Shown here: positions 1 to 64,000 of the stretch, in pieces | Position numbering within the stretch: the first letter of the stretch is position 1 | Layout: each line of letters starts with the position of its first letter | NCBI GenBank assembly: GCA_030752605.1 | Contig: JASMDX010000014.1 | Location: forward strand, 2,013-66,012 | Reading direction: 5' to 3' | DNA from: Alphaproteobacteria bacterium | Lineage (GTDB): Bacteria > Pseudomonadota > Alphaproteobacteria > GCA-2731375 | Length of the DNA stretch: 64,000 nucleotides | Notes under the pieces: model-generated | Seen by the model: only the letters and a program-made list of their open reading frames with translations | The model's database searches: none | What the model was told of the DNA's origin: nothing | Translations under genes and position numbers: made by a program

Positions 1-327
1 CAGCCCGTAACTGGCGGACGCGGCGCGATGACGGCGATCTATTATCTGCTGCGCCGGGGCGAAACCTCCGCCTGGCATCGGGTCAATGACGCGGACGAGA
101 TCTGGCATTACTACGCTGGCGCGCCGCTGGAACTGGTGCGCGGCAAGGAACGGCTGGTGCTAGGCCCGGACCTGGCGGCGGGTGAGCGGCCCCAGGCTGT
201 CATCCCCATGAGCGAATGGCAATCGGCCCATTCCTTGGGCGCGTGGACCCTGGTGGGCTGCACGGTCGGCCCGGCCTTTGACTTCGCCGGTTTCGAGATG
301 GCGCCGGAAGGCTGGCAGCCGAACTAG
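1..327 (+). CDS. Cupin-fold protein (DUF985-like), C-terminal part; 5' end lies outside the window
   Basis: ORF 28..327 shows the motifs YYLLRRGETSAWHRV and DEIWHYYAG, typical of the DUF985 cupin family. The reading frame is open back to base 1, so the true start is upstream. Confidence 0.55.
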   Translation, partial: QPVTGGRGAMTAIYYLLRRGETSAWHRVNDADEIWHYYAGAPLELVRGKERLVLGPDLAAGERPQAVIPMSEWQSAHSLGAWTLVGCTVGPAFDFAGFEMAPEGWQPN

Positions 328-1223
328 CGCAGCTTGTTCGGACGCAAAAGGTCGATGGAAGCCAGGACCGCGCCGCCGGTGATCAACAGGCAAGCCAGCG
401 CCACCGTCCAGGTCGCCGTGGCAAAGCCAAACAGGATCAACACCAAGGTCGAGAGCAACGGCGCCGCGTATGATGAGGCACCCAGGGCCTGAATATGGCC
501 GTGTTTGACGCCATGATCCCAGCAAAAGAACGCTAGACCCACGGGACCAAGGCCCAGGCCGGCAACCGCCAGCCATTGCCTGGCGTCCGCCGGCCAGACC
601 GTACTTTCAAACATCAGATGGGCCAGCAACGCCAACAGAGCCGTGGCGCCACAAAAACCGCCCACCATATCGGTGGGCACATGGCCAAGTCGCCGGGACA
701 AAACGGAATAGCCCGACCACAGGAAGGCGCAGGCCAGGGCTGCGATATGCCCTGGCGCCAGGCGTATACCGGCACTGAAATCCTGATCGCCGCCCATCAG
801 CAAGGCCGCCCCCGCCAGGCCCGTCACGGCACCCGCCAAATGCCACCAGCGCAGCCGCTCGCCCGGCAACAGAGCGGAAAACAAAACGATTAGCAGCGGC
901 CACAGATAGGCAATCAGGCTGGCTTCCACCGCCGGCGCATTGCGCAGGGCCACGAAATAGAAAAAGTGATAGCCAAACAGGCCACCCACGCCCACGGCCC
1001 AGACTAAGGGCCGGTGACGCAGATGGCGAACAATATTCTCGCCCCGCAGCAGCCATTTCAACAATGCCAGTGCAAAGGCAATACCAAAGGTCATAGCCGC
1101 CAGTTGCAGCGGCGGCACCTGGCCCGTAGCAGCGGTGAACAGGGCCAGCAGAGCCCACATCAGGACCGCGACAAAGCCGATCGAGGTTGCCCGACGCTGC
1201 CGGGCCAGCGTGGATGCCGTCAT
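324..1223 (-). CDS. DMT superfamily (EamA-like) transporter
   Basis: 300-aa ORF with about 10 hydrophobic TM segments and a duplicated EamA-like architecture. The ATG at 1221-1223 overlaps the upstream gene's stop by 1 nt. Confidence 0.75.
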   Translation of the reverse strand: MTASTLARQRRATSIGFVAVLMWALLALFTAATGQVPPLQLAAMTFGIAFALALLKWLLRGENIVRHLRHRPLVWAVGVGGLFGYHFFYFVALRNAPAVEASLIAYLWPLLIVLFSALLPGERLRWWHLAGAVTGLAGAALLMGGDQDFSAGIRLAPGHIAALACAFLWSGYSVLSRRLGHVPTDMVGGFCGATALLALLAHLMFESTVWPADARQWLAVAGLGLGPVGLAFFCWDHGVKHGHIQALGASSYAAPLLSTLVLILFGFATATWTVALACLLITGGAVLASIDLLRPNKLR

Positions 1224-1630
1224 CAATACATTTGCTGGCCGCCGTTGATGGACATGGTCGAGCCGGTGACGAAAGTCGCGCTATCAGCGATCGGGAACAT
1301 CACGGCGCGGGCGATCTCGTCGGCATGGCCCAACCGGCCCACGGGAATTTTAGCGACAATCTTTTCCGGCACATTGTCCGGCACCGCCGCCACCATATCG
1401 GTATCCACGTAGCCCGGCGCGATGGCGTTGACGGCAAGGTTATAGCGCGCGCCTTCCTGGGCCAGGGCCTTGGCAAAGCCGTGGATGCTGGTCTCTTCGG
1501 TGAATTGCACCGCGGCCTCATCATTGCCCGCATAATTGGCCGCAACGGTGTAGCCGGCCTCCTTCAAGGCTTCGCTGATCCCCCGGCCAATACCCCGGGT
1601 ACCACCGGTAACCAATGCCGCTCTGCTCAT
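1223..1630 (-). pseudogene. phaB: Acetoacetyl-CoA reductase (PhaB, SDR family) remnant with an in-frame internal deletion of about 100 aa
   Basis: The N-terminus MSRAALVTGGTRGIGRGISEALKEAGYTVAANYAGNDEAA is the PhaB NADP-binding region. The sequence then jumps from ...FTEETSI directly to HGFAKALAQEGARYNLAVNAIAPGYVDTDMVAAVP...GSTMSINGG, the PhaB C-terminus. The central Rossmann segment with the catalytic Ser/Tyr/Lys (NNAG...YSxxK) is missing. The product is 135 aa instead of about 240. Confidence 0.7.
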
Positions 1631-1720
1631 TAGTCCGCCCTCCAACTGGTCTTGTTGCAATTATCCAGGCCATGGATATTTCACGTCATTATGTCATGCT
1701 CTGGCGCGTCCGTAGCAAGT

Positions 1721-2875
1721 TTATGGCCGCAACCCGTCAAGCCAATCAGACAATGGTTGCCACAGGCCGCTCTTGCCGCGCTGGCCCACCACCATGCCGA
1801 TATGTCCCGCCGCCGGTCTGATAACCCGCGCCTGGGGAATGGCATCCGCCAGGGCCTGAGCCGATGCGGCGGGCACAATGCGGTCGTTCTCCGGTATCGC
1901 CGCCAGTACCGGCAGGCGCAGACTGCCGGGGTCCACCGCCTGGCCATCGATCAGCCATTCGCCACGCGCCGTGCTGTTATTGCCGTACCAACCCAACAGA
2001 CAGTCACGCGCCACCGCGGTGGCCAAGGGCACGCCATCGTTGACCCAGTCTTCCAGGGCCACGAAGTGCGCCGCCTCGTCACTTTCAGGGTCCAGCGTCG
2101 CGAAGTAGCAAAACTTGCGCTGTGCCAAGCCAGGGTCCAAGGCCGCGAACAAGGCCTGTAGAACATCCACGGGCAAGGCGCCGAAAGCTTGAAGAATATT
2201 CTCCAAGCCAGGCATTAACGCTTCAATTGCGGGCCATTGCTGTCCGCCAGCCGTGAAATCCCACGGCGTTGCGAGCAGAGCCAGACCTGTCAAATTACCT
2301 TGTCGCTGCTGCCCCAGGGCCAAAGCCAGATCGCCGCCCATGCAGTAGCCCACCAAGGCCGGCTGTTGGTCTGTCCTGTCCTCGAGCACATCAAGCACAT
2401 CGCGCAATCGGCTGATATAGTCGCTCAGGGAAAATGCCAGCTCCCCATCACCCGGCGCGCCCCAGTCCACCAGAAACGGCCGGTGTCCCTGGTTCCACAG
2501 CCAGCCCAGCAAACCGCGTTCTGGTGTCAGGTCGAGCACATGGGCGCCGTTCACCAACGAGGGTACGAACAGAACCGGCCCGCCTTCTCCACCGTAATCC
2601 AACAAACGGGTCGTACCTTGGTGCCAGACTTCGCGGCCCTTGACCCAAGCCCGGCCGTCTGGCCGGGCCGCTGCTTGATAGGCCTTTACGCCGGCCAGCA
2701 TGCCGCTCAGCCGTGTTTGACACTCGGCGGCCACGGCCTGAAACAACACATTGGGTTCACTTTGTTGTAGCGCCGCCGTCAGACCCGCCGCTGTTTCCGC
2801 CAGCTCCGGCCGCCAGGGCAGCGAGCCGTTCCGCGCACTGGGCAAGGCGACGAGCGAACTCATCATGCCTGCCAT
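1721..2875 (-). CDS. phaC: Class III-type poly(3-hydroxyalkanoate) synthase PhaC-like alpha/beta-hydrolase
   Basis: The lipase box GYCMGG (G-x-C-x-G) and a PVLFVPSLVN region resemble class III PhaC. An alpha/beta-hydrolase fold is evident. The start is uncertain: Met candidates at 2875 and 2866 would overlap the upstream ORF, and a Met at 2701 would not. Confidence 0.7.
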   Translation of the reverse strand: MAGMMSSLVALPSARNGSLPWRPELAETAAGLTAALQQSEPNVLFQAVAAECQTRLSGMLAGVKAYQAAARPDGRAWVKGREVWHQGTTRLLDYGGEGGPVLFVPSLVNGAHVLDLTPERGLLGWLWNQGHRPFLVDWGAPGDGELAFSLSDYISRLRDVLDVLEDRTDQQPALVGYCMGGDLALALGQQRQGNLTGLALLATPWDFTAGGQQWPAIEALMPGLENILQAFGALPVDVLQALFAALDPGLAQRKFCYFATLDPESDEAAHFVALEDWVNDGVPLATAVARDCLLGWYGNNSTARGEWLIDGQAVDPGSLRLPVLAAIPENDRIVPAASAQALADAIPQARVIRPAAGHIGMVVGQRGKSGLWQPLSDWLDGLRP

Positions 2876-3131
2876 CGCCGTCGAGAGATGCAGGCTCAGG
2901 GGCCGGGGCCCCCAATGCGGATGCGTCTGCGGTATTTTCTGGCGCGATGTCGTCTCCATCACCTATCCGCCCCCCTATGGCCCCAGATAATGCACCGGAC
3001 AATGCCTCGGCCATGATCCTGGCGGCCTCCGCCGCCGCGCCGCCTGCCTTATCGCTTCCGCCCGCGGCAATCTGCTGCTCCCACAGATCCAGATAGTGCC
3101 GAGCCAATGCGGTCAATTCAGGCTGTTTCAT
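2757..3131 (-). CDS. Hypothetical Ala/Gly-rich protein immediately upstream of phaC (possible PhaE-like partner)
   Basis: ORF with a plausible start MKQPELTALARHYLDLWEQQ. It occupies the position where class III systems carry phaE, but it is low-complexity and only 124 aa. It overlaps the annotated phaC start in another frame. Confidence 0.25.
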   Translation of the reverse strand: MKQPELTALARHYLDLWEQQIAAGGSDKAGGAAAEAARIMAEALSGALSGAIGGRIGDGDDIAPENTADASALGAPAPEPASLDGDGRHDEFARRLAQCAERLAALAAGAGGNSGGSDGGATTK

Positions 3132-3195
3132 AAAAATATTATAGTGCCAGGGGGCGTCAACGGCCAGGGCAAGACTAGAATTGAGACAATGCCGC

Positions 3196-3224
3196 GTTGC
3201 AACAAAATTCTTGCGCACTGCAAC
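3196..3224. promoter_or_regulatory. TGC/GCA-rich palindromes (GTTGCAAC, TTGCGCA, CTGCAAC) in the phaR-phaC divergent region; candidate PhaR operator
   Basis: Seen in sequence about 100 bp upstream of the phaR ATG. PhaR proteins autoregulate by binding TGC-rich repeats. Confidence 0.3.
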
Positions 3225-3313
3225 ATACACGCGCCATATTAGGCAATCGTTTACCATTGCCGCAGAAGAACACAATCCGTGTGGGTTTGTTGGGGCGGCT
3301 CGGTGAGGCAAGC

Positions 3314-3955
3314 ATGGCTGATAAGTCGAATAGTACCGAAGACACCATAGTCATAAAAAAATACGCCAACCGGCGGCTGTATAATACGGCAACGTCCAGT
3401 TATGTGACCCTGGATACCTTATGCGCCATGGTCAAGGACGGTCAGAACTTCGTGGTCCATGATGCCAAGTCGGGCGCAGACATCACCCGCTCGGTCCTGA
3501 CGCAAATCATTTTCGAGGAAGAAAGCAAGGGGCAGAACCTGTTGCCGATCTCCTTTCTTCGGCAGTTGATCGGCTTTTATGGCGATAGCCTACAAACAAT
3601 GGTGCCAAGTTATCTGGAAAGCACCATGTCCGCCTTTGCCCACAACCAGGACCAGATCCGCCAACATCTGACCGAGAACATGGGCGGGGTCAATCCGTTT
3701 CGCCAGATGGAGGAGATGGGCCGTCAGAACATGGCGATGTTTCAACAGGCCATGGGCATGTTCACGCCGTTCGCAAGCAATGCCGCCGCCGCACCGCAAC
3801 CGGAGCAGCCGGCGGCACCGGAACCGACGGCGGAGAGAGATCGCGTCGATGACAATAGCGGTGGTGATGGTGGCGGCGGCGAGGAATTGGACCTTCTGCG
3901 CCGGCAACTAGCGCAAATGCAACAACAGCTAGATAATCTGTCAAATAAAGGCTAG
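3314..3955 (+). CDS. phaR: Polyhydroxyalkanoate synthesis repressor PhaR
   Basis: The signature IKKYANRRLYNTATSSYVTLDTLCAMVKDGQNFVVHDAKSGADITRSVLTQIIFEEE defines the PhaR N-terminal DNA-binding domain. ATG at 3314. Confidence 0.85.
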   Translation: MADKSNSTEDTIVIKKYANRRLYNTATSSYVTLDTLCAMVKDGQNFVVHDAKSGADITRSVLTQIIFEEESKGQNLLPISFLRQLIGFYGDSLQTMVPSYLESTMSAFAHNQDQIRQHLTENMGGVNPFRQMEEMGRQNMAMFQQAMGMFTPFASNAAAAPQPEQPAAPEPTAERDRVDDNSGGDGGGGEELDLLRRQLAQMQQQLDNLSNKG

Positions 3956-3958
3956 GCG

Positions 3959-4591
3959 CTAGCCTGGTTTCGGCCGAAATATTAAGGACAGATTACCCAC
4001 CGGCATGGCCACCTGCTGCGACAATTCCAAACCATGCACTTTTGCCGCCGCTATCACCTGATCCAGATCGCGCAGCCCCCAGGATGGATCCCGCGCCTTT
4101 AACGATTGGTCGAATTCAGCGTCGCTTTCCGTTGCCGGCTGGCCATCGCGCAAGTACGGCCCATAAAGAAACAGGATACCGTTCGCGGGCAACAGGCGGC
4201 CGGCAGCCGCCAGCAAGCCAAGGCCCGCCTCCCAGGGCGAGATGTGGATCATGTTAACGCTTGACACGGCCACCAGGTCTGCCGCGATGTCGGCGACCGG
4301 CCAATCCTTGGCACCGGCATCAAGCACTCGGGTAGCCAGGACATTGGCCGCGCCCGCCTGCCGGCACCAGGCATCAATGCTGATCAGGTTATCCGGATCG
4401 AAATCCGAGGGTACCCAGCGGTGTTCCGGAAATTCCGGTGCGAACCAGGCCGCGTGCTGGCCGCTGCCGGAGGCTGTTTCCAGGATCGTTCCCGGCGTCG
4501 GCATGACGTCCCGCAGTACCGACAGGATGGGTCCCCGGTTCCGGTCCACAGCTGGGGCATATCGGCGCCCGTCTTGGTCTTCATTCGCCAA
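3959..4591 (-). CDS. DUF938-type class I SAM-dependent methyltransferase
   Basis: N-terminal RNRGPIL motif and a 210-aa length. Confidence 0.65.
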   Translation of the reverse strand: MANEDQDGRRYAPAVDRNRGPILSVLRDVMPTPGTILETASGSGQHAAWFAPEFPEHRWVPSDFDPDNLISIDAWCRQAGAANVLATRVLDAGAKDWPVADIAADLVAVSSVNMIHISPWEAGLGLLAAAGRLLPANGILFLYGPYLRDGQPATESDAEFDQSLKARDPSWGLRDLDQVIAAAKVHGLELSQQVAMPVGNLSLIFRPKPG

Positions 4592-4602
4592 GGATGCGCC
4601 TC

Positions 4603-5427
4603 CTATATCCTGCCGCCATCACAGATCAGCACCTGGCCGGTGATGAAGTCAGATTCCGGCAGGCACAAAAGATAGACCGCACCGGCAGCTTCCTCGACCC
4701 GGCCGGCCCGGCCCAGCGAGATGCCTTCGTATTTTACCTTGGCCATGTCGGTGGGAAAGCCAACCTTGAATTGTCGTCCGTGCACCTCGATTTCCGCCGG
4801 CTGCCCTTTGAATTCTTGGGTCAGGCGGGTTTCGATAAAGCCAAAGGCCACGGCATTGACATTGACGCCATAGCGGCCCCATTCCTTGGACAGGGTCTTG
4901 GTCATGCCGACAACAGCCATCTTGCCGGCGGAATAGGCCACCTGGGTGGCTGAGCCGTCAACGCCGGAGACGGAGGAAATATTCACCACCTTGCGCTGCA
5001 CCAGGTTGCCATCGGCGATTTCCCGTTTGGCGGTGGAGCGAAAATGTTCACTGGCCGCGCGCAGAATCCGAAACGGCGCGGTGGCATGCACATCCAGCAT
5101 GGCCTGCCATTGTTCATCCGTGTTGCGCTGGATCGTAGTGTTCCAGATATAGCCGGCGTTGTTCACAATGATGTCCAATCCACCCAGACCATCCAGGGCG
5201 GCATCGACGATACGCTCGCCAAAATCCGGCGCCGCCACATCGCCGTTGCAGGCGATGGCGCGGCCACCCGCCGCCGTGATCAGATCAACGGTTTCCGCAG
5301 CCGGCTCGTCGTCCAGATCATTGACCACCACCGCCGCACCGGCCTTGGCCAAGCGGACTGCGATCGAACGGCCAATGCCCCGGCCCGATCCGGTGACGAT
5401 AGCAACCTTGCCCAATAGTTCGGCCAT
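4603..5427 (-). CDS. SDR family oxidoreductase
   Basis: TGSGRGIG NAD(P)-binding motif, NNAG, and a YSAGK catalytic motif. Confidence 0.8.
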   Translation of the reverse strand: MAELLGKVAIVTGSGRGIGRSIAVRLAKAGAAVVVNDLDDEPAAETVDLITAAGGRAIACNGDVAAPDFGERIVDAALDGLGGLDIIVNNAGYIWNTTIQRNTDEQWQAMLDVHATAPFRILRAASEHFRSTAKREIADGNLVQRKVVNISSVSGVDGSATQVAYSAGKMAVVGMTKTLSKEWGRYGVNVNAVAFGFIETRLTQEFKGQPAEIEVHGRQFKVGFPTDMAKVKYEGISLGRAGRVEEAAGAVYLLCLPESDFITGQVLICDGGRI

Positions 5428-5429
5428 TC

Positions 5430-7118
5430 CTATTTACTCCCGTGTCTCGCAACCGCCGCCTCTCGGATCGCCGTCAAGGTGGTTTTCGAGGTGATCGCCT
5501 CAGGATCGGTGCGGAGCTCCAACACCGCCACCTTGCCGGCGGCCAGCGCTCTATCAAGGGCGGCGGCGAAATCCTCGCTGCGCTCTACAACCTCGCCATG
5601 GGCGCCAAAAGATTGCGCATAAGCGGCAAAATTAGGATTCTGCAGCTCCGTCGCCACTTCGCGGCCCGGGTACTCCCGCTCCTGATGCATCCGAATGGTA
5701 CCGAACATGCCGTTGTTGATGACCAGGTAGATCGGTTTCAAATCATACTGCAGGGCCGTGGCCAGCTCATTGCCGGCCATTAGGAAGCCACCGTCGCCGA
5801 TAAAACTCACCGTGGTGCGCTCTGGGAAAACCAGAGCTGCTGCCAGACCCGCCGGCACGCCGTAGCCCATGGCGCCATTGGTCGGCCCAACCTGGCTGGG
5901 ATAGGTGGAAAACGGCAGATAGCGATGCGCCCAACCGGCGAAATTGCCCGCATCATTGGCCACCAGGCTGTCCTTGGGCAGGCGTTCACGCAGAACGCGC
6001 AAGACATCCGCCATGTCCAGATCACCCAGGGTCGGTTCGATCTCCACATAATCCAGATAGTCCTGGCGCGCCATTGCCAGATCCTCCGCCCAGGCGGCGC
6101 CATCCACCGGCTCCAGCGCCCTGGCGGCGGCGGCGAAGGCGGCCATGCCCGCATTGATCGGCAGTTCGGCCCGGTATACCCGGCCCAACTCCTCGGCATC
6201 GGGGTGGATGTGAACCAAGGGCTGTTTCGGCACCGGGATATCCAGCAGGCTGTAGCCTTGGGTCGTGGTCTCGCCCAAGCGCGGGCCCACCGCGATCAAA
6301 AGGTCGGTCTCTTGCAGGCGCTTGATCAAGGGTGGATTAGAACCGATCCCGACCTCGCCGACATAGTTATCATGATGATTGTCAAAACGGTCCTGATTGC
6401 GGAAGGCACAACAGACGGGCAGGCCATTGGCCTCGGCAAATGCGGTGATATCGGCTACCGCCCCAGGTGTCCAGGTACCGCCGCCCAGCATCATGATCGG
6501 ACGTTTCGCCGCCGCCAACATGGTGCGTAACTCGGCCAGGTCGGCCCGGCCAGGATGGGCCTGCACCCCGCGATAGGCCTTGGCATCGCCAACGCCGGCC
6601 AGTTCGACCAGCATATCCTCGGGCAAGGACAGAACAACCGGGCCGGGACGGCCAGAGGTCGCCACGTGAAAGGCCTGGCTAACCAGCTCCGGAATGCGCG
6701 CGGGGTCGTGAATTTCCGCCGACCATTTGCTGACCTGACCAAAGAAACGGCGGAAATCCATTTCCTGAAAAGCCTCCCGCTCCATCATGGAGCGGCCGAC
6801 CTGACCCACGAACAAAACCATCGGCGAACTATCCTGAAACGCGGTATGCAGCCCCACCACCGCGTGGCAGGCGCCAGGTCCGCGGGTGACGAAACAGATG
6901 CCGGGCTGACCCGTCAGCTTGCCATAGGCCTCGGCCATATTGGCCGCGTTGGCCTCGTGCCGGCAGGTCAAAAGGCGAATTTCCGGGGCATCGTGGAGGG
7001 CATCCAGGGCCGCCAGATAGCTTTCCCCCGGCACGCAGAAGGCGGTATCGACGCCATGAATTTTCAGTTGATCGACCAAAATCTGGCCGCCGGTGCGCAT
7101 GTTGGAGGGATTTGGCAT
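5430..7118 (-). CDS. Thiamine-pyrophosphate enzyme of the acetolactate-synthase-like family
   Basis: Three-domain TPP architecture with GDGG...NNG. A plausible start is the ATG at 7116-7118 (MPNPSNMRTGGQILVDQL...); a second Met 6 codons downstream (MRTGG) is an alternative. The ORF track's longer N-terminus is probably not translated. Confidence 0.8.
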   Translation of the reverse strand: MPNPSNMRTGGQILVDQLKIHGVDTAFCVPGESYLAALDALHDAPEIRLLTCRHEANAANMAEAYGKLTGQPGICFVTRGPGACHAVVGLHTAFQDSSPMVLFVGQVGRSMMEREAFQEMDFRRFFGQVSKWSAEIHDPARIPELVSQAFHVATSGRPGPVVLSLPEDMLVELAGVGDAKAYRGVQAHPGRADLAELRTMLAAAKRPIMMLGGGTWTPGAVADITAFAEANGLPVCCAFRNQDRFDNHHDNYVGEVGIGSNPPLIKRLQETDLLIAVGPRLGETTTQGYSLLDIPVPKQPLVHIHPDAEELGRVYRAELPINAGMAAFAAAARALEPVDGAAWAEDLAMARQDYLDYVEIEPTLGDLDMADVLRVLRERLPKDSLVANDAGNFAGWAHRYLPFSTYPSQVGPTNGAMGYGVPAGLAAALVFPERTTVSFIGDGGFLMAGNELATALQYDLKPIYLVINNGMFGTIRMHQEREYPGREVATELQNPNFAAYAQSFGAHGEVVERSEDFAAALDRALAAGKVAVLELRTDPEAITSKTTLTAIREAAVARHGSK

Positions 7119-7253
7119 TTTGGAATGGTCTCGCAATATAAGGTGGTGAGGTTTTGCAGGGAGGCTTATTGTAACCCAAGGCTGCCCTGGAAACGAGTGC
7201 CCAGGCGAGCGTTCGGGGTCGAGTAAAGCAACAGTTAAACGAGGCAATTCGTA

Positions 7254-8150
7254 ATGAGTGAGTTTGCACCGATTTACCGGGGCAGCGTGAATGCCTGGGA
7301 ATGCGATGTCATGGGGCATCTTAACCTGCAATTCTATGCCGCCAAGCTGTCCGAGGGCCTGGGCCATCTATCGCATGCCCTGGGCCTAGCCCCGGATAAG
7401 GCTGCGCAGCTGCGCAGCCGGCATGCCTTTAGCCGTTATCTGGGCGAGCTGCATGTCGGCGCCGTGCTGGATATCAGGGCCGCCGTGCTAGCGGTGGATA
7501 GCGACAGCATCGATATCCTGGCCGAGATCGTGAATGCGGAGAGCCGTAAAGTATCGGCATCGTTCGAATTGCGCTTCGACAATTTCGACCCCGTTACCCA
7601 GACGAGCATGCCCTGGTCCGACGAGGCGCACCGGCATATGACGGCGATGATCACGGAGCGTTCTGACAATCCGCGTCCGGCCACGGCTGGCGGCCCAGTA
7701 CCTGCGTATTCGGGCACCCTGACGGGGCCATTCGTCTCGTCGCGGGGTACCGTGGATTCTTGGAATTGCGATGGCCTGGGCCGGATGTCATTCCAGCTAT
7801 ATTACGGTATCGCCTCCGACGGCATCGGAACCGTCCGCCATCGCATGGGCATCACCCGCGATGTCTCCAAGCGCAATCAATGGGGTGGGGCAGCGTTGGA
7901 ATACGATGTCCGGTTTCATACCCCAATCAGTGCCGGCGACATTTACAGCCTGCGCACGGGCCTCATGGATCTTGGCGACAAGACTTTCCGCGTCGGTCAT
8001 CAATTCCACAATGACAGTAGCGGCGAACTGGCCGCTTCGTTCGATATAGTCGCCTGCATGTTCGATCTGAAAGCCCGCCGCGCCATGACCATTCCCGACG
8101 ATATCCGGGCCCAGGCCGAAACCTTGATGATTCCCTGGCCACCTGAATAG
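7254..8150 (+). CDS. Thioesterase-like protein with tandem hotdog folds
   Basis: 298-aa protein with two repeated halves of hotdog size. The context is acyl-CoA metabolism. Confidence 0.5.
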   Translation: MSEFAPIYRGSVNAWECDVMGHLNLQFYAAKLSEGLGHLSHALGLAPDKAAQLRSRHAFSRYLGELHVGAVLDIRAAVLAVDSDSIDILAEIVNAESRKVSASFELRFDNFDPVTQTSMPWSDEAHRHMTAMITERSDNPRPATAGGPVPAYSGTLTGPFVSSRGTVDSWNCDGLGRMSFQLYYGIASDGIGTVRHRMGITRDVSKRNQWGGAALEYDVRFHTPISAGDIYSLRTGLMDLGDKTFRVGHQFHNDSSGELAASFDIVACMFDLKARRAMTIPDDIRAQAETLMIPWPPE

Positions 8151-8191
8151 CAAACACGGCAACTTTTACCCAAGAAAGCGAGTTTTACGCA

Positions 8192-9367
8192 ATGATCCGA
8201 GATCCAAATTCAATAGAGGAATTCCTGAACAACATTCGAAAATGGGTCAGAGATGTCGCCATTCCCAACGAGGACAGGGTCGCCGAACTGCACGAAGTTC
8301 CCCAGGACCTGGTCGTGCAAATGCAGGAAATGGGTTATTTCGGATGGGGTGTTCCAGAGGAATTTGGCGGCTCGGACCTGACCACGGAAGAGCTTGTTCT
8401 AGCCGCCTTTGAGCTTTCTTACTGCGCCACCACGTTCCGGGCCTACGTCGGCTCCAACACAGGTATCGGCAGCGCGGCGCTGGTCGCCGATGGGACGCTC
8501 GAACAAAAGGCCAAATATCTGCCGGGGATCGCGACCGGTGAAATCATCGGCTGTTTCGCGCTGACCGAAGCGGACGCTGGCTCGGAAGCGACAGCGTTGA
8601 AGACCAAGGCGGTGCGTGATGGCGAGACATATGTCCTGAACGGAACGAAGAGCTTTATAACCAACGCGCCGATTTCCGATCTTTTCACTGTTTTTGCCAG
8701 AACCAATCCTGACGATCCAGGGCACGGCGGCATTAGTGCCTTCCTGGTGGAACGGGACACGCCAGGCCTTGATACGGGAAAGCCGTATAAAATGATGGGA
8801 CAGGCGGGCTCTCCGGTCTCTGAAGTATATTTCAGCGATTGTAGGGTGCCCGCCGAAAATCTATTGGGCGGACAGGAAAGCGTCGGTTTCAGGACCGCGA
8901 TGAAAGCGCTTAATAGACAACGGATACATTTGGCGGCCTTGAGCACCGGCCCGGCAATGCGGATGCTGGATGAAGCGGTCAATCATGCCATGAGCCGAAA
9001 GCAGTTTGGCCAGCCAATAGGTGGTTTTCAACTGGTCCAGGCGATGATCGCCGACAGCCAAACCGACATAGCTGCCGCCCGCGCCCTGATCCTCGAAACC
9101 GCCCGCAACCGTGACGAGGGAAAGGACATTGTGCTGAATGCCTCCATTTGCAAATATTTTGCGACCGAGATGTGCGGACGCGTGGCGGACCGAGCGGTGC
9201 AAATTTTTGGCGGTTCGGGCTACGTCGCCGACTATAGCAATATCGAGCGGTTCTACCGCGATGTGCGGCTGTTCCGGCTGTACGAGGGAACCAGCCAAAT
9301 TCATCAGCTCAATATCGCCAAGCAAACCCAACGGCGGTTTTCCAAGACAGGTACCGTTCGGACCTAG
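8192..9367 (+). CDS. Acyl-CoA dehydrogenase
   Basis: ACAD fold motifs: GCFALTEADAGS, the FITNA region and a C-terminal catalytic Glu region (YEGTSQI). Confidence 0.85.
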   Translation: MIRDPNSIEEFLNNIRKWVRDVAIPNEDRVAELHEVPQDLVVQMQEMGYFGWGVPEEFGGSDLTTEELVLAAFELSYCATTFRAYVGSNTGIGSAALVADGTLEQKAKYLPGIATGEIIGCFALTEADAGSEATALKTKAVRDGETYVLNGTKSFITNAPISDLFTVFARTNPDDPGHGGISAFLVERDTPGLDTGKPYKMMGQAGSPVSEVYFSDCRVPAENLLGGQESVGFRTAMKALNRQRIHLAALSTGPAMRMLDEAVNHAMSRKQFGQPIGGFQLVQAMIADSQTDIAAARALILETARNRDEGKDIVLNASICKYFATEMCGRVADRAVQIFGGSGYVADYSNIERFYRDVRLFRLYEGTSQIHQLNIAKQTQRRFSKTGTVRT

Positions 9368-9404
9368 AGTACTTTCCGAAATCAACTAGATGCAGAAATC
9401 GCCC

Positions 9405-10265
9405 CTATTCGAACTCGCGCTCTTCCCACCAGGGGAAGAAATCCGGAATATCCGTGCTCGGTTTCATGGTGTAGTTGCCAGGGCGTTTTTCCAGGAATGA
9501 CTGTACACCTTCATAGGCATCGGGCAGTTGGCCCATGGTGCGGATGCCACGGCTATCGATCTTGTGCGCTTCCATGGGGTGATCGGCGCCCAGCATCTTC
9601 CACATCATGTGCCGGCACAGGGTAACTGACACGGCGGAAGTATTCTCGGCAATCTCCCTCGCGATGGCCCGCGCCGTCGGCAACAGATCATCGGGTGCCA
9701 CCACCTGGCTGACCAGGCCGCCTTTCAAGGCTTCATCGGCAGGGAAAACCCGGCCCGACATGACCCATTCCATGGCCTGGCTAATACCTACGATGCGGGG
9801 TAAGAACCAGGAGCTGCATGCCTCCATCACCACGCCACGACGGGTGAAGACGAGGCCAAAGCGGGCCTCGGTCGAGGCAATACGGATATCCATGGGCAGT
9901 TGCATGGTGACGCCAACGCCCGCCGCCGGGCCGTTGACGGCGGCAATCAGCGGCTTTTTGGATTCGAACAGCCGCAAGCTGACCCGGCCGCCGCCATCGC
10001 GCCATTCATCAACCGGACCCTCGCCTTCGCGCTCCGCCATGTTGAAGGTGGAGGCACCGCGCGACAGATCGGCGCCGGCGCAGAAACCCCTGCCCGCGCC
10101 CGTGAAAATGATCGCGCGCACATCGTCATCGGCGTCGGCACGGTCCATGGCGTCGATAATTTCCGTGAGCATCACGCCGGTAAAAGCGTTCAGCTTGTCC
10201 GGCCGGTTCAAGGTTATGGTCAGAACGCCATCTTCTACTTCATACAGAATATCTTGATAGCTCAC
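9405..10265 (-). CDS. Enoyl-CoA hydratase/isomerase (crotonase) family protein
   Basis: Crotonase fold with the oxyanion-hole motif FTGAGRGFCAGADL. Confidence 0.85.
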   Translation of the reverse strand: MSYQDILYEVEDGVLTITLNRPDKLNAFTGVMLTEIIDAMDRADADDDVRAIIFTGAGRGFCAGADLSRGASTFNMAEREGEGPVDEWRDGGGRVSLRLFESKKPLIAAVNGPAAGVGVTMQLPMDIRIASTEARFGLVFTRRGVVMEACSSWFLPRIVGISQAMEWVMSGRVFPADEALKGGLVSQVVAPDDLLPTARAIAREIAENTSAVSVTLCRHMMWKMLGADHPMEAHKIDSRGIRTMGQLPDAYEGVQSFLEKRPGNYTMKPSTDIPDFFPWWEEREFE

Positions 10266-10267
10266 GC

Positions 10268-10837
10268 TTAGTCTCCTGCTGCGGCTGTACGGGCCGTCAC
10301 TTCAGCCTCGACGCCATCTTCCATTTCAATGCCCATGGCATCGTTGAAGCGGTTGAAAAAACCGCACAGGCCGATCCGCAAGGTCAGCTCAACAATCTGT
10401 TCCTCGCTGAAATGGCGATGCAGGCGTTCATGCATGGCATCACGGATACGGCTAGGCGTTTCCGTCACCTGCACGGAATAATCGCGCACCAGCAGATCAA
10501 CTTCGTCAAAGCCCGGCACCTGATCGGCCAGAATATTTTCCGACGCTTCCATGGACAAACCCTGATCCGCCAAGCGGGGGGCATGGTGGGCAACGCAGTA
10601 TTCGCACTCGTTCAGTTTCGAAACCACGACCAGGGCGATCTCCAGATAGCGCTTGGGCAGGACCGCCTCATCCGCCAGTTCCAGCAACAGGCCCATGATG
10701 TGGCGCAAGGCCGGCGGACGATGGGCGAAGATCTTCACTTGGTTGAGAAACGGGCCGTAATCATCGGCAAAGCGGCGGTAGACGCCCTGGGCATCCTCGG
10801 GCACCTCGTCAATTTCGATCTCTCTAACGCGTGGCAT
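10268..10837 (-). CDS. Carboxymuconolactone decarboxylase (AhpD-like) family protein
   Basis: CEYCVAHH motif typical of the CMD/AhpD family. Confidence 0.75.
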   Translation of the reverse strand: MPRVREIEIDEVPEDAQGVYRRFADDYGPFLNQVKIFAHRPPALRHIMGLLLELADEAVLPKRYLEIALVVVSKLNECEYCVAHHAPRLADQGLSMEASENILADQVPGFDEVDLLVRDYSVQVTETPSRIRDAMHERLHRHFSEEQIVELTLRIGLCGFFNRFNDAMGIEMEDGVEAEVTARTAAAGD

Positions 10838-10917
10838 GGCATTCTCCGGGCATTGTCTGGATAGGTTTCGACAATGTTATACTGAGTACGGGGTTCGACC
10901 AAGAAAACAGGTGAGAT

Positions 10918-11754
10918 ATGGAATACGGCGTAGCAATTTTTTCAACCGACTACACCATTACGCCAGCGGAACTAGCCGTGGCGGCAGAGGAACGCGGTTT
11001 TGAATCACTGTGGTTCCCGGAGCATTCCCATATCCCCCTCTCCCGCCAATCGCCATGGCCAGGTGGCGGCGATCTACCAAAGCATTATTATGACTGCATG
11101 GATCCCCTGGTCGCCATGGCCACGGCAGCCTCCGTCACCAAGAGCATTCTCCTCTGCACGGGTATCTGCCTTGTTATTCAAAGGGACCCTATTCAATTGG
11201 CGAAAGAGGTCGCGACGCTGGATCAGCTTTCGAACGGACGTGTGATCCTGGGTGTGGGTGGAGGTTGGAACGCCGAGGAAATGGCCGATCACGGTACCGA
11301 GTACAAAAGCCGCTTTCGCCTGATGGCCGAACGTATCGCAGCCATGAAAATAATCTGGACCGAGACCAAACCGGAATTCAGCGGTGAATTCGTCAACTTT
11401 CCACCCATGATGGCCTGGCCCAAACCAGCACAGAAACCTTACCCACCGATCCTGGTTGGAGGCGGTTTTCCCCATGGCGCCAAGCGCGCCATTGAATTCG
11501 GCGACGGCTGGATGCCGCTGGGTGGACGCGGCTGGGATCCGCTGGAAACCCTGCCCCGCTTCCGACAGATGGCGGCGGAGGCCGACCGGGACCCAGACAA
11601 CCTAGGCATCACCATCTTCGCTGCGGAAGACAAGCTCGACACGGTCAACCGTTACCAGGACGCCGGCGTGGAACGGACTGTCTTCACGCTGCCATCAGCA
11701 GGACGTGACCAAATCCTACCGCTATTGGACCAATATGCAGCCCTGATAACTTAG
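10918..11754 (+). CDS. LLM class flavin-dependent oxidoreductase
   Basis: Luciferase-like monooxygenase fold (SLWFPEHSHIP...GVGGGW). Confidence 0.8.
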   Translation: MEYGVAIFSTDYTITPAELAVAAEERGFESLWFPEHSHIPLSRQSPWPGGGDLPKHYYDCMDPLVAMATAASVTKSILLCTGICLVIQRDPIQLAKEVATLDQLSNGRVILGVGGGWNAEEMADHGTEYKSRFRLMAERIAAMKIIWTETKPEFSGEFVNFPPMMAWPKPAQKPYPPILVGGGFPHGAKRAIEFGDGWMPLGGRGWDPLETLPRFRQMAAEADRDPDNLGITIFAAEDKLDTVNRYQDAGVERTVFTLPSAGRDQILPLLDQYAALIT

Positions 11755-12656
11755 GAAAAGGCGGCAAAGACCTCTTGAAAGGCAACCAACTGGTTGCCGT
11801 TAGCGGACGACGGCACCAGGATCGGCGTGCGCACGCCGGTATCGAACCAGGCTTCCAGGCCTTCACGAACCTGGCCTACACTGCCGAACAAGGTGTTGTC
11901 GGTTAGCCATTTATCGCTCAGATGGTCGGCGACTTTTTCGGGCTCTCCCGCCGCCATGGCCTCTTCCACGCCGGCCATTTCCTCGGCATAGCCGGATTCT
12001 TTCCAATAATTACGGTAGTTCGGCAATTGCGCATAGGACGTCAGGGTGCGGCGGTTGACCGCCTTAGCGGCCTCCACATCATCGGAGATACAGGTAGGGA
12101 TCATGTTGCCGATGTAGAAATTTTCATCGTTGCGCTTCTCGTCCGACAAGGCAGCCAATGATGTCTTCATGAAACTGCGGGAGGCATTGGCGAAGACCAT
12201 GCCGTCGCCGATTTCGCCGGCCAGGGCGATCATCTTGCGGCGCATGGCGGCCAGGATGATCGGGGGCAATTCGCCAACCCGCTCCATGGCCTTTAGCTCG
12301 GTGACGAATTCGCGGGTATCAGACAACGGCTTGCCAGCCGTGACCTTCATACGTTTCAGGGATGGGCCATGGCTGACCCCAATGCCAAAGCGGAAGCGCC
12401 CACCCGAGATCTCGTGAATGAACGATATCGTCTGGGCATAGTCCACCACCGTGCGGGCGTAGATCGGCGCGATCGAGGTGCCGAATGGGATCTCGTTGGT
12501 GCACTGGGCCAGAGCGGCGCACAGCGTCACGTTGGCAACAGTGGAGGGGCAATAGATGCCCGTGAAGCCACGGCGTTCAATCTCGCCAGCCAATTCCAGG
12601 GTGGCTTTACGGCGACCGGGCACGGCGGCCAGGCTGATTGCGGGCATTTGTGTCAT
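11751..12656 (-). CDS. LLM class flavin-dependent oxidoreductase
   Basis: Luciferase-like monooxygenase fold. Convergent with the preceding gene, sharing 4 nt. Confidence 0.8.
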   Translation of the reverse strand: MTQMPAISLAAVPGRRKATLELAGEIERRGFTGIYCPSTVANVTLCAALAQCTNEIPFGTSIAPIYARTVVDYAQTISFIHEISGGRFRFGIGVSHGPSLKRMKVTAGKPLSDTREFVTELKAMERVGELPPIILAAMRRKMIALAGEIGDGMVFANASRSFMKTSLAALSDEKRNDENFYIGNMIPTCISDDVEAAKAVNRRTLTSYAQLPNYRNYWKESGYAEEMAGVEEAMAAGEPEKVADHLSDKWLTDNTLFGSVGQVREGLEAWFDTGVRTPILVPSSANGNQLVAFQEVFAAFS

Positions 12657-12738
12657 CAGTTCACTCCAATCGAGTTACGTCTTCAGAATTTCATTGATCA
12701 TCGTACTGGACACCAGAGCCCATGGACATGGCCAAGGT

Positions 12739-13971
12739 TTAGTTTTCCGTCGGCAAGCTGAAGACCTGGCCGGGAAAGATCATATCCGGATCGCGGATCT
12801 GAGCGTTGTTGGCCTGATAGATCACCGTGTAACGGTTACCACTGCCATAGACCCGCCGGGCAATGCGCCACAGACTGTTACCGGGCTGAACAATGACTCG
12901 GTAGCGGGCCTTGGTGCTAGCCAAAACCTCGGCCGCGGCAACGCGGACGAACGGAAGTTCAATACGGTTGACCACCTTGCCGCTATCGTCCAACTGGTCC
13001 ACCCGCAGGGTGTGGCCGCCAGGCGCCACTTCCGCCTTTGGCTTCAACTGCCAGCCCTTGGCCTGGTCCGCCTGGGCGATGCCAACGGGCTTGTTGTCGA
13101 CATAGGCCCGCACCCTGGCGCCTTTTGGGGCGCTGCCCGTGACCACGACATTGCCCTTGTCATCATAGTCGACGGTATCGACGCTCAATTTGCTGCGGGA
13201 TGAGCCACCCTTTGGTTCCGGTTTTTGCAACAGCTTGGCCGGGGCATCAGCGCTTTTTGGCAGCAGGACGGCCAGGGCCGTTCGCTGTTGTTTCTTAACA
13301 GCCGCCGGCTTAGCGGGAGTTGTCTTGGCTGGCGCCGTCTTGGCTGCGGTCGTCCGAGTGGTTTCTGCGGGCGCCTTTTTCTGCGGCACCATCAAGGCAA
13401 CGACACTCTCCGCGGCAATGCTCCGCCCATCCGGCATTATCGCGAGCAGATCCAATTCGGCCTGGCCGCTGGGCAAGGGTTTGTCGACTACCACCACCCA
13501 TTCGCCGCGTTTCGAGGTTGGCGCATCGGCCAGGACCTGTCCGTCCAGCATTAGCCGCACGATGGAGCCGGCCGGCGCGCGGCCGGCGATCACCGCCGTG
13601 CGGTCCTTGGCGACACGGACGATATCAAACGACGGTGCCTTGAGCGCAGAGGGCGCAGGCTGTTGCGGTGCCGGTGTGCTTTTCCGGATGTTTTTTCGGG
13701 CGGTGGGTAGTACCGGCGAGGCCGCCGATGACGGTGCGGCCAGCTTCGCTTCCGTCTGGGCGGTGGGCGCTTTCGCGGGCGCCATAGCTAATTTTTCCGC
13801 CGGTTCCTGTCGGGCCGCGGTCATTGGCACTGGTTCTTCCTGCCAAGATACAAAAGCCAGCAGGCCACCCAAAAGAACGACCCCAGCCGCTATAATAATA
13901 ATATTGCGCACGCCATCTCTCCAAACCAGAGCTATGCAAGGGTAATCTTTCACCCCGTCAGGGGCAATCAC
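12739..13971 (-). CDS. LysM peptidoglycan-binding protein with an N-terminal TM anchor and an Ala/Pro/Lys/Thr-rich linker
   Basis: C-terminal LysM motif (NSLWRIARRVYGSGNRYTVIYQANNAQIRDPDMIFPGQVFSLP), one N-terminal TM segment and a low-complexity middle. Confidence 0.7.
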   Translation of the reverse strand: MIAPDGVKDYPCIALVWRDGVRNIIIIAAGVVLLGGLLAFVSWQEEPVPMTAARQEPAEKLAMAPAKAPTAQTEAKLAAPSSAASPVLPTARKNIRKSTPAPQQPAPSALKAPSFDIVRVAKDRTAVIAGRAPAGSIVRLMLDGQVLADAPTSKRGEWVVVVDKPLPSGQAELDLLAIMPDGRSIAAESVVALMVPQKKAPAETTRTTAAKTAPAKTTPAKPAAVKKQQRTALAVLLPKSADAPAKLLQKPEPKGGSSRSKLSVDTVDYDDKGNVVVTGSAPKGARVRAYVDNKPVGIAQADQAKGWQLKPKAEVAPGGHTLRVDQLDDSGKVVNRIELPFVRVAAAEVLASTKARYRVIVQPGNSLWRIARRVYGSGNRYTVIYQANNAQIRDPDMIFPGQVFSLPTEN

Positions 13972-13985
13972 CTAACATTGCTGCG

Positions 13986-14866
13986 CTAATTTTTCGCCCT
14001 GCTTTCAACCCGATGAACAATGGCGGGAACAGTGCGCAGATAGCGCGCGATAGCGTTCAAATCTTCGTCATTCAGATAGCCCAGGCCGTCGCGGATGGCC
14101 TCGGCCATGCTGCCCTGCACATCATCATAGTCGGGCTTTGTCCCATCGCGCAGCAATTGGACAATATCAGCCTCATTCAAATCGCCGATGCCGGTTCCCA
14201 GATCGGGGGTGATATTAGGCACCAGTTCCCCGTCGGGGCCATAGGAGGTGCCGGCCAAAAATCCGGATGGCTGCATCGCGCCCATGAAATTGCGCGCCGT
14301 ATGGCATTCGCCGCAATATGCTAGGGCATGCACCAAATAACCTCCACGGTTCCATGCAGCATCCCGCTCGGCCCGGTCCAGCCAGGGCCCTGGCGCAAAA
14401 AACAGCCATTTCCACAAACCAATGGTCCAGCGACAAGAAAACGGCGCGGCAACGTCATGGGCCTTGTTCGGGCGCTCGATGGGAGCCAGGGCGAACAGAT
14501 AGGCTTTGATGGCCACGGCATCTTCCGCCCGCATGGCGTTATAACTGGGGTAGGGAAAGACCGGAAAGTAGTCGCCGCCGCCCGGGCGCCGGCCATGGCG
14601 CAAGGCATCAAGAAAATCCTGTTCGCTCCACGTTCGATGCCGGTTTCAGAGTGCGGCGTGATGTTGGGACTGTAGAAAACACCGAACGGCGTCTTCAGGC
14701 CGCGGCCACCCGCCAAGGGCGCACCGCCGCCCTTGGTATCCGTATGGCAACCCACACAGCCCGCCGCCCGGATCAGGTATGCGCCGCGCGCGACCTTATC
14801 ATCCGCAGCGGCGCCAGTGATGCCGAAACCGAGTAATATAACTATAACCACACCGAATCGGCTCAT
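13986..14866 (-). pseudogene. Dihaem cytochrome c (class I), disrupted by a -1 frameshift
   Basis: The signal peptide and first haem site CVGCH...FGVFYSPNITPHSETGI lie in one frame (ORF 14321..14866). The continuation WSEQDFLDALRHGRRPGG...YCGECH (second haem site) lies in the -1 frame (ORF 13986..14603). The junction is at about 14615-14625 (plus coordinates). Confidence 0.7.
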
Positions 14867-15239
14867 TGGCGCAGGTCCACCTTGACTTCCCGCCCGCCAA
14901 AGCCATGCACCTTGTCATGGACCCGCAGGCGCACACGTACCTTAGTCTCGCCTATGGCGATGCCGGAGAGGGAGCGCGTAAAGGGTTTTTCATGCCCATG
15001 GGGATGGCCTAATACCCGCTTACCCATCACCTTGTTATTCGGCCCAACGACCTCCCACGCATCAGCATAATGTTCCAGCCTCCGTCATCGTGACGCACGG
15101 TGACGGCAAAACTATAGACGTCGGGGCCGCTTTTCGTCACTTTCACCCCGACAACGTCAGCAGGGCCCGCCAGCGCGGTTTGGCCCACGGTTAGAATGAC
15201 CAGCAATCTCGGTAAGGCGCGAAGGATCGAATTCATCAT
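14863..15239 (-). pseudogene. Small exported His-rich protein, -1 frameshift; translationally coupled (ATGA) to the cytochrome c gene
   Basis: Signal peptide MMNSILRALPRLLVILTVGQTALAGP, then DVVGVKVTKSGPDVYSFAVTVRHDDGGWN. The sequence continues in the +1 frame as HYADAWEVVGPNNKVMGKRVLGHPHGHEKPF...VKVDLRQ. One C appears to be missing at about 15071-15074 (AACCAT read as AACAT). Confidence 0.5.
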
Positions 15240-15822
15240 GGCAGAAATTTCCTCGATCTGCGTCTATTGTGGCTCGCGTCTCGGCCAGCAACAAGAATAC
15301 TGCGATACGGCTGTGAAGCTTGGTCAAGAAATCGCGAGACGGAGCATCCGTCTGGTTTATGGCGGCGGCCATGTAGGCCTGATGGGCGCGGTGGCCGACG
15401 CGGTGCTGGATGAAGGCGGAGAGGTCATCGGAGTCATCCCGCAACATCTGCAAGATTGGGAGGTCGGCCATCATGGTCTGACGGAATTGCATGTGGTCGA
15501 TACCATGCATGCCCGCAAACAGCTGATGTTCGAACTATCCGATGGCTTTGTCGCCCTGCCGGGGGGTATCGGCACCTTGGACGAGACTTTTGAAATCATC
15601 TCCTGGCGGCAATTGCGTCTGCACAACAAGCCTTTGGTGATACTGGATAATAACGGATACTGGCAGCCCATGGAGGCTTTGTTGCAGGCCGTTGTAACAG
15701 GCGGCTTCGCCGATCCGGGGATCGCGGATTTCTACGCCATGGCACAGGATGTGGACGGCGTTTTTGCTGCCCTCGCCGCCGCTCCCAGCCCCGCCGGGCC
15801 GGGTCATCCGGAGCGGTTCTGA
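15238..15822 (+). CDS. LOG family protein (cytokinin riboside 5'-monophosphate phosphoribohydrolase-like, TIGR00730)
   Basis: Motifs ICVYCGS, LVYGGGHVGLMG and PGGIGTLDE. Start MAEISS at 15238. Confidence 0.85.
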   Translation: MAEISSICVYCGSRLGQQQEYCDTAVKLGQEIARRSIRLVYGGGHVGLMGAVADAVLDEGGEVIGVIPQHLQDWEVGHHGLTELHVVDTMHARKQLMFELSDGFVALPGGIGTLDETFEIISWRQLRLHNKPLVILDNNGYWQPMEALLQAVVTGGFADPGIADFYAMAQDVDGVFAALAAAPSPAGPGHPERF

Positions 15823-15891
15823 GAATCTTTGACCTGGGGCCTCTAGGTGGATATGTTCCGCCCGAACAATAGAGGCGGCTCAAGCTGCCCT

Positions 15892-15923
15892 AGAGGTTAG
15901 GTAGCCGCCAAAGAGGTTAGGTA
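15892..15923. repeat. Perfect 12-bp direct repeat AGAGGTTAGGTA x2 (15892-15903 and 15912-15923), ending 1 nt before the icd ATG
   Basis: Seen directly. The second copy supplies the Shine-Dalgarno sequence for icd. Confidence 0.6.
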
Positions 15924-15924
15924 T

Positions 15925-17139
15925 ATGAGCAAGATAAAAGTGAAAACACCCGTCGTCGAACTCGACGGCGACGAAATGACACGCATCATCTGGGCCTTTA
16001 TTAAGGAAAAATTGATACTGCCGTATTTGGACGTGGACCTGAAATATTACGATCTTGGCATCGAAAAGCGCGATGAAACCGACGATCAGATCACTATCGA
16101 TTGCGCCGAGGCGATCAAGGAATACGGCGTCGGCGTGAAATGCGCTACCATCACCCCGGATGAAGAGCGGGTGGAGGAGTTCGGTCTAAAATCCATGTGG
16201 CGCTCACCCAACGGCACCATTCGGAACATTCTGGGCGGCACTGTTTTTCGGGAGCCGATCATCTGCCAGAACGTACCACGCCTTGTGCCTGGCTGGACCC
16301 ATCCCATCGTGATCGGCCGTCATGCTTTCGGCGACCAGTACCGCGCGACGGATTTCGTGGTGCCCGGCAAGGGCAAGCTGACCATGAAGTTCGAGCCCGA
16401 GGACGGCAGCGAGGTGATTGAACGGGAGGTCTTTGATTTCCCCGGCGGCGGCGTGGCCATGTCCATGTACAATCTGGACGATTCAATCCGCGATTTCGCC
16501 CGCGCCTGCATGAGCTATGGCGTACAGCGTAAATGGCCGGTCTATATGTCCACCAAGAACACCATCCTGAAAGCCTATGACGGCCGCTTCAAGGATCTGT
16601 TCCAGGAGGTTTTCGAGGCCGAATACGAAGAGCAGTACAAGGGACTGGGCCTGACCTACGAGCATCGCCTGATCGATGACATGGTGGCCTGCGCCCTCAA
16701 GTGGGAAGGCGAATTTATCTGGGCCTGTAAGAACTATGACGGCGATGTGCAATCCGACACGGTTGCCCAGGGCTTTGGCTCGCTTGGTTTGATGACCTCG
16801 ATCCTGATGACGCCCGATGGCAAGACGGTGGAGGCGGAAGCCGCCCACGGCACCGTCACCCGCCATTACCGCGAACATCAAAAAGGCAACGAAACCTCGA
16901 CCAACCCGATCGCCTCGATCTTCGCCTGGACCGGTGGACTGAAGCACCGTGGCCGCATGGACAAGACCCCTGATGTGACCAAATTCGCCGAGACTCTGGA
17001 AAAGGTCTGCGTCGAAACGGTCGAATCCGGCGCCATGACCAAGGATCTGGCCATCTTGATCGGCCCTGAGCAAAAGTGGCTGACCACGAACCAGTTCCTT
17101 GAGGCACTGGACACCAACCTGCAAAAGGCCATGGGCTAA
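15925..17139 (+). CDS. icd: NADP-dependent isocitrate dehydrogenase (404-aa subfamily II type)
   Basis: Strong full-length similarity to eukaryote-like dimeric NADP-IDH (MSKIKV...[16 protein letters not shown]...). Confidence 0.95.
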
Positions 17140-17167
17140 CGCCTCCAGCCTTTTTCGCGTTACGATA

Positions 17168-17205
17168 CAGGGCCCGCTGGCAACGGCGGGCCCTGTTTTC
17201 TTATT
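17168..17205 (+). terminator. Rho-independent terminator after icd
   Basis: Perfect 10-bp stem CAGGGCCCGC/GCGGGCCCTG with loop TGGCAACG, followed by TTTTCTTATT. Confidence 0.75.
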
Positions 17206-17219
17206 CGAGGAACTTCATC

Positions 17220-18473
17220 ATGGACCTGACACCATCGCCGGAGGCCTATGCGGTCCTTGATCAAGTCCGTCAGTTGTTCGAGCAGGACATCCTGCCGCGG
17301 AACCGGGAGATGATCCGTTCCGCCAAGCAGGATGGCGAGCTGGACCCGCCGTTTCTTGACGAGCTGCGTGCCAAGGCCAAGTCACTGAACCTGTGGAATA
17401 TGGCGCATACGGATTTGACGGAACGCCAGGCGGGCCTGTCCATGAGTAATCTGGACTACTCCATTGTCGCTGAATTGCTGGGGCGGGTTTTTTGGTCCTC
17501 GAAAGTGTTCAACTGCCAATGGCCCGACGTTCCCAACATGGTCGCCTTGCAAAGATACGCCACTGAGGAAAAAAAGGAAAAATGGCTGAAACCACTGCTG
17601 GACGGCGATTGCCAGTCCGCCTTTGCCATGACGGAACCAGGTGCCGCATCGTCAGACGCCAAGAATATTGCCGCCACCATAACGCCGGATGGCGATAATT
17701 ATATTGTCGATGGCCAGAAATGGTACATCACCGGCGGCGGCCATGAACGTTGCCGGTTCTATCTGTTTCTAGGCCTCAGCAACCCGGACGCGGCCCAGAA
17801 CAGACGCCACAGCGTCATCCTTGTTCCCCGTGAAACAACCGGCGTCACGGTCGGCGGCGCCAATGCCTTTTTCGGCTATTCGGAACCGAACGGCCCGGCA
17901 TCGGAAATCAAATTCGACCAGGTTCGGGTGCCGAAAGAGAACCTCCTTGGCGGGTTGGGCGAAGGCTTTGCCGTCTCGCAAGCCCGTCTGGCCCCTGCCC
18001 GCCTGCATCATTCCATGCGCGCCATCGGCCAGTGCGAATTGCTGATGGAGCTAATGTACGCCCGCGCCCTGGAACGCCACGCCTTTGGCCGCGCCCTTGA
18101 AGGTTACGACACGGTACAATACGCCATCGCGCATTCCAGGGTCGAAACAGAACAAATGCGCCTGCTGCTGCGCAAGGTCGCCGCACAGGTTGATATGGAG
18201 GGGGAAAAGGCCGCCTACCGTGATCTCTCTATCCTCAAGGTCGCCATCGCCCAAGGCTATTACCGCATCGCCGACCGCGCCGTGCAGGTATTCGGCGCCA
18301 TGGGAGGCTATGACGGCACCCCACTTGCGGATGCCTTCGCCTGGAGTAGGGTTTTCAGGATTGGCGACGGCCCCGACGAAGTGCATCTGCGCAGCATCTT
18401 CCGCGCCGAGCCCAAGCCGGAGTTGGCGCTGGCGGACTCGCCCTACGTGGTACCGCCGGGCGATTGGGTATAG
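17220..18473 (+). CDS. Acyl-CoA dehydrogenase family protein
   Basis: ACAD fold of 417 aa, with an FAMTEPGAASSDA motif. Confidence 0.8.
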   Translation: MDLTPSPEAYAVLDQVRQLFEQDILPRNREMIRSAKQDGELDPPFLDELRAKAKSLNLWNMAHTDLTERQAGLSMSNLDYSIVAELLGRVFWSSKVFNCQWPDVPNMVALQRYATEEKKEKWLKPLLDGDCQSAFAMTEPGAASSDAKNIAATITPDGDNYIVDGQKWYITGGGHERCRFYLFLGLSNPDAAQNRRHSVILVPRETTGVTVGGANAFFGYSEPNGPASEIKFDQVRVPKENLLGGLGEGFAVSQARLAPARLHHSMRAIGQCELLMELMYARALERHAFGRALEGYDTVQYAIAHSRVETEQMRLLLRKVAAQVDMEGEKAAYRDLSILKVAIAQGYYRIADRAVQVFGAMGGYDGTPLADAFAWSRVFRIGDGPDEVHLRSIFRAEPKPELALADSPYVVPPGDWV

Positions 18474-18676
18474 GAAAATTTGGGAATTTAGCTCCCCAAA
18501 AAAGGCCGTGAAGGCACCTCCGTACCGATCATGAAAGCGGACCTCTGATTCCAATGCCACCGCCAGCACATTGGCGACGATCAACAGGCCCAGCAGAAAA
18601 TCCATGGTGCACTGGCTGGCCGTGGCACGATTGCCCTCTCCAGCAGATCATAGAGCTGCTGCTTCAGCACCATGGC

Positions 18677-21340
18677 CTAGCCGGACGCGGCAGCCGCGAT
18701 GGCCTCTTCAATGGCGGCCAAAGCCGCATCGGCTGCATCGCCGTCCGGCCCCCCGGCCTGCGCCATGTCCGGGCGGCCGCCACCACCTTTTCCTCCCACG
18801 GCGGCCGAACCCGCACGCACCAGATCCACCGCGCTCAACCGGTCCGTCAAGTCATCTGTGACGCCCACGGTCAAGGCCGCCTTGCCCTCGTTCACGGCAA
18901 TAAAGGCGATCACGCCGGAGCCGAGTTTCTGCTTGGCCGCATCGACCATGCCGCGCAATTCCTTGGCCGGCACATCGTCCACGCGGCGGCCAGAATAGGC
19001 GATCCCGCTCACGTCCTTGCCGCCATCGTCACCACCCTTGGCACCACCGCCGCCGCCAAACGCGAGCGCCTGGCGGACCTGGCTCAAATCACGTTCCAGT
19101 TTCTTGCGCTCTTCCAACAGAGCGCCAATGCGATCCGGCAGTTCCGCCGGGGTGGTCTTCAACAAATCCACCGCCGCCCACAATTGGCCATCCTGTTCGT
19201 AGAAATGCGCTAGGGCCGCCGCGCCCGTCAGGGCCTCAATCCGGCGCACGCCAGCCGCCACGGCGCTTTCGCTGATTACCGTGAAGGCTCCTATATCGCC
19301 GGTATTGCGCACATGGGTGCCGCCGCAAAGCTCTGTGGAGAATGACCCTTCTCCGCCCTCGCCCATGGACACGACACGCACCTCGTCACCATATTTTTCA
19401 CCAAACAGCGCCAACGCGCCCTGCTCCACCGCTTCGTCCGGGGTCATTTGCCCGGTACGGACGATGGTGTTGACGCGGATCTGTTCGTTCACATCCTGCT
19501 GCACCAGGGCTAGTTCCTCCGCTGTTACTGCCCTGGGCTGGCTGATATCAAAGCGCAGGCGGTCCGGTGCGACCATGGAGCCTTTTTGCATCACATGCGC
19601 GCCCAGCCGGTTACGCAACGCGGCATGCAGCAGATGGGTCGCGGAATGGTTGGCGCGCAACTGGGCCCGCCGGGCATTATCGACAACCATTTCGACGGCA
19701 TCGCCAACCTTCAGGCTGCCTGCCTGGACGGTGCCGCGATGCTCATGCAGATCGGCCACGCGCTTTTGCGTATCCGAGATCTGAATGCTCAGGCCATCGG
19801 CGCCGTTCATCTGGCCTGCGTCACCCTGCTGGCCGCCGGACTCGCCATAGAATGGCGTTTGATTGACCAGGATCGAGACTTCCGTACCCGCGTCCGCCGT
19901 CTCTACACGTTCGCCATCGACCACCAGGGCCAGAACCTCGCCCTCGGCCTGATTCTTGTCATAACCAAGGAATTCCGTGGCGCCGCATTCCTCACGCAGC
20001 TCGAACCAGATGGCATCCGTCCCGGTCTCGCCGGAGCCGGCCCAAGACGCCCGCGCTTCGGCACGCTGGCGTTCCATGGCAACATCAAAGCCGTCCGTAT
20101 CCACGGCCCGGTTCTGGCTGCGCAGCACATCCTGGGTCAAATCCAAGGGAAAGCCGTAAGTGTCATAGAGACGGAAGGCAACCTCGCCCGGCAGCGCCTC
20201 GACCTCGCCCAGCTTCTCGACCTCGCCCATCAACAGATGCAGGCCACGGTCCAGGGTCTGCTTGAAGCGCGTTTCCTCGCCTCGCAAGGTTTCGGTAATC
20301 AGGGCCTCGGCCCGGGCTAGTTCAGGAAACGCTTGTCCCATTTTTCCGACCAGGGTCGGCACCAAGCGCCACATCAGGGGATCATTGGCGCCCATCATAT
20401 GGGCATGGCGCATGGCCCGGCGCATGATCCGGCGCAGCACATAGCCGCGCCCCTCATTGGACGGCAGCACCCCATCGGCGATCAGGAACGATGAGGCGCG
20501 AAGATGATCAGCGATCACCTTGTGGCCGGATTTATGATCGCCGTCCACATCTATGTCGGTGAACTCGGCCGAGGCCTCCATGATCGTGCGCAGCAGATCG
20601 ATGTCGTAGTTGTCATGGGTGCCCTGCAACAGGGCGGTCAGCCGCTCCAGGCCCATGCCGGTATCGATGGATGGTTTCGGCAGCTCGACGCGCTCATCCG
20701 CGCTCAACTGCTCGAACTGCATGAAGACGAGATTCCAGATCTCGATAAAACGGTCGCCGTCCTCGTCCGGGCTGCCGGGAGGACCACCGGGAATGGCCGG
20801 GCCATGATCGAAAAAAATCTCGGAACAGGGCCCGCAGGGGCCAGTATCGCCCATGGCCCAGAAATTGTCCGAGGTTGCGATGCGGATGATGCGCTCCTCG
20901 GACAGGCCGGCAATCTTGCGCCACAGATCAAAGGCTTGATCATCGTCATGATAGACCGTGACCAGCAGGCGGTCCGCATCCAGGCCGTATTCCTTGGTGA
21001 TCAGGTTCCAGGCCAGCTCGATCGCGCGTTCCTTGAAATAATCGCCAAAGGAGAAATTACCCAACATCTCAAAAAACGTATGGTGCCGCGCTGTATAGCC
21101 TACATTATCCAGATCGTTATGCTTACCTCCCGCCCGGACGCATTTTTGCGAGGTAACAGCGCGTTGATAGGGCCGCGCCTCGGCGCCGGTGAAGACATTC
21201 TTGAACTGCACCATGCCCGCGTTGGTGAACATCAGGGTAGGATCATTGTGCGGCACCAGGGGTGAGGATGACACGACCTCGTGCCCCGCCGCCGCGAAAT
21301 AGTCCAGGAACGCCTTGCGGATATCGTTCGCGCTTTGCAT
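18677..21340 (-). CDS. alaS: Alanine--tRNA ligase
   Basis: 887-aa class II aminoacyl-tRNA synthetase with AlaRS motifs ([10 protein letters not shown], the HxxxH...CGGTH editing domain, C-terminal DHHA1). Confidence 0.97.
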
Positions 21341-21479
21341 TTCGATCTATCCAACCACTCTAAAATCTAAATCGGCCACTTTCGCCGTCACTCTCATGGG
21401 GCGGGCGGAAAATAGCCGTCCGGCCCGGCGCTGTCTACCGGCGCTGTCCCGATACGGCGGCAGCGCCGGGGACCAGGAT

Positions 21480-21932
21480 TTATTCAGCTTTTACCGTGCA
21501 GCCGCCGAAATGTTGAAAGGTCCGGGGCGGCTCGCTCGCCATATGTACCGAGTGGCTGGCCAGGAACTCACCGGGCTTGTCGGAAAACTGGCCATGCACC
21601 GAGGTCACGTTCAAATCGCCCGACGCCGTGAAGCCAAGAAAATGGCGCACATTGGACAGCGCGATCATCTCCAGATGGCTAGCGCCCTGGCTGCTGACTG
21701 CCTTGGCGTTGCCCCGGCCCGTGTTGATGCCTTCGATGCTAAATTTAAAGCCCTTTTGCTGCTTGGTATTGTAGCGTTCGACTTCCCAATTGGTCTCGAT
21801 CGCAGTTTTGAAGGCGCAGCTCAAGCTCTTCGCCTCAGCCAGGGCCTTGCGGGCCTCCGATGCATCCGCTGCCGCGTTTGCGGGCGCGATGCCCGGCAAT
21901 AGGGCGAGGAAGAAAACAGTCAATATGCGCAT
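21480..21932 (-). CDS. Hypothetical secreted protein (signal peptide), no recognisable family
   Basis: N-terminal MRILTVFFLALLPGIAPANAAADA signal peptide, followed by a 150-aa ORF. Confidence 0.45.
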   Translation of the reverse strand: MRILTVFFLALLPGIAPANAAADASEARKALAEAKSLSCAFKTAIETNWEVERYNTKQQKGFKFSIEGINTGRGNAKAVSSQGASHLEMIALSNVRHFLGFTASGDLNVTSVHGQFSDKPGEFLASHSVHMASEPPRTFQHFGGCTVKAE

Positions 21933-22020
21933 AGGGGTACCTACCGTTATTCAAGTTTGCGTCAATTTCGCACTTCTTTTAGCGGGCTATCTTGGAATTG
22001 CCAACGGGGATGCTTAGTTT

Positions 22021-22033
22021 ACGTCTGAGACGT
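22021..22033. promoter_or_regulatory. 13-bp perfect palindrome ACGTCTGAGACGT about 45 bp upstream of gor
   Basis: Seen directly. A candidate operator overlapping the expected promoter. Confidence 0.3.
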
Positions 22034-22077
22034 TTGATAGTGTTGGTTTTCGGCAGCGCCCAAAGAGGACTATATCC

Positions 22078-23451
22078 ATGGCCTATGATTTTGATCTGTT
22101 CGTGATTGGCGCCGGTTCGGGCGGCGTTCGGGCCTCGCGCATCGCGGCCTCCCATGGCGCCCGCGTGGCCGTGGCCGAGGAATACCGCTATGGCGGCACC
22201 TGCGTCATCCGGGGCTGTGTGCCAAAGAAACTATTTGTCTATGCCTCGCACTTTTCCGAGGATTTCAAGGATGCGGAATCCTTTGGCTGGAAGGTGGGCA
22301 AGGCTAGTTTCGATTGGGCCAAGCTGATCGCCAACAAGGACAGAGAAATTGACCGCCTGAACGGCATCTATATCAACTTGCTGGAAGGCGCCGGCGTGCG
22401 CCGCTACGACGGCCGCGCCCGCCTGACGGACGCTCATACCATCGAGATCGCGGGAGAGACCGTGACGGCGGAGTATATCCTCCTCGCCACCGGCGGCACC
22501 CCGACCATGCCGGATCTGCCCGGTATCGAACACACCATCAGCTCCAACGAGGCCTTTCACCTGGAAACCCTGCCCGAACACATCACCATCGTGGGCGGCG
22601 GTTATATCGCGGTGGAATTCGCCGGTATCTTCAATGGCCTGGGCCGCCAGGTGACGCAATTGTACCGCAGCGAGCAGATCCTGCGTGGCTTTGATTGGGA
22701 TGTGCGCCATCACCTGGCGGGCGAAATCCGCAAAAAAGGGATCGATCTGCGCACGGATACCAATGTCACAGCGATAGAAAAAACCGCGAACGGCTATCGC
22801 CTCAGCCTGACCAACGGAGAAAGCCTGGATACGGGCCTGATCATGTATGCCACGGGCCGCCATCCCAACAGCGGCGATCTGGGCCTGGAAGCCGTCGGCG
22901 TAACATTGGCCAAAAACGGCGCCGTGGTGGTTGATGAATGGTCACGAACCAACGTCCCCAACATTTATGCGGTGGGTGATTTGAGCGACCGCATCGCCCT
23001 AACCCCGGTAGCCTTGATGGAGGGGCATGCCTTCGCCGACACGGTGTTCGGCAACCTACCCCGCCAGCCCAACCACGTGGATGTCCCAGCAGCCGTCTTC
23101 AGCCAGCCCAGCGTCGGCACCGTGGGCTTGACCGAGGAACAGGCCCGCGCGGAGATTGGCGAAGTGGTTATCTATAAATCCACCTTCACGCCCATGAAGC
23201 ACACCCTGACGCCGTCGGAGGAAAAGACTTTGATGAAGCTGATCGTCGATGCCCGCACGGACCGGGTGGTGGGCTGTCACGTGGTCGGCCCGGACGCCGC
23301 CGAGATGGTCCAGGGCATCGGCATCGCGCTGCGTTGCAACGCCACCAAGGCGCAGTTTGACGCCACTGTCGGCATCCACCCCTCGGCGGCGGAGGAACTG
23401 GTCACCATGCGCAGCAAATGGACCCCACCCAAGGCGCAAGCGGCGGAGTAG
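22078..23451 (+). CDS. gor: Glutathione-disulfide reductase
   Basis: [13 protein letters not shown] redox-active disulfide motif and FAD/NADPH Rossmann motifs; 457 aa. Confidence 0.9.
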
Positions 23452-23531
23452 ATTACGGTTCATTTCTGAACCCTTGGAAAGCCCCGCAGCTTACCGTATA
23501 TAAAGCGCTTCTTTTTCTAGGGAATGAAGTT

Positions 23532-24926
23532 ATGCCCATGCAATGGAACCCTAACGGCTGGCGGCAACGCACGGCCCTCCAAATGCCCGAATACGCGGAC
23601 CAGGCGGTCTTGGACGGCGTCTTAGACAAACTCGGCAGCTTCCCGCCGCTAGTTTTCGCCGGCGAGGTAAACGCCCTGCGTCGCAGGCTGGCCCAGGCGG
23701 CGAAAGGCGACGGCTTTTTGCTGCAGGGCGGTGATTGCGCCGAAAGTTTCGCCGAATTCCATCCCAACAACATCCGCGATACCTTCAGGGTGCTGATGCA
23801 AATGGCCGTGGTCCTGACCTTTGGCGGCGCCGTGCCGGTAGTCAAAGTGGGCCGCATGGCGGGACAGTTCGCCAAACCGCGTTCCGCGCCGACGGAAACC
23901 ATCGATGGTGTCGAATTGCCGATCTATCGCGGCGATATCGTCAACGGTATCGATTTCGATGCTGCCGAGCGCCAGCCGGACCCAAACCGTCTGTTAACCG
24001 CCTATTCCCAGGCGGCGGCAACCTTGAACTTGCTGCGTGCCTTCGCCCAGGGCGGCTATGCAGATCTGTACAAGATCCACCGCTGGAACCTGGACTTCGT
24101 CGAAGGCACCGAGGCCGCCGACCGGTATGGCGAGCTTTGTGGCCGTATTTCCGAGGCGCTGGAGTTCATGGAAGCCTGCGGCATCAACGGCGACAGCGTG
24201 CCGGAAATGCGGCAAACGGATTTCTATACCTCCCATGAAGCACTGTTGCTGAACTATGAAGAAGCCATGACGCGCGAGGATACCATCACCCGCATGGGCG
24301 GCTGGTACGATACCTCGGCCCATATGGTCTGGATCGGCGACCGCACCCGCCAGGCCGATGGCGCCCATATCGAATATTGCCGGGGCATCAATAATCCCCT
24401 GGGTCTGAAGGCCGGCCCGAGCATGGAGGCGGATGACCTGATCCGCCTGATCGATACCTTAAATCCGGAGAACGAGGCAGGGCGTCTGACCCTGATCGCC
24501 CGCATGGGCGATGTGGAGGTGATGGAAAAACTGCCGTCCCTGGTGCGCCGGGTGAAGGCGGAGGGGCGCACGGTGCTGTGGTCTTGCGATCCCATGCACG
24601 GTAACACGATCAAATCCTCCACCGGCTACAAGACCCGACCGTTCGACCGCATCCTGGCCGAGGTCAAGGGCTTCTTCGCCGTCCACCAGGGCGAAGGCAC
24701 GCATGCGGGCGGCGTGCACGTGGAAATGACCGGACAGGACGTGACCGAATGCCTGGGCGGAGCACAGTTAATCGGTGAAGAGGAATTGGCATCCCGCTAT
24801 CATACCCACTGTGATCCGCGTCTGAATGCCTCGCAAAGTCTGGAGCTGTCGTTCCTGATCGCGGAGATGCTGAAACAGCAGCGGCCCGCACAGCAAATGC
24901 CGGAAGCAGTCGAAGCCGCGCAATAA
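23532..24926 (+). CDS. Class II 3-deoxy-7-phosphoheptulonate (DAHP) synthase
   Basis: 464-aa plant/AroA(II)-type enzyme with conserved KPRS, GDCAE-like and HGNT motifs. ATG at 23532. Confidence 0.9.
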
Positions 24927-24930
24927 GGGT

Positions 24931-26085
24931 TTGCAGGTCATGACGGGCAAGAGCCCAAGCGAAAGCGAAGATCTGGAAGGCTATATCGATCGCTGGACGG
25001 ATCAGTATTTCAAGAAGACCCGCGCCATCGTGCAACGTAATGGCGATGCCGAGGTGACCTATGCGGTCTTCATGCGGCGCCCGGTTAGTTTCGCGCCACG
25101 GCTGATGATCGATTGGCTGAACCAGGTCGCCGCCGAGCGTGAGGTTACCTTCAATATCCAAAAGTGTTTCGACGAAGGCGATTGGGTCGGCGCTGGCGAA
25201 CCGCTGCTATATTTGAGCGGCCCGTTGTCTGAGCTGGTGGATCTGGAAACGCTTTATTTGCAAAAGCTGGGCGCCTGCTGTGTGGCCGCCTACAACGCCT
25301 ATCTGATGTGTTCATCCCTGCCCGACAGCCAGTTCCTGGCCATGGACGCGCGCCATTGCGCTGGCCACGAAATGGCTGAGATGATGGCTTACGCCGCTTC
25401 CGTCGGTAGCGAAGGCGCCCGCCGCGACCGGGATGCAGTCGGTTTCATCGGCAACGCGACGGACGCGACGGCGCACTTTTTTGGCAACGAAAAAGGCCTG
25501 GGCACCATGCCTCATGCCTTGATCGGCTATGCCGGCAGTACCCTGAGAGCGGCGGAAATGTATGCCGAGGCATTTCCAGGCGAGCCGTTAACGATTCTGG
25601 TAGACTATTTTGGCCAGGAGGTCACGGACGCCCTGGCGGTCTGCAACCGCTTCGCCGATTTGGCCGAAGAAGGCGCGGTCGCCGTGCGTCTGGACACTCA
25701 TGGCGGCCGCTTTGTCGAAGGTTTGGACACACAATCCTCCTATGCGGTATTGGAGCGTCATGTCCCCCGCGCGGTGCGGCAGTACCGCAACGAGGAAGAA
25801 CTGCGCTGGCTGGTCGGCACGGGTGTATCGGCGGCAGCAATTTTTCATATGCGCGACAAGCTGGATGAAGCCGGCTTTTCGAAAGCGCGCATCGTGGCAT
25901 CCTCAGGCTTCAATTTTTTCAAATGCCAGGTCATGGGCAGCGTCAATGCCCCCATTGACATGGTCGGCACCGGGTCCTATCTGCCGGACGATTGGCGGGA
26001 GACCTATGCCACCGCCGATATCGTCGCATACGACGGTGAGCCGAAGGTCAAGGTTGGACGCGAATTCCTGCTGCAACGGCGTTGA
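24931..26085 (+). CDS. Nicotinate/nicotinamide phosphoribosyltransferase family protein (type II PRTase)
   Basis: GTMPHALIGY and VRLDTHGGRF motifs; 384 aa. Only 4 nt downstream of the DAHP synthase gene. Confidence 0.5.
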   Translation: MQVMTGKSPSESEDLEGYIDRWTDQYFKKTRAIVQRNGDAEVTYAVFMRRPVSFAPRLMIDWLNQVAAEREVTFNIQKCFDEGDWVGAGEPLLYLSGPLSELVDLETLYLQKLGACCVAAYNAYLMCSSLPDSQFLAMDARHCAGHEMAEMMAYAASVGSEGARRDRDAVGFIGNATDATAHFFGNEKGLGTMPHALIGYAGSTLRAAEMYAEAFPGEPLTILVDYFGQEVTDALAVCNRFADLAEEGAVAVRLDTHGGRFVEGLDTQSSYAVLERHVPRAVRQYRNEEELRWLVGTGVSAAAIFHMRDKLDEAGFSKARIVASSGFNFFKCQVMGSVNAPIDMVGTGSYLPDDWRETYATADIVAYDGEPKVKVGREFLLQRR

Positions 26086-26981
26086 TCCGCGCGCATCATG
26101 TATTGATGTTTTGTAATTTATCGAATGGCGCCAAGGGCGCCCTGTGTATGATTATTGGCGGTCTGTTGCTCACGACTCAGGACGGTATCTGCAAATGGCT
26201 AACGGCGGAATTTCATCCCGGCGAGGTGATGTTCTATCGTGGCCTGTTCACTTTCGTGCCCATAATCGTCATTATCGCGGTACGGTCAGGCGGCATCCAC
26301 CAACTGGCGACCCGCAATCTCAAAGGCACCATGATCCGCGCCGCACTAGGCGCCGGCACCTCGGTCTTCGTGGTGGTATCCTTCATCTTTCTGCCCTTGG
26401 CCGACGCATTGGCCATTATCTTTCTCAGCCCGATCATGCTGACCGCACTATCCGGTCCAATGTTGGGAGAGCCGGTCGGCTGGCGGCGCTGGCTGGCTGT
26501 CTTCATCGGCTTCGCCGGCGTGATGCTGATGATCCGGCCCAGCGCCGAAGGCATTCCCTATTATTATTTCTTCCCCCTTTTGGCGGCTCTATTGTCGGCC
26601 TTGCGCGATGTGGCGACACGCCGGCTGCGCAACGACGACAGCTCCGCCTCGATCCTGTTCTATTCCATGGTGGCGGGCCTACTCGCCGGCGCGATCAGCA
26701 TGCCCATGTTTGGCGCCCATTGGCCCAGCCCGACGCAGTGGGGTCTGTTCGCCGCCGCGGGTATTCTTAATTCGCTTTCGCACCTGTTGACGATCCAGGC
26801 CCTGTTGCTGGCGCCGGGGGGAACCATGGCGCCGTTCAGGTACCTCTCCCTGATTTGGGCCGCGGTGATGGGCTACTTGATATGGGGAGATGTACCGGAC
26901 GGTTGGAAGCTGGCCGGTGCCGCCCTGGTCGTGGGCGCGGGCCTATTCATCCTGTACCGCGAGATGCGCGGCCGGCGATAG
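26082..26981 (+). CDS. DMT superfamily (EamA-like) transporter
   Basis: 10-TM duplicated EamA architecture. Confidence 0.7.
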   Translation: MIRAHHVLMFCNLSNGAKGALCMIIGGLLLTTQDGICKWLTAEFHPGEVMFYRGLFTFVPIIVIIAVRSGGIHQLATRNLKGTMIRAALGAGTSVFVVVSFIFLPLADALAIIFLSPIMLTALSGPMLGEPVGWRRWLAVFIGFAGVMLMIRPSAEGIPYYYFFPLLAALLSALRDVATRRLRNDDSSASILFYSMVAGLLAGAISMPMFGAHWPSPTQWGLFAAAGILNSLSHLLTIQALLLAPGGTMAPFRYLSLIWAAVMGYLIWGDVPDGWKLAGAALVVGAGLFILYREMRGRR

Positions 26982-27091
26982 TGCCTATTCCAAGGTGCGT
27001 CTATTTCAAGGCAGCCATGTGCCTCAAACACCGCAATTTAGTATAGTATCCGGGTGAACTAACACTCATGCACCAACGGAGATGACCTGCA

Positions 27092-28642
27092 ATGTATCCG
27101 GGCAAATATGCGGCGCAGAACCCTGACAAACCAGCATTCATCATGGCGGATAGCGGCGAGGCCGTGACCTACCGTGAATATGAGGCGCGCTGTAACCGCC
27201 TGGCGCATCTCTTGCGAGACCAGGGCCTGGAACGACTGCATCACTATGCAGTCTTCATGGAAAATAACGTCCGTTATATGGAAAGCTGCGGTGCCGGTGA
27301 GCGCGCTGGCCATTACTACACCTGCATCAATTCTTACCTGACGGCGCAGGAGGTGGCCTATATCGTCAACAATTCCGAAAGCCAAGTGTTGATCATCTCC
27401 GAAGCCCGGCGCGAGACAGCGATGGCGGCGCTGGCTGACTGTCCCAACGTGCAGCTTTGCATTGTCGTCGATGGGCCGGGCGACGGCGACAAGATAGTTA
27501 ATCTGGACGAGGCCACAGCCAATTTTCCCGACACCCCGATCCCAGATGAATGCCTAGGCATTGCGATGCTTTATTCGTCCGGCACCACGGGACAGCCCAA
27601 GGGCATCCTGCGGCCGCTGCCCGAAAACGCCCCCGATGCGCCCATGCCGGTCTATCAGTTTCTGATGAACATGTGGCATTACCGCGAGGGCATGGTCTAC
27701 CTGATCCCGGCGCCGCTTTATCATTCGGCGCCGCACGTGGCGCTTAACTTCACCCTCCGCGTTGGCGGCACTTCCGTGATCATGGAGCGCTTCGATCCGG
27801 AGCTCTATCTCTCTCTGGTAGAAAAATACGGCGTAACCGACAGCCAACTGGTGCCGACCATGTTCTCCCGCATGCTGAAACTGCCCGAAGAGGTGCGCGA
27901 GCGCTATGACATGTCCTCGCTGGAGGTCGCGATCCACGGCGCGGCGCCCTGCCCCCCCCAGGTCAAACAACAGATGATCAACTGGTGGGGCCCAGTCGTC
28001 GAAGAATACTATGGCGCCACCGAGGCGCAGGGTCTGACAGCCTGCGACTCCGAAGAATGGCTTGCCCACCCAGGTACCGTGGGCCAGGTAAAATTCGGCG
28101 AGATACGTATTCTTGACGACGACATGAAACCCTGCCCGACAGGCACCGCCGGCACCATTTGGTTCGTCAATGCCAGCCCATTCGAATATTTCAATGATGC
28201 CGGCCGAACGGAAGAGGCCTATTCCCCAGACCGCACCATGAGCACCGTGGGCGATGTGGGCTATGTGGACGAAGAAGGCTATCTGTTTCTGACCGACCGG
28301 GCGACCTTCATGATTATCTCCGGTGGCGTCAACATCTATCCCCAGGAATGCGAGAACTTGTTGATCACCCATCCCAAGGTGATGGACGCTGCCGTTTTCG
28401 GCGTGCCCAACGAAGAAATGGGCGAAGAGGTCAAGGGCGTGATCCAGATGACGCCCGGCCAGACCGCGGGAGAAGCGCTGGAGATGGAACTGATAGAATT
28501 CTGCCGCGAGCACCTGGCGCACATGAAATGCCCGCGCAGCATTGACTTCATCGACGATATGCCGCGTCTACCCACGGGAAAACTCTATAAACGTATCCTT
28601 CGGGACCGCTACTGGAGCGACCGAAAGAGCCGTATCCTATAG
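27092..28642 (+). CDS. AMP-dependent acyl-CoA synthetase/ligase
   Basis: AMP-binding motif YSSGTTGQPKG and a C-terminal GKLYKRIL motif. Confidence 0.85.
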   Translation: MYPGKYAAQNPDKPAFIMADSGEAVTYREYEARCNRLAHLLRDQGLERLHHYAVFMENNVRYMESCGAGERAGHYYTCINSYLTAQEVAYIVNNSESQVLIISEARRETAMAALADCPNVQLCIVVDGPGDGDKIVNLDEATANFPDTPIPDECLGIAMLYSSGTTGQPKGILRPLPENAPDAPMPVYQFLMNMWHYREGMVYLIPAPLYHSAPHVALNFTLRVGGTSVIMERFDPELYLSLVEKYGVTDSQLVPTMFSRMLKLPEEVRERYDMSSLEVAIHGAAPCPPQVKQQMINWWGPVVEEYYGATEAQGLTACDSEEWLAHPGTVGQVKFGEIRILDDDMKPCPTGTAGTIWFVNASPFEYFNDAGRTEEAYSPDRTMSTVGDVGYVDEEGYLFLTDRATFMIISGGVNIYPQECENLLITHPKVMDAAVFGVPNEEMGEEVKGVIQMTPGQTAGEALEMELIEFCREHLAHMKCPRSIDFIDDMPRLPTGKLYKRILRDRYWSDRKSRIL

Positions 28643-28773
28643 CCAACGAAATTCAGCGGCCTGGATAGACGTATGCCGTGTAATAACCGTGGAGTAACCA
28701 TGGAATAAAGGGAACGCGGCCCAGGCGGCGGAACCAGATTTGCACCAAGGTACGGTGATAGCCTCGTCTGCCG

Positions 28774-29787
28774 CTATTTTGGTGGCTCGCCGATCTGGAC
28801 CACCTGCTTGCCGAAGTTCTCGCCCTTTAGCATGCCGATAAAGGCGGCAGGCGCGTTCTCCAGGCCCTGGGTGATATCCTCACGGTATTTGATTTTGCCT
28901 TTCGCCAGCCAGCCGGACATCTCGGCCATGAATTCCGGCTTCAGGTCCATGTGGTCAGAAACAATAAAGCCCTGCATCTTGACCTTGTTGCCTACCATGG
29001 TGCCGAGGTTTTTCACGCCCTCGGGTTTTTCCAGATTGTACTGGCTGATCATACCGCAGGCGACGATACGGGCATAGGGATTGACCTTGAGTAAAACCGC
29101 ATCCAGCATCGCACCGCCCACATTCTCGAAATAAACGTCGATGCCTTGCGGACAGGCCTGGGCCAAGGCATCCCCCAGGGAGCCGGCTTCCTTGTAGTTA
29201 AATGCGGCATCAAAACCCAATTCGTCCATGATATAGGCGGCTTTTTCGAACGAGCCAGCACTACCTGCCACGTGACAGCCCTGCATCTTGGCGATCTGTC
29301 CGGCAATCTGGCCCACGGCGCCCGATGCCGCGGAAACATAAACCGTCTCGCCTTCCTTGGGCTGACCAATATTACGCAGGCCGACCCAGGCGGTCATCGA
29401 CGGCATGCCCAAAACACCCAAATAATGGGACAGGGATGCGACGTTGCCATCAACCTTATTAACGCTGCCGACCTGGGCCACGGAAAATGCTTCCCAGCCA
29501 AGGCGGCCTTCCACCAAGTCGCCTTCCACCAGGGATGGATCGTTGGAGGCAACCACCTCGCCCACCATACCGGCCTGCAACACCTGGCCCAGCTCAAAAC
29601 CGGGGGCATATGACTTTTGATCCCGCATTCGGCCACGCATGTAGGGGTCCAGTGACATAAAGATATTGCGCACCAACACCTCGCCCGCACCCGGTTCCCC
29701 CACGGGCGCCACCACGACCTCGAAATGGGAGGCGTCAACCCAACCAGCGGGTCGGGATTTGAACAAAATTCGTTTGTTTTCAGTCAT
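28774..29787 (-). CDS. NADP-dependent oxidoreductase (MDR superfamily, CurA/YncB-like alkenal/enone reductase)
   Basis: Start MTENKRILFKSRPAGWV; MDR fold; ATG at 29785-29787. Confidence 0.8.
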   Translation of the reverse strand: MTENKRILFKSRPAGWVDASHFEVVVAPVGEPGAGEVLVRNIFMSLDPYMRGRMRDQKSYAPGFELGQVLQAGMVGEVVASNDPSLVEGDLVEGRLGWEAFSVAQVGSVNKVDGNVASLSHYLGVLGMPSMTAWVGLRNIGQPKEGETVYVSAASGAVGQIAGQIAKMQGCHVAGSAGSFEKAAYIMDELGFDAAFNYKEAGSLGDALAQACPQGIDVYFENVGGAMLDAVLLKVNPYARIVACGMISQYNLEKPEGVKNLGTMVGNKVKMQGFIVSDHMDLKPEFMAEMSGWLAKGKIKYREDITQGLENAPAAFIGMLKGENFGKQVVQIGEPPK

Positions 29788-30408
29788 TTTTTGCCTACCT
29801 TGTATTGTGCGCACGATCTTTCGATGGGTCCCGGCTATATCGCACCAGCCCGGCGGAGACGCAATAGCCCATGGCGCCATGGCGCCGATAGGTTAACGCC
29901 CCCGTATGTTAAAATTAACGGCAAATTCATCAAATTGAGATATGACAAAAAAGTGCTAAAGCGGTTTTGATTGGGACAGTGATGTCTGAAGCAGCTGGAA
30001 AAGTTGAAGAGCTTGAGGAAATGGAAGGTAAGCTGCGCTCGGTGGCGCAAGCCCTGGCCATTGATCAAGCTTTGGATACGGGCGACCGAGATTCCCTCCA
30101 TGCCCTGCCCTTGTAATTGCTGCCGATGAACCTGCCATCTATTTCCCGGGCGAGAATGCTTAAAAACCCACACATGAAGAACATGATCGAGGCCCATTAT
30201 GTCGCCATCGGCGGCGTGCTATGTGGTTTGATGCTGAAGATGGATGCCTGGGAAGACAAATTCGGCAAGGGCCGCGGCGGCCTAGTCTCAAAACCTGATT
30301 TTCATCATGTCCGAGATGCGTATGGGCATGAATTACATCTACGAGATCGAGCAAAAAGCCCCCGCCATCAACGATCTGCAATAGGCCCGCCCGGACAGGG
30401 TTTTTGGA

Positions 30409-30861
30409 CTACAGCTGGGTGGCAGTCGCCCCGCCCCAGGTTTCATCCCAATCCTGGTTCAACATATCGGTTGGGCCGCAGTCAGCTTCAAAGAACTTAT
30501 TGGGCAACTGAAAAATCGCCAGCATCAAGGCGCCATTCGGCGTACCCGCGGCATGGCGGCTGCCGGCGGGACGCCAGACGAAATTACCTGCGCTACACGT
30601 TCCCTCTCCGCAAACCAGCGCACCTTCAATGACGAAGGTCTGTTCTATCTGCACATGTTCATGATCCGGCAGCATGGCACCCGGCGCCATTTTCAATAGC
30701 ACCGTCAACAGCCCCGTACGCCGGTCCACCAGCAGGGTTTTTGCCTCGACGCCATCGTAACGTGTCGCCTCCCACGGCATGGAATGGGTTTCGACAAAGC
30801 GCGTGTCCAAAGGGCCCAAGCCTCGGTGGTTCGGGGCATTGGGGGTAATTGCCGTCGTCAT
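30409..30861 (-). CDS. Cupin domain protein (ChrR-like cupin)
   Basis: 150-aa protein with the cupin motifs HEHVQIEQTFVIEG and GSRHAAG. Confidence 0.6.
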   Translation of the reverse strand: MTTAITPNAPNHRGLGPLDTRFVETHSMPWEATRYDGVEAKTLLVDRRTGLLTVLLKMAPGAMLPDHEHVQIEQTFVIEGALVCGEGTCSAGNFVWRPAGSRHAAGTPNGALMLAIFQLPNKFFEADCGPTDMLNQDWDETWGGATATQL

Positions 30862-30908
30862 GGTCTCTCCGTAAAAAATATTTGTCGTGGTGTAGGGTAG
30901 AGTGATGC

Positions 30909-35463
<4,555 letters not shown>

Positions 35464-35498
35464 GTCTGGATATTAATGCACTTTCCATCGGCCCGATA

Positions 35499-36392
35499 TC
35501 AGAATACAGAGCCCCACATCCGACTATACCAGGGTTCCTCTATCCCGTCGGTCCGCTCGTCCTCGCCAGTCAGCAAGGCATAGCTGTCCAGATACCATTC
35601 ACTGCCCGGATAGTTATAGCCCAGGATGGCGGCGGCGTTCTTGGCCTCATCCACAATGCCCAGGGACAAATAGGCCTCGGTCAGACGATGTAGGGCCTCG
35701 GGGACGTGGGACGTGGTCTGGTATTTGTCGACGACATAGCGAAAACGGTTAATCGCCGCGCCTTGGTGGCCACGCTTCAGGTAATAGCGGCCAATCTCCA
35801 TTTCCTTGCCAGCCAAATGGTCGCGGGCCAGATCCATCTTCAGGCGGGAATCGCGGGCATATTCGCTTTCAGGATAACGGTCTATAACTTCGCCCAAGGC
35901 GTCGAGGGCTAGCTCAGTGATTTTCTGTTCCCGGCCGGTATCGGCGATTTGTTCGTAGTACGAGATGGCAATCAGATAATAGGCATAAGGGGCGTCGCGG
36001 TTGCCGGGATGCAACTGCAAAAAGCGCTGCGCGGCAAAAATCGCCTCGTCATAATTATTGATTTCGTACTGCGCATAGGCCGCCATCAACTGCGATTTCC
36101 GGGCCCAAACCGAATAGGGATGTTGACGTTCCACCTCGTCAAAATCCATCACGGCCAATTCCGCGTTGCCGGAAAGCAGCTTGTCCATGGCCTGGTTGTA
36201 GATCTCTTCCACTGGCCGTTCCACATAGACGGCTTCATCGCTGGCGCAGGCGGTCAACAAGAATACCAGTGCCAGGCCAAGCACGGCGGCAAGGCCTGAA
36301 CGTTGCGAGCTAAATCGCGGATTTTGAGGCCGCCGGTGGCAATTCATTACGTTTAACATATATACAGAACTGTTTCCGAATTTTCCATTCAT
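35499..36392 (-). CDS. bamD: Outer membrane protein assembly factor BamD (TPR lipoprotein)
   Basis: LTAC lipobox and TPR repeats. The conserved gene order bamD-recN-ligA supports the call. The start could be an internal Met (MLNVMN or MNCHRR). Confidence 0.8.
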   Translation of the reverse strand: MNGKFGNSSVYMLNVMNCHRRPQNPRFSSQRSGLAAVLGLALVFLLTACASDEAVYVERPVEEIYNQAMDKLLSGNAELAVMDFDEVERQHPYSVWARKSQLMAAYAQYEINNYDEAIFAAQRFLQLHPGNRDAPYAYYLIAISYYEQIADTGREQKITELALDALGEVIDRYPESEYARDSRLKMDLARDHLAGKEMEIGRYYLKRGHQGAAINRFRYVVDKYQTTSHVPEALHRLTEAYLSLGIVDEAKNAAAILGYNYPGSEWYLDSYALLTGEDERTDGIEEPWYSRMWGSVF

Positions 36393-36464
36393 CCAATCTT
36401 GATCTCTTATACCACGTCGCGAAACAAGAGCGGACCGTCAATTTTCGCAAAATTTCGAAAAAAT

Positions 36465-36475
36465 CTACTAAGTAG
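36465..36475. promoter_or_regulatory. Palindrome CTACTAAGTAG in the AT-rich bamD/XRE divergent region
   Basis: Seen directly. It is flanked by direct repeats TTTCGCAAAA/TTTCGAAAAA and TCAAC-TTCAAC. Confidence 0.25.
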
Positions 36476-36740
36476 GTGTCAACTTCAACAAATTGCCCTA
36501 TCTTTTTCGTATGCCATAAGGCATCGTTACTACACAACTGCTAAACTTGAAAACAGCTATACGTTGTGCCACTTGTTTACTGGAGCATGTCGTAACAGGA
36601 GGCAGGCAGGTCGACAACACGTAAGGCCTGACTATTATGTTGCTTTTTTATTACGATAGTAACAACAAGACAATCAAAAGATTGGCAGAACAAATTTCTC
36701 GCGGCTGAGGGCACCATAAACCTCGCCGCCGAACATTGAG

Positions 36741-37130
36741 GTGATTATGGGTATACTAGCGAAACGTGTCGATGCCCATGTTGGTAGCCGCATCCGTGAT
36801 CGGCGTACCGGCCAGGGTTTAACTCAAGAGCATTTGGCGAATGCCTTGAATATTTCCTATCAGCAGGTGCAGAAGTACGAGACTGGGGCCAATCGGGTCA
36901 GCGCCGGCCGGCTCTATGAAGTTTCGAAAATTCTCCAATCCGACGTCAGCTTTTTCTTTGGAGGGCTGGATGAGACGGCCGAGACCGAGCCATTGGGACA
37001 TGGTGGCAAGAATCGCTCCACCATCGAACTGGTGCGCAATTTCGGTGCGATCGACAATCCTTCGATCCGTTCGGCTGTTTCCGGTTTGGTAAAAAGCATC
37101 GCCAAGCCAGAAAAAGACGCCTTGTATTAA
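36741..37130 (+). CDS. XRE-family helix-turn-helix transcriptional regulator
   Basis: HTH_XRE motif LTQEHLANALNISYQQVQKYETGANRVSAGRLYEVSKIL. Confidence 0.75.
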   Translation: MIMGILAKRVDAHVGSRIRDRRTGQGLTQEHLANALNISYQQVQKYETGANRVSAGRLYEVSKILQSDVSFFFGGLDETAETEPLGHGGKNRSTIELVRNFGAIDNPSIRSAVSGLVKSIAKPEKDALY

Positions 37131-37221
37131 GCCGAAGGGCACTATTCAGCTACATCGAACGAGTTAGTGCAACTTCATCTGCGTTCGAATGAACGCGGAT
37201 TGCTCTGATTGGTAAGAAAAA

Positions 37222-37258
37222 AGGGGCCCGATGATTAATTTCACCAGGCCCTTTTTAT
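37222..37258. terminator. Possible bidirectional terminator-like hairpin
   Basis: A-run, then GGGCC, an 18-nt loop, GGCCC, then TTTTTAT. The stem is short and the loop long. Confidence 0.35.
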
Positions 37259-37357
37259 ATTTACGTCTCATGTGCCGCATGCACCATGGTCCTGATGGGG
37301 CAAACATGGTCCAATGGCAGGGATGGTAATCGCGACAAGAATGGGTAGGAGGCGGAA

Positions 37358-38395
37358 ATGAAATTATCCTTGATGCTGGGCTATTCCGGGGCCCAGTTAG
37401 ATATTCCGATGGCGCGGGTACAGCGGGCCGAAGAATTGGGCTTTCATTCCGTTTGGACGGCGGAGGCTTATGGTTCAGATGCTATAACACCCTTGGCCTA
37501 TCTGGCCGCCATGACCAAGAAAATCAAGCTGGGCACCGCGATCATGCAACTATCGGCGCGGACGCCGGCCAATTGCGCCATGACGGCGGCAACCCTGGAT
37601 GCCCTGGCGGGGGGCGACCGTTTTCTGGCGGGCATCGGGGTATCGGGGCCGCAGATCGTGGAAGGCTGGTATGGTCAGCCCTGGGGGCGGCCGTATTATC
37701 GGATCAAGGACTATGTCGCTATCATACGGGCGATTTGGGCCCGCGAAGCGCCAGTCGCCTATGAAGGCAAGGAAATTTCCCTACCCTTTACAGGCGAAGG
37801 TGCCGCTGGTCTAGGCAAACCGTTGAAGTCAATTCTGCATGGCAACCCGAACATCCCCATCTTTCTGGGTACAGGCAACGAGGCCACCGTGCGCCTGACC
37901 GCCGAGATTGCTGATGGTTGGCTGCCGCACGGTTTCATCCCCGGCTCCATGCCGGAATACCTGCCCTGGCTGGAACAAGGCTTCGCCCGCGCCGGAAATC
38001 GCAAATCCCTGGATAATTTCGAGATTATGGCCCTGACCCACGTGGAAGTGGACCAAGACGTGCAAGCAGCCCTGGACCGGCAAAAACCCGATGTGGCGCT
38101 ATATGTGGGCGGCATGGGGCATAAGGACAAGAATTTTCACAAGGATCTGATGGTCCGGCGCGGCTTTGGCGATGCGGCCGAGCGTATTCAGGAGCTCTTC
38201 CTGGCCGGACACAAGGCGGAAGCGACGGCGGCCGTACCCGATGAATGGGTAGATCAGAAGTCCCTGGTGGGCCCGCCAGCACGGATCAAGCAGCGCTATC
38301 GCGCCTGGGAGGATTCCGGTGCCACCGGCCTGGTGGTCTGGGCCAGCCAGGACGAAGCGGTCGAAGTCATGGCCCAGGCGGCGCGTTTGAACTAG
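37358..38395 (+). CDS. LLM class flavin-dependent oxidoreductase
   Basis: Luciferase-like monooxygenase fold; start MKLSLMLGYSG. Confidence 0.8.
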   Translation: MKLSLMLGYSGAQLDIPMARVQRAEELGFHSVWTAEAYGSDAITPLAYLAAMTKKIKLGTAIMQLSARTPANCAMTAATLDALAGGDRFLAGIGVSGPQIVEGWYGQPWGRPYYRIKDYVAIIRAIWAREAPVAYEGKEISLPFTGEGAAGLGKPLKSILHGNPNIPIFLGTGNEATVRLTAEIADGWLPHGFIPGSMPEYLPWLEQGFARAGNRKSLDNFEIMALTHVEVDQDVQAALDRQKPDVALYVGGMGHKDKNFHKDLMVRRGFGDAAERIQELFLAGHKAEATAAVPDEWVDQKSLVGPPARIKQRYRAWEDSGATGLVVWASQDEAVEVMAQAARLN

Positions 38396-38463
38396 GACCT
38401 GGTTTCCAGCTTGGTAACATGGTGGGCCTTGCCGTCAAGGCGGCGCCGTGTTAGCGAAAGAGC

Positions 38464-39303
38464 ATGCAGAGGAATCAAACAGATGCAGCCAATCGCAATG
38501 CTCCCGGCCGCGATGACAAGAACCCAACCGGGATCATCGTTATCGTGGCCAACTTTAGCGACGAAAGCAACCATGCCAGCCACCGGGTCGGCGACCGCTA
38601 TGTGACCGCCGTGCGCGAGATCTGCGGCGCTCTGCCCTTGATTCTGCCGGCGTTGGGCGCCGGAGCGGATCTGGAAACGCTGCTGGATAACATTGATGGC
38701 GTCATTTTGACGGGCGGCGCCTCGAACGTAAACCCGCACCATTACGGCGGTGGCGAGGCACTGGATCAGACCCTCCTTGATGCCCGGCGCGATGGCGTGG
38801 CGCTGGAATTAGTACGCGCCTGCGTAGAACGCAACGTGCCCTTGTTCGGCATCTGCCGTGGCATACAGGAAATGAACGTTGCCCTGGGCGGTAGCCTGCA
38901 TCAATACATGCACCAGGTACCGGCGCATTTCGATCACCGCCGGCCACGGGAAAAATCCATGGAAGTGCAAATGGCACCGCGCCAGCGGATCACGCTGACG
39001 CCGGGCGGCACCCTGCAGGACCTGGCCAATGGCGCCCGCCAGGTCATGGTCAACACGCTGCATGCCCAAGGCGTCGATCGTTTGGCCGAGAGCCTGGTGG
39101 TCGAGGCGGTAGCCGATGACGGCACCATCGAGGCGGTGCGCGTCGCCGCCTCGCCGACCTTCAGCATCGGCGTGCAATGGCACGCGGAATACCGCACCAC
39201 CGAACATCACTTTTACCGCGCCTTGTTCAATGCCTTTGGCAAGGCCGTCGCCGCCCACGCCGGCGCCCGCGCCAAGCAGGGCAAGATGGTCCAGGTGGCT
39301 TGA
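38464..39303 (+). CDS. Gamma-glutamyl-GABA hydrolase-like class I glutamine amidotransferase (peptidase C26, PuuD family)
   Basis: GICRGIQEMNVALGGSL catalytic Cys motif and a C-terminal His/Glu. Confidence 0.75.
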   Translation: MQRNQTDAANRNAPGRDDKNPTGIIVIVANFSDESNHASHRVGDRYVTAVREICGALPLILPALGAGADLETLLDNIDGVILTGGASNVNPHHYGGGEALDQTLLDARRDGVALELVRACVERNVPLFGICRGIQEMNVALGGSLHQYMHQVPAHFDHRRPREKSMEVQMAPRQRITLTPGGTLQDLANGARQVMVNTLHAQGVDRLAESLVVEAVADDGTIEAVRVAASPTFSIGVQWHAEYRTTEHHFYRALFNAFGKAVAAHAGARAKQGKMVQVA

Positions 39304-39335
39304 CGGTCAAGGTGAACCAAGATTTGACCAAGGGC

Positions 39336-39860
39336 ATGGAAATTCGGCCCGTCAGCGATGATGACATGGCCGCGATCCAAACGATCTATGCCCAGCATGT
39401 CCTGCACGGCCTGGCATCCTGGGAATTGCAGCCGCCCGGCATCACCGAACTAACCGCGCGGCGCGATACCTTGCTCGGTAGTGGATATCCCTTCGTGGCC
39501 GCCACGGTTGGCGGTGAACTGGTTGGCTATGCCTCCGCCAGGCCATACCGGACGCGGCCCGCCTATCGCTTCACGGTTGAGAACACGATTTACCTGCATC
39601 CCGACCGCCCCGGCCAAGGCATTGCCCAGCCGTTGCTGCAACGGGTGATCGACGACTGCACCTCCCGGGGCTATCGGCAGATGATCGCAGTGGTCGGCGA
39701 CAGCGGTAACTAGCTCTCCATCCGCTTTCACGAAAAAATGGGCTTCCGCCAAGTCGGGCTGATTGGAAGTATCGGCTGGAAGTCCGGGCGCTGGCTAGAT
39801 TCGGTTATTCTGCAACGGCCCTTGGGCGACGGCGCCGGTACCCCACCATCGGAATTGTAG
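39336..39860 (+). pseudogene. GNAT family N-acetyltransferase interrupted by an in-frame TAG
   Basis: MEIRPVSDDDMAAIQTIY...IAVVGDSGN, then TAG at 39711-39713, then LSIRFHEKMGFRQVGL... in the same frame to the stop at 39858-39860. The acetyl-CoA motif region is intact around the stop. Confidence 0.65.
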
Positions 39861-40125
39861 GCCCGCGAATTCACCGGCAAGGCCGAGATTGCGGTCAAAT
39901 CCCTATTCGCACTGGACAAAACGTCCTTTATTTTTCAATTCAATGCTTGCAACGTCCGGCTGGCGATGCCATGAAGGGGCATTCGTTGCACCTCGCCTCG
40001 ACGTTTCTTGTTACGGCACTAGCGTGCCCGACCAAGTTGCGTCTGTGACTCGTGCATCTTTTAGAGGTGCGGCTCGGCTAAAACCGATCGCCGCTGCTGT
40101 AAATACATGTTGAAGGGAGTAGCTG

Positions 40126-40335
40126 ATGGCTACCGGAACAGTGAAGTGGTTTAACCCGACAAAGGGTTTTGGTTTTATCGAGCCGACGGACGGCGCCAAG
40201 GATGTCTTCGTGCATATCTCGGCCGTTGAGCGTGCCGGCATGCAGAGCCTGCGTGAAGGTCAAAAGGTTGAGTTCGAGTTGGTCGCAGGCCGTGACGGCC
40301 GCTCGGCCGCCGAAAACCTGGTCGCGCTCGACTAG
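40126..40335 (+). CDS. cspA: Cold-shock protein CspA family
   Basis: [20 protein letters not shown] with RNP1/RNP2 motifs; 69 aa. A long 5'UTR of about 265 nt lies upstream. Confidence 0.95.
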
Positions 40336-40464
40336 GCACGACCGGTTAAGCTCAAGCCTCCATGCTTGAGCGTTAGAGTTCGACCGTTATAAGTTAAGAC
40401 GCGTATTTGCAGGCATGGCAGCGTAGACGGTTGTGCCGACAGTACGGACCGAGGGATCGGCGGA

Positions 40465-40504
40465 CCGGAAAGTAGTTATACTTTCCGGTCGTGCCTCGCT
40501 TTTT
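40465..40504 (+). terminator. Hairpin CCGGAAAG-8nt-CTTTCCGG followed at a distance by TTTTT (possible csp terminator)
   Basis: Seen directly. The T-tract sits 11 nt from the stem, so it is not canonical. Confidence 0.3.
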
Positions 40505-40600
40505 GGGCGCCACCAATCCGGCGTCCCGTATCCTGGAACCAGGATTGCCATGGGATGTAGTTTAGCGTCCGGTCGTGGCATCCAAACACAGGCGGATATC

Positions 40601-40759
40601 ATGGCGCGAAAACCCAACTATAATTTCGAACGCCAGGAGCGGGATCGCCGCAAGGCGGAAAAAAAGGCCGCCAAGGCAGCCGCCAAGGCCGAAAAGGCCG
40701 AGTTGGCGAAAGCCGAACGTAACGGCATCGCGCTCGACGAGACGCCGGAGCAGGAATAA
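40601..40759 (+). CDS. Small basic KAAK-repeat protein (52 aa), hypothetical
   Basis: MARKPNYNFERQERDRRKAEKKAAKAAAKAEKAELAKAERNGIALDETPEQE. Weak evidence only. Confidence 0.3.
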   Translation: MARKPNYNFERQERDRRKAEKKAAKAAAKAEKAELAKAERNGIALDETPEQE

Positions 40760-40884
40760 CGCTCGATAGGGGGAAATAGCCGGTCACGTCGGCGGCATCA
40801 ATCGCCGACCATTTACCTCGCATACTAGCTGGCATGTAGCCCATCCTCCAGGTCCCGCGCGAGAAGCGGTTTACCGCGTGATAA

Positions 40885-41766
40885 TCAGCCCAGCCCCAAT
40901 GTTTCCCGCGCCTCGGCTGGGCTTTGCACCCTGCCGCCCAGGCTTTCCACGATGGTCACGGCGCGTTCGACAAGCTGCGCGTTGGAGGCGAAAACGCCCC
41001 GGTCCAGATACAGGTTATCTTCCAGCCCAACGCGGACATGACCGCCCAGTAACATGGCCTGCGCCACCATGGGCATCTGCATGGGCCCAAGGCCAAAGCC
41101 GGCCCAGATAGCACCGTCGGGCAGATTGTCGACCATGGCCTTCATGGTCTGGGTATTGGCCTCCGCCCCATAGGGCACACCGAGGCAAAGCTGGTATAGC
41201 GGTGGTGGATCGAGCAAGCCTTCGCTCATCATCTGTTTAACGAACCAGAGGTGGCCGAAGTCGAATATCTCTACTTCGGGCTTAACGCTCGCATCCTGGA
41301 TACCCTTGGCCATGACACGCAGCATATCAACTGTATTGGTCATGACGTAGTTGCCTTCGCCGAAATTCATTGAACCGCAATCCAGAGTACATATCTCCGG
41401 CTTCAACTCGGCCACATGTTCCAAACGGGTCTCCGCGTTGGCCATGTCGGTGGCGTTGCCCAACTGCATGGGATCTTCGGGTGGGCCGAAATAAACATCG
41501 CCGCCCATGCCCGTGGTCAGATTAAGCACCACATCCGTATCGCTGTCACGTATCCGTTCAACCAGTTCCCGGTATAGTGCGGAGTCGCGGCTGCCCTCGC
41601 CGGTTTTGGGGTCGCGCACATGCAGATGCACCACCGCCGCCCCCGCCTTTGCCGCCTCGATGGCGGAGGCCGCGATCTGTTTCGGGGTGACCGGAATATC
41701 AGGATGTTTGCCCACCGTATCGGCGGCACCGGTGACGGCGCAGGTGATAATGACATTTCGGTTCAT
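40885..41766 (-). CDS. 3-keto-5-aminohexanoate cleavage enzyme family (BKACE, DUF849)
   Basis: N-terminal [14 protein letters not shown] and the metal-ligand pattern of the BKACE family. Confidence 0.8.
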
Positions 41767-41780
41767 AACAATGATCCTTC

Positions 41781-42569
41781 TCAGTATGGCCCGCCCAGGG
41801 TTTCCGTGTGCCCATCAAGGGGGATCACCTGTCCGCTGACCTTGGCGCCGGCATCGGAGGCCAGGAACAACGTCATCGAGGCCACTTCATCAGCTGATAC
41901 AAACGTACGCAACGACGAGGTACGGTAATAGTCCTCACGGATTTGGTCTGGCGTTACCCCTCTGGCGTCCGCCTCCGCCTTGATCACCCGGTCTAGACGC
42001 TCGCCCTCCACCGAGCCGGGCGCGATGGCGTTGACGCGGATGCCAAACACGCCAGCCTCCATGGCCAGGCTCTTGGTCAGTCCCACCACGGCCCATTTCG
42101 AGGCCGCGTAGGGCGAGCGCATGGGAAAGCCAAGAATGCCGGCACTCGAGGCCATGTTGATGATACAGCCCGAACCCTGGGCCTTCATCAAAGGCAAGGC
42201 CTGGCGTGCGCACAGAAAGCCACCGTCTACATTGACGGAAAGGCAACGGCGCCATTCCGCCGCCGAGAGGTCTTCGAGATAGCCCGCCGGCCCCGCGATA
42301 CCCGCGTTGTTGACCAGAACATCGAGACCGCCCAGCTTGTCTCGCACGGTCTTGAACAGCGCAGCTACATCCGCCTCATCGGCCACGTCGGCGGCAACGG
42401 CGGTGATTTCGGGCGCTTCGGACGCCAGGGCATCCAGCGACCCCGCATCGATATCACAGACCGCGACCTTGGCGCCCTGGCGTAGGAAAGCCTCAGCCAT
42501 GGCGCGTCCAATACCACTGCCGGCAGCGGTTATCAGAACACGTTTGTCCAATAACCCGGCTGGTATCAT
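41781..42569 (-). CDS. SDR family oxidoreductase
   Basis: [14 protein letters not shown] and YAASKWAV motifs. Confidence 0.85.
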
Positions 42570-43033
42570 GACGGGCCGCCAATACGCGACAGCAGTTCAA
42601 TCAGTTGCGCCTGTTCCGCCGCATTCAAATTCTTGGCGATGCGCGTCTCGTGCGCCACCACCAGGTCGCGGGCCTGATGCAGCAGGGCCCGCCCCTGCTC
42701 CGTCAGATGCAATGCATAGGACCTGCGGTCACTGGGCGCCGGCTTCCGGTCGACCAGGCCGCGCCCTTCCAGGCGGTCGATTACCGCGACCACGGTCGAG
42801 CGGTCAATCCCCAGGGCATTGCCCAGACGGGTCTGGTTCAGCCCCGAATTCGCCTCTATCAAGACCAGAACACCAAATTGTCCCGGCGTGATGTCACAGC
42901 CCTTTAGGCTTTCGGTAAAATTCTGAAACGCCGCCGCCTGGGCCTTACGCAGGTTATAGCCGATTAGACCGGGCAGCAGGTCGTAATCAAAATCCTCGGC
43001 ACCCTGATCTGGGCTATTCTTGGCAATAATCAT
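42566..43033 (-). CDS. MarR family transcriptional regulator
   Basis: Winged-HTH MarR motif (GLNQTRLGNALGIDRSTVVAVIDRLE). Divergent from the gentisate dioxygenase gene. Confidence 0.85.
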   Translation of the reverse strand: MIIAKNSPDQGAEDFDYDLLPGLIGYNLRKAQAAAFQNFTESLKGCDITPGQFGVLVLIEANSGLNQTRLGNALGIDRSTVVAVIDRLEGRGLVDRKPAPSDRRSYALHLTEQGRALLHQARDLVVAHETRIAKNLNAAEQAQLIELLSRIGGPS

Positions 43034-43304
43034 GTTAAGCAGAAGCTAGGCCACTTCGCCGATTGGAGAAAGGGAATTTGTGCTTTAGATTGGCCCAGTC
43101 GGGCGGAAAACGGGGATAAACGGAATTGGGAGCTTTCAGCATGGGATACCAAGCAGGAGAAAAGCGGTACAAGTCAGCGGCAACGAGACTTTCTTGGGCG
43201 CCGCGCTTGACGCCGGCATTGATTACCCGTTTGGCCGTCAATCGAGCAATTGCGCCGCTTGCAAAGAGCAACTGCTGTCTGGAGCTTGATGAAGCAGAAA
43301 ATTT

Positions 43305-44348
43305 ATGAGCAAGAACGAGCAAATCAAAGGCGAAAGGCAGGCCTATTACGACCGCATCACGCCGTCCAATCTGACACCGTTGTGGGAGGTCTTCGCCGAT
43401 CTGGTAACGCCGGAGCCAAAGGTTCAGGCGGCCGCGGCGATCTGGCATTACGACGATATCCGCTCCTTCATTCTGGAATCGGGGGGCTTGATCACGGCCA
43501 AGGAAGCCGTGCGCCGGGTGCTGATCCTGGAAAACCCCAATCTTCGCGGCCAATCCAAGATCACCAATACGCTGTATGCGGGCCTGCAACTGATTCTGCC
43601 TGATGAAGTCGCCCCGGCCCATCGCCACAGCCAATCCGCGCTGCGTTTTATTGTCGAAGGTACAGGCGCCTATACGGCGGTCGAGGGTGAGAAAACCATC
43701 ATGCGGCCTGGCGATTTCGTCACCACGCCGTCCTGGGCCTGGCACGACCATGGCAATGACAGCAACGAACCCATGGTCTGGCTGGACGGCCTGGATATTC
43801 CCATCATCAATTTCTTTGACACCTCGTTCGCCGAAGAACTGGACCAGGACAGCCAGTCGCTGTCACGCCCTCCCGGCGACAGCCAGGCCCGTTATGGCGC
43901 GGGTCTGTTGCCCATGGGCTATGAAAACGTTTCGCCGACCTCGCCAGTTTTCAATTATCCTTACGAGCGCACCCGCGAGGCCTTGGAACAGATGCGCAAG
44001 GCAGAGGAATGGGACCCCTGTCATGGCCTGAAAATGCGCTACGTCAATCCCGTTACCGGTGACTATGCCATGCCGACCATGGCGACCTTCATGCAGCTGA
44101 TCCCCGCCGGCCTAGCCACCGCGCCCTATAAATCCACTGACGGCATGGTCTACAGCGTAGCCGAAGGCACGGGCAAGACATATGCCAACGGCCAGGAACT
44201 ATCCTGGGGCCCACGCGATACTTTTGTCATTCCCAGCTGGTGTGCACACCATCATGTGGTCGATGGAGACGCGGTGCTGTTCAGTTTTTCAGACCGTCCG
44301 ATCCAAGAAAAACTTGGCCTTTGGCGGCAAGACCGCGGCAATCACTAG
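43305..44348 (+). CDS. Gentisate 1,2-dioxygenase (bicupin)
   Basis: 347-aa bicupin with the His triad region HRHSQSALRFIVEG...WHDHGN. Confidence 0.85.
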   Translation: MSKNEQIKGERQAYYDRITPSNLTPLWEVFADLVTPEPKVQAAAAIWHYDDIRSFILESGGLITAKEAVRRVLILENPNLRGQSKITNTLYAGLQLILPDEVAPAHRHSQSALRFIVEGTGAYTAVEGEKTIMRPGDFVTTPSWAWHDHGNDSNEPMVWLDGLDIPIINFFDTSFAEELDQDSQSLSRPPGDSQARYGAGLLPMGYENVSPTSPVFNYPYERTREALEQMRKAEEWDPCHGLKMRYVNPVTGDYAMPTMATFMQLIPAGLATAPYKSTDGMVYSVAEGTGKTYANGQELSWGPRDTFVIPSWCAHHHVVDGDAVLFSFSDRPIQEKLGLWRQDRGNH

Positions 44349-44359
44349 GGTTTGAGTAA

Positions 44360-44959
44360 ATGGCAGGAAACGAGTACGAATTTCTCGACGAAGCAGAACT
44401 GAGCGACTTTCCCGGCTTGATGGCGGTCTCTCAATTCGTCCGCATGCTGGGACAAGCACCTTGGTTCGGCGGTTTGGGCGCCGAATTGGATGGCCGCGAG
44501 GAACTGCTAGCGGAGGATTATCTCCTCGCCCTGGGTTTCCCCGATGCTCGCATCGCACCAATTTTGGATTGGGAGGAAGCCGCCGCCGCCGCTGCCAATC
44601 CGGACTGGAACACTGAATGGTGGGAGGCGGAGGAGCAGGTCCGCGTCGCCCTGGTGACGGAAGCCTGCCAGCGCGCCGATGAGGAAACCGTCATGGTCGC
44701 CCTGACCCATTTGCAGAACCAATCGGTTGAGGCGGTATTGGAGCCGGCGGAACTGGCGGCAGAGGCGGGCGGTGTCGATGACCCGGAACTGATCCGCGCC
44801 GCCGTGGGCGCCGGGGCCCAGGCAATCTATCAGGCGGCATTGTTATTGGCGGCGGAGCATGAGGACGACGAACATCATGTCTTTGCCTTAAAATACCGGC
44901 TTTTCGAATCCGGCCGCTGGCCCATCGGCGTGGTCGGCAACAGTTTCCACATTTTTTAA
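44360..44959 (+). CDS. Hypothetical acidic protein (199 aa) between the gentisate dioxygenase and FAH-family hydrolase genes
   Basis: No recognisable motif. It is Glu/Asp/Ala-rich and sits in an operon-like position. Confidence 0.45.
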   Translation: MAGNEYEFLDEAELSDFPGLMAVSQFVRMLGQAPWFGGLGAELDGREELLAEDYLLALGFPDARIAPILDWEEAAAAAANPDWNTEWWEAEEQVRVALVTEACQRADEETVMVALTHLQNQSVEAVLEPAELAAEAGGVDDPELIRAAVGAGAQAIYQAALLLAAEHEDDEHHVFALKYRLFESGRWPIGVVGNSFHIF

Positions 44960-44991
44960 ACACATACCTCAGTGACGAACAGGAGCTTCCC

Positions 44992-45684
44992 ATGGCCTTT
45001 GCCATAACCCCCGCACCACAAGCCACCGTCCCCGTCGAGGGCGGTGATCCCTTCCCCGTGCGCCGTATCTACTGCGTTGGCCGCAACTACGCCGCCCATG
45101 CCCGCGAGATGGGCCATGATCCGGACCGGGAGCCGCCGTTTTTCTTCATGAAGCCGGCGGATGCGGTTACCATGGACGGCAACAATATCGACTATCCCCC
45201 GGCGACCTCGGATCTGCATCATGAGATCGAGCTGGTGGTGGCCCTCTCCAAGGGCGGCGCGGATATTCCGGAGGACCAGGCTCTTGATCATGTTTTCGGC
45301 TACACTGTGGGCTTGGACATGACCCGGCGCGACCTGCAAGGCCAGGCCAAGGAGAAAGGCCGGCCCTGGGATACCGGCAAGGGGTTCGACAACGGTGCGC
45401 CCGTGGGCGCCCTGCGCACGGTGGCCGAAGTGGGCCATCCCACGGATGCCCGCATCTGGGTCAACGTCAATGGCGAAAAGCGGCAAGAGGGCAATATCAA
45501 CCAGATGATCTGGAATGTGGCCGAGACGATCGCCTATCTTTCCGGCCTGTTTGAATTGCAGTCCGGCGACCTGATCATGACCGGCACACCTGACGGCGTT
45601 GCCGCCGTGGGCCCCGGCGACCGCCTTGAAGGCGGCGTGGAGGGCATCGCCACCTTGTCCATTGCCTATAACCCGAAACCCTAG
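44992..45684 (+). CDS. Fumarylacetoacetate hydrolase (FAH) family protein (fumaryl/maleylpyruvate hydrolase-like)
   Basis: FAH fold motifs (RRIYCVGRNYAAHAREMG, ELVVAL, GTPDGV). Confidence 0.85.
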   Translation: MAFAITPAPQATVPVEGGDPFPVRRIYCVGRNYAAHAREMGHDPDREPPFFFMKPADAVTMDGNNIDYPPATSDLHHEIELVVALSKGGADIPEDQALDHVFGYTVGLDMTRRDLQGQAKEKGRPWDTGKGFDNGAPVGALRTVAEVGHPTDARIWVNVNGEKRQEGNINQMIWNVAETIAYLSGLFELQSGDLIMTGTPDGVAAVGPGDRLEGGVEGIATLSIAYNPKP

Positions 45685-45696
45685 GACCGCGCGGAA

Positions 45697-46500
45697 ATGA
45701 AAATCTCTATCGCCACCTGGAACGTCAATTCCGTCCGGGCCCATATCGCCACGATCGAACAATTCCTGGCGGCGCGACAACCGGACGTGTTGTGCCTGCA
45801 GGAGATCAAGGTCACCAACGAACTGTTCCCCCTGGAACTGTTCGAGGCTCATGGCTATGTGCATCACGCCCTGCACGGGCAAAAGGCCTACCACGGCGTC
45901 GCCATCTTCGCCAAAGCGGCGCTGCCGTTGGGGAAAGTGACGCGCAAGCACTGGTGTAATATCGAACAGTCGCGGCACCTCTATTGCACCCTGCCGGGCG
46001 AGGTGGAGCTGCATAATTTCTATGTTCCCGCCGGCGGTGACAAGCCGGATGTGGAGAAAAATGACAAATTCCGCCACAAGCTGGATTTCATGACCGACGT
46101 CTCGGCCTGGTTCAAGCGCCGCAAACGCAAGAAAAACCGCTTTGTTCTGGTCGGCGATCTAAACGTCGCACCGCTGGAAACGGATGTGTGGCACCATAAG
46201 CAGCTGGTGCGCGTGGTCAGCCACACGCCGATCGAGGTCGAGCATATGGACGCCTGGTATGCCTCCCACGACTGGGTCGATGCGGTCCGCCATTTCGTGC
46301 CTGAGGACGAGCATATTTATTCCTGGTGGAGCTACCGCGCCCGCGACTGGAGCAGCGCCGACAAGGGTCGCCGTTTGGATCATGTCTGGGTCACCCCGAC
46401 CCTGGCGCCGGGTCTGCTCAGCGCCGAAATTCTAAGATCGGCGCGCGGTTACGAGCCGGCCTCGGACCACGCCCCGGTGATCGTGGAGCTGAAGATCTAA
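45697..46500 (+). CDS. xth: Exodeoxyribonuclease III
   Basis: EEP nuclease motifs (ATWNVNS, LQEIK, SDHAPV). Confidence 0.9.
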   Translation: MKISIATWNVNSVRAHIATIEQFLAARQPDVLCLQEIKVTNELFPLELFEAHGYVHHALHGQKAYHGVAIFAKAALPLGKVTRKHWCNIEQSRHLYCTLPGEVELHNFYVPAGGDKPDVEKNDKFRHKLDFMTDVSAWFKRRKRKKNRFVLVGDLNVAPLETDVWHHKQLVRVVSHTPIEVEHMDAWYASHDWVDAVRHFVPEDEHIYSWWSYRARDWSSADKGRRLDHVWVTPTLAPGLLSAEILRSARGYEPASDHAPVIVELKI

Positions 46501-46602
46501 ATTTCAAGCCAGTCCCACGGCAAGACGGATTAAACCACTGCGGTTGCCTCGTTCAAGGCACGGCACATTCCAGGCACTGGCGATTTCTACTTTGCTGTGT
46601 GA

Positions 46603-47132
46603 ATGACAACGCAAATCACCAACCCCGAGCTCTTTATACTCCGCCGGCTGAAAATTCCGGACGCCGCGGACTATCGGGCGCTGCGGCTGGAAGACTTAAG
46701 AATCAATCCGGAAGCATTCGGCGCCTCCTTCGAGGATAAAGCAGACAAGCCGTTGCAATGGTTCGAGGAACGCCTAAAAAATGGCATAATTTTCGGCGGC
46801 TTCACCAAGGATAGCCAATTGGCTAGAGCAGCCGGTTTGCTGGTGCTAAGCACCGTGAAACTGGCGCACAAGGCCATGCTTCGGGGCGTATTCGTAGGCC
46901 AGAAGTCCGCCGACAAGGTTTGGCAGGATCGTTGGCGACGCGCGCCATTGTCCAAGCTAAAAGCATTGTCGAGGAGGTCACGCTAACGGTCCTTGCCTCC
47001 AACAAAACAGCCATCAGATTGTATGAAGATCTTGGATTCGAGGTCTATGGCCTGGAACGGCGGGCCTTGAAAGTTGGTTACGACTACCACGATCAATTGC
47101 TGATAGCGCTATCGTTGATAGAGCGCGGATAG
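46603..47132 (+). pseudogene. GNAT family N-acetyltransferase disrupted by a -1 frameshift
   Basis: The N-terminal part reaches ...AMLRGVFVG in one frame (ORF 46603..46986). The continuation PEVRRQGLAGSLATRAIVQAKSIVEEVTLTVLASNKTAIRLYEDLGFEV (acetyl-CoA binding) runs in the next frame (ORF 46920..47132). One base is missing in a G/C run at about 46898. Confidence 0.65.
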
Positions 47133-47281
47133 AACCACCGCCCACCACTGAAATTAGTATCGGTTATCCGTCGTCTAGGAGCCTGTCGCAGCCAATCTAA
47201 CCCATTTGACCGTCCCTCCAGAGCCCGTGGGCAGGTGCATAGCACCGCCAAATGAATCAGATTAGCCGCGACATAGCAGTG

Positions 47282-48505
47282 TTAAAGCGCCTCGCCCCGG
47301 ATCAGCTTGGGCAGATCGCCGGTCATGGCGGCGGCATGGCGTTCAAGGAACCGTTTGGCGGGACCGATCCTGTTGACAATACTCAGGCCCAGGACACGGG
47401 CCAGGCGCACCGGCGTGATGTCATTGGAGAACAGACGCACCAGGCCATCAGTCATCATCAACATGGTCAGGGCATCAAAACGGCGCCATTGCTGGTAACG
47501 GCGCAATGCCTCTCCGCCACCCAGATCCAGGCCCAGGCGGGCATCATCGGCCAGCACCTCCGCCAGGGCGGCGACGTCGCGCAGGCCCAGGTTAAGGCCC
47601 TGACCGGCGACGGGGTGCATGCCATGGGCCGCATCCCCGATCAGAGCCAGGCGGGTATCGATATATCGTTCAGCGTTTTGCAGACCGAGCGGATAGCTCC
47701 AACGCGGCGCATCGCATTCGATCCGGCCCCAATGATCCCCCGCCCTGGCCATGATCTCGCCGTTGAAGGCATCGTCGTCAAGGGCCAGTAGCGACGGTAC
47801 ATCATCGCCCTTTTCGGTCCAAATCAGGGCCGAGCGGTTGCCCCGCATGGGCAGCAATGCAAAAGGCCCGGCGGGCAGAAACAATTCCGCCGCGATACCG
47901 CCATGACCGACTTCATGGCGCACCGTGGTGACGATGGCCGTCTGATCATAGCACCAGCTCAAACAACGGATACCGGCGTCCTCGCGCAGCTGGGAATTAC
48001 GTCCCTCCGCCCCGACCGCCAAAGCCGCCCGGATCACCCGGCCATCGGTCAGTTCAGCCCGTACGCCGACTTGATCCCGCTCCACCATGCTGACGTTAGC
48101 GGGAGCAATCAGCCTGACATCACTGACCTGGGCCAAGGCCTTATGCAGGGCAAGGCGGATATAGCTGTTCTCCACCGTGAAGCCAAAGGGGCGGTCACCA
48201 ACCTCGCGGTGATCAAAATGTAGAAATAGCGGCGCGCCATTGTCGGCGACGCGGATCTCATCAATCGGTGCGGCATGATCCGCCATATGCTCCCAGGCGC
48301 CAACTTGTCCGAACAAAGCTGCCGAGCCATAGGACAGCGTCGAGACACGACCATCATGATCCATCGCCGTCAGCGTCTCCAGCGGTTGGCGCTCCACCAC
48401 CACCGAGCCCAAACCGGCGCCGGCCAGCGCCAAGGCTTGGCTCAACCCGATCATGCCGCCGCCAACGATCAGGACATCCGTTTCAATTTGTTTCTTAGTC
48501 GCCAT
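47282..48505 (-). CDS. FAD-dependent monooxygenase of the UbiH/UbiF/Coq6 family
   Basis: DVLIVGGGMIGLSQALALA FAD motif and a 407-aa length. ATG at 48503-48505 (MATKKQ). Confidence 0.8.
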   Translation of the reverse strand: MATKKQIETDVLIVGGGMIGLSQALALAGAGLGSVVVERQPLETLTAMDHDGRVSTLSYGSAALFGQVGAWEHMADHAAPIDEIRVADNGAPLFLHFDHREVGDRPFGFTVENSYIRLALHKALAQVSDVRLIAPANVSMVERDQVGVRAELTDGRVIRAALAVGAEGRNSQLREDAGIRCLSWCYDQTAIVTTVRHEVGHGGIAAELFLPAGPFALLPMRGNRSALIWTEKGDDVPSLLALDDDAFNGEIMARAGDHWGRIECDAPRWSYPLGLQNAERYIDTRLALIGDAAHGMHPVAGQGLNLGLRDVAALAEVLADDARLGLDLGGGEALRRYQQWRRFDALTMLMMTDGLVRLFSNDITPVRLARVLGLSIVNRIGPAKRFLERHAAAMTGDLPKLIRGEAL

Positions 48506-48570
48506 GACCACCACGTATCGCGCCATGCAAGGTCGTTGTCCAGCCTCCATTCACCATATAACCTATCACA

Positions 48571-49929
48571 ATGAGTGATATAGCATGGCACGAGATGACG
48601 GCCCTGGCCCTGGGCACCGCCATTCAGAATGGTCAAATCGATCCAGTCGATTTGACGGAGCATCTTCTCTCCCGCATCGAGAGGCTGGACCCGGAACACC
48701 GGGTCTATATCCGTACGACAGCGGCGCGGGCACGGGCGGAGGCTGCCGCCGCCTCGCGTCGCGCCAAGGCCGGCCTGCGGCAAAGCGTCCTGGATGGCGT
48801 GCCCATGTCGTGGAAGGATCTGACGGATACAGCTGGCACGGAAACCACGTTCGGCTCCGCCCTGCTGCGCAACCGGATACCAGAGCGCGACGCCCTGCTG
48901 CTGCGCCGGGCCACCCTGGCGGGCATGATCTGCCTGGGCAAGACGACCTTGTCGGAATTCGCCTATTCGGGCCTGGGCATCAACCCTGTTTTCGGCACAC
49001 CGGCAAATAGCGCCGATGATCAGGTGGAACGGGTGCCGGGCGGATCTTCGTCAGGTGCCGCCGTCTCGGTCACCAACGGTCTCGCACCCGCCGGCATCGG
49101 CAGCGACACCGGCGGCTCGATCCGCATTCCCGCCGCCCTGAACGGCATCATCGGGCTGAAGACGACCATCGGCGTGCTACCCCTGGACGGCATCTTGGCC
49201 TTGTCGCCAACCTTCGATACCATCGGGCCGTTGACCCACGATGTGGCCGACGCCAACGCCATCTTCGCGGTATTGAACCAAAGCAGGGCTTATGATCTGT
49301 CCGGCGCCTCGCTAAAGGGCGTGCGTCTGCTAAAGCCCAAGGACGTCATGTTCGACGATCTCGACGACACCGTCGCCGGCGCCATGGCCGCCGCCCTGGA
49401 CAAGCTAAGCAATGCCGGCGCCGAGATCATAGAGGGGGAGGTGCCGGAATTCGCCGAGGCGTTCGAAGTGGTGGCTAAACATGGCAACATTATTTCGGCG
49501 GAAGTCCATGCCATGTGGAACGATTTGGTGAAAAGCCGGGGTGACGAGATGTACTGGGGCATCCGCTCCCGCTTTGAGTTGGCCGAGAAACTGACGGCGA
49601 TCGATTCGGAATCCGCCCATATTGGCCTAAAGGCTGCCGCCGCCAGGTTCCGAGCCAGGGTCGCCGGTTTCGCAGCGGTGGTACATCCCACCTGCCCCCG
49701 TATCGCGCCGCCAATAGCGGATCTGGAGCATGATCCGGCGGCCTATGACGAAGCCAACATGGCCATGACCCGCAATACCCGCCTGGGCAACATCATGGAA
49801 ACCTGCGGCGTCACCGTGCCCTGCCAGCGGCCCGGCGAGTTGCCCGTCGGCCTCTCCCTGATGGCAGCGGGGCACAACGAAGGCCGCATCCTGCGCCTGG
49901 CCAGGGCGGCGGAGGAGGCGCTTGTCTAA
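48571..49929 (+). CDS. Amidase signature family protein
   Basis: GGSSSGAAVSV and GSDTGGSIRIP amidase signature motifs. Confidence 0.85.
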   Translation: MSDIAWHEMTALALGTAIQNGQIDPVDLTEHLLSRIERLDPEHRVYIRTTAARARAEAAAASRRAKAGLRQSVLDGVPMSWKDLTDTAGTETTFGSALLRNRIPERDALLLRRATLAGMICLGKTTLSEFAYSGLGINPVFGTPANSADDQVERVPGGSSSGAAVSVTNGLAPAGIGSDTGGSIRIPAALNGIIGLKTTIGVLPLDGILALSPTFDTIGPLTHDVADANAIFAVLNQSRAYDLSGASLKGVRLLKPKDVMFDDLDDTVAGAMAAALDKLSNAGAEIIEGEVPEFAEAFEVVAKHGNIISAEVHAMWNDLVKSRGDEMYWGIRSRFELAEKLTAIDSESAHIGLKAAAARFRARVAGFAAVVHPTCPRIAPPIADLEHDPAAYDEANMAMTRNTRLGNIMETCGVTVPCQRPGELPVGLSLMAAGHNEGRILRLARAAEEALV

Positions 49930-51115
49930 AGTGGTTGAAATGCCTGAAGTACCGGAAGCGCCCGAGCCGTTGCTGTTCACGCCATTGACCCTGCGCGCTG
50001 TGACGCTGAAGAACCGTATTGTCATCTCGCCCATGCAACAGTACGCCGCCGGTCCCGACGGCATGCCCACGGACTACCATACAGTCCACTATGGCCGCCT
50101 GGCCCTGGGCGGAGCCGGGCTAGTTTTTACCGAGGCCCTGTGCATTGCCCCCGAAGGCCGCCTGACCTACAGCGATCTGGGCGTTTGGCATGATGATTTC
50201 ATCGCGCCCCTAAAAGGCCTGGCGGACGGCATGCGAAATTTGGGCATAACGCCGGGCGCGCAAATTCTGCACGCGGGACGCAAGGCATCTGTGCAACGGC
50301 CCTGGCAGGGCTATATGCCGCTGACCGAGATGGACCGTACGACAAGGGGCGAGGCTCCATGGCCGACCCTGGGCCCTTCGCCCCTGCCGGCCAATCCCGG
50401 CTGGCCCCCGCCGCGCGCCATGAGCGAGGCCGAGATTGCGGACGCCGTGGCGGAGCATGGCGCGGCGGCACGGCGTTGCCGCGAAGCGAGCTTCGAGGTT
50501 TTAGATGTTCATGCCGCCCATGGCTATCTGATCCATACCTTTCTCTCGCCCATCTCCAATCAGCGCAATGATGGCTACGGCGGCAATCTGGCGGGACGCA
50601 TGCGCCTGGCATTGGAGGTCGCGGCGGCTGTTCGGACCGAATGGCCCGACGAGAGGCCGCTGTTCTACCGCCTTTCCTGTATCGACGACGAGCCCGGCGG
50701 CTGGACCCTGGAGGATTCCGTCGTCCTGGCCCAGGAACTGCGCCGTTTGGGCATCGACGTGATCGATTGCTCCTCCCGCGGCCTGGGCCAACGCGGCACC
50801 CCCGTCGTGGTTCCCCGCGAACAAGGCTTCCAGGTCCCCTTCGCCGCACGGATCCGCCAGGACACGGATCTGCGGACCATGACCGTTGGCCTGATCATGG
50901 AGCCGGAATTTGCCGAAAGCGTGCTACAGCAGGACCAGGCTGATTTGATCGCCATTGGCCGCGAGGCGCTGTTCAATCCACAATGGCCGCTGCATGCCAG
51001 CCTGGCATTGGTGGGCGACGGGGCCTACGAACGTTTCTGGCAGCCGCGCGATGCCTGGTGGCTGGAAAAACGCGCCCGCTCCCTCGGCGCCGCCGCGACT
51101 TCTGATCGAAGCTGA
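49922..51115 (+). CDS. NADH:flavin oxidoreductase of the Old Yellow Enzyme family
   Basis: TIM-barrel OYE motifs (RIVISPMQQY, HAAHGYL). Confidence 0.85.
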   Translation: MSKVVEMPEVPEAPEPLLFTPLTLRAVTLKNRIVISPMQQYAAGPDGMPTDYHTVHYGRLALGGAGLVFTEALCIAPEGRLTYSDLGVWHDDFIAPLKGLADGMRNLGITPGAQILHAGRKASVQRPWQGYMPLTEMDRTTRGEAPWPTLGPSPLPANPGWPPPRAMSEAEIADAVAEHGAAARRCREASFEVLDVHAAHGYLIHTFLSPISNQRNDGYGGNLAGRMRLALEVAAAVRTEWPDERPLFYRLSCIDDEPGGWTLEDSVVLAQELRRLGIDVIDCSSRGLGQRGTPVVVPREQGFQVPFAARIRQDTDLRTMTVGLIMEPEFAESVLQQDQADLIAIGREALFNPQWPLHASLALVGDGAYERFWQPRDAWWLEKRARSLGAAATSDRS

Positions 51116-51134
51116 CGCGGGGCAAAGGCTGTTG

Positions 51135-51548
51135 TTAGGTGAGAGCCGCGCCTTTCAGTTCAACGATATTGCCATCCGGATCGGAAACGTAAAGTGAGGG
51201 GCCTTCACCCTCCGCTCCGAAACGTTGCACGACCTCGCTCGGTTCCAGACCATGGCCGGGTAGATATTCGACCAACGCCTGCGCATCAAAGGGATCTATG
51301 CGCAGGCAGAAATGGTCCATATTCGGGCCGTCGGCACTTGGCGCACCGTGCCTTCGCCCCAACTGGCCATCCAGGGTTACCAGATCGATCTGCGCGCTGC
51401 CCGCGCGCAAATGGTACAGCCCCAGATCATCCCGCCGCCGCTCCATGACGCAGCCCAGAATGTCGCAATAAAAGACCATTGAGCGATCCAACTTGGCAAT
51501 CCGCAAAACCAAATGATCCAGGCCCAAGGGTGCAATCCGCATTTCCAT
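51135..51548 (-). CDS. VOC (glyoxalase/bleomycin-resistance) family protein
   Basis: 137-aa paired beta-alpha-beta-beta-beta fold motif (LDHLVLRI...). Confidence 0.7.
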   Translation of the reverse strand: MEMRIAPLGLDHLVLRIAKLDRSMVFYCDILGCVMERRRDDLGLYHLRAGSAQIDLVTLDGQLGRRHGAPSADGPNMDHFCLRIDPFDAQALVEYLPGHGLEPSEVVQRFGAEGEGPSLYVSDPDGNIVELKGAALT

Positions 51549-51605
51549 TCTCCCGTCGATGCCAGTTCATGTTTATGGAATCATTCCAAGCATCCAACAG
51601 TTTAT

Positions 51606-51621
51606 TAAGACATCAGTCTTA
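51606..51621. promoter_or_regulatory. Inverted repeat TAAGAC-N4-GTCTTA about 25 bp upstream of the PAS gene
   Basis: Seen directly. Confidence 0.25.
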
Positions 51622-51646
51622 TAGGTAGTTTTTCCGACAGCCCGCG

Positions 51647-52255
51647 ATGGGACAACTAACCTTGCAATTGTTCGATGATATTCACACCGAGGAATGCCGC
51701 GCATTCGCCTGTGCTTGGCAGGCTTGGCGCGGCACTGATGTGGCTCCAAAACAGTCTAGCGTGCACATCGAGGACATAGCGAGAGAATTGCATCAGGTTT
51801 CGGTGATCGAGGTGATATCACCGGAAATCGCTAGATTCCGCCTTGCCGGCACCACCCTGTCCCAGGCCATGGGCATCGAGTTGACCGGTCTCAACTATTT
51901 TGATCTCACGACCCCCGAAGGACGTGGCCCCCGGCTGGCACGCACGCTGAATTTGGTCGCGCAGCCTTGCGGGTCGCATTTCGTCTTTCCCATCGCCTAT
52001 AGCTCGGGGTGAACCGTGCAATCGGAAATCGTGTCCCTTTCCGTACAGCCCGATGATCCGTCGTCGCCACCGAAGATCTTCGGCATTGCCACAGCATTGG
52101 AGGAAACAACCTTCGATCAACCGATAGCGCGGCCAAACCAATTGCCCCTGCCCGGAGGCTTCCAATTCATAGATATCGGCGCCGGCGTTCCCACGACGAA
52201 TCTGCAACTGGCGGAACGGCCGACCGCATCCCTATCGCTCAAACAGGCGAGTTAG
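51647..52255 (+). pseudogene. PAS-like (DUF1457/PAS_5) domain protein with an in-frame TGA
   Basis: ORFs 51647..52012 and 52016..52255 lie in the same frame and are separated only by a TGA at 52013-52015 (GGG TGA ACC). Their combined length of 202 aa matches full-length DUF1457 proteins. TGG (Trp) changed to TGA is the simplest explanation. Confidence 0.5.
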
Positions 52256-52261
52256 CGCGGT

Positions 52262-54601
52262 TCAGCCGCGTTTGCGGCGAAATTTTGTAGCCCGTGTACC
52301 GGCACGGCCACCGCTGGAACGGCCCTTGGGGCCGCGGGCGGCCTCCAGCATCTCGGGCGTTATCTCGGTCGCAACCTCTTTCGGAACATAACCCTCGCCG
52401 CGCTTACGCCGGGCCGCCGCGATACCAGGTGCCGCGCCGTCCTTGGAACGGCCCTCAGGGTTACCATCGCCCCTGCGCTGCGTCTCACCCTCGCCGGTCA
52501 AGCCCTTCAACTCCATTTCCTCCAAACGGCGCAACTCGTCCCGCAAGCGCGCAGCATCCTCGAATTCCAAATTAGCGGCTGCGGCGCGCATGCGCTTTTC
52601 TAGATCTTCCATATAGTTCATCAGGTTATGGCCGATCAGATTATTGCGCTCATCATCCCCCGTACCCACGGTGATATGATCACCCTCGTAGACAGACTCC
52701 AAAATATCGGCGATGTTCTTCTTCACGGATTCCGGCGTGATGCCATTGGCCTCGTTGTAGGCCATCTGTTTTTCACGCCGGCGCTCGGTCTCCTCCAATG
52801 CCTGATCGAGACTTTGCGTACGCTTGTCCGCATACAGGATGACCCGGCCATCCACATTTCGCGCCGCCCGCCCAATGGTCTGCACCAACGATGTGGCGGA
52901 GCGCAAAAAGCCCTCCTTGTCCGCATCCAGGATCGCCACCAGAGCGCATTCGGGAATGTCCAGGCCCTCGCGCAGCAGGTTGATGCCGACCAGAATATCG
53001 AACACGCCCAGCCGTAGATCGCGGATGATCTCGATCCGTTCCAGAGTATCAATATCGGAATGCATATAACGCACCTTCAGGCCTGCTTCGTGCATGTACT
53101 CGGTCAGGTCCTCGGCCATGCGCTTGGTCAGGGTGGTGACCAGAACCCGGCCTCCGGCGCCGGTGACATCCCGGCATTCGGCGATTAGGTCATCCACCTG
53201 ATGTTCCACGGGGCGGATGATGCAGGTCGGATCAATCAGGCCCGTGGGGCGGATCACCTGTTCGGTGAAGACGCCGTCGGTGCGTTCCAATTCCCATTTG
53301 CCGGGCGTGGCGGAAATAAACATGCTTTGCGGCCGCATCACCTCCCACTCGGCGAACTTCAAGGGTCGATTGTCGACGCAGGAAGGCAGGCGGAAGCCGA
53401 ATTCGGATAGGGTCCATTTGCGCCGATAGTCGCCTCGAAACATACCGCCCAGTTGAGGCACGGTGACGTGGCTTTCATCCAGGACGATCAGGGCATTGTC
53501 GGGCAGATACTCAAACAAGGTTGGTGGCGGATCACCAGGATTGCGCCCGGTCAGATAGCGGGAATAGTTCTCGATGCCAGGGCAAAAGCCGGCGGCATCC
53601 ATCATTTCCAGATCCAGCATAATGCGCTGTTCAAGGCGCTCCGCCTCCAACAGCATGCCGGCTTGGCGCAGGAATTCCAAACGCTCCAGCAACTCCGCCT
53701 TGATGCCCTTCATGGCCTGCTGCAAGGTTGGGCGTGGCGTAACGTAATGGCTGTTGGCGTACACCTTGACCTTTTCGAACGTCGTGGCCCGCTGCCCGGT
53801 CAGGGGGTCGAACTCAACAATCTCCTCCAACTCATCACCGAACAAAACGAAACGCCAGGCCTGATCTTCCATATGGGCCGGCCACAATTCGACCACATCG
53901 CCACGCACCCGGAAGGTACCCCGGCCAAAGAAATTGTCGTTGCGGCGGTATTGCAGATCCACGAAGCCTTTCAGCAACGCATTGCGGTCCACGGTAGCGC
54001 CTACCTTCAGATCCATGGTCATCTTGGAATAGGTCTCAACCGAGCCGATACCGTAGATGCAAGAGACAGAGGCCACGATGATGACGTCGTCGCGCTCCAA
54101 CAGGGCGCGGGTGGCGGCGTGGCGCATGCGGTCGATCTGCTGATTTATATGCGCCTCTTTCTCGATATAGGTATCAGTGCGGGGCACATAGGCCTCCGGC
54201 TGGTAATAGTCATAGTAGGAGACGAAATATTCCACCGCATTGTTGGGGAAAAAGCCTTTCATCTCGCCATAAAGCTGCGCGGCTAGGGTCTTGTTGGGCG
54301 CCAGCACCAGGGCCGGGCGCTGGGTCCGTTGAATAACCTGAGCCACGGTGTAGGTTTTGCCGGACCCGGTGACCCCCAACAGTACCTGGTTCTGCTCCCC
54401 CGCCTCAACGCCAGCCACCAGCTCGGCGATGGCTTGAGGTTGATCGCCCGCCGGCTCGTACTCCGAGACCAGTTCAAAGGCGTGCCCGCCCTCACCTTTC
54501 TCGGGCCGCTCAATGGGCGCGGGCACCCAAGTGGCCTGCTCCGCCTCGGCCAGGGACTGCTCGAAACTGCCCCGGATCTGTTTCATGGATGTATGTGCCA
54601 T
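52262..54601 (-). CDS. uvrB: Excinuclease ABC subunit B
   Basis: Helicase motifs GVTGSGKT and DESH, a UVR domain and an extended Gly/Arg-rich C-terminal tail; 779 aa. Confidence 0.97.
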
Positions 54602-54804
54602 GGCGCCAGTATAGCGGATTTTTCTCGCCGTCCAGCCGCCCTTTCGAAAACGTGATGACTAGGCCATGAGAGACAGAGCGGAACAATTGTTTCCCAATCC
54701 TGCCGCCTGGTAGCCCGGTCATCGAAGCGCCGGTCCACGCGGTACCGCAGAACTTCTGACTAAACGGCGCGCACTTAACGGATAACTAGAGCATGTCGCG
54801 GCGG

Positions 54805-55602
54805 TCAACGTTTAAGACATTGACCCGTTCGCCGCAGATGCCAAACCGCCAAGCAACCTGAATATCCCAGTGCAGTGGCCAGACCCGATGCAAGGCCAAA
54901 CGTGGAACCAAACCGCGCCGTTGCCAAATGCGCCACCAACAGGCCAAGACCGAAGCCTGCGATGGGCAGGACCGCGCGCGACAAGGTCGCAGCCGTGGCG
55001 GGGCCGCCGAGACGTTTCAGCAGCACGATCGTGGTCGAGATAAAGACGATTGGTGTAATGGCCAAGATGCCTGAATATTTTGGCCCCAGGGCTTCCGAAG
55101 TCAGGGCGACGAGCACCGTCAGCGAGCCGACCAGCAGCGCGCGCAGTGGCAAATCAAACCAGCGCCGCGGCACCGGCACCGCCCCACCGGGCCGCACCCA
55201 TTGATGAAGGATGACCAGGGCAGCCACAACCGCGGCAACATTAAGCAAGCTGGCATACAACGGCGACCAGGCAACTTGATAGATCAGTGCCGTCGCCGCA
55301 ATCCAGGTCAGAATGGCCAGCACCAGCGTCGCTGCCGGCCCCGCCCGCGTCGCGGCAAGTGCCGCGGCCACAAGAAAACAGATGGTGGAGACATTGGTCG
55401 CCAGGCTACTGAGCAGGCCCTGGGAAATAAATCGCGCCGAAGCCTCCATGGCCATGACCACATAGATCGGCCCAATGGAGACCGGCAGCGAGGTGATCAG
55501 GGCACCCCAAAACGGCCCCGACCGTTCCGCCGTCATGGTCGCCGCGACCACCACGGAGGCGGCCAAACCGGCTTTCAAAATCAGGGGGAGGAGATCAATC
55601 AT
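54805..55602 (-). CDS. Hypothetical polytopic membrane protein (about 8 TM, Ala/Leu-rich)
   Basis: Hydrophobic segment pattern only. Confidence 0.45.
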   Translation of the reverse strand: MIDLLPLILKAGLAASVVVAATMTAERSGPFWGALITSLPVSIGPIYVVMAMEASARFISQGLLSSLATNVSTICFLVAAALAATRAGPAATLVLAILTWIAATALIYQVAWSPLYASLLNVAAVVAALVILHQWVRPGGAVPVPRRWFDLPLRALLVGSLTVLVALTSEALGPKYSGILAITPIVFISTTIVLLKRLGGPATAATLSRAVLPIAGFGLGLLVAHLATARFGSTFGLASGLATALGYSGCLAVWHLRRTGQCLKR

Positions 55603-55797
55603 AGCAACCCGTCGTTATCGGGATGCCGCATTGGTTCCTCCCAATCGCTTATAATGCTGACATAATCCGATGCAGCCAGCAAGCGGCGCCACGATGCGGC
55701 ACACGATTCTTGGAATTTGCCCGTTACATTGCGCCCGAATCGAAAAGCCGGCTAAGATAACGCGGTCGCCAAGATTGAACCTTGGGAACCTGACACC

Positions 55798-56500
55798 ATG
55801 CGGTGGATTGTGCCTCTTTTTTGTCTGTTGGCCAGCATTGGCCTATCGCCCGCCACACATGCGCTTGAAAACATCGTTACCGACTTCAATAAATCGGCAC
55901 GAGACATGCGGGTCGTTTACCCACGGGTAATTCTTGATCAAGTGATGGCACTGATGACGAAACAGTTCGGTGCCTACTAAATTCAACCCTTTGGCCAGGC
56001 GCTTTCACGCAAACGCGCGTTGGATGAATTGCAGGCGGGCCGGATAATCGTGTTCGAGGCACCAACGCAAAGGACATGGGAAGAAAGCACCATTCCCATC
56101 GGCATCCGCATTCGCGAAGGGCTCTTGAGTTATAAAATCACCGAGGACAGGCTTGGCATTTTGGCGGCTAGGCTCACCGCGTCCAACAAACCAGCCGGCA
56201 AGACAAGGGCACCAAAGCAACTTACCGCCAAGCCGAAAAAATATTCTGGGGCATTCAGATCGGCGCCTACAACCCAGGGTAGGGACGAAAGGATCCTGGG
56301 ACGAATTCATCGTCAACCCGTTGGCGATTGAATTGACAGAGGCCACGGTTCACTACGTTCCCACCAAGCCGAACAAAAAGGGCAAAACATTAACGCTGAT
56401 CGTCGTCAACGAATATTCCGACCACAAAGCCGCCAATAAAGCCTACGACGACCTAAAGGAAAACGGCCTCGACTGTGTCGCCATCCTCGTTAGACCCTGA
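55798..56500 (+). pseudogene. Hypothetical secreted protein disrupted by an in-frame TAA and a frameshift
   Basis: A signal peptide MRWIVPLFCLLASIGLSPATHA begins ORF 55798..55980. The same frame continues after the TAA at 55981-55983 to 56331. The C-terminal part (...VHYVPTKPNKKGKTLTLIVVNEYSDHKAANKAYDDLKENGLDCVAILVRP) lies in another frame, 56153..56500. The local GC content is lower than in the surrounding sequence. Confidence 0.4.
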
Positions 56501-56582
56501 CGGACGATCTTGTCGCAGGCGGCCAAGTGTGCTCCGCTAGCACCAAGTTGCGATGGTTGCCGTGGATTTGGAGGAGAGACCG

Positions 56583-58319
56583 ATGCGCAGGACGCGGCTC
56601 AGCTTTGGCGAACGCCTGATCGCTATTCTCAAACAGGAAGGCGTCGAGGTAATATTCTCTCAGGGCGACCTTTCTATGAAGGATATCCAACTGCATGCCG
56701 AGGCCCAGGGCCTGAAGGTTGTCGGCCCTCGCCACGAGGCCTCCGCCATTTTCATGGCCATGGGCTATCACGCCATGACCGGCAAGGTTCAAGTCGCCAT
56801 TGGCGCGCCGGGCCCGGGCCAGGCCAATTTGCTGCCCGCCGCCATTACCGCCGCCCAGGAACATATTCCCGTCATTATCTTTGGTGCCCGCCGCCAGCAC
56901 GCGGTCGATACCGCAGTACGACGTGGCCGCTGGCTGTATGCCTCCCTGCTGCCCAACTTCAAGGAGGTCTGCAAATTCGCCGCCAAGCTGGAACAGCTTA
57001 GCCATCTCGATGAAGTGGTGCATGAGGCCTTCCGCCAAGCATTGAGCGGCACGCCGGGGCCGGTCTATATCGAATATGACGCTGAGCTTAACGAGAGGTC
57101 AGCCGATTTCCCCAGCCTCCCATCGCCCAGCCGCTACCGTGCGCCGGCGCAACCGGCACCGGCGGGGGCGATTGAAGATGCCCACCGAATGCTGCGAGCG
57201 GCGCGCGCTCCCATATTGCTGGCCGGCGCAGGGGTGCAGCGTTCGCGGGCCCAGGGCGCCTTTGTTAAATTGGCGCATAGGCTGAAATGCCCCGTGCTAA
57301 CAACCTTGGGCGGTGCCGGCGCCTTTCCAGAGACCGAGGCGCAATGGCTGCGTTATATGGGCCAGGCGGGCGGCAAAGCTATCGCGGCAGCGGATTTGCT
57401 GTTGGTGGTCGGAACGTGTTTGCCGGAAACCGCGAACTATGGCCGCCTGCAAAACTTCGCGGCCAATGACGAAGGCCGGCAGGTCATCCTGATCGAACCC
57501 GATGCCGCCGCCGTCGGGGTCAATCGCCCCATCGACCTGGCGCTTATCGGACAGATTGATCTGGTGCTGGCGCAGTTGCTCGAGACGGTGGGCGACGGCG
57601 CCGCGTTCCCGGAACATGCCGAGCTTGAAAAATGGCGCAAGTCCTCGAAGGCAGAGGATAAGGCGTTGATGGATAACCTGCCGCGCTCCAACCGTTTGCA
57701 TCCCGGGCATTTGATGATCGAGGCGCGCAAGGCGGTGCCCGAGGAAGCGGTCATTGTCGTCGATGGCGGGCTGACCATGCTCTATCAATATGCCTTCTTC
57801 GAAAAGCAATCCGCCGAGTTCATTTATACCGCCAATTTCGGCCATCTCGGCTCCGGCATGGGGCTGGCGATTGGGGCCCAGCTGGCGGCACAATCAGATA
57901 CCGGGCGGGCCCAGCCGGTTTGCCTGATCTCCGGCGACGGCGCCCTGGGTTTTCACATCATGGATTTCGAAACCGCCGTGCGCCACAGCCTGCCCATCGT
58001 CATCGTCCTCAACGACGATCAGGCGCTGGGTGCGGAAATGGCCCAGCACATGCAGCATATCGGCCACGAAATCCAGGTCACCTTCAGCCCGGTCAACTAC
58101 GCGGCAATGGCCGAGGCGATGGGCGGCATTGGCATCCGGGTGGAACGGCGCGAGGATATCGCGGCGGCCGTCAAAGAGGCGTTTACGCAGGCAGCCGCGC
58201 GGAACAAGCCGGCGATCGTACAGGTCCCCACCGATCAGGATGCTTCCTACACATATCCGGTGCCCTATGTCGGCGAACTCGCGGGCTGGAAGGGGGCGGA
58301 TGTTCTGGCGCGGATTTAG
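56583..58319 (+). CDS. Thiamine-pyrophosphate enzyme of the acetolactate-synthase-like family (sulfoacetaldehyde acetyltransferase/Xsc-like?)
   Basis: Three-domain ALS-like architecture with the TPP motif ISGDGALGFH...VLNDD. A strong GGAGGAG Shine-Dalgarno sequence precedes the ATG at 56583. It is in an operon with the ComA-family gene (49-bp gap). Confidence 0.8.
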   Translation: MRRTRLSFGERLIAILKQEGVEVIFSQGDLSMKDIQLHAEAQGLKVVGPRHEASAIFMAMGYHAMTGKVQVAIGAPGPGQANLLPAAITAAQEHIPVIIFGARRQHAVDTAVRRGRWLYASLLPNFKEVCKFAAKLEQLSHLDEVVHEAFRQALSGTPGPVYIEYDAELNERSADFPSLPSPSRYRAPAQPAPAGAIEDAHRMLRAARAPILLAGAGVQRSRAQGAFVKLAHRLKCPVLTTLGGAGAFPETEAQWLRYMGQAGGKAIAAADLLLVVGTCLPETANYGRLQNFAANDEGRQVILIEPDAAAVGVNRPIDLALIGQIDLVLAQLLETVGDGAAFPEHAELEKWRKSSKAEDKALMDNLPRSNRLHPGHLMIEARKAVPEEAVIVVDGGLTMLYQYAFFEKQSAEFIYTANFGHLGSGMGLAIGAQLAAQSDTGRAQPVCLISGDGALGFHIMDFETAVRHSLPIVIVLNDDQALGAEMAQHMQHIGHEIQVTFSPVNYAAMAEAMGGIGIRVERREDIAAAVKEAFTQAAARNKPAIVQVPTDQDASYTYPVPYVGELAGWKGADVLARI

Positions 58320-58368
58320 AGCGGCTTTTCCATTAGTATTACCTTGCAGCTTAGCCGAAAGATGAGCC

Positions 58369-59166
58369 ATGCCAACAACACCAGCCTTTCCCTTTATTTC
58401 CCTTGATCCGCGCCGAAGCCTAAAAAAACCACGCGCCGCCGGCCTGACCATGGTCTCCGACTACCAACTCGGCATGATCGCACTACAAGATCTGCTTGAT
58501 GTTGGCGGCGACTATATGGACATTTTTAAGGTAGCGACGGGCACCGCACGGCTGTTCGAACGCGGCCATCTAATCGCGAAGCTGGAGCTTCTTGGCCACC
58601 ATTCCGTACGTTCCTTGCTGGGTGGGCAATTCCAGGAATATGTCCTCCATACCATGGGGATGGATGCCTTTCCCCGGCATCTGGAAGAGGCCAGCGCGGT
58701 CGGTTTCGATCTGATCGAAATATCCGACAATGTGGTTGATCTGGGGCCCGGCACCCGGGAACGGCTGTTCGATGCCGTCCGCGCCGCCGGCCTGACACCG
58801 GTGGGCGAGATCGGCGACAAACGCGAACATTCGGCCGCGCAAGCCATCGTAGCCGAAGTGCAAGAGGTGCTCGGCCTCGGTGCCGAACTGGCCTTGATCG
58901 AGGGGGCCGAGTTGATGCTCGATGGCCAGCCCAATGAGGATCTGATCCTGACCCTGAAGCGTGAGGTCGAAATAGACCGCTGCATGTTCGAGCTGGCCAC
59001 GCCGAGGGTCGGTAGCACGGCGCCACAGATTTACGCAGCCAAGAAATTTTTGATCAAAACCTTTGGCCCGGACGTCAATCTGGGAAACGTAACCCCGGAT
59101 GTGGTGATCGAAACGGAAACCACCCGCTTGGGCCTTGGCTCTGCCGGACCGCTTGACCTGATGTGA
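58369..59166 (+). CDS. (2R)-phospho-3-sulfolactate synthase (ComA) family protein
   Basis: N-terminal PRRSLKKPRAAGLTMVSD, VATGTARL and a 265-aa length match the ComA/PF02679 family. Confidence 0.65.
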   Translation: MPTTPAFPFISLDPRRSLKKPRAAGLTMVSDYQLGMIALQDLLDVGGDYMDIFKVATGTARLFERGHLIAKLELLGHHSVRSLLGGQFQEYVLHTMGMDAFPRHLEEASAVGFDLIEISDNVVDLGPGTRERLFDAVRAAGLTPVGEIGDKREHSAAQAIVAEVQEVLGLGAELALIEGAELMLDGQPNEDLILTLKREVEIDRCMFELATPRVGSTAPQIYAAKKFLIKTFGPDVNLGNVTPDVVIETETTRLGLGSAGPLDLM

Positions 59167-59188
59167 CCGCGAATTGCCCGGAAATGCG

Positions 59189-60046
59189 CTAAATATCGAA
59201 ATGCATGACTGGCTCGAACAGCCCGGCCTTGAAGATCAGCACACGGAAGGTGAAAAAACCCGCCAGCACGCCGACCGCACCCACGGCCTGGCTTGTTGGC
59301 GCGCCGCCGCCCAGCCACAACGCCGCGAAAGGCAGCAGGATACCCGCCGCCAATACCACACCATGGAACCATTTGGCGTAAAGCGTCCTGATCAGCAACT
59401 CCGCTGACAGCTTGCCGCCAGGCGCCCCATGATAAGCGCCGTACAGAAGGCCAAGAAGCATCATCAAATCCGCCAGTAACAATCCCATCGCCAGATAGCT
59501 CAACTGGGTTGCCAGTCCGCCCCCCGCCAACGGCAGCGTCAGAACGACACCGCCGGTCAGACCATAAAGCAAAGAGGAAATAGGCATCATTGCCGTGTTC
59601 CAAAGGGCAACTGCACTGGACTGAGACATCGCGAAACCTTGATAGGTCATCACGATCAATGCCGAAGCTCCAGCCAGCCATGGCAACAGACCGCCCAACG
59701 GCACAGCGCCAGCCGTCATGACATTTATCGTGTGCAAGATACCTGCACCCATAAAAACAATGGTCGCGATCAAACCGCGGCTGGTCCAGGAGCGGTCAGG
59801 GCGCAAAATGGCGCGCCAGGATTTTCCCGGCACGCCCATGTGGGTCAAATGAAAGAATGGCTTGCCGATACCCTTGATTAGCAAGCCGAGGATCATGCCC
59901 GGCACCACGCCACAAAGCATCGAGACAAGAAACAGTCCCGCACCCAGTTCGCCGCAGAAGAAAGCGGCCGCCATTGCCGCACCCCAATGCCGCTGGGCGC
60001 GGCAGCCCAAACGAAAATTGTCGCCAACCATTTCAGCTTTTTGCAT
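59189..60046 (-). CDS. NrfD/PsrC-type membrane anchor subunit of a molybdoenzyme (SoeC-like)
   Basis: 285 aa with about 8 TM segments in an NrfD-like pattern. Last gene of the A-B-C operon. Confidence 0.7.
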   Translation of the reverse strand: MQKAEMVGDNFRLGCRAQRHWGAAMAAAFFCGELGAGLFLVSMLCGVVPGMILGLLIKGIGKPFFHLTHMGVPGKSWRAILRPDRSWTSRGLIATIVFMGAGILHTINVMTAGAVPLGGLLPWLAGASALIVMTYQGFAMSQSSAVALWNTAMMPISSLLYGLTGGVVLTLPLAGGGLATQLSYLAMGLLLADLMMLLGLLYGAYHGAPGGKLSAELLIRTLYAKWFHGVVLAAGILLPFAALWLGGGAPTSQAVGAVGVLAGFFTFRVLIFKAGLFEPVMHFDI

Positions 60047-60049
60047 GGG

Positions 60050-60673
60050 TTAATCCACGTAGTAGACGCTGGGTTGGGTGTTCTTCTCGGGCATCGGCGT
60101 GCGGCCGTTGCGCCGGCGGATCAGTTTACTGGCCTTGCTATCGGGATCGCTCCGGTCGCCAAAGATCCGCGCTTCGGTGGGGCAGCTGACAACGCAGGCG
60201 GGCTGCAGCCCGCGATCAACGCGAGCGCTGCAGAAATCGCACTTGGCCACCGTACCGGTCTGCCAGCGCTCGTCCCGGTCCGCCTCAAAAGCCTGTCTGT
60301 TACCTTCGCCGAAATAGCTCTTTTGCAGGATTGCCTTGGTTAGCTGCGTTCGGTTGTCGTAGGGGCAGGCGACAGCGCAGGCGTTACAGCCGATGCATTT
60401 CTCCTGATCGACCATCACGATGCCGTCGTCCCGTGTATGGGTGGCATCGGAAGGGCAGGCCTTCTCACAGGGCGCATCCTCGCAATGATTACACAAAGTG
60501 GGGATATAGTGGCGCCGAACATTGGGAAAGGAACCCACTTCGGTGACAAAGGTGCGGGTGAAGAAAACATCCTCCGGCAGGCTGTTTTCCGTCTTGCAGG
60601 CGACAACGCAGGCATTGCAGCCAATGCAACGGTTCAGATCGAACACCATGCCCCATTTTGTCATGACCGGCAC
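60050..60673 (-). CDS. Four-cluster [4Fe-4S] ferredoxin subunit (DmsB/NarH/SoeB-like)
   Basis: Four CxxCxxCxxxCP motifs; 207 aa. Confidence 0.85.
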   Translation of the reverse strand: MPVMTKWGMVFDLNRCIGCNACVVACKTENSLPEDVFFTRTFVTEVGSFPNVRRHYIPTLCNHCEDAPCEKACPSDATHTRDDGIVMVDQEKCIGCNACAVACPYDNRTQLTKAILQKSYFGEGNRQAFEADRDERWQTGTVAKCDFCSARVDRGLQPACVVSCPTEARIFGDRSDPDSKASKLIRRRNGRTPMPEKNTQPSVYYVD

Positions 60674-60676
60674 ACC

Positions 60677-63244
60677 CTAACTTTCCACCTTTTGGATTTT
60701 CACCTTACCGATGGTTTCCATGGTGCCCCCCAGCATGCCGGTGTGGGCCAGATCAATGGCAAGATGGGCGTTCTGGCTGATGCCGATGCCGTCAGCCACG
60801 GGATGATGGCTGCCCCGGCCAAAGCCGCCCGAGATGGCCGCTGTTTGGGGATGGATGCCCTCGGACAGGCCGACAACACCCTTGGCTTTGGCATGGCGCG
60901 ATTCAACCCAAACGGCATCGCCTTCCTTCAGCGATCTGGCCTTGGCGGTGGTGGCATTGATCACCACCTTGATTAGCTGCGGATCCCGTTTCGCCACATC
61001 CATGAGGATCGGATTGGTCGCCGTATCGGCATAGGTGGTCATGGCGGATTTGTAGGAGATGACATAGAAGTCGAACTCCGCATCTACCGCATGAACGGGA
61101 CTGGCCTCCCAAAACGGCACTCCCTTGTAGACATCGGTACGGATTCGCAGCCCGTGCTTCTTCTCTATCTCGTGGCGGGCCAGGTTTTCCTTCAACTCAT
61201 CGCCGACCGTCTTGATATAGTTAAAGAACAGCGGCAGCCTGGCATCTCCATATATGCAGTATTTCTGATCCGGCTTGAGAGGCTGGAAATCATTGCCATA
61301 TCGCTGGTACCAGGCAAGATCCTTGCTGCCCTGGGAATGGCATTTGGCCTGAATATCCAGAACCTCGTCGTGGCGGTATTTGCGTTTGAGGTCCAATTCG
61401 AAAGGCGGTGACAGACCCAAAGTCCGGTTCAGGGCCGCATTGAAGCCGTTCGGGCCGAACAGGAAATCCGCCCGTTCCGCCAGCTCAATCAGGATATCCA
61501 TACCATCCATGGTGTCATGCAGCGGCGGCACCACCGGCTGCGCCACCTGCAGGCCCACCCTGTCGTGGCTCCAATTAATGAAATTGTAGCGCTCCAGGTA
61601 GGTATGTTCAGGCAAGACCACGTCGGCGAAATCGGTCGCTTCATCAAGGTAGATATTGATGGAGACCACGAGATCGAGTTTCTTCAGAGCCCTCGCGACG
61701 ACGCTGCCATCACCGCTATTGGTGAACGGGTTGGAATGATAGATCACCAGCGCCTCGGGCGCGTAGTCAAAGCCGAAGTTCTCCGGATTGAGTGTCGTCC
61801 ACGGCACCAAATGCCCCATGTCGCAGGCCAGCGGGCCGTAGTCCCGCAATTCCAGGCTCTTCGGCGGATAGGAAAACGGCGTATAGAGATGCCAGCCGGT
61901 GGAATGAGGCTGGATCATGCCGTCTTCGCCCTTGGCCAGCATGCGCGGTCCGCCGCCAAAACGCCGCGCGTCCATGCTTTTGGGCAGCTGGCCGCCGGGC
62001 ACGCCGAGGGCACCGACCAGCATTAGGACCGTTTCCTGGGCCAACATGGCATTGGCCCCGTTGGTATGCGCCTGCAGGCCGCGATAGGACAGCATGGATA
62101 CGGGCCGGTAGGGGTATTCGACGCCATCGATAACGATGGTCTGGCCGATACAGGCGGCGGCGGCGAATTCCTCGGTGATGCGCCGGATCGTGGCCGCCGG
62201 AATATCGCAAATGCCCTCCGCCCACTCCGGCGTATAGCTTGTCGTTTCATCCTTCAGGTACTGGAACGCCGGCACGCATTCGACGCCATCGACGACGTAG
62301 CTGCCCTCAAGGCTGTAATCGCCAATAGAGCCGTCCTCAAAGGACTTCGCAACACCCGCCGCCGCGTCCCAGACCAGCGGTTTGCCAGTTGCCGGATCGG
62401 TCACGAAATTCCTTTCGGGGTCCAGCAGATAAGGCGCATTGGTACCCTTCTTTAGCCACTCGGCATCATAGATTCCGTATTCGTGCAGCAGCAGATAAAT
62501 CATCGCCAGCAGCAGAGCCAGATCCGTGGCTGGCTTGATCGGCAGCCAGTCATCGGCCTTACTGGCGGCCACGGAGAGGCGGGGATCGGCGACCACCAGC
62601 TTTAGTCCCCGCTCCCGCGCCTCGGCCAGTTCACGCGCGATCCTGACCGATGACTGATAGGCCCCAAAGCCGTATTCCGAGCCCAGCAGGATCAGATAAT
62701 TGCAGTATTCCAGATCGGGGAATTCGACCAAGGCGCCGTGGGTGATCATGCCGACGAAATGATTGGGGTTGGCGCATTGGTTGGAGACGCCGCTAAAACA
62801 AAAACCGTTGTTCGTGGTACCGTAGGCCGCGCCCCAGGCAATGGATTGGATATATTTTTCATACGGCCACAGGGAACAGATCAACTTGTTCGGATTTTCC
62901 TGGCGGATCGTCCGCAATTTATCCCCGACCAGATCGAGCGCTTCCTCCCAACTTGCCTCGCGCCACTTGGGATCGATATTCCTGCCCTTTTCAGGGTTGG
63001 TGCGGATCAGCGGCGTCTTTACCCGGTATGGATCGTAGTACTTAGAGACCCCGGATAAGCCCCGCGCGCACAGATGGCCCAATGTATTGGGATCGTCGGC
63101 ATCGCCTCTGATCCGGACCGGATTGCCGTCCTTGACCTGGACAACGATGCCACAGGCATTGAAGCACTGCTGACAATGGCTCTTGATCCATATCTCAGCC
63201 GGCGTCTCCGAAACTTCGGCACCAGCTGCATTTTGAGCTTCCAT
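60677..63244 (-). CDS. Molybdopterin (bis-MGD) oxidoreductase catalytic subunit without a Tat signal (SoeA-like sulfite dehydrogenase candidate)
   Basis: N-terminal FeS motif CQQCFNACGIVV...C, no twin-arginine signal peptide and an 855-aa length. It is followed by the FeS and NrfD subunits in the order A-B-C. Confidence 0.8.
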   Translation of the reverse strand: MEAQNAAGAEVSETPAEIWIKSHCQQCFNACGIVVQVKDGNPVRIRGDADDPNTLGHLCARGLSGVSKYYDPYRVKTPLIRTNPEKGRNIDPKWREASWEEALDLVGDKLRTIRQENPNKLICSLWPYEKYIQSIAWGAAYGTTNNGFCFSGVSNQCANPNHFVGMITHGALVEFPDLEYCNYLILLGSEYGFGAYQSSVRIARELAEARERGLKLVVADPRLSVAASKADDWLPIKPATDLALLLAMIYLLLHEYGIYDAEWLKKGTNAPYLLDPERNFVTDPATGKPLVWDAAAGVAKSFEDGSIGDYSLEGSYVVDGVECVPAFQYLKDETTSYTPEWAEGICDIPAATIRRITEEFAAAACIGQTIVIDGVEYPYRPVSMLSYRGLQAHTNGANAMLAQETVLMLVGALGVPGGQLPKSMDARRFGGGPRMLAKGEDGMIQPHSTGWHLYTPFSYPPKSLELRDYGPLACDMGHLVPWTTLNPENFGFDYAPEALVIYHSNPFTNSGDGSVVARALKKLDLVVSINIYLDEATDFADVVLPEHTYLERYNFINWSHDRVGLQVAQPVVPPLHDTMDGMDILIELAERADFLFGPNGFNAALNRTLGLSPPFELDLKRKYRHDEVLDIQAKCHSQGSKDLAWYQRYGNDFQPLKPDQKYCIYGDARLPLFFNYIKTVGDELKENLARHEIEKKHGLRIRTDVYKGVPFWEASPVHAVDAEFDFYVISYKSAMTTYADTATNPILMDVAKRDPQLIKVVINATTAKARSLKEGDAVWVESRHAKAKGVVGLSEGIHPQTAAISGGFGRGSHHPVADGIGISQNAHLAIDLAHTGMLGGTMETIGKVKIQKVES

Positions 63245-63386
63245 CTTCCGCTACCACATATGATTTGGCGGTAACGATAGCATAACGCTTCGTCCGAGGC
63301 GTGCTTTTGCATACATTGCCGCCGCACTAGCTTGCTATCGTAATGTGGTATCATGCCGACGTGCGGCATCGAAAAAGGATTGAAGC

Positions 63387-64000
63387 ATGACCACAGTGGG
63401 AGACGACACGACCGAGACCCCGGAAACGGTTCTGGCCAAGCTGGAAGCCCTGCGGGCCAAACGGGGCTACCTACTGCCGCATCACGGGTTGATGGCCGTG
63501 GGCGAGCCTGATCTGCTGGCTGCCTATGACCAGATGTACACTACGTTGACCCTGGGTACGCGGATATTGGACGAGCGCAGCAAGGAAATCATTTGGCTGG
63601 TCATTTTGACCACCACGTCGGAGGCCATCGCCACCCATCATATCCAGCGCATGCATGAGGCTGGCGGGACCGATGGGGAAATCGAAACGGCGGTACGCCT
63701 GGCCGCCTATGCCCGGGGCGCTGATTATTTCACTTTCGTGCGTCAACACTGGGCCCCGCACCTAGCGGACTATGACGCCGTCAGGGCCTATCGCGACGGT
63801 CTGGACGCTCTAGTGGCCGGTAGCGGCATTGAACCGGGCTGCGTGGAAATGGCCTTGGCCGCGGCCCATGCCTGCCAGCGGCGCTGGGAATGGGTCGATG
63901 AACACATTATAGGCGCCTACCGCGAAGGCATCGTCGAGCGCGCCTTGCTGGAAGCGTTTAGCCTGATGATGTTCCCCGGCAGTATACCCAATTTCGTCGA
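63387..64000 (+). CDS. Carboxymuconolactone decarboxylase/AhpD-like family protein (3' end outside the window)
   Basis: ATG at 63387 with an AAAAAGGA Shine-Dalgarno sequence. Two CMD-like halves are present; no stop codon occurs before the window ends. Confidence 0.55.
   Translation, partial: MTTVGDDTTETPETVLAKLEALRAKRGYLLPHHGLMAVGEPDLLAAYDQMYTTLTLGTRILDERSKEIIWLVILTTTSEAIATHHIQRMHEAGGTDGEIETAVRLAAYARGADYFTFVRQHWAPHLADYDAVRAYRDGLDALVAGSGIEPGCVEMALAAAHACQRRWEWVDEHIIGAYREGIVERALLEAFSLMMFPGSIPNFV

Follow-up and report, generated by a model that had tools for sequence, protein, structure and literature searches.

Pseudogenes of dispensable genes in a 64-kb region of a marine alphaproteobacterium from oxygen-deficient waters

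Results

Eight disrupted genes at seven loci

The window, as we call the entire 64-kb stretch of DNA analyzed here, holds approximately 60 genes, eight of which (~12–13%) are disrupted. The lesions are scattered over the entire 64 kb at seven loci and do not form one island. An initial annotation of the sequence had described seven lesions of mixed type, and each was located, either at the position first given for it or a few bases away. The gene count is eight because, at the seventh locus, a deletion has joined what is left of two genes. The disrupted genes are as follows.

1223–1630, reverse strand: phaB (acetoacetyl-CoA reductase) remnant of 135 codons, matched by TIGR01829 in two stretches and aligned to 240-aa orthologues
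13986–14866, reverse strand: dihaem cytochrome c pseudogene (intact form 293 aa), lacking a single G at 14630/14631 and changed from GGA to GAA at 14634
14863–15236, reverse strand: small exported protein pseudogene (intact form 125 aa), GGG reduced to GG at ~15075–15076
39336–39860, forward strand: GNAT1 (ArsN1/phosphinothricin-acetyltransferase-like) pseudogene, CAG to TAG at 39711–39713, with Pfam and NCBIfam domains spanning the stop
46603–47132, forward strand: GNAT2 pseudogene, 1-bp deletion in GGCC at 46897–46900, with a Pfam GNAT domain over both frames
51647–52255, forward strand: PAS_5 pseudogene, CGA to TGA at 52010–52012
55798–56137, forward strand: 5' remnant of an SBP_bac_3-like periplasmic protein (signal peptide plus ~113 codons), TAA at 55978–55980
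56138–56500, forward strand: 3' remnant of a SPOR-domain lipoprotein (~120 codons), with two frameshifts and the 5' ~176 codons deleted

Pfam and NCBIfam domains extend across every frameshift and stop, and full-length homologues align through the lesions. Reading frames are disabled by stops in GNAT1, PAS_5 and the SBP-like gene and by frameshifts in GNAT2, the small exported protein gene and the SPOR gene. For five genes (phaB, the dihaem cytochrome c, the small exported protein, PAS_5 and the SPOR lipoprotein), sister lineages have undamaged, syntenic orthologues. For GNAT1 the comparison covered sequence identity and gave intact homologues at 85–87%. No orthologue of GNAT2 or of the SBP-like gene was present in the related loci compared, and it is family profiles that suggest an intact ancestor of each. 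The mutational events comprise one repeat-bounded deletion, three single-base deletions in short G or G/C runs, two C-to-T nonsense transitions and a larger deletion fusing two remnants, which themselves carry a stop and two frameshifts.

Structure of the individual remnants

The phaB deletion removed 105 codons (315 bp) in frame, equivalent to residues 48–152 of the 240-aa orthologues, with a junction at ~1488–1490 and two copies of CCGGCAT (7-bp direct repeats) as its boundaries. Lost with it were NNAG, the catalytic Ser and YAAAK, leaving none of the catalytic Ser, Tyr and Lys, and TIGR01829 scores 154 bits against the remnant (cut-off 302). Intact orthologues lie in the same gene order on three contigs (L129–131). 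Over 132 aligned sites, phaB remnants differ from the intact orthologue P0138 at 10–19, versus 3–7 among four closely related intact orthologues; the remnant clearly evolves several times faster than its intact counterparts. Substitutions acquired after the deletion include changes, two of them Leu to Pro, at sites invariant among the aligned intact orthologues. A short form with the same boundaries is kept in variants that are just 84–86% identical.

In the dihaem cytochrome c gene, one G is gone from a GG dinucleotide (CGGTGG to CGTGG), with the GGA-to-GAA substitution alongside, and the resulting frameshift throws the second haem-binding domain out of frame. Of the listed cluster members, those with the truncated 205-aa form come from ~80 contigs and those with the intact 293-aa protein from three short contigs. 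Intact and broken alleles were both assembled, and the lesion is still polymorphic in nature. The stop codon of the neighboring small exported protein gene overlaps the cytochrome c start, and intact 125-aa orthologues of the small protein occur on two contigs (L128 and L138). Both G deletions appeared only once a 96.4%-identical lineage had branched off. This translationally coupled pair probably decayed jointly, following loss of the pathway that it served.

At the GNAT1 stop, most aligned full-length homologues have Gln and the remainder His. The stop cuts off the C-terminal 48 residues, and with them roughly 12 positions at the end of the Pfam GNAT domain. It is also present in a 94%-identical variant, and an 89%-identical variant of a sister lineage carries an independent frameshift. 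GNAT2 sits in a 780-bp segment (46501–47281; GC 0.54) that is missing from five related species, and looks like a failed acquisition. The stop in PAS_5 replaces an Arg found in all aligned relatives; eight related species have full-length genes, and the 80 codons 3' of the stop remain conserved. In its truncated form, the PAS protein has index entries in 178 collection blocks.

The final locus (55798–56500) had been read as one secreted hypothetical protein gene with both a stop and a frameshift. The stop is there, as are two frameshifts, at ~56240 (an A6 run) and ~56278, but the single gene resolved into two fused remnants. Assignment of the entire locus to a single secreted SPOR protein was rejected when an exhaustive representative search placed the N-terminal part in the SBP-like family. 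Proteins of that family are ~300 aa long, and the 3' two-thirds of the gene are gone; the best match (P0377) is 46% identical in an alignment that crosses the stop. An intact SPOR orthologue of 301 aa lies at 3971–4876 of contig L020.

Lesions are shared across assemblies

The window comes from an uncultured "Rhodospirillaceae" denitrifier found in oxygen-deficient zones (ODZ) and classified by GTDB as genus GCA-2731375; it is 99.9% identical to GCA_002731375.1. The genus is reported among ODZ MAGs (PMC10359470). Since environmental metagenomes are the only known source of the organism, the proposal of a laboratory-adapted strain does not fit.

Comparison with close relatives, suggested in the initial annotation as a check, drew on ~25 contigs, taken from further metagenome assemblies and MAGs and representing different BioSamples, studies and assemblers. 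These contigs are 99.78–100% identical to the window and show no indel at any lesion; every lesion covered by a given contig is present in it. The contigs differ by 121 SNP alleles, none of which (0/121) restores a frame, nor does any indel. Many of these assemblies stem from a few related ETNP sampling campaigns, and the populations are therefore not fully independent.

These data bear on a possible origin of the lesions in sequencing or assembly error, for instance miscalled homopolymers or a chimeric consensus. Three or four of the indels do lie in short runs (GG, GGG, GGCC and A6), and a MAG consensus can err, as exemplified by a contig (L009) with Ns and a 1-bp insertion adjoining them. 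However, the runs are just 2–6 bases long, identical lesions recur in contigs that differ in sample, study and assembler but show no indel difference at those sites, and errors do not take the form of substitutions, of a 315-bp deletion mediated by repeats or of a deletion that fuses genes. Moreover, the remnants carry extra evolutionary divergence, and both alleles of the cytochrome c gene were assembled. We consider artefact extremely improbable. A separate candidate, an apparent 348-bp deletion of recN in contig L010, proved to be a scaffold gap of Ns and was discarded.

Nucleotide diversity across samples is very low (99.8–100% identity). SNP density is 2.6/kb in pseudogene DNA, a value based on 11 SNPs only, versus 1.7/kb in intact coding sequence. 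Relaxed constraint is clear for phaB, and GNAT1 was inactivated convergently in a sister lineage; substitutions in the other remnants are too few for such a comparison. At synonymous sites it is roughly 3.4/kb, taking ~26% of coding sites as synonymous. With ~74% of coding sites taken as nonsynonymous, 45 nonsynonymous and 47 synonymous SNPs give an estimated pN/pS of ~0.34, an unremarkable value for very close strains. A metagenome scan with the acyl-CoA dehydrogenase returned a single close relative, on a short contig.

Residual function and recoding

We considered whether the genes still work by programmed frameshifting, read-through or recoding, or whether their truncated products are new short proteins. 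The phaB frame is open, and its short form has the same boundaries in the 84–86%-identical variants; the PAS and GNAT1 fragments keep part of their domains. Candidates for some residual function would be the truncated PAS protein (121 aa), the truncated GNAT1 protein (137 aa) and the open 135-codon phaB frame. In contrast, the orthologues show no shift at the lesion sites, where their codons are ordinary ones for Arg, Gln or Gly, the phaB product lacks catalytic Ser, Tyr and Lys and is substituted at conserved sites (the two Leu-to-Pro changes among them), and the GNAT1 product is missing its last 48 residues. Intact genes of the window end in TAG (23), TAA (16) or TGA (14), making TAG and TGA normal terminators in this genome. 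Stop-codon usage together with the sense codons of orthologues led us to reject TGA/TAG recoding, and continued function of the disrupted genes overall is very unlikely. Phase variation at G runs was dismissed because the runs are only 2–3 bases long.

Lesions differ in age

More divergent variants also have the phaB deletion and the GNAT1 stop, while the two G deletions are younger. Ages that differ so clearly do not fit a single burst of mutation, as would be expected of a past mutator (mismatch-repair-deficient) episode. C-to-T transitions and 1-bp deletions in short runs do constitute a spectrum that mismatch-repair defects enrich, but spontaneous mutation in GC-rich bacteria normally yields that spectrum as well. 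The repair genes uvrB, recN and ligA are also intact, and the pN/pS is unremarkable for very close strains. A mutator history, or adaptation to laboratory culture in an organism known from environmental metagenomes only, is improbable.

Intact genes and the wider neighborhood

AlaS, LigA, RecN, UvrB, Icd, Gor and SoeA are all full length. These large genes had been credited with more than 20 kb and, with about as much again in other intact ORFs, were expected to take several hits from errors scattered at random. The seven genes sum to 13,968 bp, and seven hits distributed in proportion to gene length would miss them with P = 0.14, which is not significant. That every one of seven such hits lands in a gene no longer than 900 bp has P = 0.002. 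The gene-size argument is thus weaker than claimed, and it is the comparative evidence that is decisive.

Six-frame reading of the gaps at 29.8–30.4, 36.3–36.7, 39.7–40.1 and 40.3–40.9 kb disclosed no further remnants, and Rfam and tRNA scans of the window gave no matches. No transposase or integrase domains were detected among the called genes of the window and its flanks, which thus show no IS proliferation. Gene order is collinear with that of relatives, insertions and deletions aside. Coding density outside the remnants is high, and GC content is normal (~0.60). Several kilobase-scale losses of gene content relative to sister species lie inside and adjoining the window, and 20 kb of flanking sequence contained one 2.4-kb deletion relative to a sister species and no clear split gene.

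Background pseudogene content is typically 1–5% of gene-like sequences (PMC522871). Decay might therefore be local, the window holding an ordinary load that is dense here by chance and was flagged after the fact. Seven loci among 60 genes are only a few-fold above background, and the lack of clear split genes in the 20-kb flanks, the lack of IS elements and the high coding density outside the remnants agree with this explanation. Against it stand lesions spread over the whole 64 kb, kilobase-scale gene-content losses in and beside the window, and a very low population diversity that favors fixation of slightly deleterious changes. We view local decay as a real possibility with a little under an even chance of being correct.

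Discussion

With lesions recurring in ~25 other contigs, intact orthologues in sister lineages and a fast-evolving phaB remnant, the decay of dispensable genes proposed in the initial annotation is real. We conclude with high confidence that the pseudogenes of the window are genuine and that its seven loci represent eight dispensable genes disabled by ordinary spontaneous mutations in a natural marine lineage of oxygen-deficient waters. The phenomenon itself is already known, and the case is mildly notable only, for its pseudogene density (~12–13% versus the usual 1–5%) and its near-clonal population. A plausible sequence of events is that the genes first became dispensable and that drift or hitch-hiking then fixed the lesions in a population of very low diversity. 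The remnants would persist because removal of dead DNA is slow.

Decay is evident within the 64 kb and no more than hinted at in the 20-kb flanks. It is conceivable, if rather unlikely, that the species, which many marine metagenome assemblies contain, is a recently bottlenecked, nearly clonal ODZ denitrifier undergoing genome-wide reduction, with ~10% pseudogenes and kilobase deletions relative to sister species during pelagic life. If so, it would offer a rare snapshot of early-stage, drift-driven reduction in the absence of any known host, or else hint at an unrecognized particle or host association. A load several times the bacterial norm, should it extend genome-wide, would make this a useful natural case of drift-led gene loss in a planktonic bacterium, as opposed to selective streamlining; decay of lesser extent would make it an ordinary example at a rather high local density. 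For annotation, the loci should be treated as pseudogenes and not "corrected", and metabolic reconstructions of this ODZ denitrifier should exclude, as nonfunctional, PhaB, both GNATs, PAS_5, the SPOR lipoprotein and the dihaem cytochrome c together with its partner.

The genes resemble ordinary bacterial pseudogenes in having nonsense, frameshift and deletion lesions in recognizable accessory genes (Liu et al. 2004, PMC522871; Kuo & Ochman 2010, PMC2916853). GNAT2 also lies in a lineage-specific insert of lower GC, as predicted of a failed acquisition. Two features differ. Local density (8 of ~60, ~12–13%) exceeds the usual 1–5%, and whereas rapid removal is described for young Salmonella pseudogenes, at least one remnant here (phaB) has lasted longer, persisting across variants only 84–86% identical.

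Mycobacterium leprae, Sodalis, Salmonella Typhi and Shigella are recently host-restricted bacteria with genomes in reduction. Many pseudogenes of mixed age, kilobase deletions, a near-clonal population and intact housekeeping genes are shared with such organisms, of which M. leprae is a described case of reductive evolution (PMC3061063). In contrast to them, our window has no IS elements or rearrangements, a high coding density otherwise, a normal GC content (~0.60) and a broad metabolism left intact; the lineage was recovered from pelagic ODZ metagenomes and has no known host.

Streamlined genomes such as those of SAR11 and Prochlorococcus have very few pseudogenes and short spacers. The ODZ lineage is likewise marine and planktonic and is shedding accessory genes, but here dead genes are kept in recognizable form, a pattern indicative of drift and not of selection for economy.

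Gene Remnants in the Window

Six-frame reading combined with profile searches showed that each broken frame is a recognizable gene with a domain running on past the lesion. The affected loci are:

1223–1630, minus strand: phaB remnant, by alignment to 240-aa acetoacetyl-CoA reductases
13986–14866, minus strand: dihaem cytochrome c pseudogene, intact form in L138 and L128
14863–15236, minus strand: small exported protein pseudogene, intact form in L138 and L128
39336–39860, plus strand: GNAT1 (ArsN1/phosphinothricin-acetyltransferase-like) pseudogene, TAG versus Gln/His of full-length homologues
46603–47132, plus strand: GNAT2 pseudogene, frame switch in GGCC (46897–46900)
51647–52255, plus strand: PAS_5 pseudogene, TGA versus Arg in all aligned relatives
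55798–56500, plus strand: fused remnants matching two families, SBP_bac_3-like and SPOR lipoprotein

We compared the window with 25 same-species contigs (99.78–100% identity) derived from different BioSamples, studies and assemblers. Among these contigs there was no indel at any lesion and none of 121 distinct SNP alleles restored a frame; thus, assembly or sequencing error is ruled out for practical purposes. Together with intact genes in relatives, this comparison with close strains supports reading the lesions as real gene decay. The sole apparent difference in a housekeeping gene, a recN "deletion" in contig L010, represents a scaffold gap filled with Ns. In contig L009 (GCA_002731375.1), Ns scattered at window 36076–36078 and 44208–44276 and a 1-bp insertion beside an N within bamD probably reflect consensus-quality faults of this metagenome-assembled genome (MAG) rather than true lesions.

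Recoding is excluded: of the 53 intact genes, 23 end in TAG, 16 in TAA and 14 in TGA, and orthologues carry ordinary sense codons at the lesion sites. At about 60% GC, TGA is usually the dominant stop codon and TAG is rare, making a window with TAG as the commonest stop unusual. Phase variation appears implausible given runs of just 2–3 bases.

Age and Origin of the Lesions

The phaB remnant lacks exactly 105 residues of its 240-aa orthologues, including NNAG, the catalytic Ser and YAAAK. A sister species retains intact phaB in a conserved order (PhaR, PhaC-like, PhaB, YddG, Cupin_5, MgtE), and in intact phaB the segment is bordered by two copies of CCGGCAT, the signature of slippage or illegitimate recombination. 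Short forms with identical boundaries are known at 84–86% identity. Three remnants differ from P0138, an intact orthologue, at 10–19 of 132 positions, and four closely related intact orthologues show only 3–7 mutual differences. The remnant is an old pseudogene evolving without constraint.

The cytochrome c and small exported protein frames overlap by 4 bases, which suggests translational coupling. Both genes are intact (293 and 125 aa) in L138, a 96.4%-identical lineage, and in L128, a more distant relative. Across this gene pair exactly two indels separate the window from L138: the window has lost a single G at 14631 and another at approximately 15072–15076. Of the cluster members listed, about 80 contigs carry the truncated cytochrome c product and three short contigs the intact 293-aa form. 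Contig L127, one of the intact ones, shares 1055 of 1059 positions with the window; the four differences all fall within 45 bp (window 14597–14634), a clustering that resembles a recombination patch or complex mutation more than separate point changes. An intact allele thus persists in nature.

The GNAT1 stop is common to a 94%-identical variant, while an 89%-identical variant is broken by a frameshift instead, a case of convergent loss. The GNAT2 frame switch is consistent with a 1-bp deletion. A 780-bp segment carrying GNAT2 (GC 0.54) is missing in five related species, where 14–154 bp lie instead, and GNAT2 is probably a failed acquisition. In PAS_5, 80 codons 3′ of the stop are still well conserved, and a full-length comparison with the related locus L020 gives 72% identity. 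Loci L021, L024 and L029, adjoining uvrB, contain two tandem PAS_5 paralogues, against a single gene in the window and in L020. In L024 one of the copies is interrupted by an in-frame stop (FADA*QGW); decay of the family is thus not confined to the window species.

Locus 55798–56500, initially annotated as a single gene, resolves into remnants of different families. Residues 1–113 of the product correspond to the N-terminus of an approximately 300-aa SBP_bac_3-like periplasmic family, with an internal TAA; from about 56138 follow the last 120 or so codons of a SPOR lipoprotein (301 aa in L020), with two frameshifts. A deletion fused the two. At this point L020 and a second relative, L030, instead have 3.3–3.9 kb of extra DNA that includes genes for an endonuclease/phosphatase and a mutase-like protein.

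A single mutator burst as the source of all lesions does not fit, as their ages clearly differ, although a mutator may have made some contribution.

Source Organism and Population Signal

The window (GC approximately 0.595) is densely coding, with about 60 genes; tRNA and Rfam RNA scans of it found none. Exact-protein look-ups placed its proteins in numerous public MAGs and metagenome assemblies; the number of collection blocks is, for example, 87 for AlaS and 178 for the truncated PAS product. A contig of GCA_002731375.1, whose assembly number recurs in the name of GTDB genus GCA-2731375, is 99.9% identical across 20.9 kb. Zhang et al. (PMC10359470) describe GCA-2731375 as an alphaproteobacterial ("Rhodospirillaceae") denitrifier from oxygen-deficient zone metagenomes. 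The nearest other species found by UvrB are uncultured MAGs with isolate names referring to Saanich Inlet, the Arabian Sea, the Black Sea and deep water. This provenance identifies an uncultured marine bacterium, not the laboratory-adapted strain considered initially.

An organosulfonate/sulfite module is intact at 56583–63244 (genes for an Xsc-like TPP enzyme, phosphosulfolactate synthase-like ComA and SoeABC-type sulfite dehydrogenase). Just past the window end, 3–10 kb beyond position 64000 (contig L132, 1–7000), lies a cluster of large multihaem cytochromes (594, 536 and 315 aa) with weak matches to MtrC/MtrF-like, Cytochrome_C554 and paired-CXXCH families, a 564-aa Fer4/cNMP-binding protein, and a 620-bp gap whose sole ORF is 31 aa.

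AlaS, LigA, RecN, UvrB, Icd, Gor and SoeA are all full length with complete domain sets. Their genes sum to 13,968 bp, not the more than 20 kb claimed. Were seven hits placed at random in proportion to gene length, all would miss this set with P = 0.14; the argument from size therefore fails on its own terms. The chance that all seven land in genes ≤900 bp is P = 0.002. The case for real decay is carried by comparative data, not statistics.

SNPs within intact coding sequence comprise 47 synonymous and 45 nonsynonymous changes (pN/pS is estimated at approximately 0.34, taking about 74% of coding sites as nonsynonymous). Intact genes show 1.7 SNPs/kb, pseudogene DNA 2.6/kb and intergenic DNA 2.9/kb. 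L012, the most divergent strain at 99.78% identity, has 44 SNPs, of which 10 lie within the GNAT2 and SPOR remnants. Although small, these numbers fit neutral evolution of the remnants. Strain L012/L132 also has dense SNP clusters at 58381–58482 (8 in about 100 bp, upstream of the ComA-like gene or at its start) and at 54002–54137 (5 in about 135 bp, inside uvrB), suggesting small inter-strain recombination tracts. The segment at 8150–9400 (acyl-CoA dehydrogenase, 8192–9367) appears strain-variable: the exact protein occurs on just 8 contigs versus roughly 90–180 collection blocks for adjoining genes, and SNP clusters mark both borders (8132–8212 in L017; 9361–9399 in L002). Sister species (L128, L129) instead have a 423-aa gene, a luciferase-like gene and a CoxLSM-like molybdenum hydroxylase cluster.

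Local Density of Gene Decay

No IS elements were seen in the window or in 20 kb of flanking DNA, and no clear split genes in the flanks. The flanks contain one 2.4-kb deletion relative to a sister species (L135 13968–14035 versus L129 14782–17240), located some 3 kb before window position 1, which removes an aminotransferase gene, an alpha/beta hydrolase gene and the first 13 or so codons of a SnoaL_4 gene (called 128 aa in the window species versus 159 aa). Collectively, the data support the original interpretation of real decay of dispensable genes, a phenomenon already well known. Prokaryotes typically have 1–5% pseudogenes (PMC522871); here, 8 of about 60 genes are disrupted, roughly 12–13% in a window flagged after the fact. 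Only two things here are mildly unusual: the local pseudogene density and a natural population that is nearly clonal.

What the first reader, a model, noticed from the sequence alone, without database searches (positions are those of the whole stretch)
1223..1630. phaB reduced to an in-frame remnant lacking the catalytic core
The acetoacetyl-CoA reductase gene keeps its NADP-binding N-terminus and its C-terminal 90 aa, but about 100 central residues are missing. The missing part includes NNAG and the S...YxxxK triad. The reading frame is preserved, so the junction is ...ETSI|HGF.... Full-length PhaB has a GI dipeptide at both junction points (ETGI and KAGIHGF). That is consistent with a deletion between short direct repeats. 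The neighbouring phaC and phaR are intact. The locus therefore encodes a polymerase and a regulator but no functional reductase. A second phaB elsewhere, or loss of PHB synthesis, is implied.
Basis: partly seen in the sequence, partly recalled or inferred. Interest (0 to 1): 0.6.

Follow-up and report, generated by a model that had tools for sequence, protein, structure and literature searches.

The report
Dead phaB gene remnant, internally deleted
The gene for the reductase step of bioplastic (PHB) synthesis has lost its middle third, including the active site, through an old slip between two short repeated DNA words. It is now a drifting pseudogene in a widespread marine bacterium, which is ordinary gene decay, although related lineages have killed the same gene independently.

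Summary
Window 1223-1630 (-) is a 135-aa ORF orthologous to the 240-aa acetoacetyl-CoA reductase PhaB. It lacks 105 central codons (315 bp), which carry NNAG, Ser134, Tyr147 and Lys151.

All 11 full-length relatives carry a 7-9 nt direct repeat, (C)CGGCATC(C), at both breakpoints (ETGI and KSGI). The window keeps one copy, which is the signature of a slippage or microhomology deletion.

It is not an assembly collapse. The identical protein is on 76 contigs from many sources. Diverged alleles (84-86% identical) share the junction and a derived Gly->Ser at it.

It is not a functional short enzyme. dN/dS among the short forms is 0.49-0.88, and the pooled 0.71-0.87 is indistinguishable from neutral. 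Full-length orthologues give 0.02-0.07 over the same codons (Fisher p = 4e-10). Each short form has 9-16 changes at sites that are invariant in the full-length orthologues, and one allele has lost its ATG.

phaC, phaR and the overlapping downstream eamA remain under purifying selection.

phaB was also inactivated independently in two sister subclades. One carries a 342-bp in-frame deletion and the other a stop codon plus a frameshift. The in-frame outcome needs no selection, because 74% of the >=7-nt repeats in this gene are spaced in frame.

Overall this is an ordinary pseudogene with a tidy mechanism. Interest is low to moderate.

The parts
1223..1630 (-). phaB remnant ORF: 135 codons plus the TGA stop. 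It is a pseudogene of acetoacetyl-CoA reductase.
   Evidence: The two-stretch match to TIGR01829 falls below the cut-off, and there is a 105-codon gap against 11 full-length orthologues.
1490..1630 (-). Retained N-terminal segment, codons 1-47. It covers beta1, the TGGTRGIG NADP-binding loop, alphaB, beta2 and the start of alphaC.
1483..1490 (-). Deletion junction: C AGC ATC C, the single retained copy of the (C)CGGCATC(C) direct repeat. It carries a later GGC->AGC (Gly->Ser) change that all 135-aa alleles share.
1226..1489 (-). Retained C-terminal segment, codons 48-135. It runs from alphaF, after the lost YxxxK motif, to the C-terminus.
1638..1643 (-). Shine-Dalgarno-like GGAGGG, 7 nt upstream of the ATG. 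It is conserved in the intact orthologues.
1660..1689 (-). Sigma-70-like promoter match in the phaC-phaB spacer. This is a consensus match only.
324..1223 (-). eamA-family transporter gene. Its ATG overlaps the phaB stop by 1 nt (TGATG), and it is under purifying selection.
1721..2962 (-). phaC: an intact class III-like PHA synthase of 413 aa.
3314..3955 (+). phaR: the PHA synthesis repressor, intact and transcribed divergently.

Best explanation
The ORF is a unitary pseudogene of phaB. In an ancestor of the window's lineage, after its split from the lineages of MAG loci L015 and L001, a 315-bp segment was lost. The most likely cause is replication slippage or microhomology-mediated recombination between two copies of a 7-9 nt repeat, (C)CGGCATC(C), which encodes the Gly-Ile of ETGI (codons 46-49) and of KSGI (codons 151-154). 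The loss removed strands beta3-beta5 and the whole catalytic apparatus (NNAG, Ser, Tyr, Lys), so the product cannot reduce acetoacetyl-CoA. The deletion is in frame because most short repeats in this codon-biased gene are spaced in frame, not because a short protein is needed. Since the deletion the remnant has drifted almost neutrally while staying embedded in a still-selected phaC-(phaB)-eamA transcription unit. Its promoter-like site, ribosome-binding site and stop/start overlap with eamA are still present, so it is probably still transcribed, and in most alleles translated, into a non-functional peptide. PHA synthase and PhaR are maintained by selection. Any (R)-3-hydroxyacyl-CoA supply must therefore come from another enzyme elsewhere (a second reductase, a FabG-like SDR or a PhaJ-type hydratase), or PhaC and PhaR serve a reduced role. 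Shown: the deletion, the repeats, its age and fixation, relaxed selection, and independent losses in sister clades. Inferred: the slippage mechanism, continued expression, and the metabolic consequence.
For: - Gap and lost motifs.
- Repeats at both breakpoints in all full-length orthologues, with one copy left in the window.
- All 11 species-representative relatives with the same synteny (sdr274-DUF938-phaR / phaC-phaB-eamA) have a 240-aa phaB.
- The same junction and a shared GGC->AGC change occur in diverged alleles L080, L081 and L086. Synonymous divergence among them is 0.10-0.15, so this was a single old event.
- The identical protein (P0121) is on 76 contigs, the longest 197 kb.
- dN/dS among short forms is 0.49-0.88, against 0.02-0.07 among full-length genes on the same 134 codons.
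- Pooled branch counts are N49:S23, giving omega 0.71-0.87. This is not different from neutral (p = 0.18-0.60) and differs from full-length genes at Fisher p = 3.7e-10.
- Each short form has 9-16 replacements at sites invariant in all 11 full-length orthologues, including the Gly-rich loop.
- Allele L080 has ATG->ATA at the start codon.
- Between the window and L080, the adjacent eamA has the same dS (0.117 against 0.134) but omega 0.155.
- The AlphaFold model of the short form has mean pLDDT 42.5.
- 222 of 302 direct repeats of >=7 nt in full-length phaB genes are spaced in frame.
Against: - The ORF is still open in every allele seen, and the ribosome-binding site is conserved. This could hint at selection for translation. 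However, simulation gives P = 0.35 for no stop codon arising under neutrality, and my search could only find open ORFs.
- Pooled omega is slightly below 1, so weak residual constraint cannot be excluded.
- The AlphaFold run used only 7 sequences, so its low confidence is weak evidence.
- No expression or enzyme data exist.
Confidence: 0.9

Rival explanations
1. The remnant ORF is kept open because ribosomes must translate it through to its native stop (TGATG overlap) to start translation of the downstream eamA transporter gene. On this reading the dead gene has been co-opted as a coupling leader: the peptide sequence is free to drift, but frame and stop position are selected.
For: The phaB stop overlaps the eamA ATG by 1 nt in the window and in all 9 compared relatives, intact or deleted. 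eamA is under purifying selection, omega 0.155. No frameshift or stop is seen in five diverged deleted alleles, and omega near 1 with an intact frame is what this model predicts. The ribosome-binding site is conserved.
Against: The absence of stops is unsurprising under neutrality (P = 0.35 and 0.62). The in-frame outcome is explained by the 74% in-frame bias of repeats. Allele L080 has lost the ATG. In MAG L002, phaB carries a stop and a frameshift, yet eamA is retained downstream. The search could only recover open ORFs, which is an ascertainment bias.
Confidence: 0.07
2. The 135-aa protein is a functional short SDR-derived protein. For example, it could bind NADP(H), or it could be a subunit that associates with other SDRs, with PhaC or with PhaR.
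For: It is conserved as an ORF in a widespread lineage. It retains the TGxxxGxG loop and the alphaF-alphaG-beta7 region. Two or three independent in-frame deletions remove roughly the same core.
Against: dN/dS is indistinguishable from neutral and 10-30 times that of the parent gene. Replacements hit the Gly-rich loop (G13D, G15S, T8A) and other invariant sites, including Pro insertions in helices. No confident fold is predicted. The three central strands of the Rossmann sheet are absent.
Confidence: 0.02
3. The gap is an assembly or sequencing artefact: a collapse between repeats in a metagenome assembly.
For: The window comes from an uncultured lineage known only from metagenome assemblies. 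The deletion is flanked by a repeat.
Against: The repeat is only 7-9 nt, far below assembler k-mer sizes. The identical protein is on 76 contigs from independent projects, and alleles 14-16% diverged share the junction. The pattern of accelerated protein evolution requires long real time as a broken gene.
Confidence: 0.01

Closest known systems
PhaB, NADPH-dependent acetoacetyl-CoA reductase (classical SDR; TIGR01829; solved structures 4KMS and Cupriavidus necator PhaB 3VZP/4N5M)
   Same: The remnant is orthologous by sequence and by position downstream of phaC. The intact orthologue L015 matches 4kms_A at E = 7e-79 over its whole length. The window keeps the N-terminal dinucleotide-binding loop and the C-terminal 88 residues.
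   Different: It lacks 105 residues, including NNAG and the Ser-Tyr-Lys catalytic residues. It scores half the family cut-off and evolves neutrally. It is a remnant, not a member in the functional sense.
Deletions between short direct repeats by slipped-strand mispairing or microhomology (the classical E. coli lacI deletion spectra; cited from my own knowledge, not checked in papers here)
   Same: A 7-9 nt repeat sits at both ends of the lost segment in intact relatives, and one copy is retained at the junction. A second, independent deletion in the same gene uses an 8-11 nt repeat, CAACTAYGCCG.
   Different: These are natural, fixed events inferred by comparison, not observed mutational events. 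The polymerase or recombination pathway involved is unknown.
Rhodospirillum rubrum phaC1-phaA-phaB operon with divergent phaR (PMC12983893)
   Same: The architecture is the same: phaR is divergent from a phaC-led biosynthetic operon. More distant relatives of the window (for example L014) have a thiolase gene between phaC and phaB.
   Different: In the window's marine clade phaA is absent from the locus, and phaB is followed by an overlapping eamA. In the window, phaB itself is dead. In R. rubrum, PhaB is described as the key enzyme and the PhaJ route as minor (PMC12983893).

Membership tests
Acetoacetyl-CoA reductase PhaB (TIGR01829 / classical SDR) | Whole-protein score above the curated family cut-off | tested here: not met
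   154.5 bits against a cut-off of 302.1. The match is split into two stretches.
Acetoacetyl-CoA reductase PhaB (TIGR01829 / classical SDR) | N-terminal TGxxxGxG dinucleotide-binding motif | tested here: met
   TGGTRGIG at residues 8-15. It is degraded in sister alleles: AGGARGIS, AGGTRDIG, TGGIQGIS.
Acetoacetyl-CoA reductase PhaB (TIGR01829 / classical SDR) | NNAG motif and the catalytic Ser / Tyr-x-x-x-Lys residues | tested here: not met
   All of them (L015 positions 81-84, 134, 147, 151) lie inside the 105-codon gap.
Acetoacetyl-CoA reductase PhaB (TIGR01829 / classical SDR) | Orthologous genomic position in a pha locus | tested here: met
   The phaR / phaC-phaB-eamA synteny is shared with 11 relatives that carry a full-length phaB.
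Acetoacetyl-CoA reductase PhaB (TIGR01829 / classical SDR) | NADPH-dependent reduction of acetoacetyl-CoA | not testable with these tools
   This needs an enzyme assay. Activity is predicted to be absent because the catalytic residues are missing.
Unitary pseudogene (decaying remnant) | Intact orthologues in sister lineages and a disabling lesion in this one | tested here: met
Unitary pseudogene (decaying remnant) | Relaxation of purifying selection to near neutrality after the lesion | tested here: met
   Omega is 0.49-0.88 pairwise and 0.71-0.87 pooled, not different from neutral, against 0.02-0.07 in intact genes. There are 9-16 changes per allele at invariant sites.
Unitary pseudogene (decaying remnant) | Loss of expression | not testable with these tools
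   Promoter-like and ribosome-binding signals are still present. There are no transcript or protein data.
Microhomology / slippage deletion | Direct repeat at both breakpoints in the undeleted sequence, with one copy at the junction | tested here: met
   The repeat is CCGGCAT / GGCATCC, 7-9 nt depending on the orthologue, at nucleotide positions 140 and 455, which are 315 nt apart.

The most novel reading that the evidence does not exclude
Repeated, independent killing of phaB (the window lineage, the L082/L083 lineage, L002 and possibly L084), with phaC, phaR and eamA kept under selection, could mark an adaptive rewiring in a cosmopolitan pelagic alphaproteobacterial clade. The cells would either feed PHA synthase from fatty-acid beta-oxidation intermediates instead of acetyl-CoA, or keep PhaC and PhaR for a role other than bulk carbon storage. 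The remnant ORF would be retained as a translated leader that couples eamA translation.
Probability: 0.15. Interest if true: 0.45.

Novelty: new member of a known kind. Interest (0 to 1): 0.25.

Why it matters
The main value is for annotation and metabolic inference. This 135-aa ORF is deposited in public databases as "acetoacetyl-CoA reductase" or "SDR family oxidoreductase". Pathway callers would therefore credit this widespread marine lineage with a complete phaB step that it does not have at this locus.

The locus is also a clean natural example of a microhomology deletion with a datable neutral aftermath. It shows why such deletions in codon-biased genes tend to be in frame.

The recurrent loss of phaB alongside retained phaC and phaR is a modest ecological lead about carbon storage in oxygen-minimum-zone and deep-water Rhodospirillaceae-like bacteria.

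Tried and rejected
1. A DNA pattern across the junction (AAGAGACYAGYATCCAC) was scanned against metagenome contigs to sample alleles regardless of ORF state.
2. I tested whether the persistence of the open frame needs selection. Simulation gives P = 0.35 (135-aa type) and P = 0.62 (126-aa type) for no stop arising, so it is not evidence of function. Indel expectations could not be tested, because the protein search only finds open ORFs.
3. I tested whether the in-frame outcome needs selection. This was rejected: 74% of the >=7-nt repeats in the gene are spaced in frame.
4. AlphaFold on the short forms gave pLDDT 42.5. This fits a non-folding remnant, but the alignment was shallow and I give it little weight. 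No fold search was run on so poor a model.
5. I looked for a second phaB, phaA, phaJ, phasin or depolymerase in the window. tblastn with PhaB and with a thiolase taken from L014, plus Pfam scans of 46 ORFs, found only generic SDRs about 30% identical to PhaB (4603-5427 and 41781-42569) and beta-oxidation-type enzymes.
6. I considered whether the conserved neighbouring SDR (4603-5427) replaces PhaB. It is present equally in relatives with intact phaB, so it is not a lineage-specific replacement.
7. A literature search for phaB pseudogenes returned nothing relevant.

Full report
**What is there**

Window 1223-1630 (-) is an ORF of 135 codons: ATG at 1630-1628, stop TGA at 1225-1223. A GGAGGG ribosome-binding site sits at 1643-1638. 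A sigma-70-like match lies in the 90-nt spacer after phaC.

Pfam sees only the C-terminal part of an SDR. NCBIfam's best family is acetoacetyl-CoA reductase (TIGR01829), matched in two stretches, with residues 48-134 aligned to profile positions 156-242 of 242. The score is 154.5 bits against a cut-off of 302.1.

The neighbours are:
- an EamA transporter gene (324-1223, -), whose ATG shares one base with the phaB stop (TGATG);
- a class III-like PhaC of 413 aa (1721-2962, -);
- a divergent PhaR (3314-3955, +), which scores above its family cut-off;
- further along, DUF938 and a full-length 274-aa SDR.

**Comparison with relatives**

A scan of species-representative genomes with PhaC returned marine uncultured Rhodospirillaceae/Alphaproteobacteria MAGs from Saanich Inlet, the Black Sea, the Arabian Sea and deep ocean. 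The closest share 86-87% PhaC identity (L001, L015). The order sdr274-DUF938-phaR / phaC-phaB-eamA is conserved.

All 11 usable relatives (L001, L003-L010, L012, L015) encode a 240-aa PhaB. The L015 protein matches solved acetoacetyl-CoA reductases end to end (4kms_A, E = 7e-79). Against these the window has one clean 105-codon gap. It removes L015 residues 48/49-152/153 with NNAG 81-84, Ser134, Tyr147 and Lys151, and it keeps TGGTRGIG 8-15.

**Mechanism of the lesion**

At the left breakpoint, full-length genes read ACC GGC AT(C/T) CC (T-G-I-P). At the right breakpoint they read TC(C/G) GGC ATC CA (S-G-I-H). The window reads ACC AGC ATC CAC. A 7-9 nt repeat, (C)CGGCATC(C), therefore lies at nucleotide positions 140 and 455, which are 315 nt apart, and one copy survives at window 1483-1490. 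This is the footprint of slipped-strand or microhomology-mediated deletion. That reading rests on established knowledge of such deletions, and the pathway itself is inferred.

The junction codon is AGC or AGT (Ser) where GGC (Gly) is expected. It is so in the window and in alleles L086, L080 and L081. This shared derived change shows that these alleles descend from one deletion event.

**Not an artefact**

The identical 135-aa protein (P0121) is recorded on 76 contigs from NCBI, JGI, ENA, Logan, Tara and other collections, the longest 197 kb. Alleles only 84-86% identical, from other assemblies, carry the same junction and the same downstream eamA. A 7-9 nt repeat cannot collapse a de Bruijn assembly.

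**Not a functional short enzyme**

- Over the 134 shared codons, dN/dS between short alleles is 0.49, 0.58 and 0.77 for the 135-aa type and 0.88 for the 126-aa type. Every pair of full-length orthologues gives 0.02-0.07.
- Branch-resolved counts pooled over the short alleles are 49 non-synonymous to 23 synonymous changes. This gives omega 0.71-0.87 depending on transition bias. It is not different from neutral (p = 0.18-0.60) and is very different from intact genes (Fisher p = 3.7e-10).
- Each short allele has 9-16 replacements at positions invariant across all 11 full-length orthologues (those orthologues differ by dS of 0.35-1.35). Examples in the window are L193P, L218P and H238Q. Sister alleles carry G13D, G15S and T8A in the nucleotide-binding loop.
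- Allele L080 has ATG->ATA at the start codon.
- The flanking eamA has the same synonymous divergence between the window and L080 (0.117 against 0.134) but omega 0.155. The acceleration is therefore specific to the remnant.
- An AlphaFold model built from the short forms is unconfident, with mean pLDDT 42.5. This is weak support, because the alignment is shallow.

**The rest of the locus is alive**

For phaC, the window branch has dN about 0.035 and omega about 0.13, the same as the L015 and L001 branches. phaR and the neighbouring SDR show no acceleration either. The lineage thus maintains a synthase and its regulator without the cognate reductase at this locus.

The 64-kb window holds no second phaB, no thiolase, no MaoC/PhaJ, no phasin and no depolymerase. 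It holds only generic SDRs about 30% identical to PhaB and several beta-oxidation-type enzymes. Whether a second reductase exists elsewhere in the genome could not be tested. In Rhodospirillum rubrum, whose phaC1AB/phaR locus has the same architecture, a PhaJ route through (S)-3-hydroxybutyryl-CoA exists but is minor (PMC12983893).

**Recurrent loss**

- Contigs L082 and L083 carry a 126-aa phaB at the orthologous position (phaR-phaC-phaB-eamA). Their dominant allele is seen on 27 contigs.
- Their junction is different, AANYA|AAKSGIHGF. The deletion is 342 bp between an 8-11 nt repeat, CAACTAYGCCG, which is among the longest repeats in the gene.
- This form keeps AKSG, which the window lacks, and lacks GNDEAAVQFTEET, which the window keeps. 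Neither form can derive from the other.
- On eamA and phaC trees, window+L080 nests with L015/L001, and L082+L083 is sister to L005/L006. L002, whose phaB has a TAA stop and a 1-nt frameshift (at 4.35x coverage, so with some caution), is sister to the intact L007.
- A fourth short form, L084 (130 aa, a single 573-nt contig), comes from a more distant lineage.

**Why in frame**

Two tests removed the need to invoke selection. The probability that no stop codon arose in the observed number of substitutions is 0.35 and 0.62. In addition, 222 of 302 direct repeats of at least 7 nt in the full-length genes are spaced by a multiple of three, as expected from codon bias and recurring peptide motifs. 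My protein search could also only find open ORFs.

The conserved TGATG overlap with eamA keeps a translational-coupling role for the remnant possible. L080's lost start codon and L002's stop codon and frameshift argue against it being required.

**Verdict**

It is an old, fixed, neutrally drifting pseudogene made by a microhomology deletion. This is an ordinary kind of event, with a modestly interesting pattern of repeated phaB loss in a widespread marine clade and a practical annotation consequence.

Noticed in passing
L082:60-440 and L083:2411-2791: An independent in-frame phaB deletion of 342 bp, giving a 126-aa product, at the orthologous phaC-phaB-eamA position. It lies between the 8-11 nt repeat CAACTAYGCCG, and the junction recreates a YAAAK string. 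It is also drifting (omega 0.88), and its main allele, P0131, is on 27 contigs.
   Followed up: yes
L002:4920-5070: In MAG ANT-29, phaB has an in-frame TAA (EAG*TVAANY) and a 1-nt deletion (GIP|PINL). This looks like a third independent inactivation, but contig coverage is only 4.35x, so sequencing error is not excluded.
   Followed up: partly
L084:14-406: A 130-aa phaB from a more distant lineage, with the junction GGND|AAAKSGIHGF. It is a single 573-nt contig with a different downstream gene. It may be a fourth deletion in the same region.
   Followed up: no
Proteins P0038, P0066, P0092, P0122, P0123: P0038 is a 236-aa PhaB lacking exactly GIHG at the same KSGIHGF site. P0066 is a rearranged phaB fragment with a duplicated C-terminus. 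P0092 fuses the window's first 73 residues to a different SDR C-terminus. P0122 and P0123 are mosaics of the window, L080 and L081 alleles. These are either recombination products or chimeric metagenome assemblies.
   Followed up: no
L014:7150-8600 and loci L013-L078 generally: More distant relatives have a thiolase (phaA) between phaC and phaB, which places phaB about 1.3-1.5 kb further downstream. The window's marine clade (L001-L012) lacks phaA at the locus and instead has eamA overlapping the phaB stop.
   Followed up: partly
window 2757-3311 (-): A 184-aa ORF with no Pfam hit lies in the phaR-phaC spacer and overlaps the annotated 5' end of phaC by about 200 nt in another frame. Gene callers on related contigs did not call it. 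Whether it is real, or whether the phaC start is misplaced, was not examined.
   Followed up: no
window 4603-5427 (-): A full-length 274-aa SDR that is FabG-like and below all NCBIfam cut-offs. It is conserved in synteny with the pha locus in seven relatives (L001, L003-L006, L010, L015), at 81-95% identity and omega 0.05-0.12. Its substrate is unknown. It is not specific to the lineages that lack phaB.
   Followed up: partly
window 7254-10265, 17220-18473, 27092-28642, 30909-31649, 40885-42569: Several acyl-CoA metabolism genes lie near the pha locus: a tandem hotdog thioesterase, two acyl-CoA dehydrogenases, two crotonase-type enoyl-CoA hydratases, an acyl-CoA synthetase, and a BKACE beta-keto-acid cleavage enzyme next to an SDR. 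They could supply hydroxyacyl-CoA intermediates, but no R-specific hydratase was seen.
   Followed up: no
full-length phaB genes of L001-L012 and L015: Of the direct repeats of at least 7 nt inside these genes, 74% are spaced by a multiple of 3. This general property would bias microhomology deletions in codon-biased genes toward in-frame products.
   Followed up: yes

Follow-up and report, generated by a model that had tools for sequence, protein, structure and literature searches.

Work on SoeABC, the sulfite:quinone oxidoreductase of Allochromatium vinosum and Aquifex aeolicus, was reportedly published by Dahl in 2013 and by Boughanemi in 2020 (cited in PMC8076601), and PadBCD of Thauera aromatica and Aromatoleum is said to go back to Rhee and Fuchs in 1999. 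PadBCD is the phenylacetyl-CoA:acceptor oxidoreductase, EC 1.17.5.1 (PMC13416013; PMC5109826). SoeABC is expected to be the single sulfite dehydrogenase of a genome and to co-occur with dsr or sHdr genes (PMC6397845). Trios of a molybdenum, an iron-sulfur and an NrfD subunit that lack a Tat leader tend to be called SoeABC, by automatic annotation and by eye, and sulfite oxidation is then assumed. This layout is common to at least three separate clades.

The trio described here, A-B-C, lies in a 64,000-nucleotide stretch of DNA (the window) from an alphaproteobacterium. It is probably a cytoplasm-facing, membrane-anchored molybdoenzyme from a clade without a characterized member, distinct from SoeABC and nearest to the PadBCD type.

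The operon and the orientation of its products

An earlier note on this DNA had read a molybdopterin oxidoreductase with iron-sulfur and anchor partners in the order A-B-C. Three minus-strand open reading frames, with spacings of 3-12 nt, bear this out:

60677..63244, minus strand, subunit A, Mo-bisPGD catalytic subunit of 855 aa (ORF and Pfam PF04879, PF00384, PF01568)
60050..60673, minus strand, subunit B, four-cluster [4Fe-4S] electron-transfer subunit of the PsrB/DmsB type (ORF and Fer4_11)
59189..60046, minus strand, subunit C, 8-helix membrane anchor of 285 aa with PsrC/NrfD fold and presumed quinone site (AlphaFold and Foldseek)
63245..63386, no strand, intergenic region from which A and a CMD-family gene diverge, presumably the site of the operon's promoter (read from the sequence)
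63387-64127, plus strand, CMD-family gene, followed by an MFS gene also on the plus strand

Subunit A begins with MEAQNAAGAEVSETPAEIWIKSHCQQC and contains the domains Molybdop_Fe4S4 (PF04879), Molybdopterin (PF00384) and Molydop_binding (PF01568). Its FS0 [4Fe-4S] motif is canonical (C24-x2-C27-x3-C31-x27-C59) and begins so close to the N-terminus that no Tat leader would fit in front of it; an RR motif is absent. The frame upstream reads ATG TGG TAG CGG AAG ATG, and the in-frame TAG at 63251-63253, two codons upstream, excludes a longer start. This stop codon, and the same start in a 91%-identical orthologue, rule out a hidden Tat signal on a longer reading frame; A is thus Tat-less, as the earlier note had it. 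Among the 120 homologues listed, 106 have the CxxCxxxC motif (median position residue 20) and a single one, P0117, bears a genuine Tat leader.

Cys157 is the predicted molybdenum ligand of A. In the active-site alignment with PsrA, which had been suggested earlier, Cys157 matches Cys173 and Arg380 matches Arg332, both residues of A being invariant across 12 homologues. The best solved relative of A is PsrA from T. thermophilus (E 2.4e-51), and in the ESM Atlas the cluster closest to A (TM 0.95) bears the name 'related to phenylacetyl-CoA:acceptor oxidoreductase'. None of the NCBIfam models was passed by A, the best being PhsA (287.7 bits; cut-off 694); since NCBIfam holds no SoeA model and canonical SoeA likewise passes none, the missing SoeA match of A is uninformative alone.

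Subunit B has 207 aa when read from GTG and 204 aa when read from the ATG at 60664, where its homologues start. These open with MTKW, MARW or MPRWGMVF, and the ATG is probably the true start. Its 16 cysteines stand in four groups (16/19/22/26, 61/64/69/73, 93/96/99/103 and 145/148/160/164), and the scores with the ArrB, DsrO and TtrB models were all under the cut-off. B carries no export signal, and export of A by hitch-hiking is therefore also unlikely.

The label 'NrfD partner' for subunit C holds by fold and fails by Pfam, in which C had no NrfD match and reached 18.4 bits with DmsC, below the cut-off of 22.3. A profile of C found no match among the PDB sequences either, and an assignment came from a fold search: Foldseek with the AlphaFold model (pLDDT 91.7) returned 2vpw_C (PsrC, TMt 0.75) at the top, followed by ActC chains. 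The model has eight transmembrane helices (23-45, 48-70, 87-110, 120-141, 153-174, 179-205, 224-246 and 250-274). Lysine and arginine number 10 on the side of the N-terminus versus 0 on the other side, a bias common to all 37 C homologues (37/37; 12.7 versus 0.8). From this charge distribution both termini of C are predicted to be cytoplasmic, the inverse of PsrC, whose termini are on the P side (PMC8076601). The topology check proposed earlier thus agrees with the lack of a Tat leader on A and B and of an upstream start, and the complex can be taken, as had been claimed, to face the cytoplasm. With its three Pfam domains in A, 16 cysteines in B and a heme-less 8-helix anchor of PsrC fold, the trio is a complex iron-sulfur molybdoenzyme.

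Placement of subunit A

In a maximum-likelihood tree the family of A (P0001 family, 18 rows) had an SH-aLRT support of 99 and joined the PadB type plus one Tat-bearing relative with a support of 98, SoeA falling outside; the tree was made without a named PsrA, PhsA or TtrA reference. The PadB clade, with a support of 100, was separate from the P0001 family. A tree uniting the family of A with SoeA was not rejected in the AU test (p = 0.067), which leaves their deep branching order unsettled; a sister position would, however, not make A a member of the SoeA clade. Like-for-like BLASTP against A gave 490 bits for a family member, 327 bits for the Tat-bearing relative (L092, the closest sequence outside the family), 264-272 bits for the PadB type and 181 bits for SoeA. 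By score and by tree PadBCD is the nearest Tat-less clade.

The genome encodes two paralogues of the PadB type (P0124 and P0125), which are 32-34% identical to A; relatives of P0125 are named phenylacetyl-CoA:acceptor oxidoreductase by JGI. Orthology of A with PadB was rejected on this identity and on the separate clades. Judged by sequence, A is nearer to the PadBCD-type acyl-CoA oxidoreductases than to SoeA, yet not one of them.

The reference for canonical SoeA was P0245: JGI gives the name SoeA to its relatives at 82-90% identity. Many genuine SoeA entries there bear no more than the COG name. Between A and P0245 the identity is 25%, with 19% gaps, and A, as had been remarked before, is shorter (855 aa versus 958-962 aa, about 950-975 aa being typical of SoeA). 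In two of the five genomes checked, G403 and G405, one of them that of the nearest relative, the orthologue of A occurs beside canonical soeABC. None of the five genomes with an orthologue had a dsrA over the cut-off: four gave no match, and G404 gave a partial one under the cut-off. A therefore departs from the expectation, quoted above, of a single SoeABC that accompanies dsr or sHdr genes. Orthology with SoeA was rejected on the identity, this co-occurrence and the separate clade, and a reading of the trio as a SoeABC-type sulfite dehydrogenase, which the earlier note had favored, is not supported; the motifs, compared below, also differ. The Tat-less A-B-C arrangement, then considered the hallmark of SoeABC, does not serve as one, since PadBCD has the identical layout. 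What did hold was the fallback of a divergent or new subgroup, which is a separate and well-supported clade.

The family of A extends over more than 10 phyla, all its members come from metagenome-assembled genomes, and there are often 3-4 paralogues per genome. This spread and this number of paralogues fit a substrate-diversified catabolic family.

Genomic context and alternative readings

The flanking genes of the family vary widely and include no conserved partner. The commonest families among 118 of them were NMT1-type binding proteins, proteins of the xanthine-dehydrogenase family and regulators of the IclR, TetR and GntR types, together with hydantoinase, UbiD/UbiX, SDR and P450; among the 25 commonest there were no sulfur-oxidation families. 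Loci of orthologues carry amidase, polysaccharide-deacetylase-like genes, family III CoA-transferase and FdhD. Named relatives on plasmids had generic names only.

The host genome contains an oxidative dsr cluster (dsrABEFHCMKLJOPN). A 4.3-kb deletion has removed soeA, soeB and the 5' part of soeC of its canonical soeABC, and A is now the host protein most similar to SoeA. Because sulfite is formed in the cytoplasm of this host and soeABC is lost, a sulfite role is conceivable: A-B-C would be a sulfite:quinone oxidoreductase, an analogue of SoeABC from another clade, that clears cytoplasmic sulfite coming from rDsr or from organosulfonate enzymes such as the neighboring ComA-like and Xsc-like proteins. 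The cytoplasmic orientation and the cysteine ligand of molybdenum, as in SoeA (PMC10100899), would suit such a role, and genes of a ComA-family protein and an Xsc-like TPP enzyme do adjoin A-B-C. However, sat and aprA on the dsr contig already provide a cytoplasmic route of sulfite oxidation, which weakens the argument that a sulfite dehydrogenase is needed after the loss of soeABC. The 91%-identical relative (L011) is the sole other locus at which the ComA and TPP neighbors accompany the operon, and there they lie an extra 7 kb away from it. Of 79 loci, 5 had a TPP enzyme at a distance of up to 10 kb, too few to be convincing; a functional link with A-B-C is unsupported, and both genes are probably mere neighbors. 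These findings, the coexistence of orthologues with soeABC, the lack of dsrA over the cut-off in their genomes, the lack of sulfur-gene enrichment beside family members and the low identity with SoeA make sulfite oxidation unlikely.

Quite unlikely, too, is that A-B-C works in the opposite direction as a quinol-dependent reductase of a cytoplasmic acceptor (an S- or N-oxide, polysulfide, thiosulfate or a tetrathionate-like compound). PsrA as the best solved relative, PhsA as the best NCBIfam model and the Tat-bearing L092 as the closest sequence outside the family speak for this reading, as do the conserved active-site arginine and the molybdenum-ligand motif QCANP, which resembles LCTAP of PsrA. 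Yet the scores remain far under the family cut-offs (288 versus 694 bits), the flanking genes belong to catabolism, not to respiration, and the two characterized enzymes of this type that face the cytoplasm, SoeABC and PadBCD, are both described as oxidizing their substrate and reducing quinone (PMC8076601; PMC5109826).

That A-B-C is a true but diverged orthologue of SoeABC or PadBCD, to which the shared subunit layout and orientation and the AU result on SoeA sisterhood might lead, is very improbable in view of separate clades each with strong support, of different sizes and motifs, of canonical types that coexist (the two PadB-type paralogues here, SoeA in G403, G405 and G401) and of the lack of phenylacetate-CoA ligase, thioesterase and padEFGHI beside A-B-C.

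Proposed reaction and comparison with known systems

The clade of A being without a characterized member, we infer which way the reaction runs as well as its substrate. By sequence and structure model, A carries one [4Fe-4S] cluster and Mo-bisPGD bound via the predicted ligand Cys157, B carries four [4Fe-4S] clusters, and C is a heme-less anchor of PsrC fold whose termini are both predicted in the cytoplasm, the side of the membrane on which A and B then dock. The enzyme would use water as the oxygen source to oxidize a cytoplasmic compound, most likely an organic acid, a CoA thioester or a molecule that is aromatic or contains nitrogen, and the electrons would travel along all five clusters to quinone in C, in the manner of PadBCD and SoeABC. 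Going further, we tentatively suggest, as a possibility that is itself doubtful, that the clade stands beside SoeABC and PadBCD as a third group of quinone-linked molybdoenzymes that face the cytoplasm, with a function of its own, specialized in the O2-independent, water-dependent hydroxylation of organic compounds other than phenylacetyl-CoA (e.g., cyclic amides, N-heterocycles or other carboxylates), spread by gene transfer among uncultured bacteria and archaea of soil and groundwater, with several substrate-specialized paralogues per genome.

In metagenome-based surveys of the sulfur cycle the clade would be a false positive. Because it is large, occurs in many phyla with multiple paralogues and lacks a characterized member, it is a defined target in the search for new oxygen-independent oxidation chemistry.

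With PsrABC and PhsABC the trio shares the best solved-structure and HMM matches of A, the aligned cysteine ligand and arginine, and the PsrC fold of the anchor. PsrA, however, is Tat-exported and its AB part is periplasmic, whereas here the Tat leader is absent and the anchor is inverted; from PhsA the trio is set apart by a model score far under the cut-off.

Like SoeABC, the trio has a cytoplasm-facing AB part, a cysteine ligand, FS0 and a four-cluster B, an inverted 8-helix anchor and the order A-B-C. It differs in the motifs of A (CQQCFNACG and SNQCANP versus CYMCACRCG and GGFCS in SoeA). With Pfam DmsC, canonical SoeC reaches 61.5 bits and passes, versus 18.4 bits for C.

PadBCD is likewise a Tat-less, membrane-bound trio of molybdenum, iron-sulfur and anchor subunits of similar sizes, its substrate is cytoplasmic, and FdhD, which adjoins some members of the family of A, is a further likeness. 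Phenylacetate-CoA ligase, thioesterase and padEFGHI were found neither in the window nor at the orthologue loci. The PadB-type paralogues have a degenerate FS0 and no PF04879 match, whereas A has the canonical C-x2-C-x3-C and matches PF04879; the molybdenum-ligand motif is SNQCANPNH in A versus GVKC(T/Y)HSEH in the PadB type.

A gene trio encoding a cytoplasm-facing molybdoenzyme

The minus strand at 59189-63244 carries three closely spaced ORFs with intergenic gaps of 3-12 nt:

A, 60677-63244 (-), 855 aa, Mo-bisPGD catalytic subunit
B, 60050-60673 (-), 207 aa from GTG or 204 aa from ATG at 60664, FeS subunit
C, 59189-60046 (-), 285 aa, membrane anchor

We conclude that A-B-C is a genuine complex iron-sulfur molybdoenzyme, intact and facing the cytoplasm, and that its clade is uncharacterised and belongs neither to the SoeABC (sulfite:quinone oxidoreductase) nor to the PadBCD (phenylacetyl-CoA:acceptor oxidoreductase) family. 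PF04879, PF00384 and PF01568, the domain set of Mo-bisPGD catalytic subunits, are all present in A, and so is a canonical FS0 motif (C24-x2-C27-x3-C31-x27-C59). B, whose 16 cysteines fall into four groups, is a four-cluster ferredoxin. The longest ORF of B begins with GTG at 60673, but all close homologues begin three codons downstream (MTKW/MARW/MPRWGMVF), which makes ATG 60664 the likelier start. C has no Pfam match above threshold, the sole match being DmsC (18.4 bits). Its AlphaFold model, built on 37 homologues (pLDDT 91.7), most closely matches PsrC (2vpw_C, TMt 0.75), with ActC subunits of alternative complex III in second place; the NrfD-type fold is therefore genuine although Pfam missed it. 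The ORFs, the domains, the predicted anchor fold and the lack of a leader confirmed the Tat-less Mo/FeS/NrfD-type trio in A-B-C order described in the earlier note.

The first cluster cysteine of A is preceded by 23 residues, and an RR motif is absent. The frame upstream reads ATG TGG TAG CGG AAG ATG; since a stop codon lies two codons upstream, a longer start, and with it the cryptic Tat signal that had been considered, is excluded. In B a signal peptide was not found. The CxxCxxxC motif is present in 106 of the 120 listed homologues, its median position being residue 20; a genuine Tat leader is present in only one (the distant protein P0117). The C model has eight transmembrane helices, and its loops carry 10 Lys and Arg residues on the face that bears both termini and none on the opposite face; the 37 homologues average 12.7 versus 0.8, with the same bias in every one. 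By the positive-inside rule, the topology prediction that had been called for places both termini in the cytoplasm, the inverse of PsrC, whose termini are on the P side (PMC8076601). The cytoplasm-facing orientation proposed earlier was thus supported.

Rare relatives, namely P0117 and L092 (the latter in a Sulfuritalea MAG), have genuine Tat leaders (SRRGFLQ..., MEIGRRGFIKGMGALGG), which implies at least one change of orientation close to the base of A's family.

In the alignment with PsrA, C157 of A corresponds to the Mo ligand Cys173 and R380 to Arg332, both being invariant across 12 diverse homologues. PsrA is the best solved relative (E 2.4e-51) and PhsA the best curated model (288 bits, below the cut-off of 694). 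These results assign A to the Cys-ligated portion of the superfamily that includes Psr, Soe and Pad, which does not in itself point to a substrate.

Relation to SoeA and a possible sulfite role

No curated SoeA model exists, and a reference therefore had to be found: P0245, a Tat-less protein of 958 aa (motifs CYMCACRCG and GGFCS) from a Sulfuritalea MAG also carrying dsrA, several relatives of which (82-90% identity) are named 'sulfite dehydrogenase (quinone) subunit SoeA' by JGI. A and P0245 are 25% identical with 19% gaps. In like-for-like BLASTP against A, a member of its own family scored 490 bits, the Tat-bearing L092 327 bits, the PadB type 264-272 bits and SoeA 181 bits. A maximum-likelihood tree of 35 sequences, none of them a named Psr, Phs, Ttr or Arr protein, resolved three separate clades: the 18 rows of A's family (SH-aLRT 99), the PadB type (support 100) and SoeA (support 100). 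The first two were joined, together with L092, in a group with support 98, SoeA remaining outside. An AU test did not reject a tree joining A's family with SoeA (p = 0.067); the deep branching order shown is therefore tentative, but membership of the SoeA clade is excluded. Independently of the tree, canonical soeABC and an A orthologue are both present in the nearest relative G403 (orthologue 91% identical) and in the Pseudorhodoplanes MAG G405. None of the five genomes with an A orthologue had a dsrA match above cut-off: four lacked any match, and G404 gave a partial one below it. The low identity, the separate clade and the co-occurrence with soeABC led us to reject A as SoeA, the identity favored in the earlier note, whose fallback of a divergent or new subgroup holds for this clade, distinct also from the PadB type.

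The genome to which the window belongs carries on contig C55 (L111) a complete oxidative-type cluster dsrABEFHCMKLJOPN (about 66700-79800) and, 20 kb from it, sat (53659-54786) and aprA (55708-57504), which make the organism a Dsr-type sulfur oxidiser relying on the APS route for sulfite. Canonical soeA was not found in this genome. At 83-84% identity, contig C74 (about 88300-88700; L110 5968-13996) is colinear with the G403 soe locus (contig C33, L109), apart from a 4.34-kb gap: in place of L109 416-4757, which covers soeA, soeB and the 5' portion of soeC, C74 has about 51 bp. A 3' soeC relic is left on C74 (86% protein identity over 52 aa). Canonical soeABC was apparently deleted, an artefact of MAG assembly being possible. 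With soeA absent, A is the protein most similar to SoeA in this genome, which keeps a sulfite role of the complex conceivable; we consider such a role unlikely, however, because the genome has an intact APS route and both enzymes are retained in relatives.

Distribution and gene neighborhood

Orthologues of A with at least 70% identity are found in two of 400 further genomes drawn from the class and exclusively in MAGs, of Rhodospirillaceae, other Alphaproteobacteria, Burkholderiales and Bryobacteraceae. The wider family (35-41% identity), likewise all MAGs, extends to Chloroflexota, Terriglobia, Thermodesulfobacteriota, Tectomicrobia, Methylomirabilota, Actinomycetota and archaea. Often one MAG has three to four catalytic-subunit paralogues (L039/L056/L061/L071 in one Thermodesulfobacteriota MAG; L047/L050/L088; L041/L074/L089), which suggests that the family diversified by substrate.

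The usual gene order is A-B-C, with B and C upstream of A in a few distant loci. Among 118 direct flanking genes of the family the commonest Pfam families are NMT1-type binding proteins, xanthine-dehydrogenase-family proteins, IclR, TetR and GntR regulators, hydantoinase, UbiD/UbiX, SDR and P450; Dsr, Sox, Apr and rhodanese families are not among the 25 commonest. In the window, ComA-family and TPP-enzyme genes converge on C. Only the 91%-identical relative has them again, with an additional 7 kb (an aldo-keto reductase, a family III CoA-transferase and a cyclase-like gene) between them and C. Downstream of C, three orthologue loci have polysaccharide-deacetylase-like genes in common, and two of these loci also have an amidase. 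This gene context points to organic catabolism rather than to sulfite.

In the Pseudorhodoplanes locus an FdhD/NarQ-family gene (Mo-cofactor sulfuration) lies between A and B (L013:11347-12402 (+)), and FdhD-like ORFs (ORF cluster 18, four loci in all) adjoin A in three further loci, a hint that the Mo may carry a sulfido ligand, as it does in formate dehydrogenases.

Past the window end, L112 4275-6979 (66262-68966 in window numbering) encodes a cytochrome c554-like secreted protein and then a 576-aa protein of unusual, sensor-like architecture with cyclic-nucleotide-binding domains and a 4Fe-4S dicluster domain.

Comparison with PadBCD and SoeABC

The same genome encodes two further Tat-less trios, of the PadBCD type, with the catalytic subunits:

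P0124, L002:1486-4215 (-), 909 aa
P0125, L003:1468-4224 (-), 918 aa

Each is 32-34% identical to A. In the P0125 trio the B and C subunits are fused to one 540-aa protein, and a thiolase-like gene adjoins. Relatives of P0125 are named phenylacetyl-CoA:acceptor oxidoreductase by JGI, and the ESM Atlas cluster nearest A is named 'related to phenylacetyl-CoA:acceptor oxidoreductase'. However, the FS0 motif of both paralogues is degenerate (C-x2-C followed by Pro/Asp) and neither matches PF04879, whereas A keeps the canonical motif and the domain; the Mo-ligand motif of A also differs from that of the PadB type, and its neighborhood, unlike that of PadBCD, is without CoA ligase, thioesterase and padEFGHI. 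SoeABC and PadBCD share the layout of A-B-C, and by analogy with both the complex probably couples the oxidation of its substrate to the reduction of quinone.
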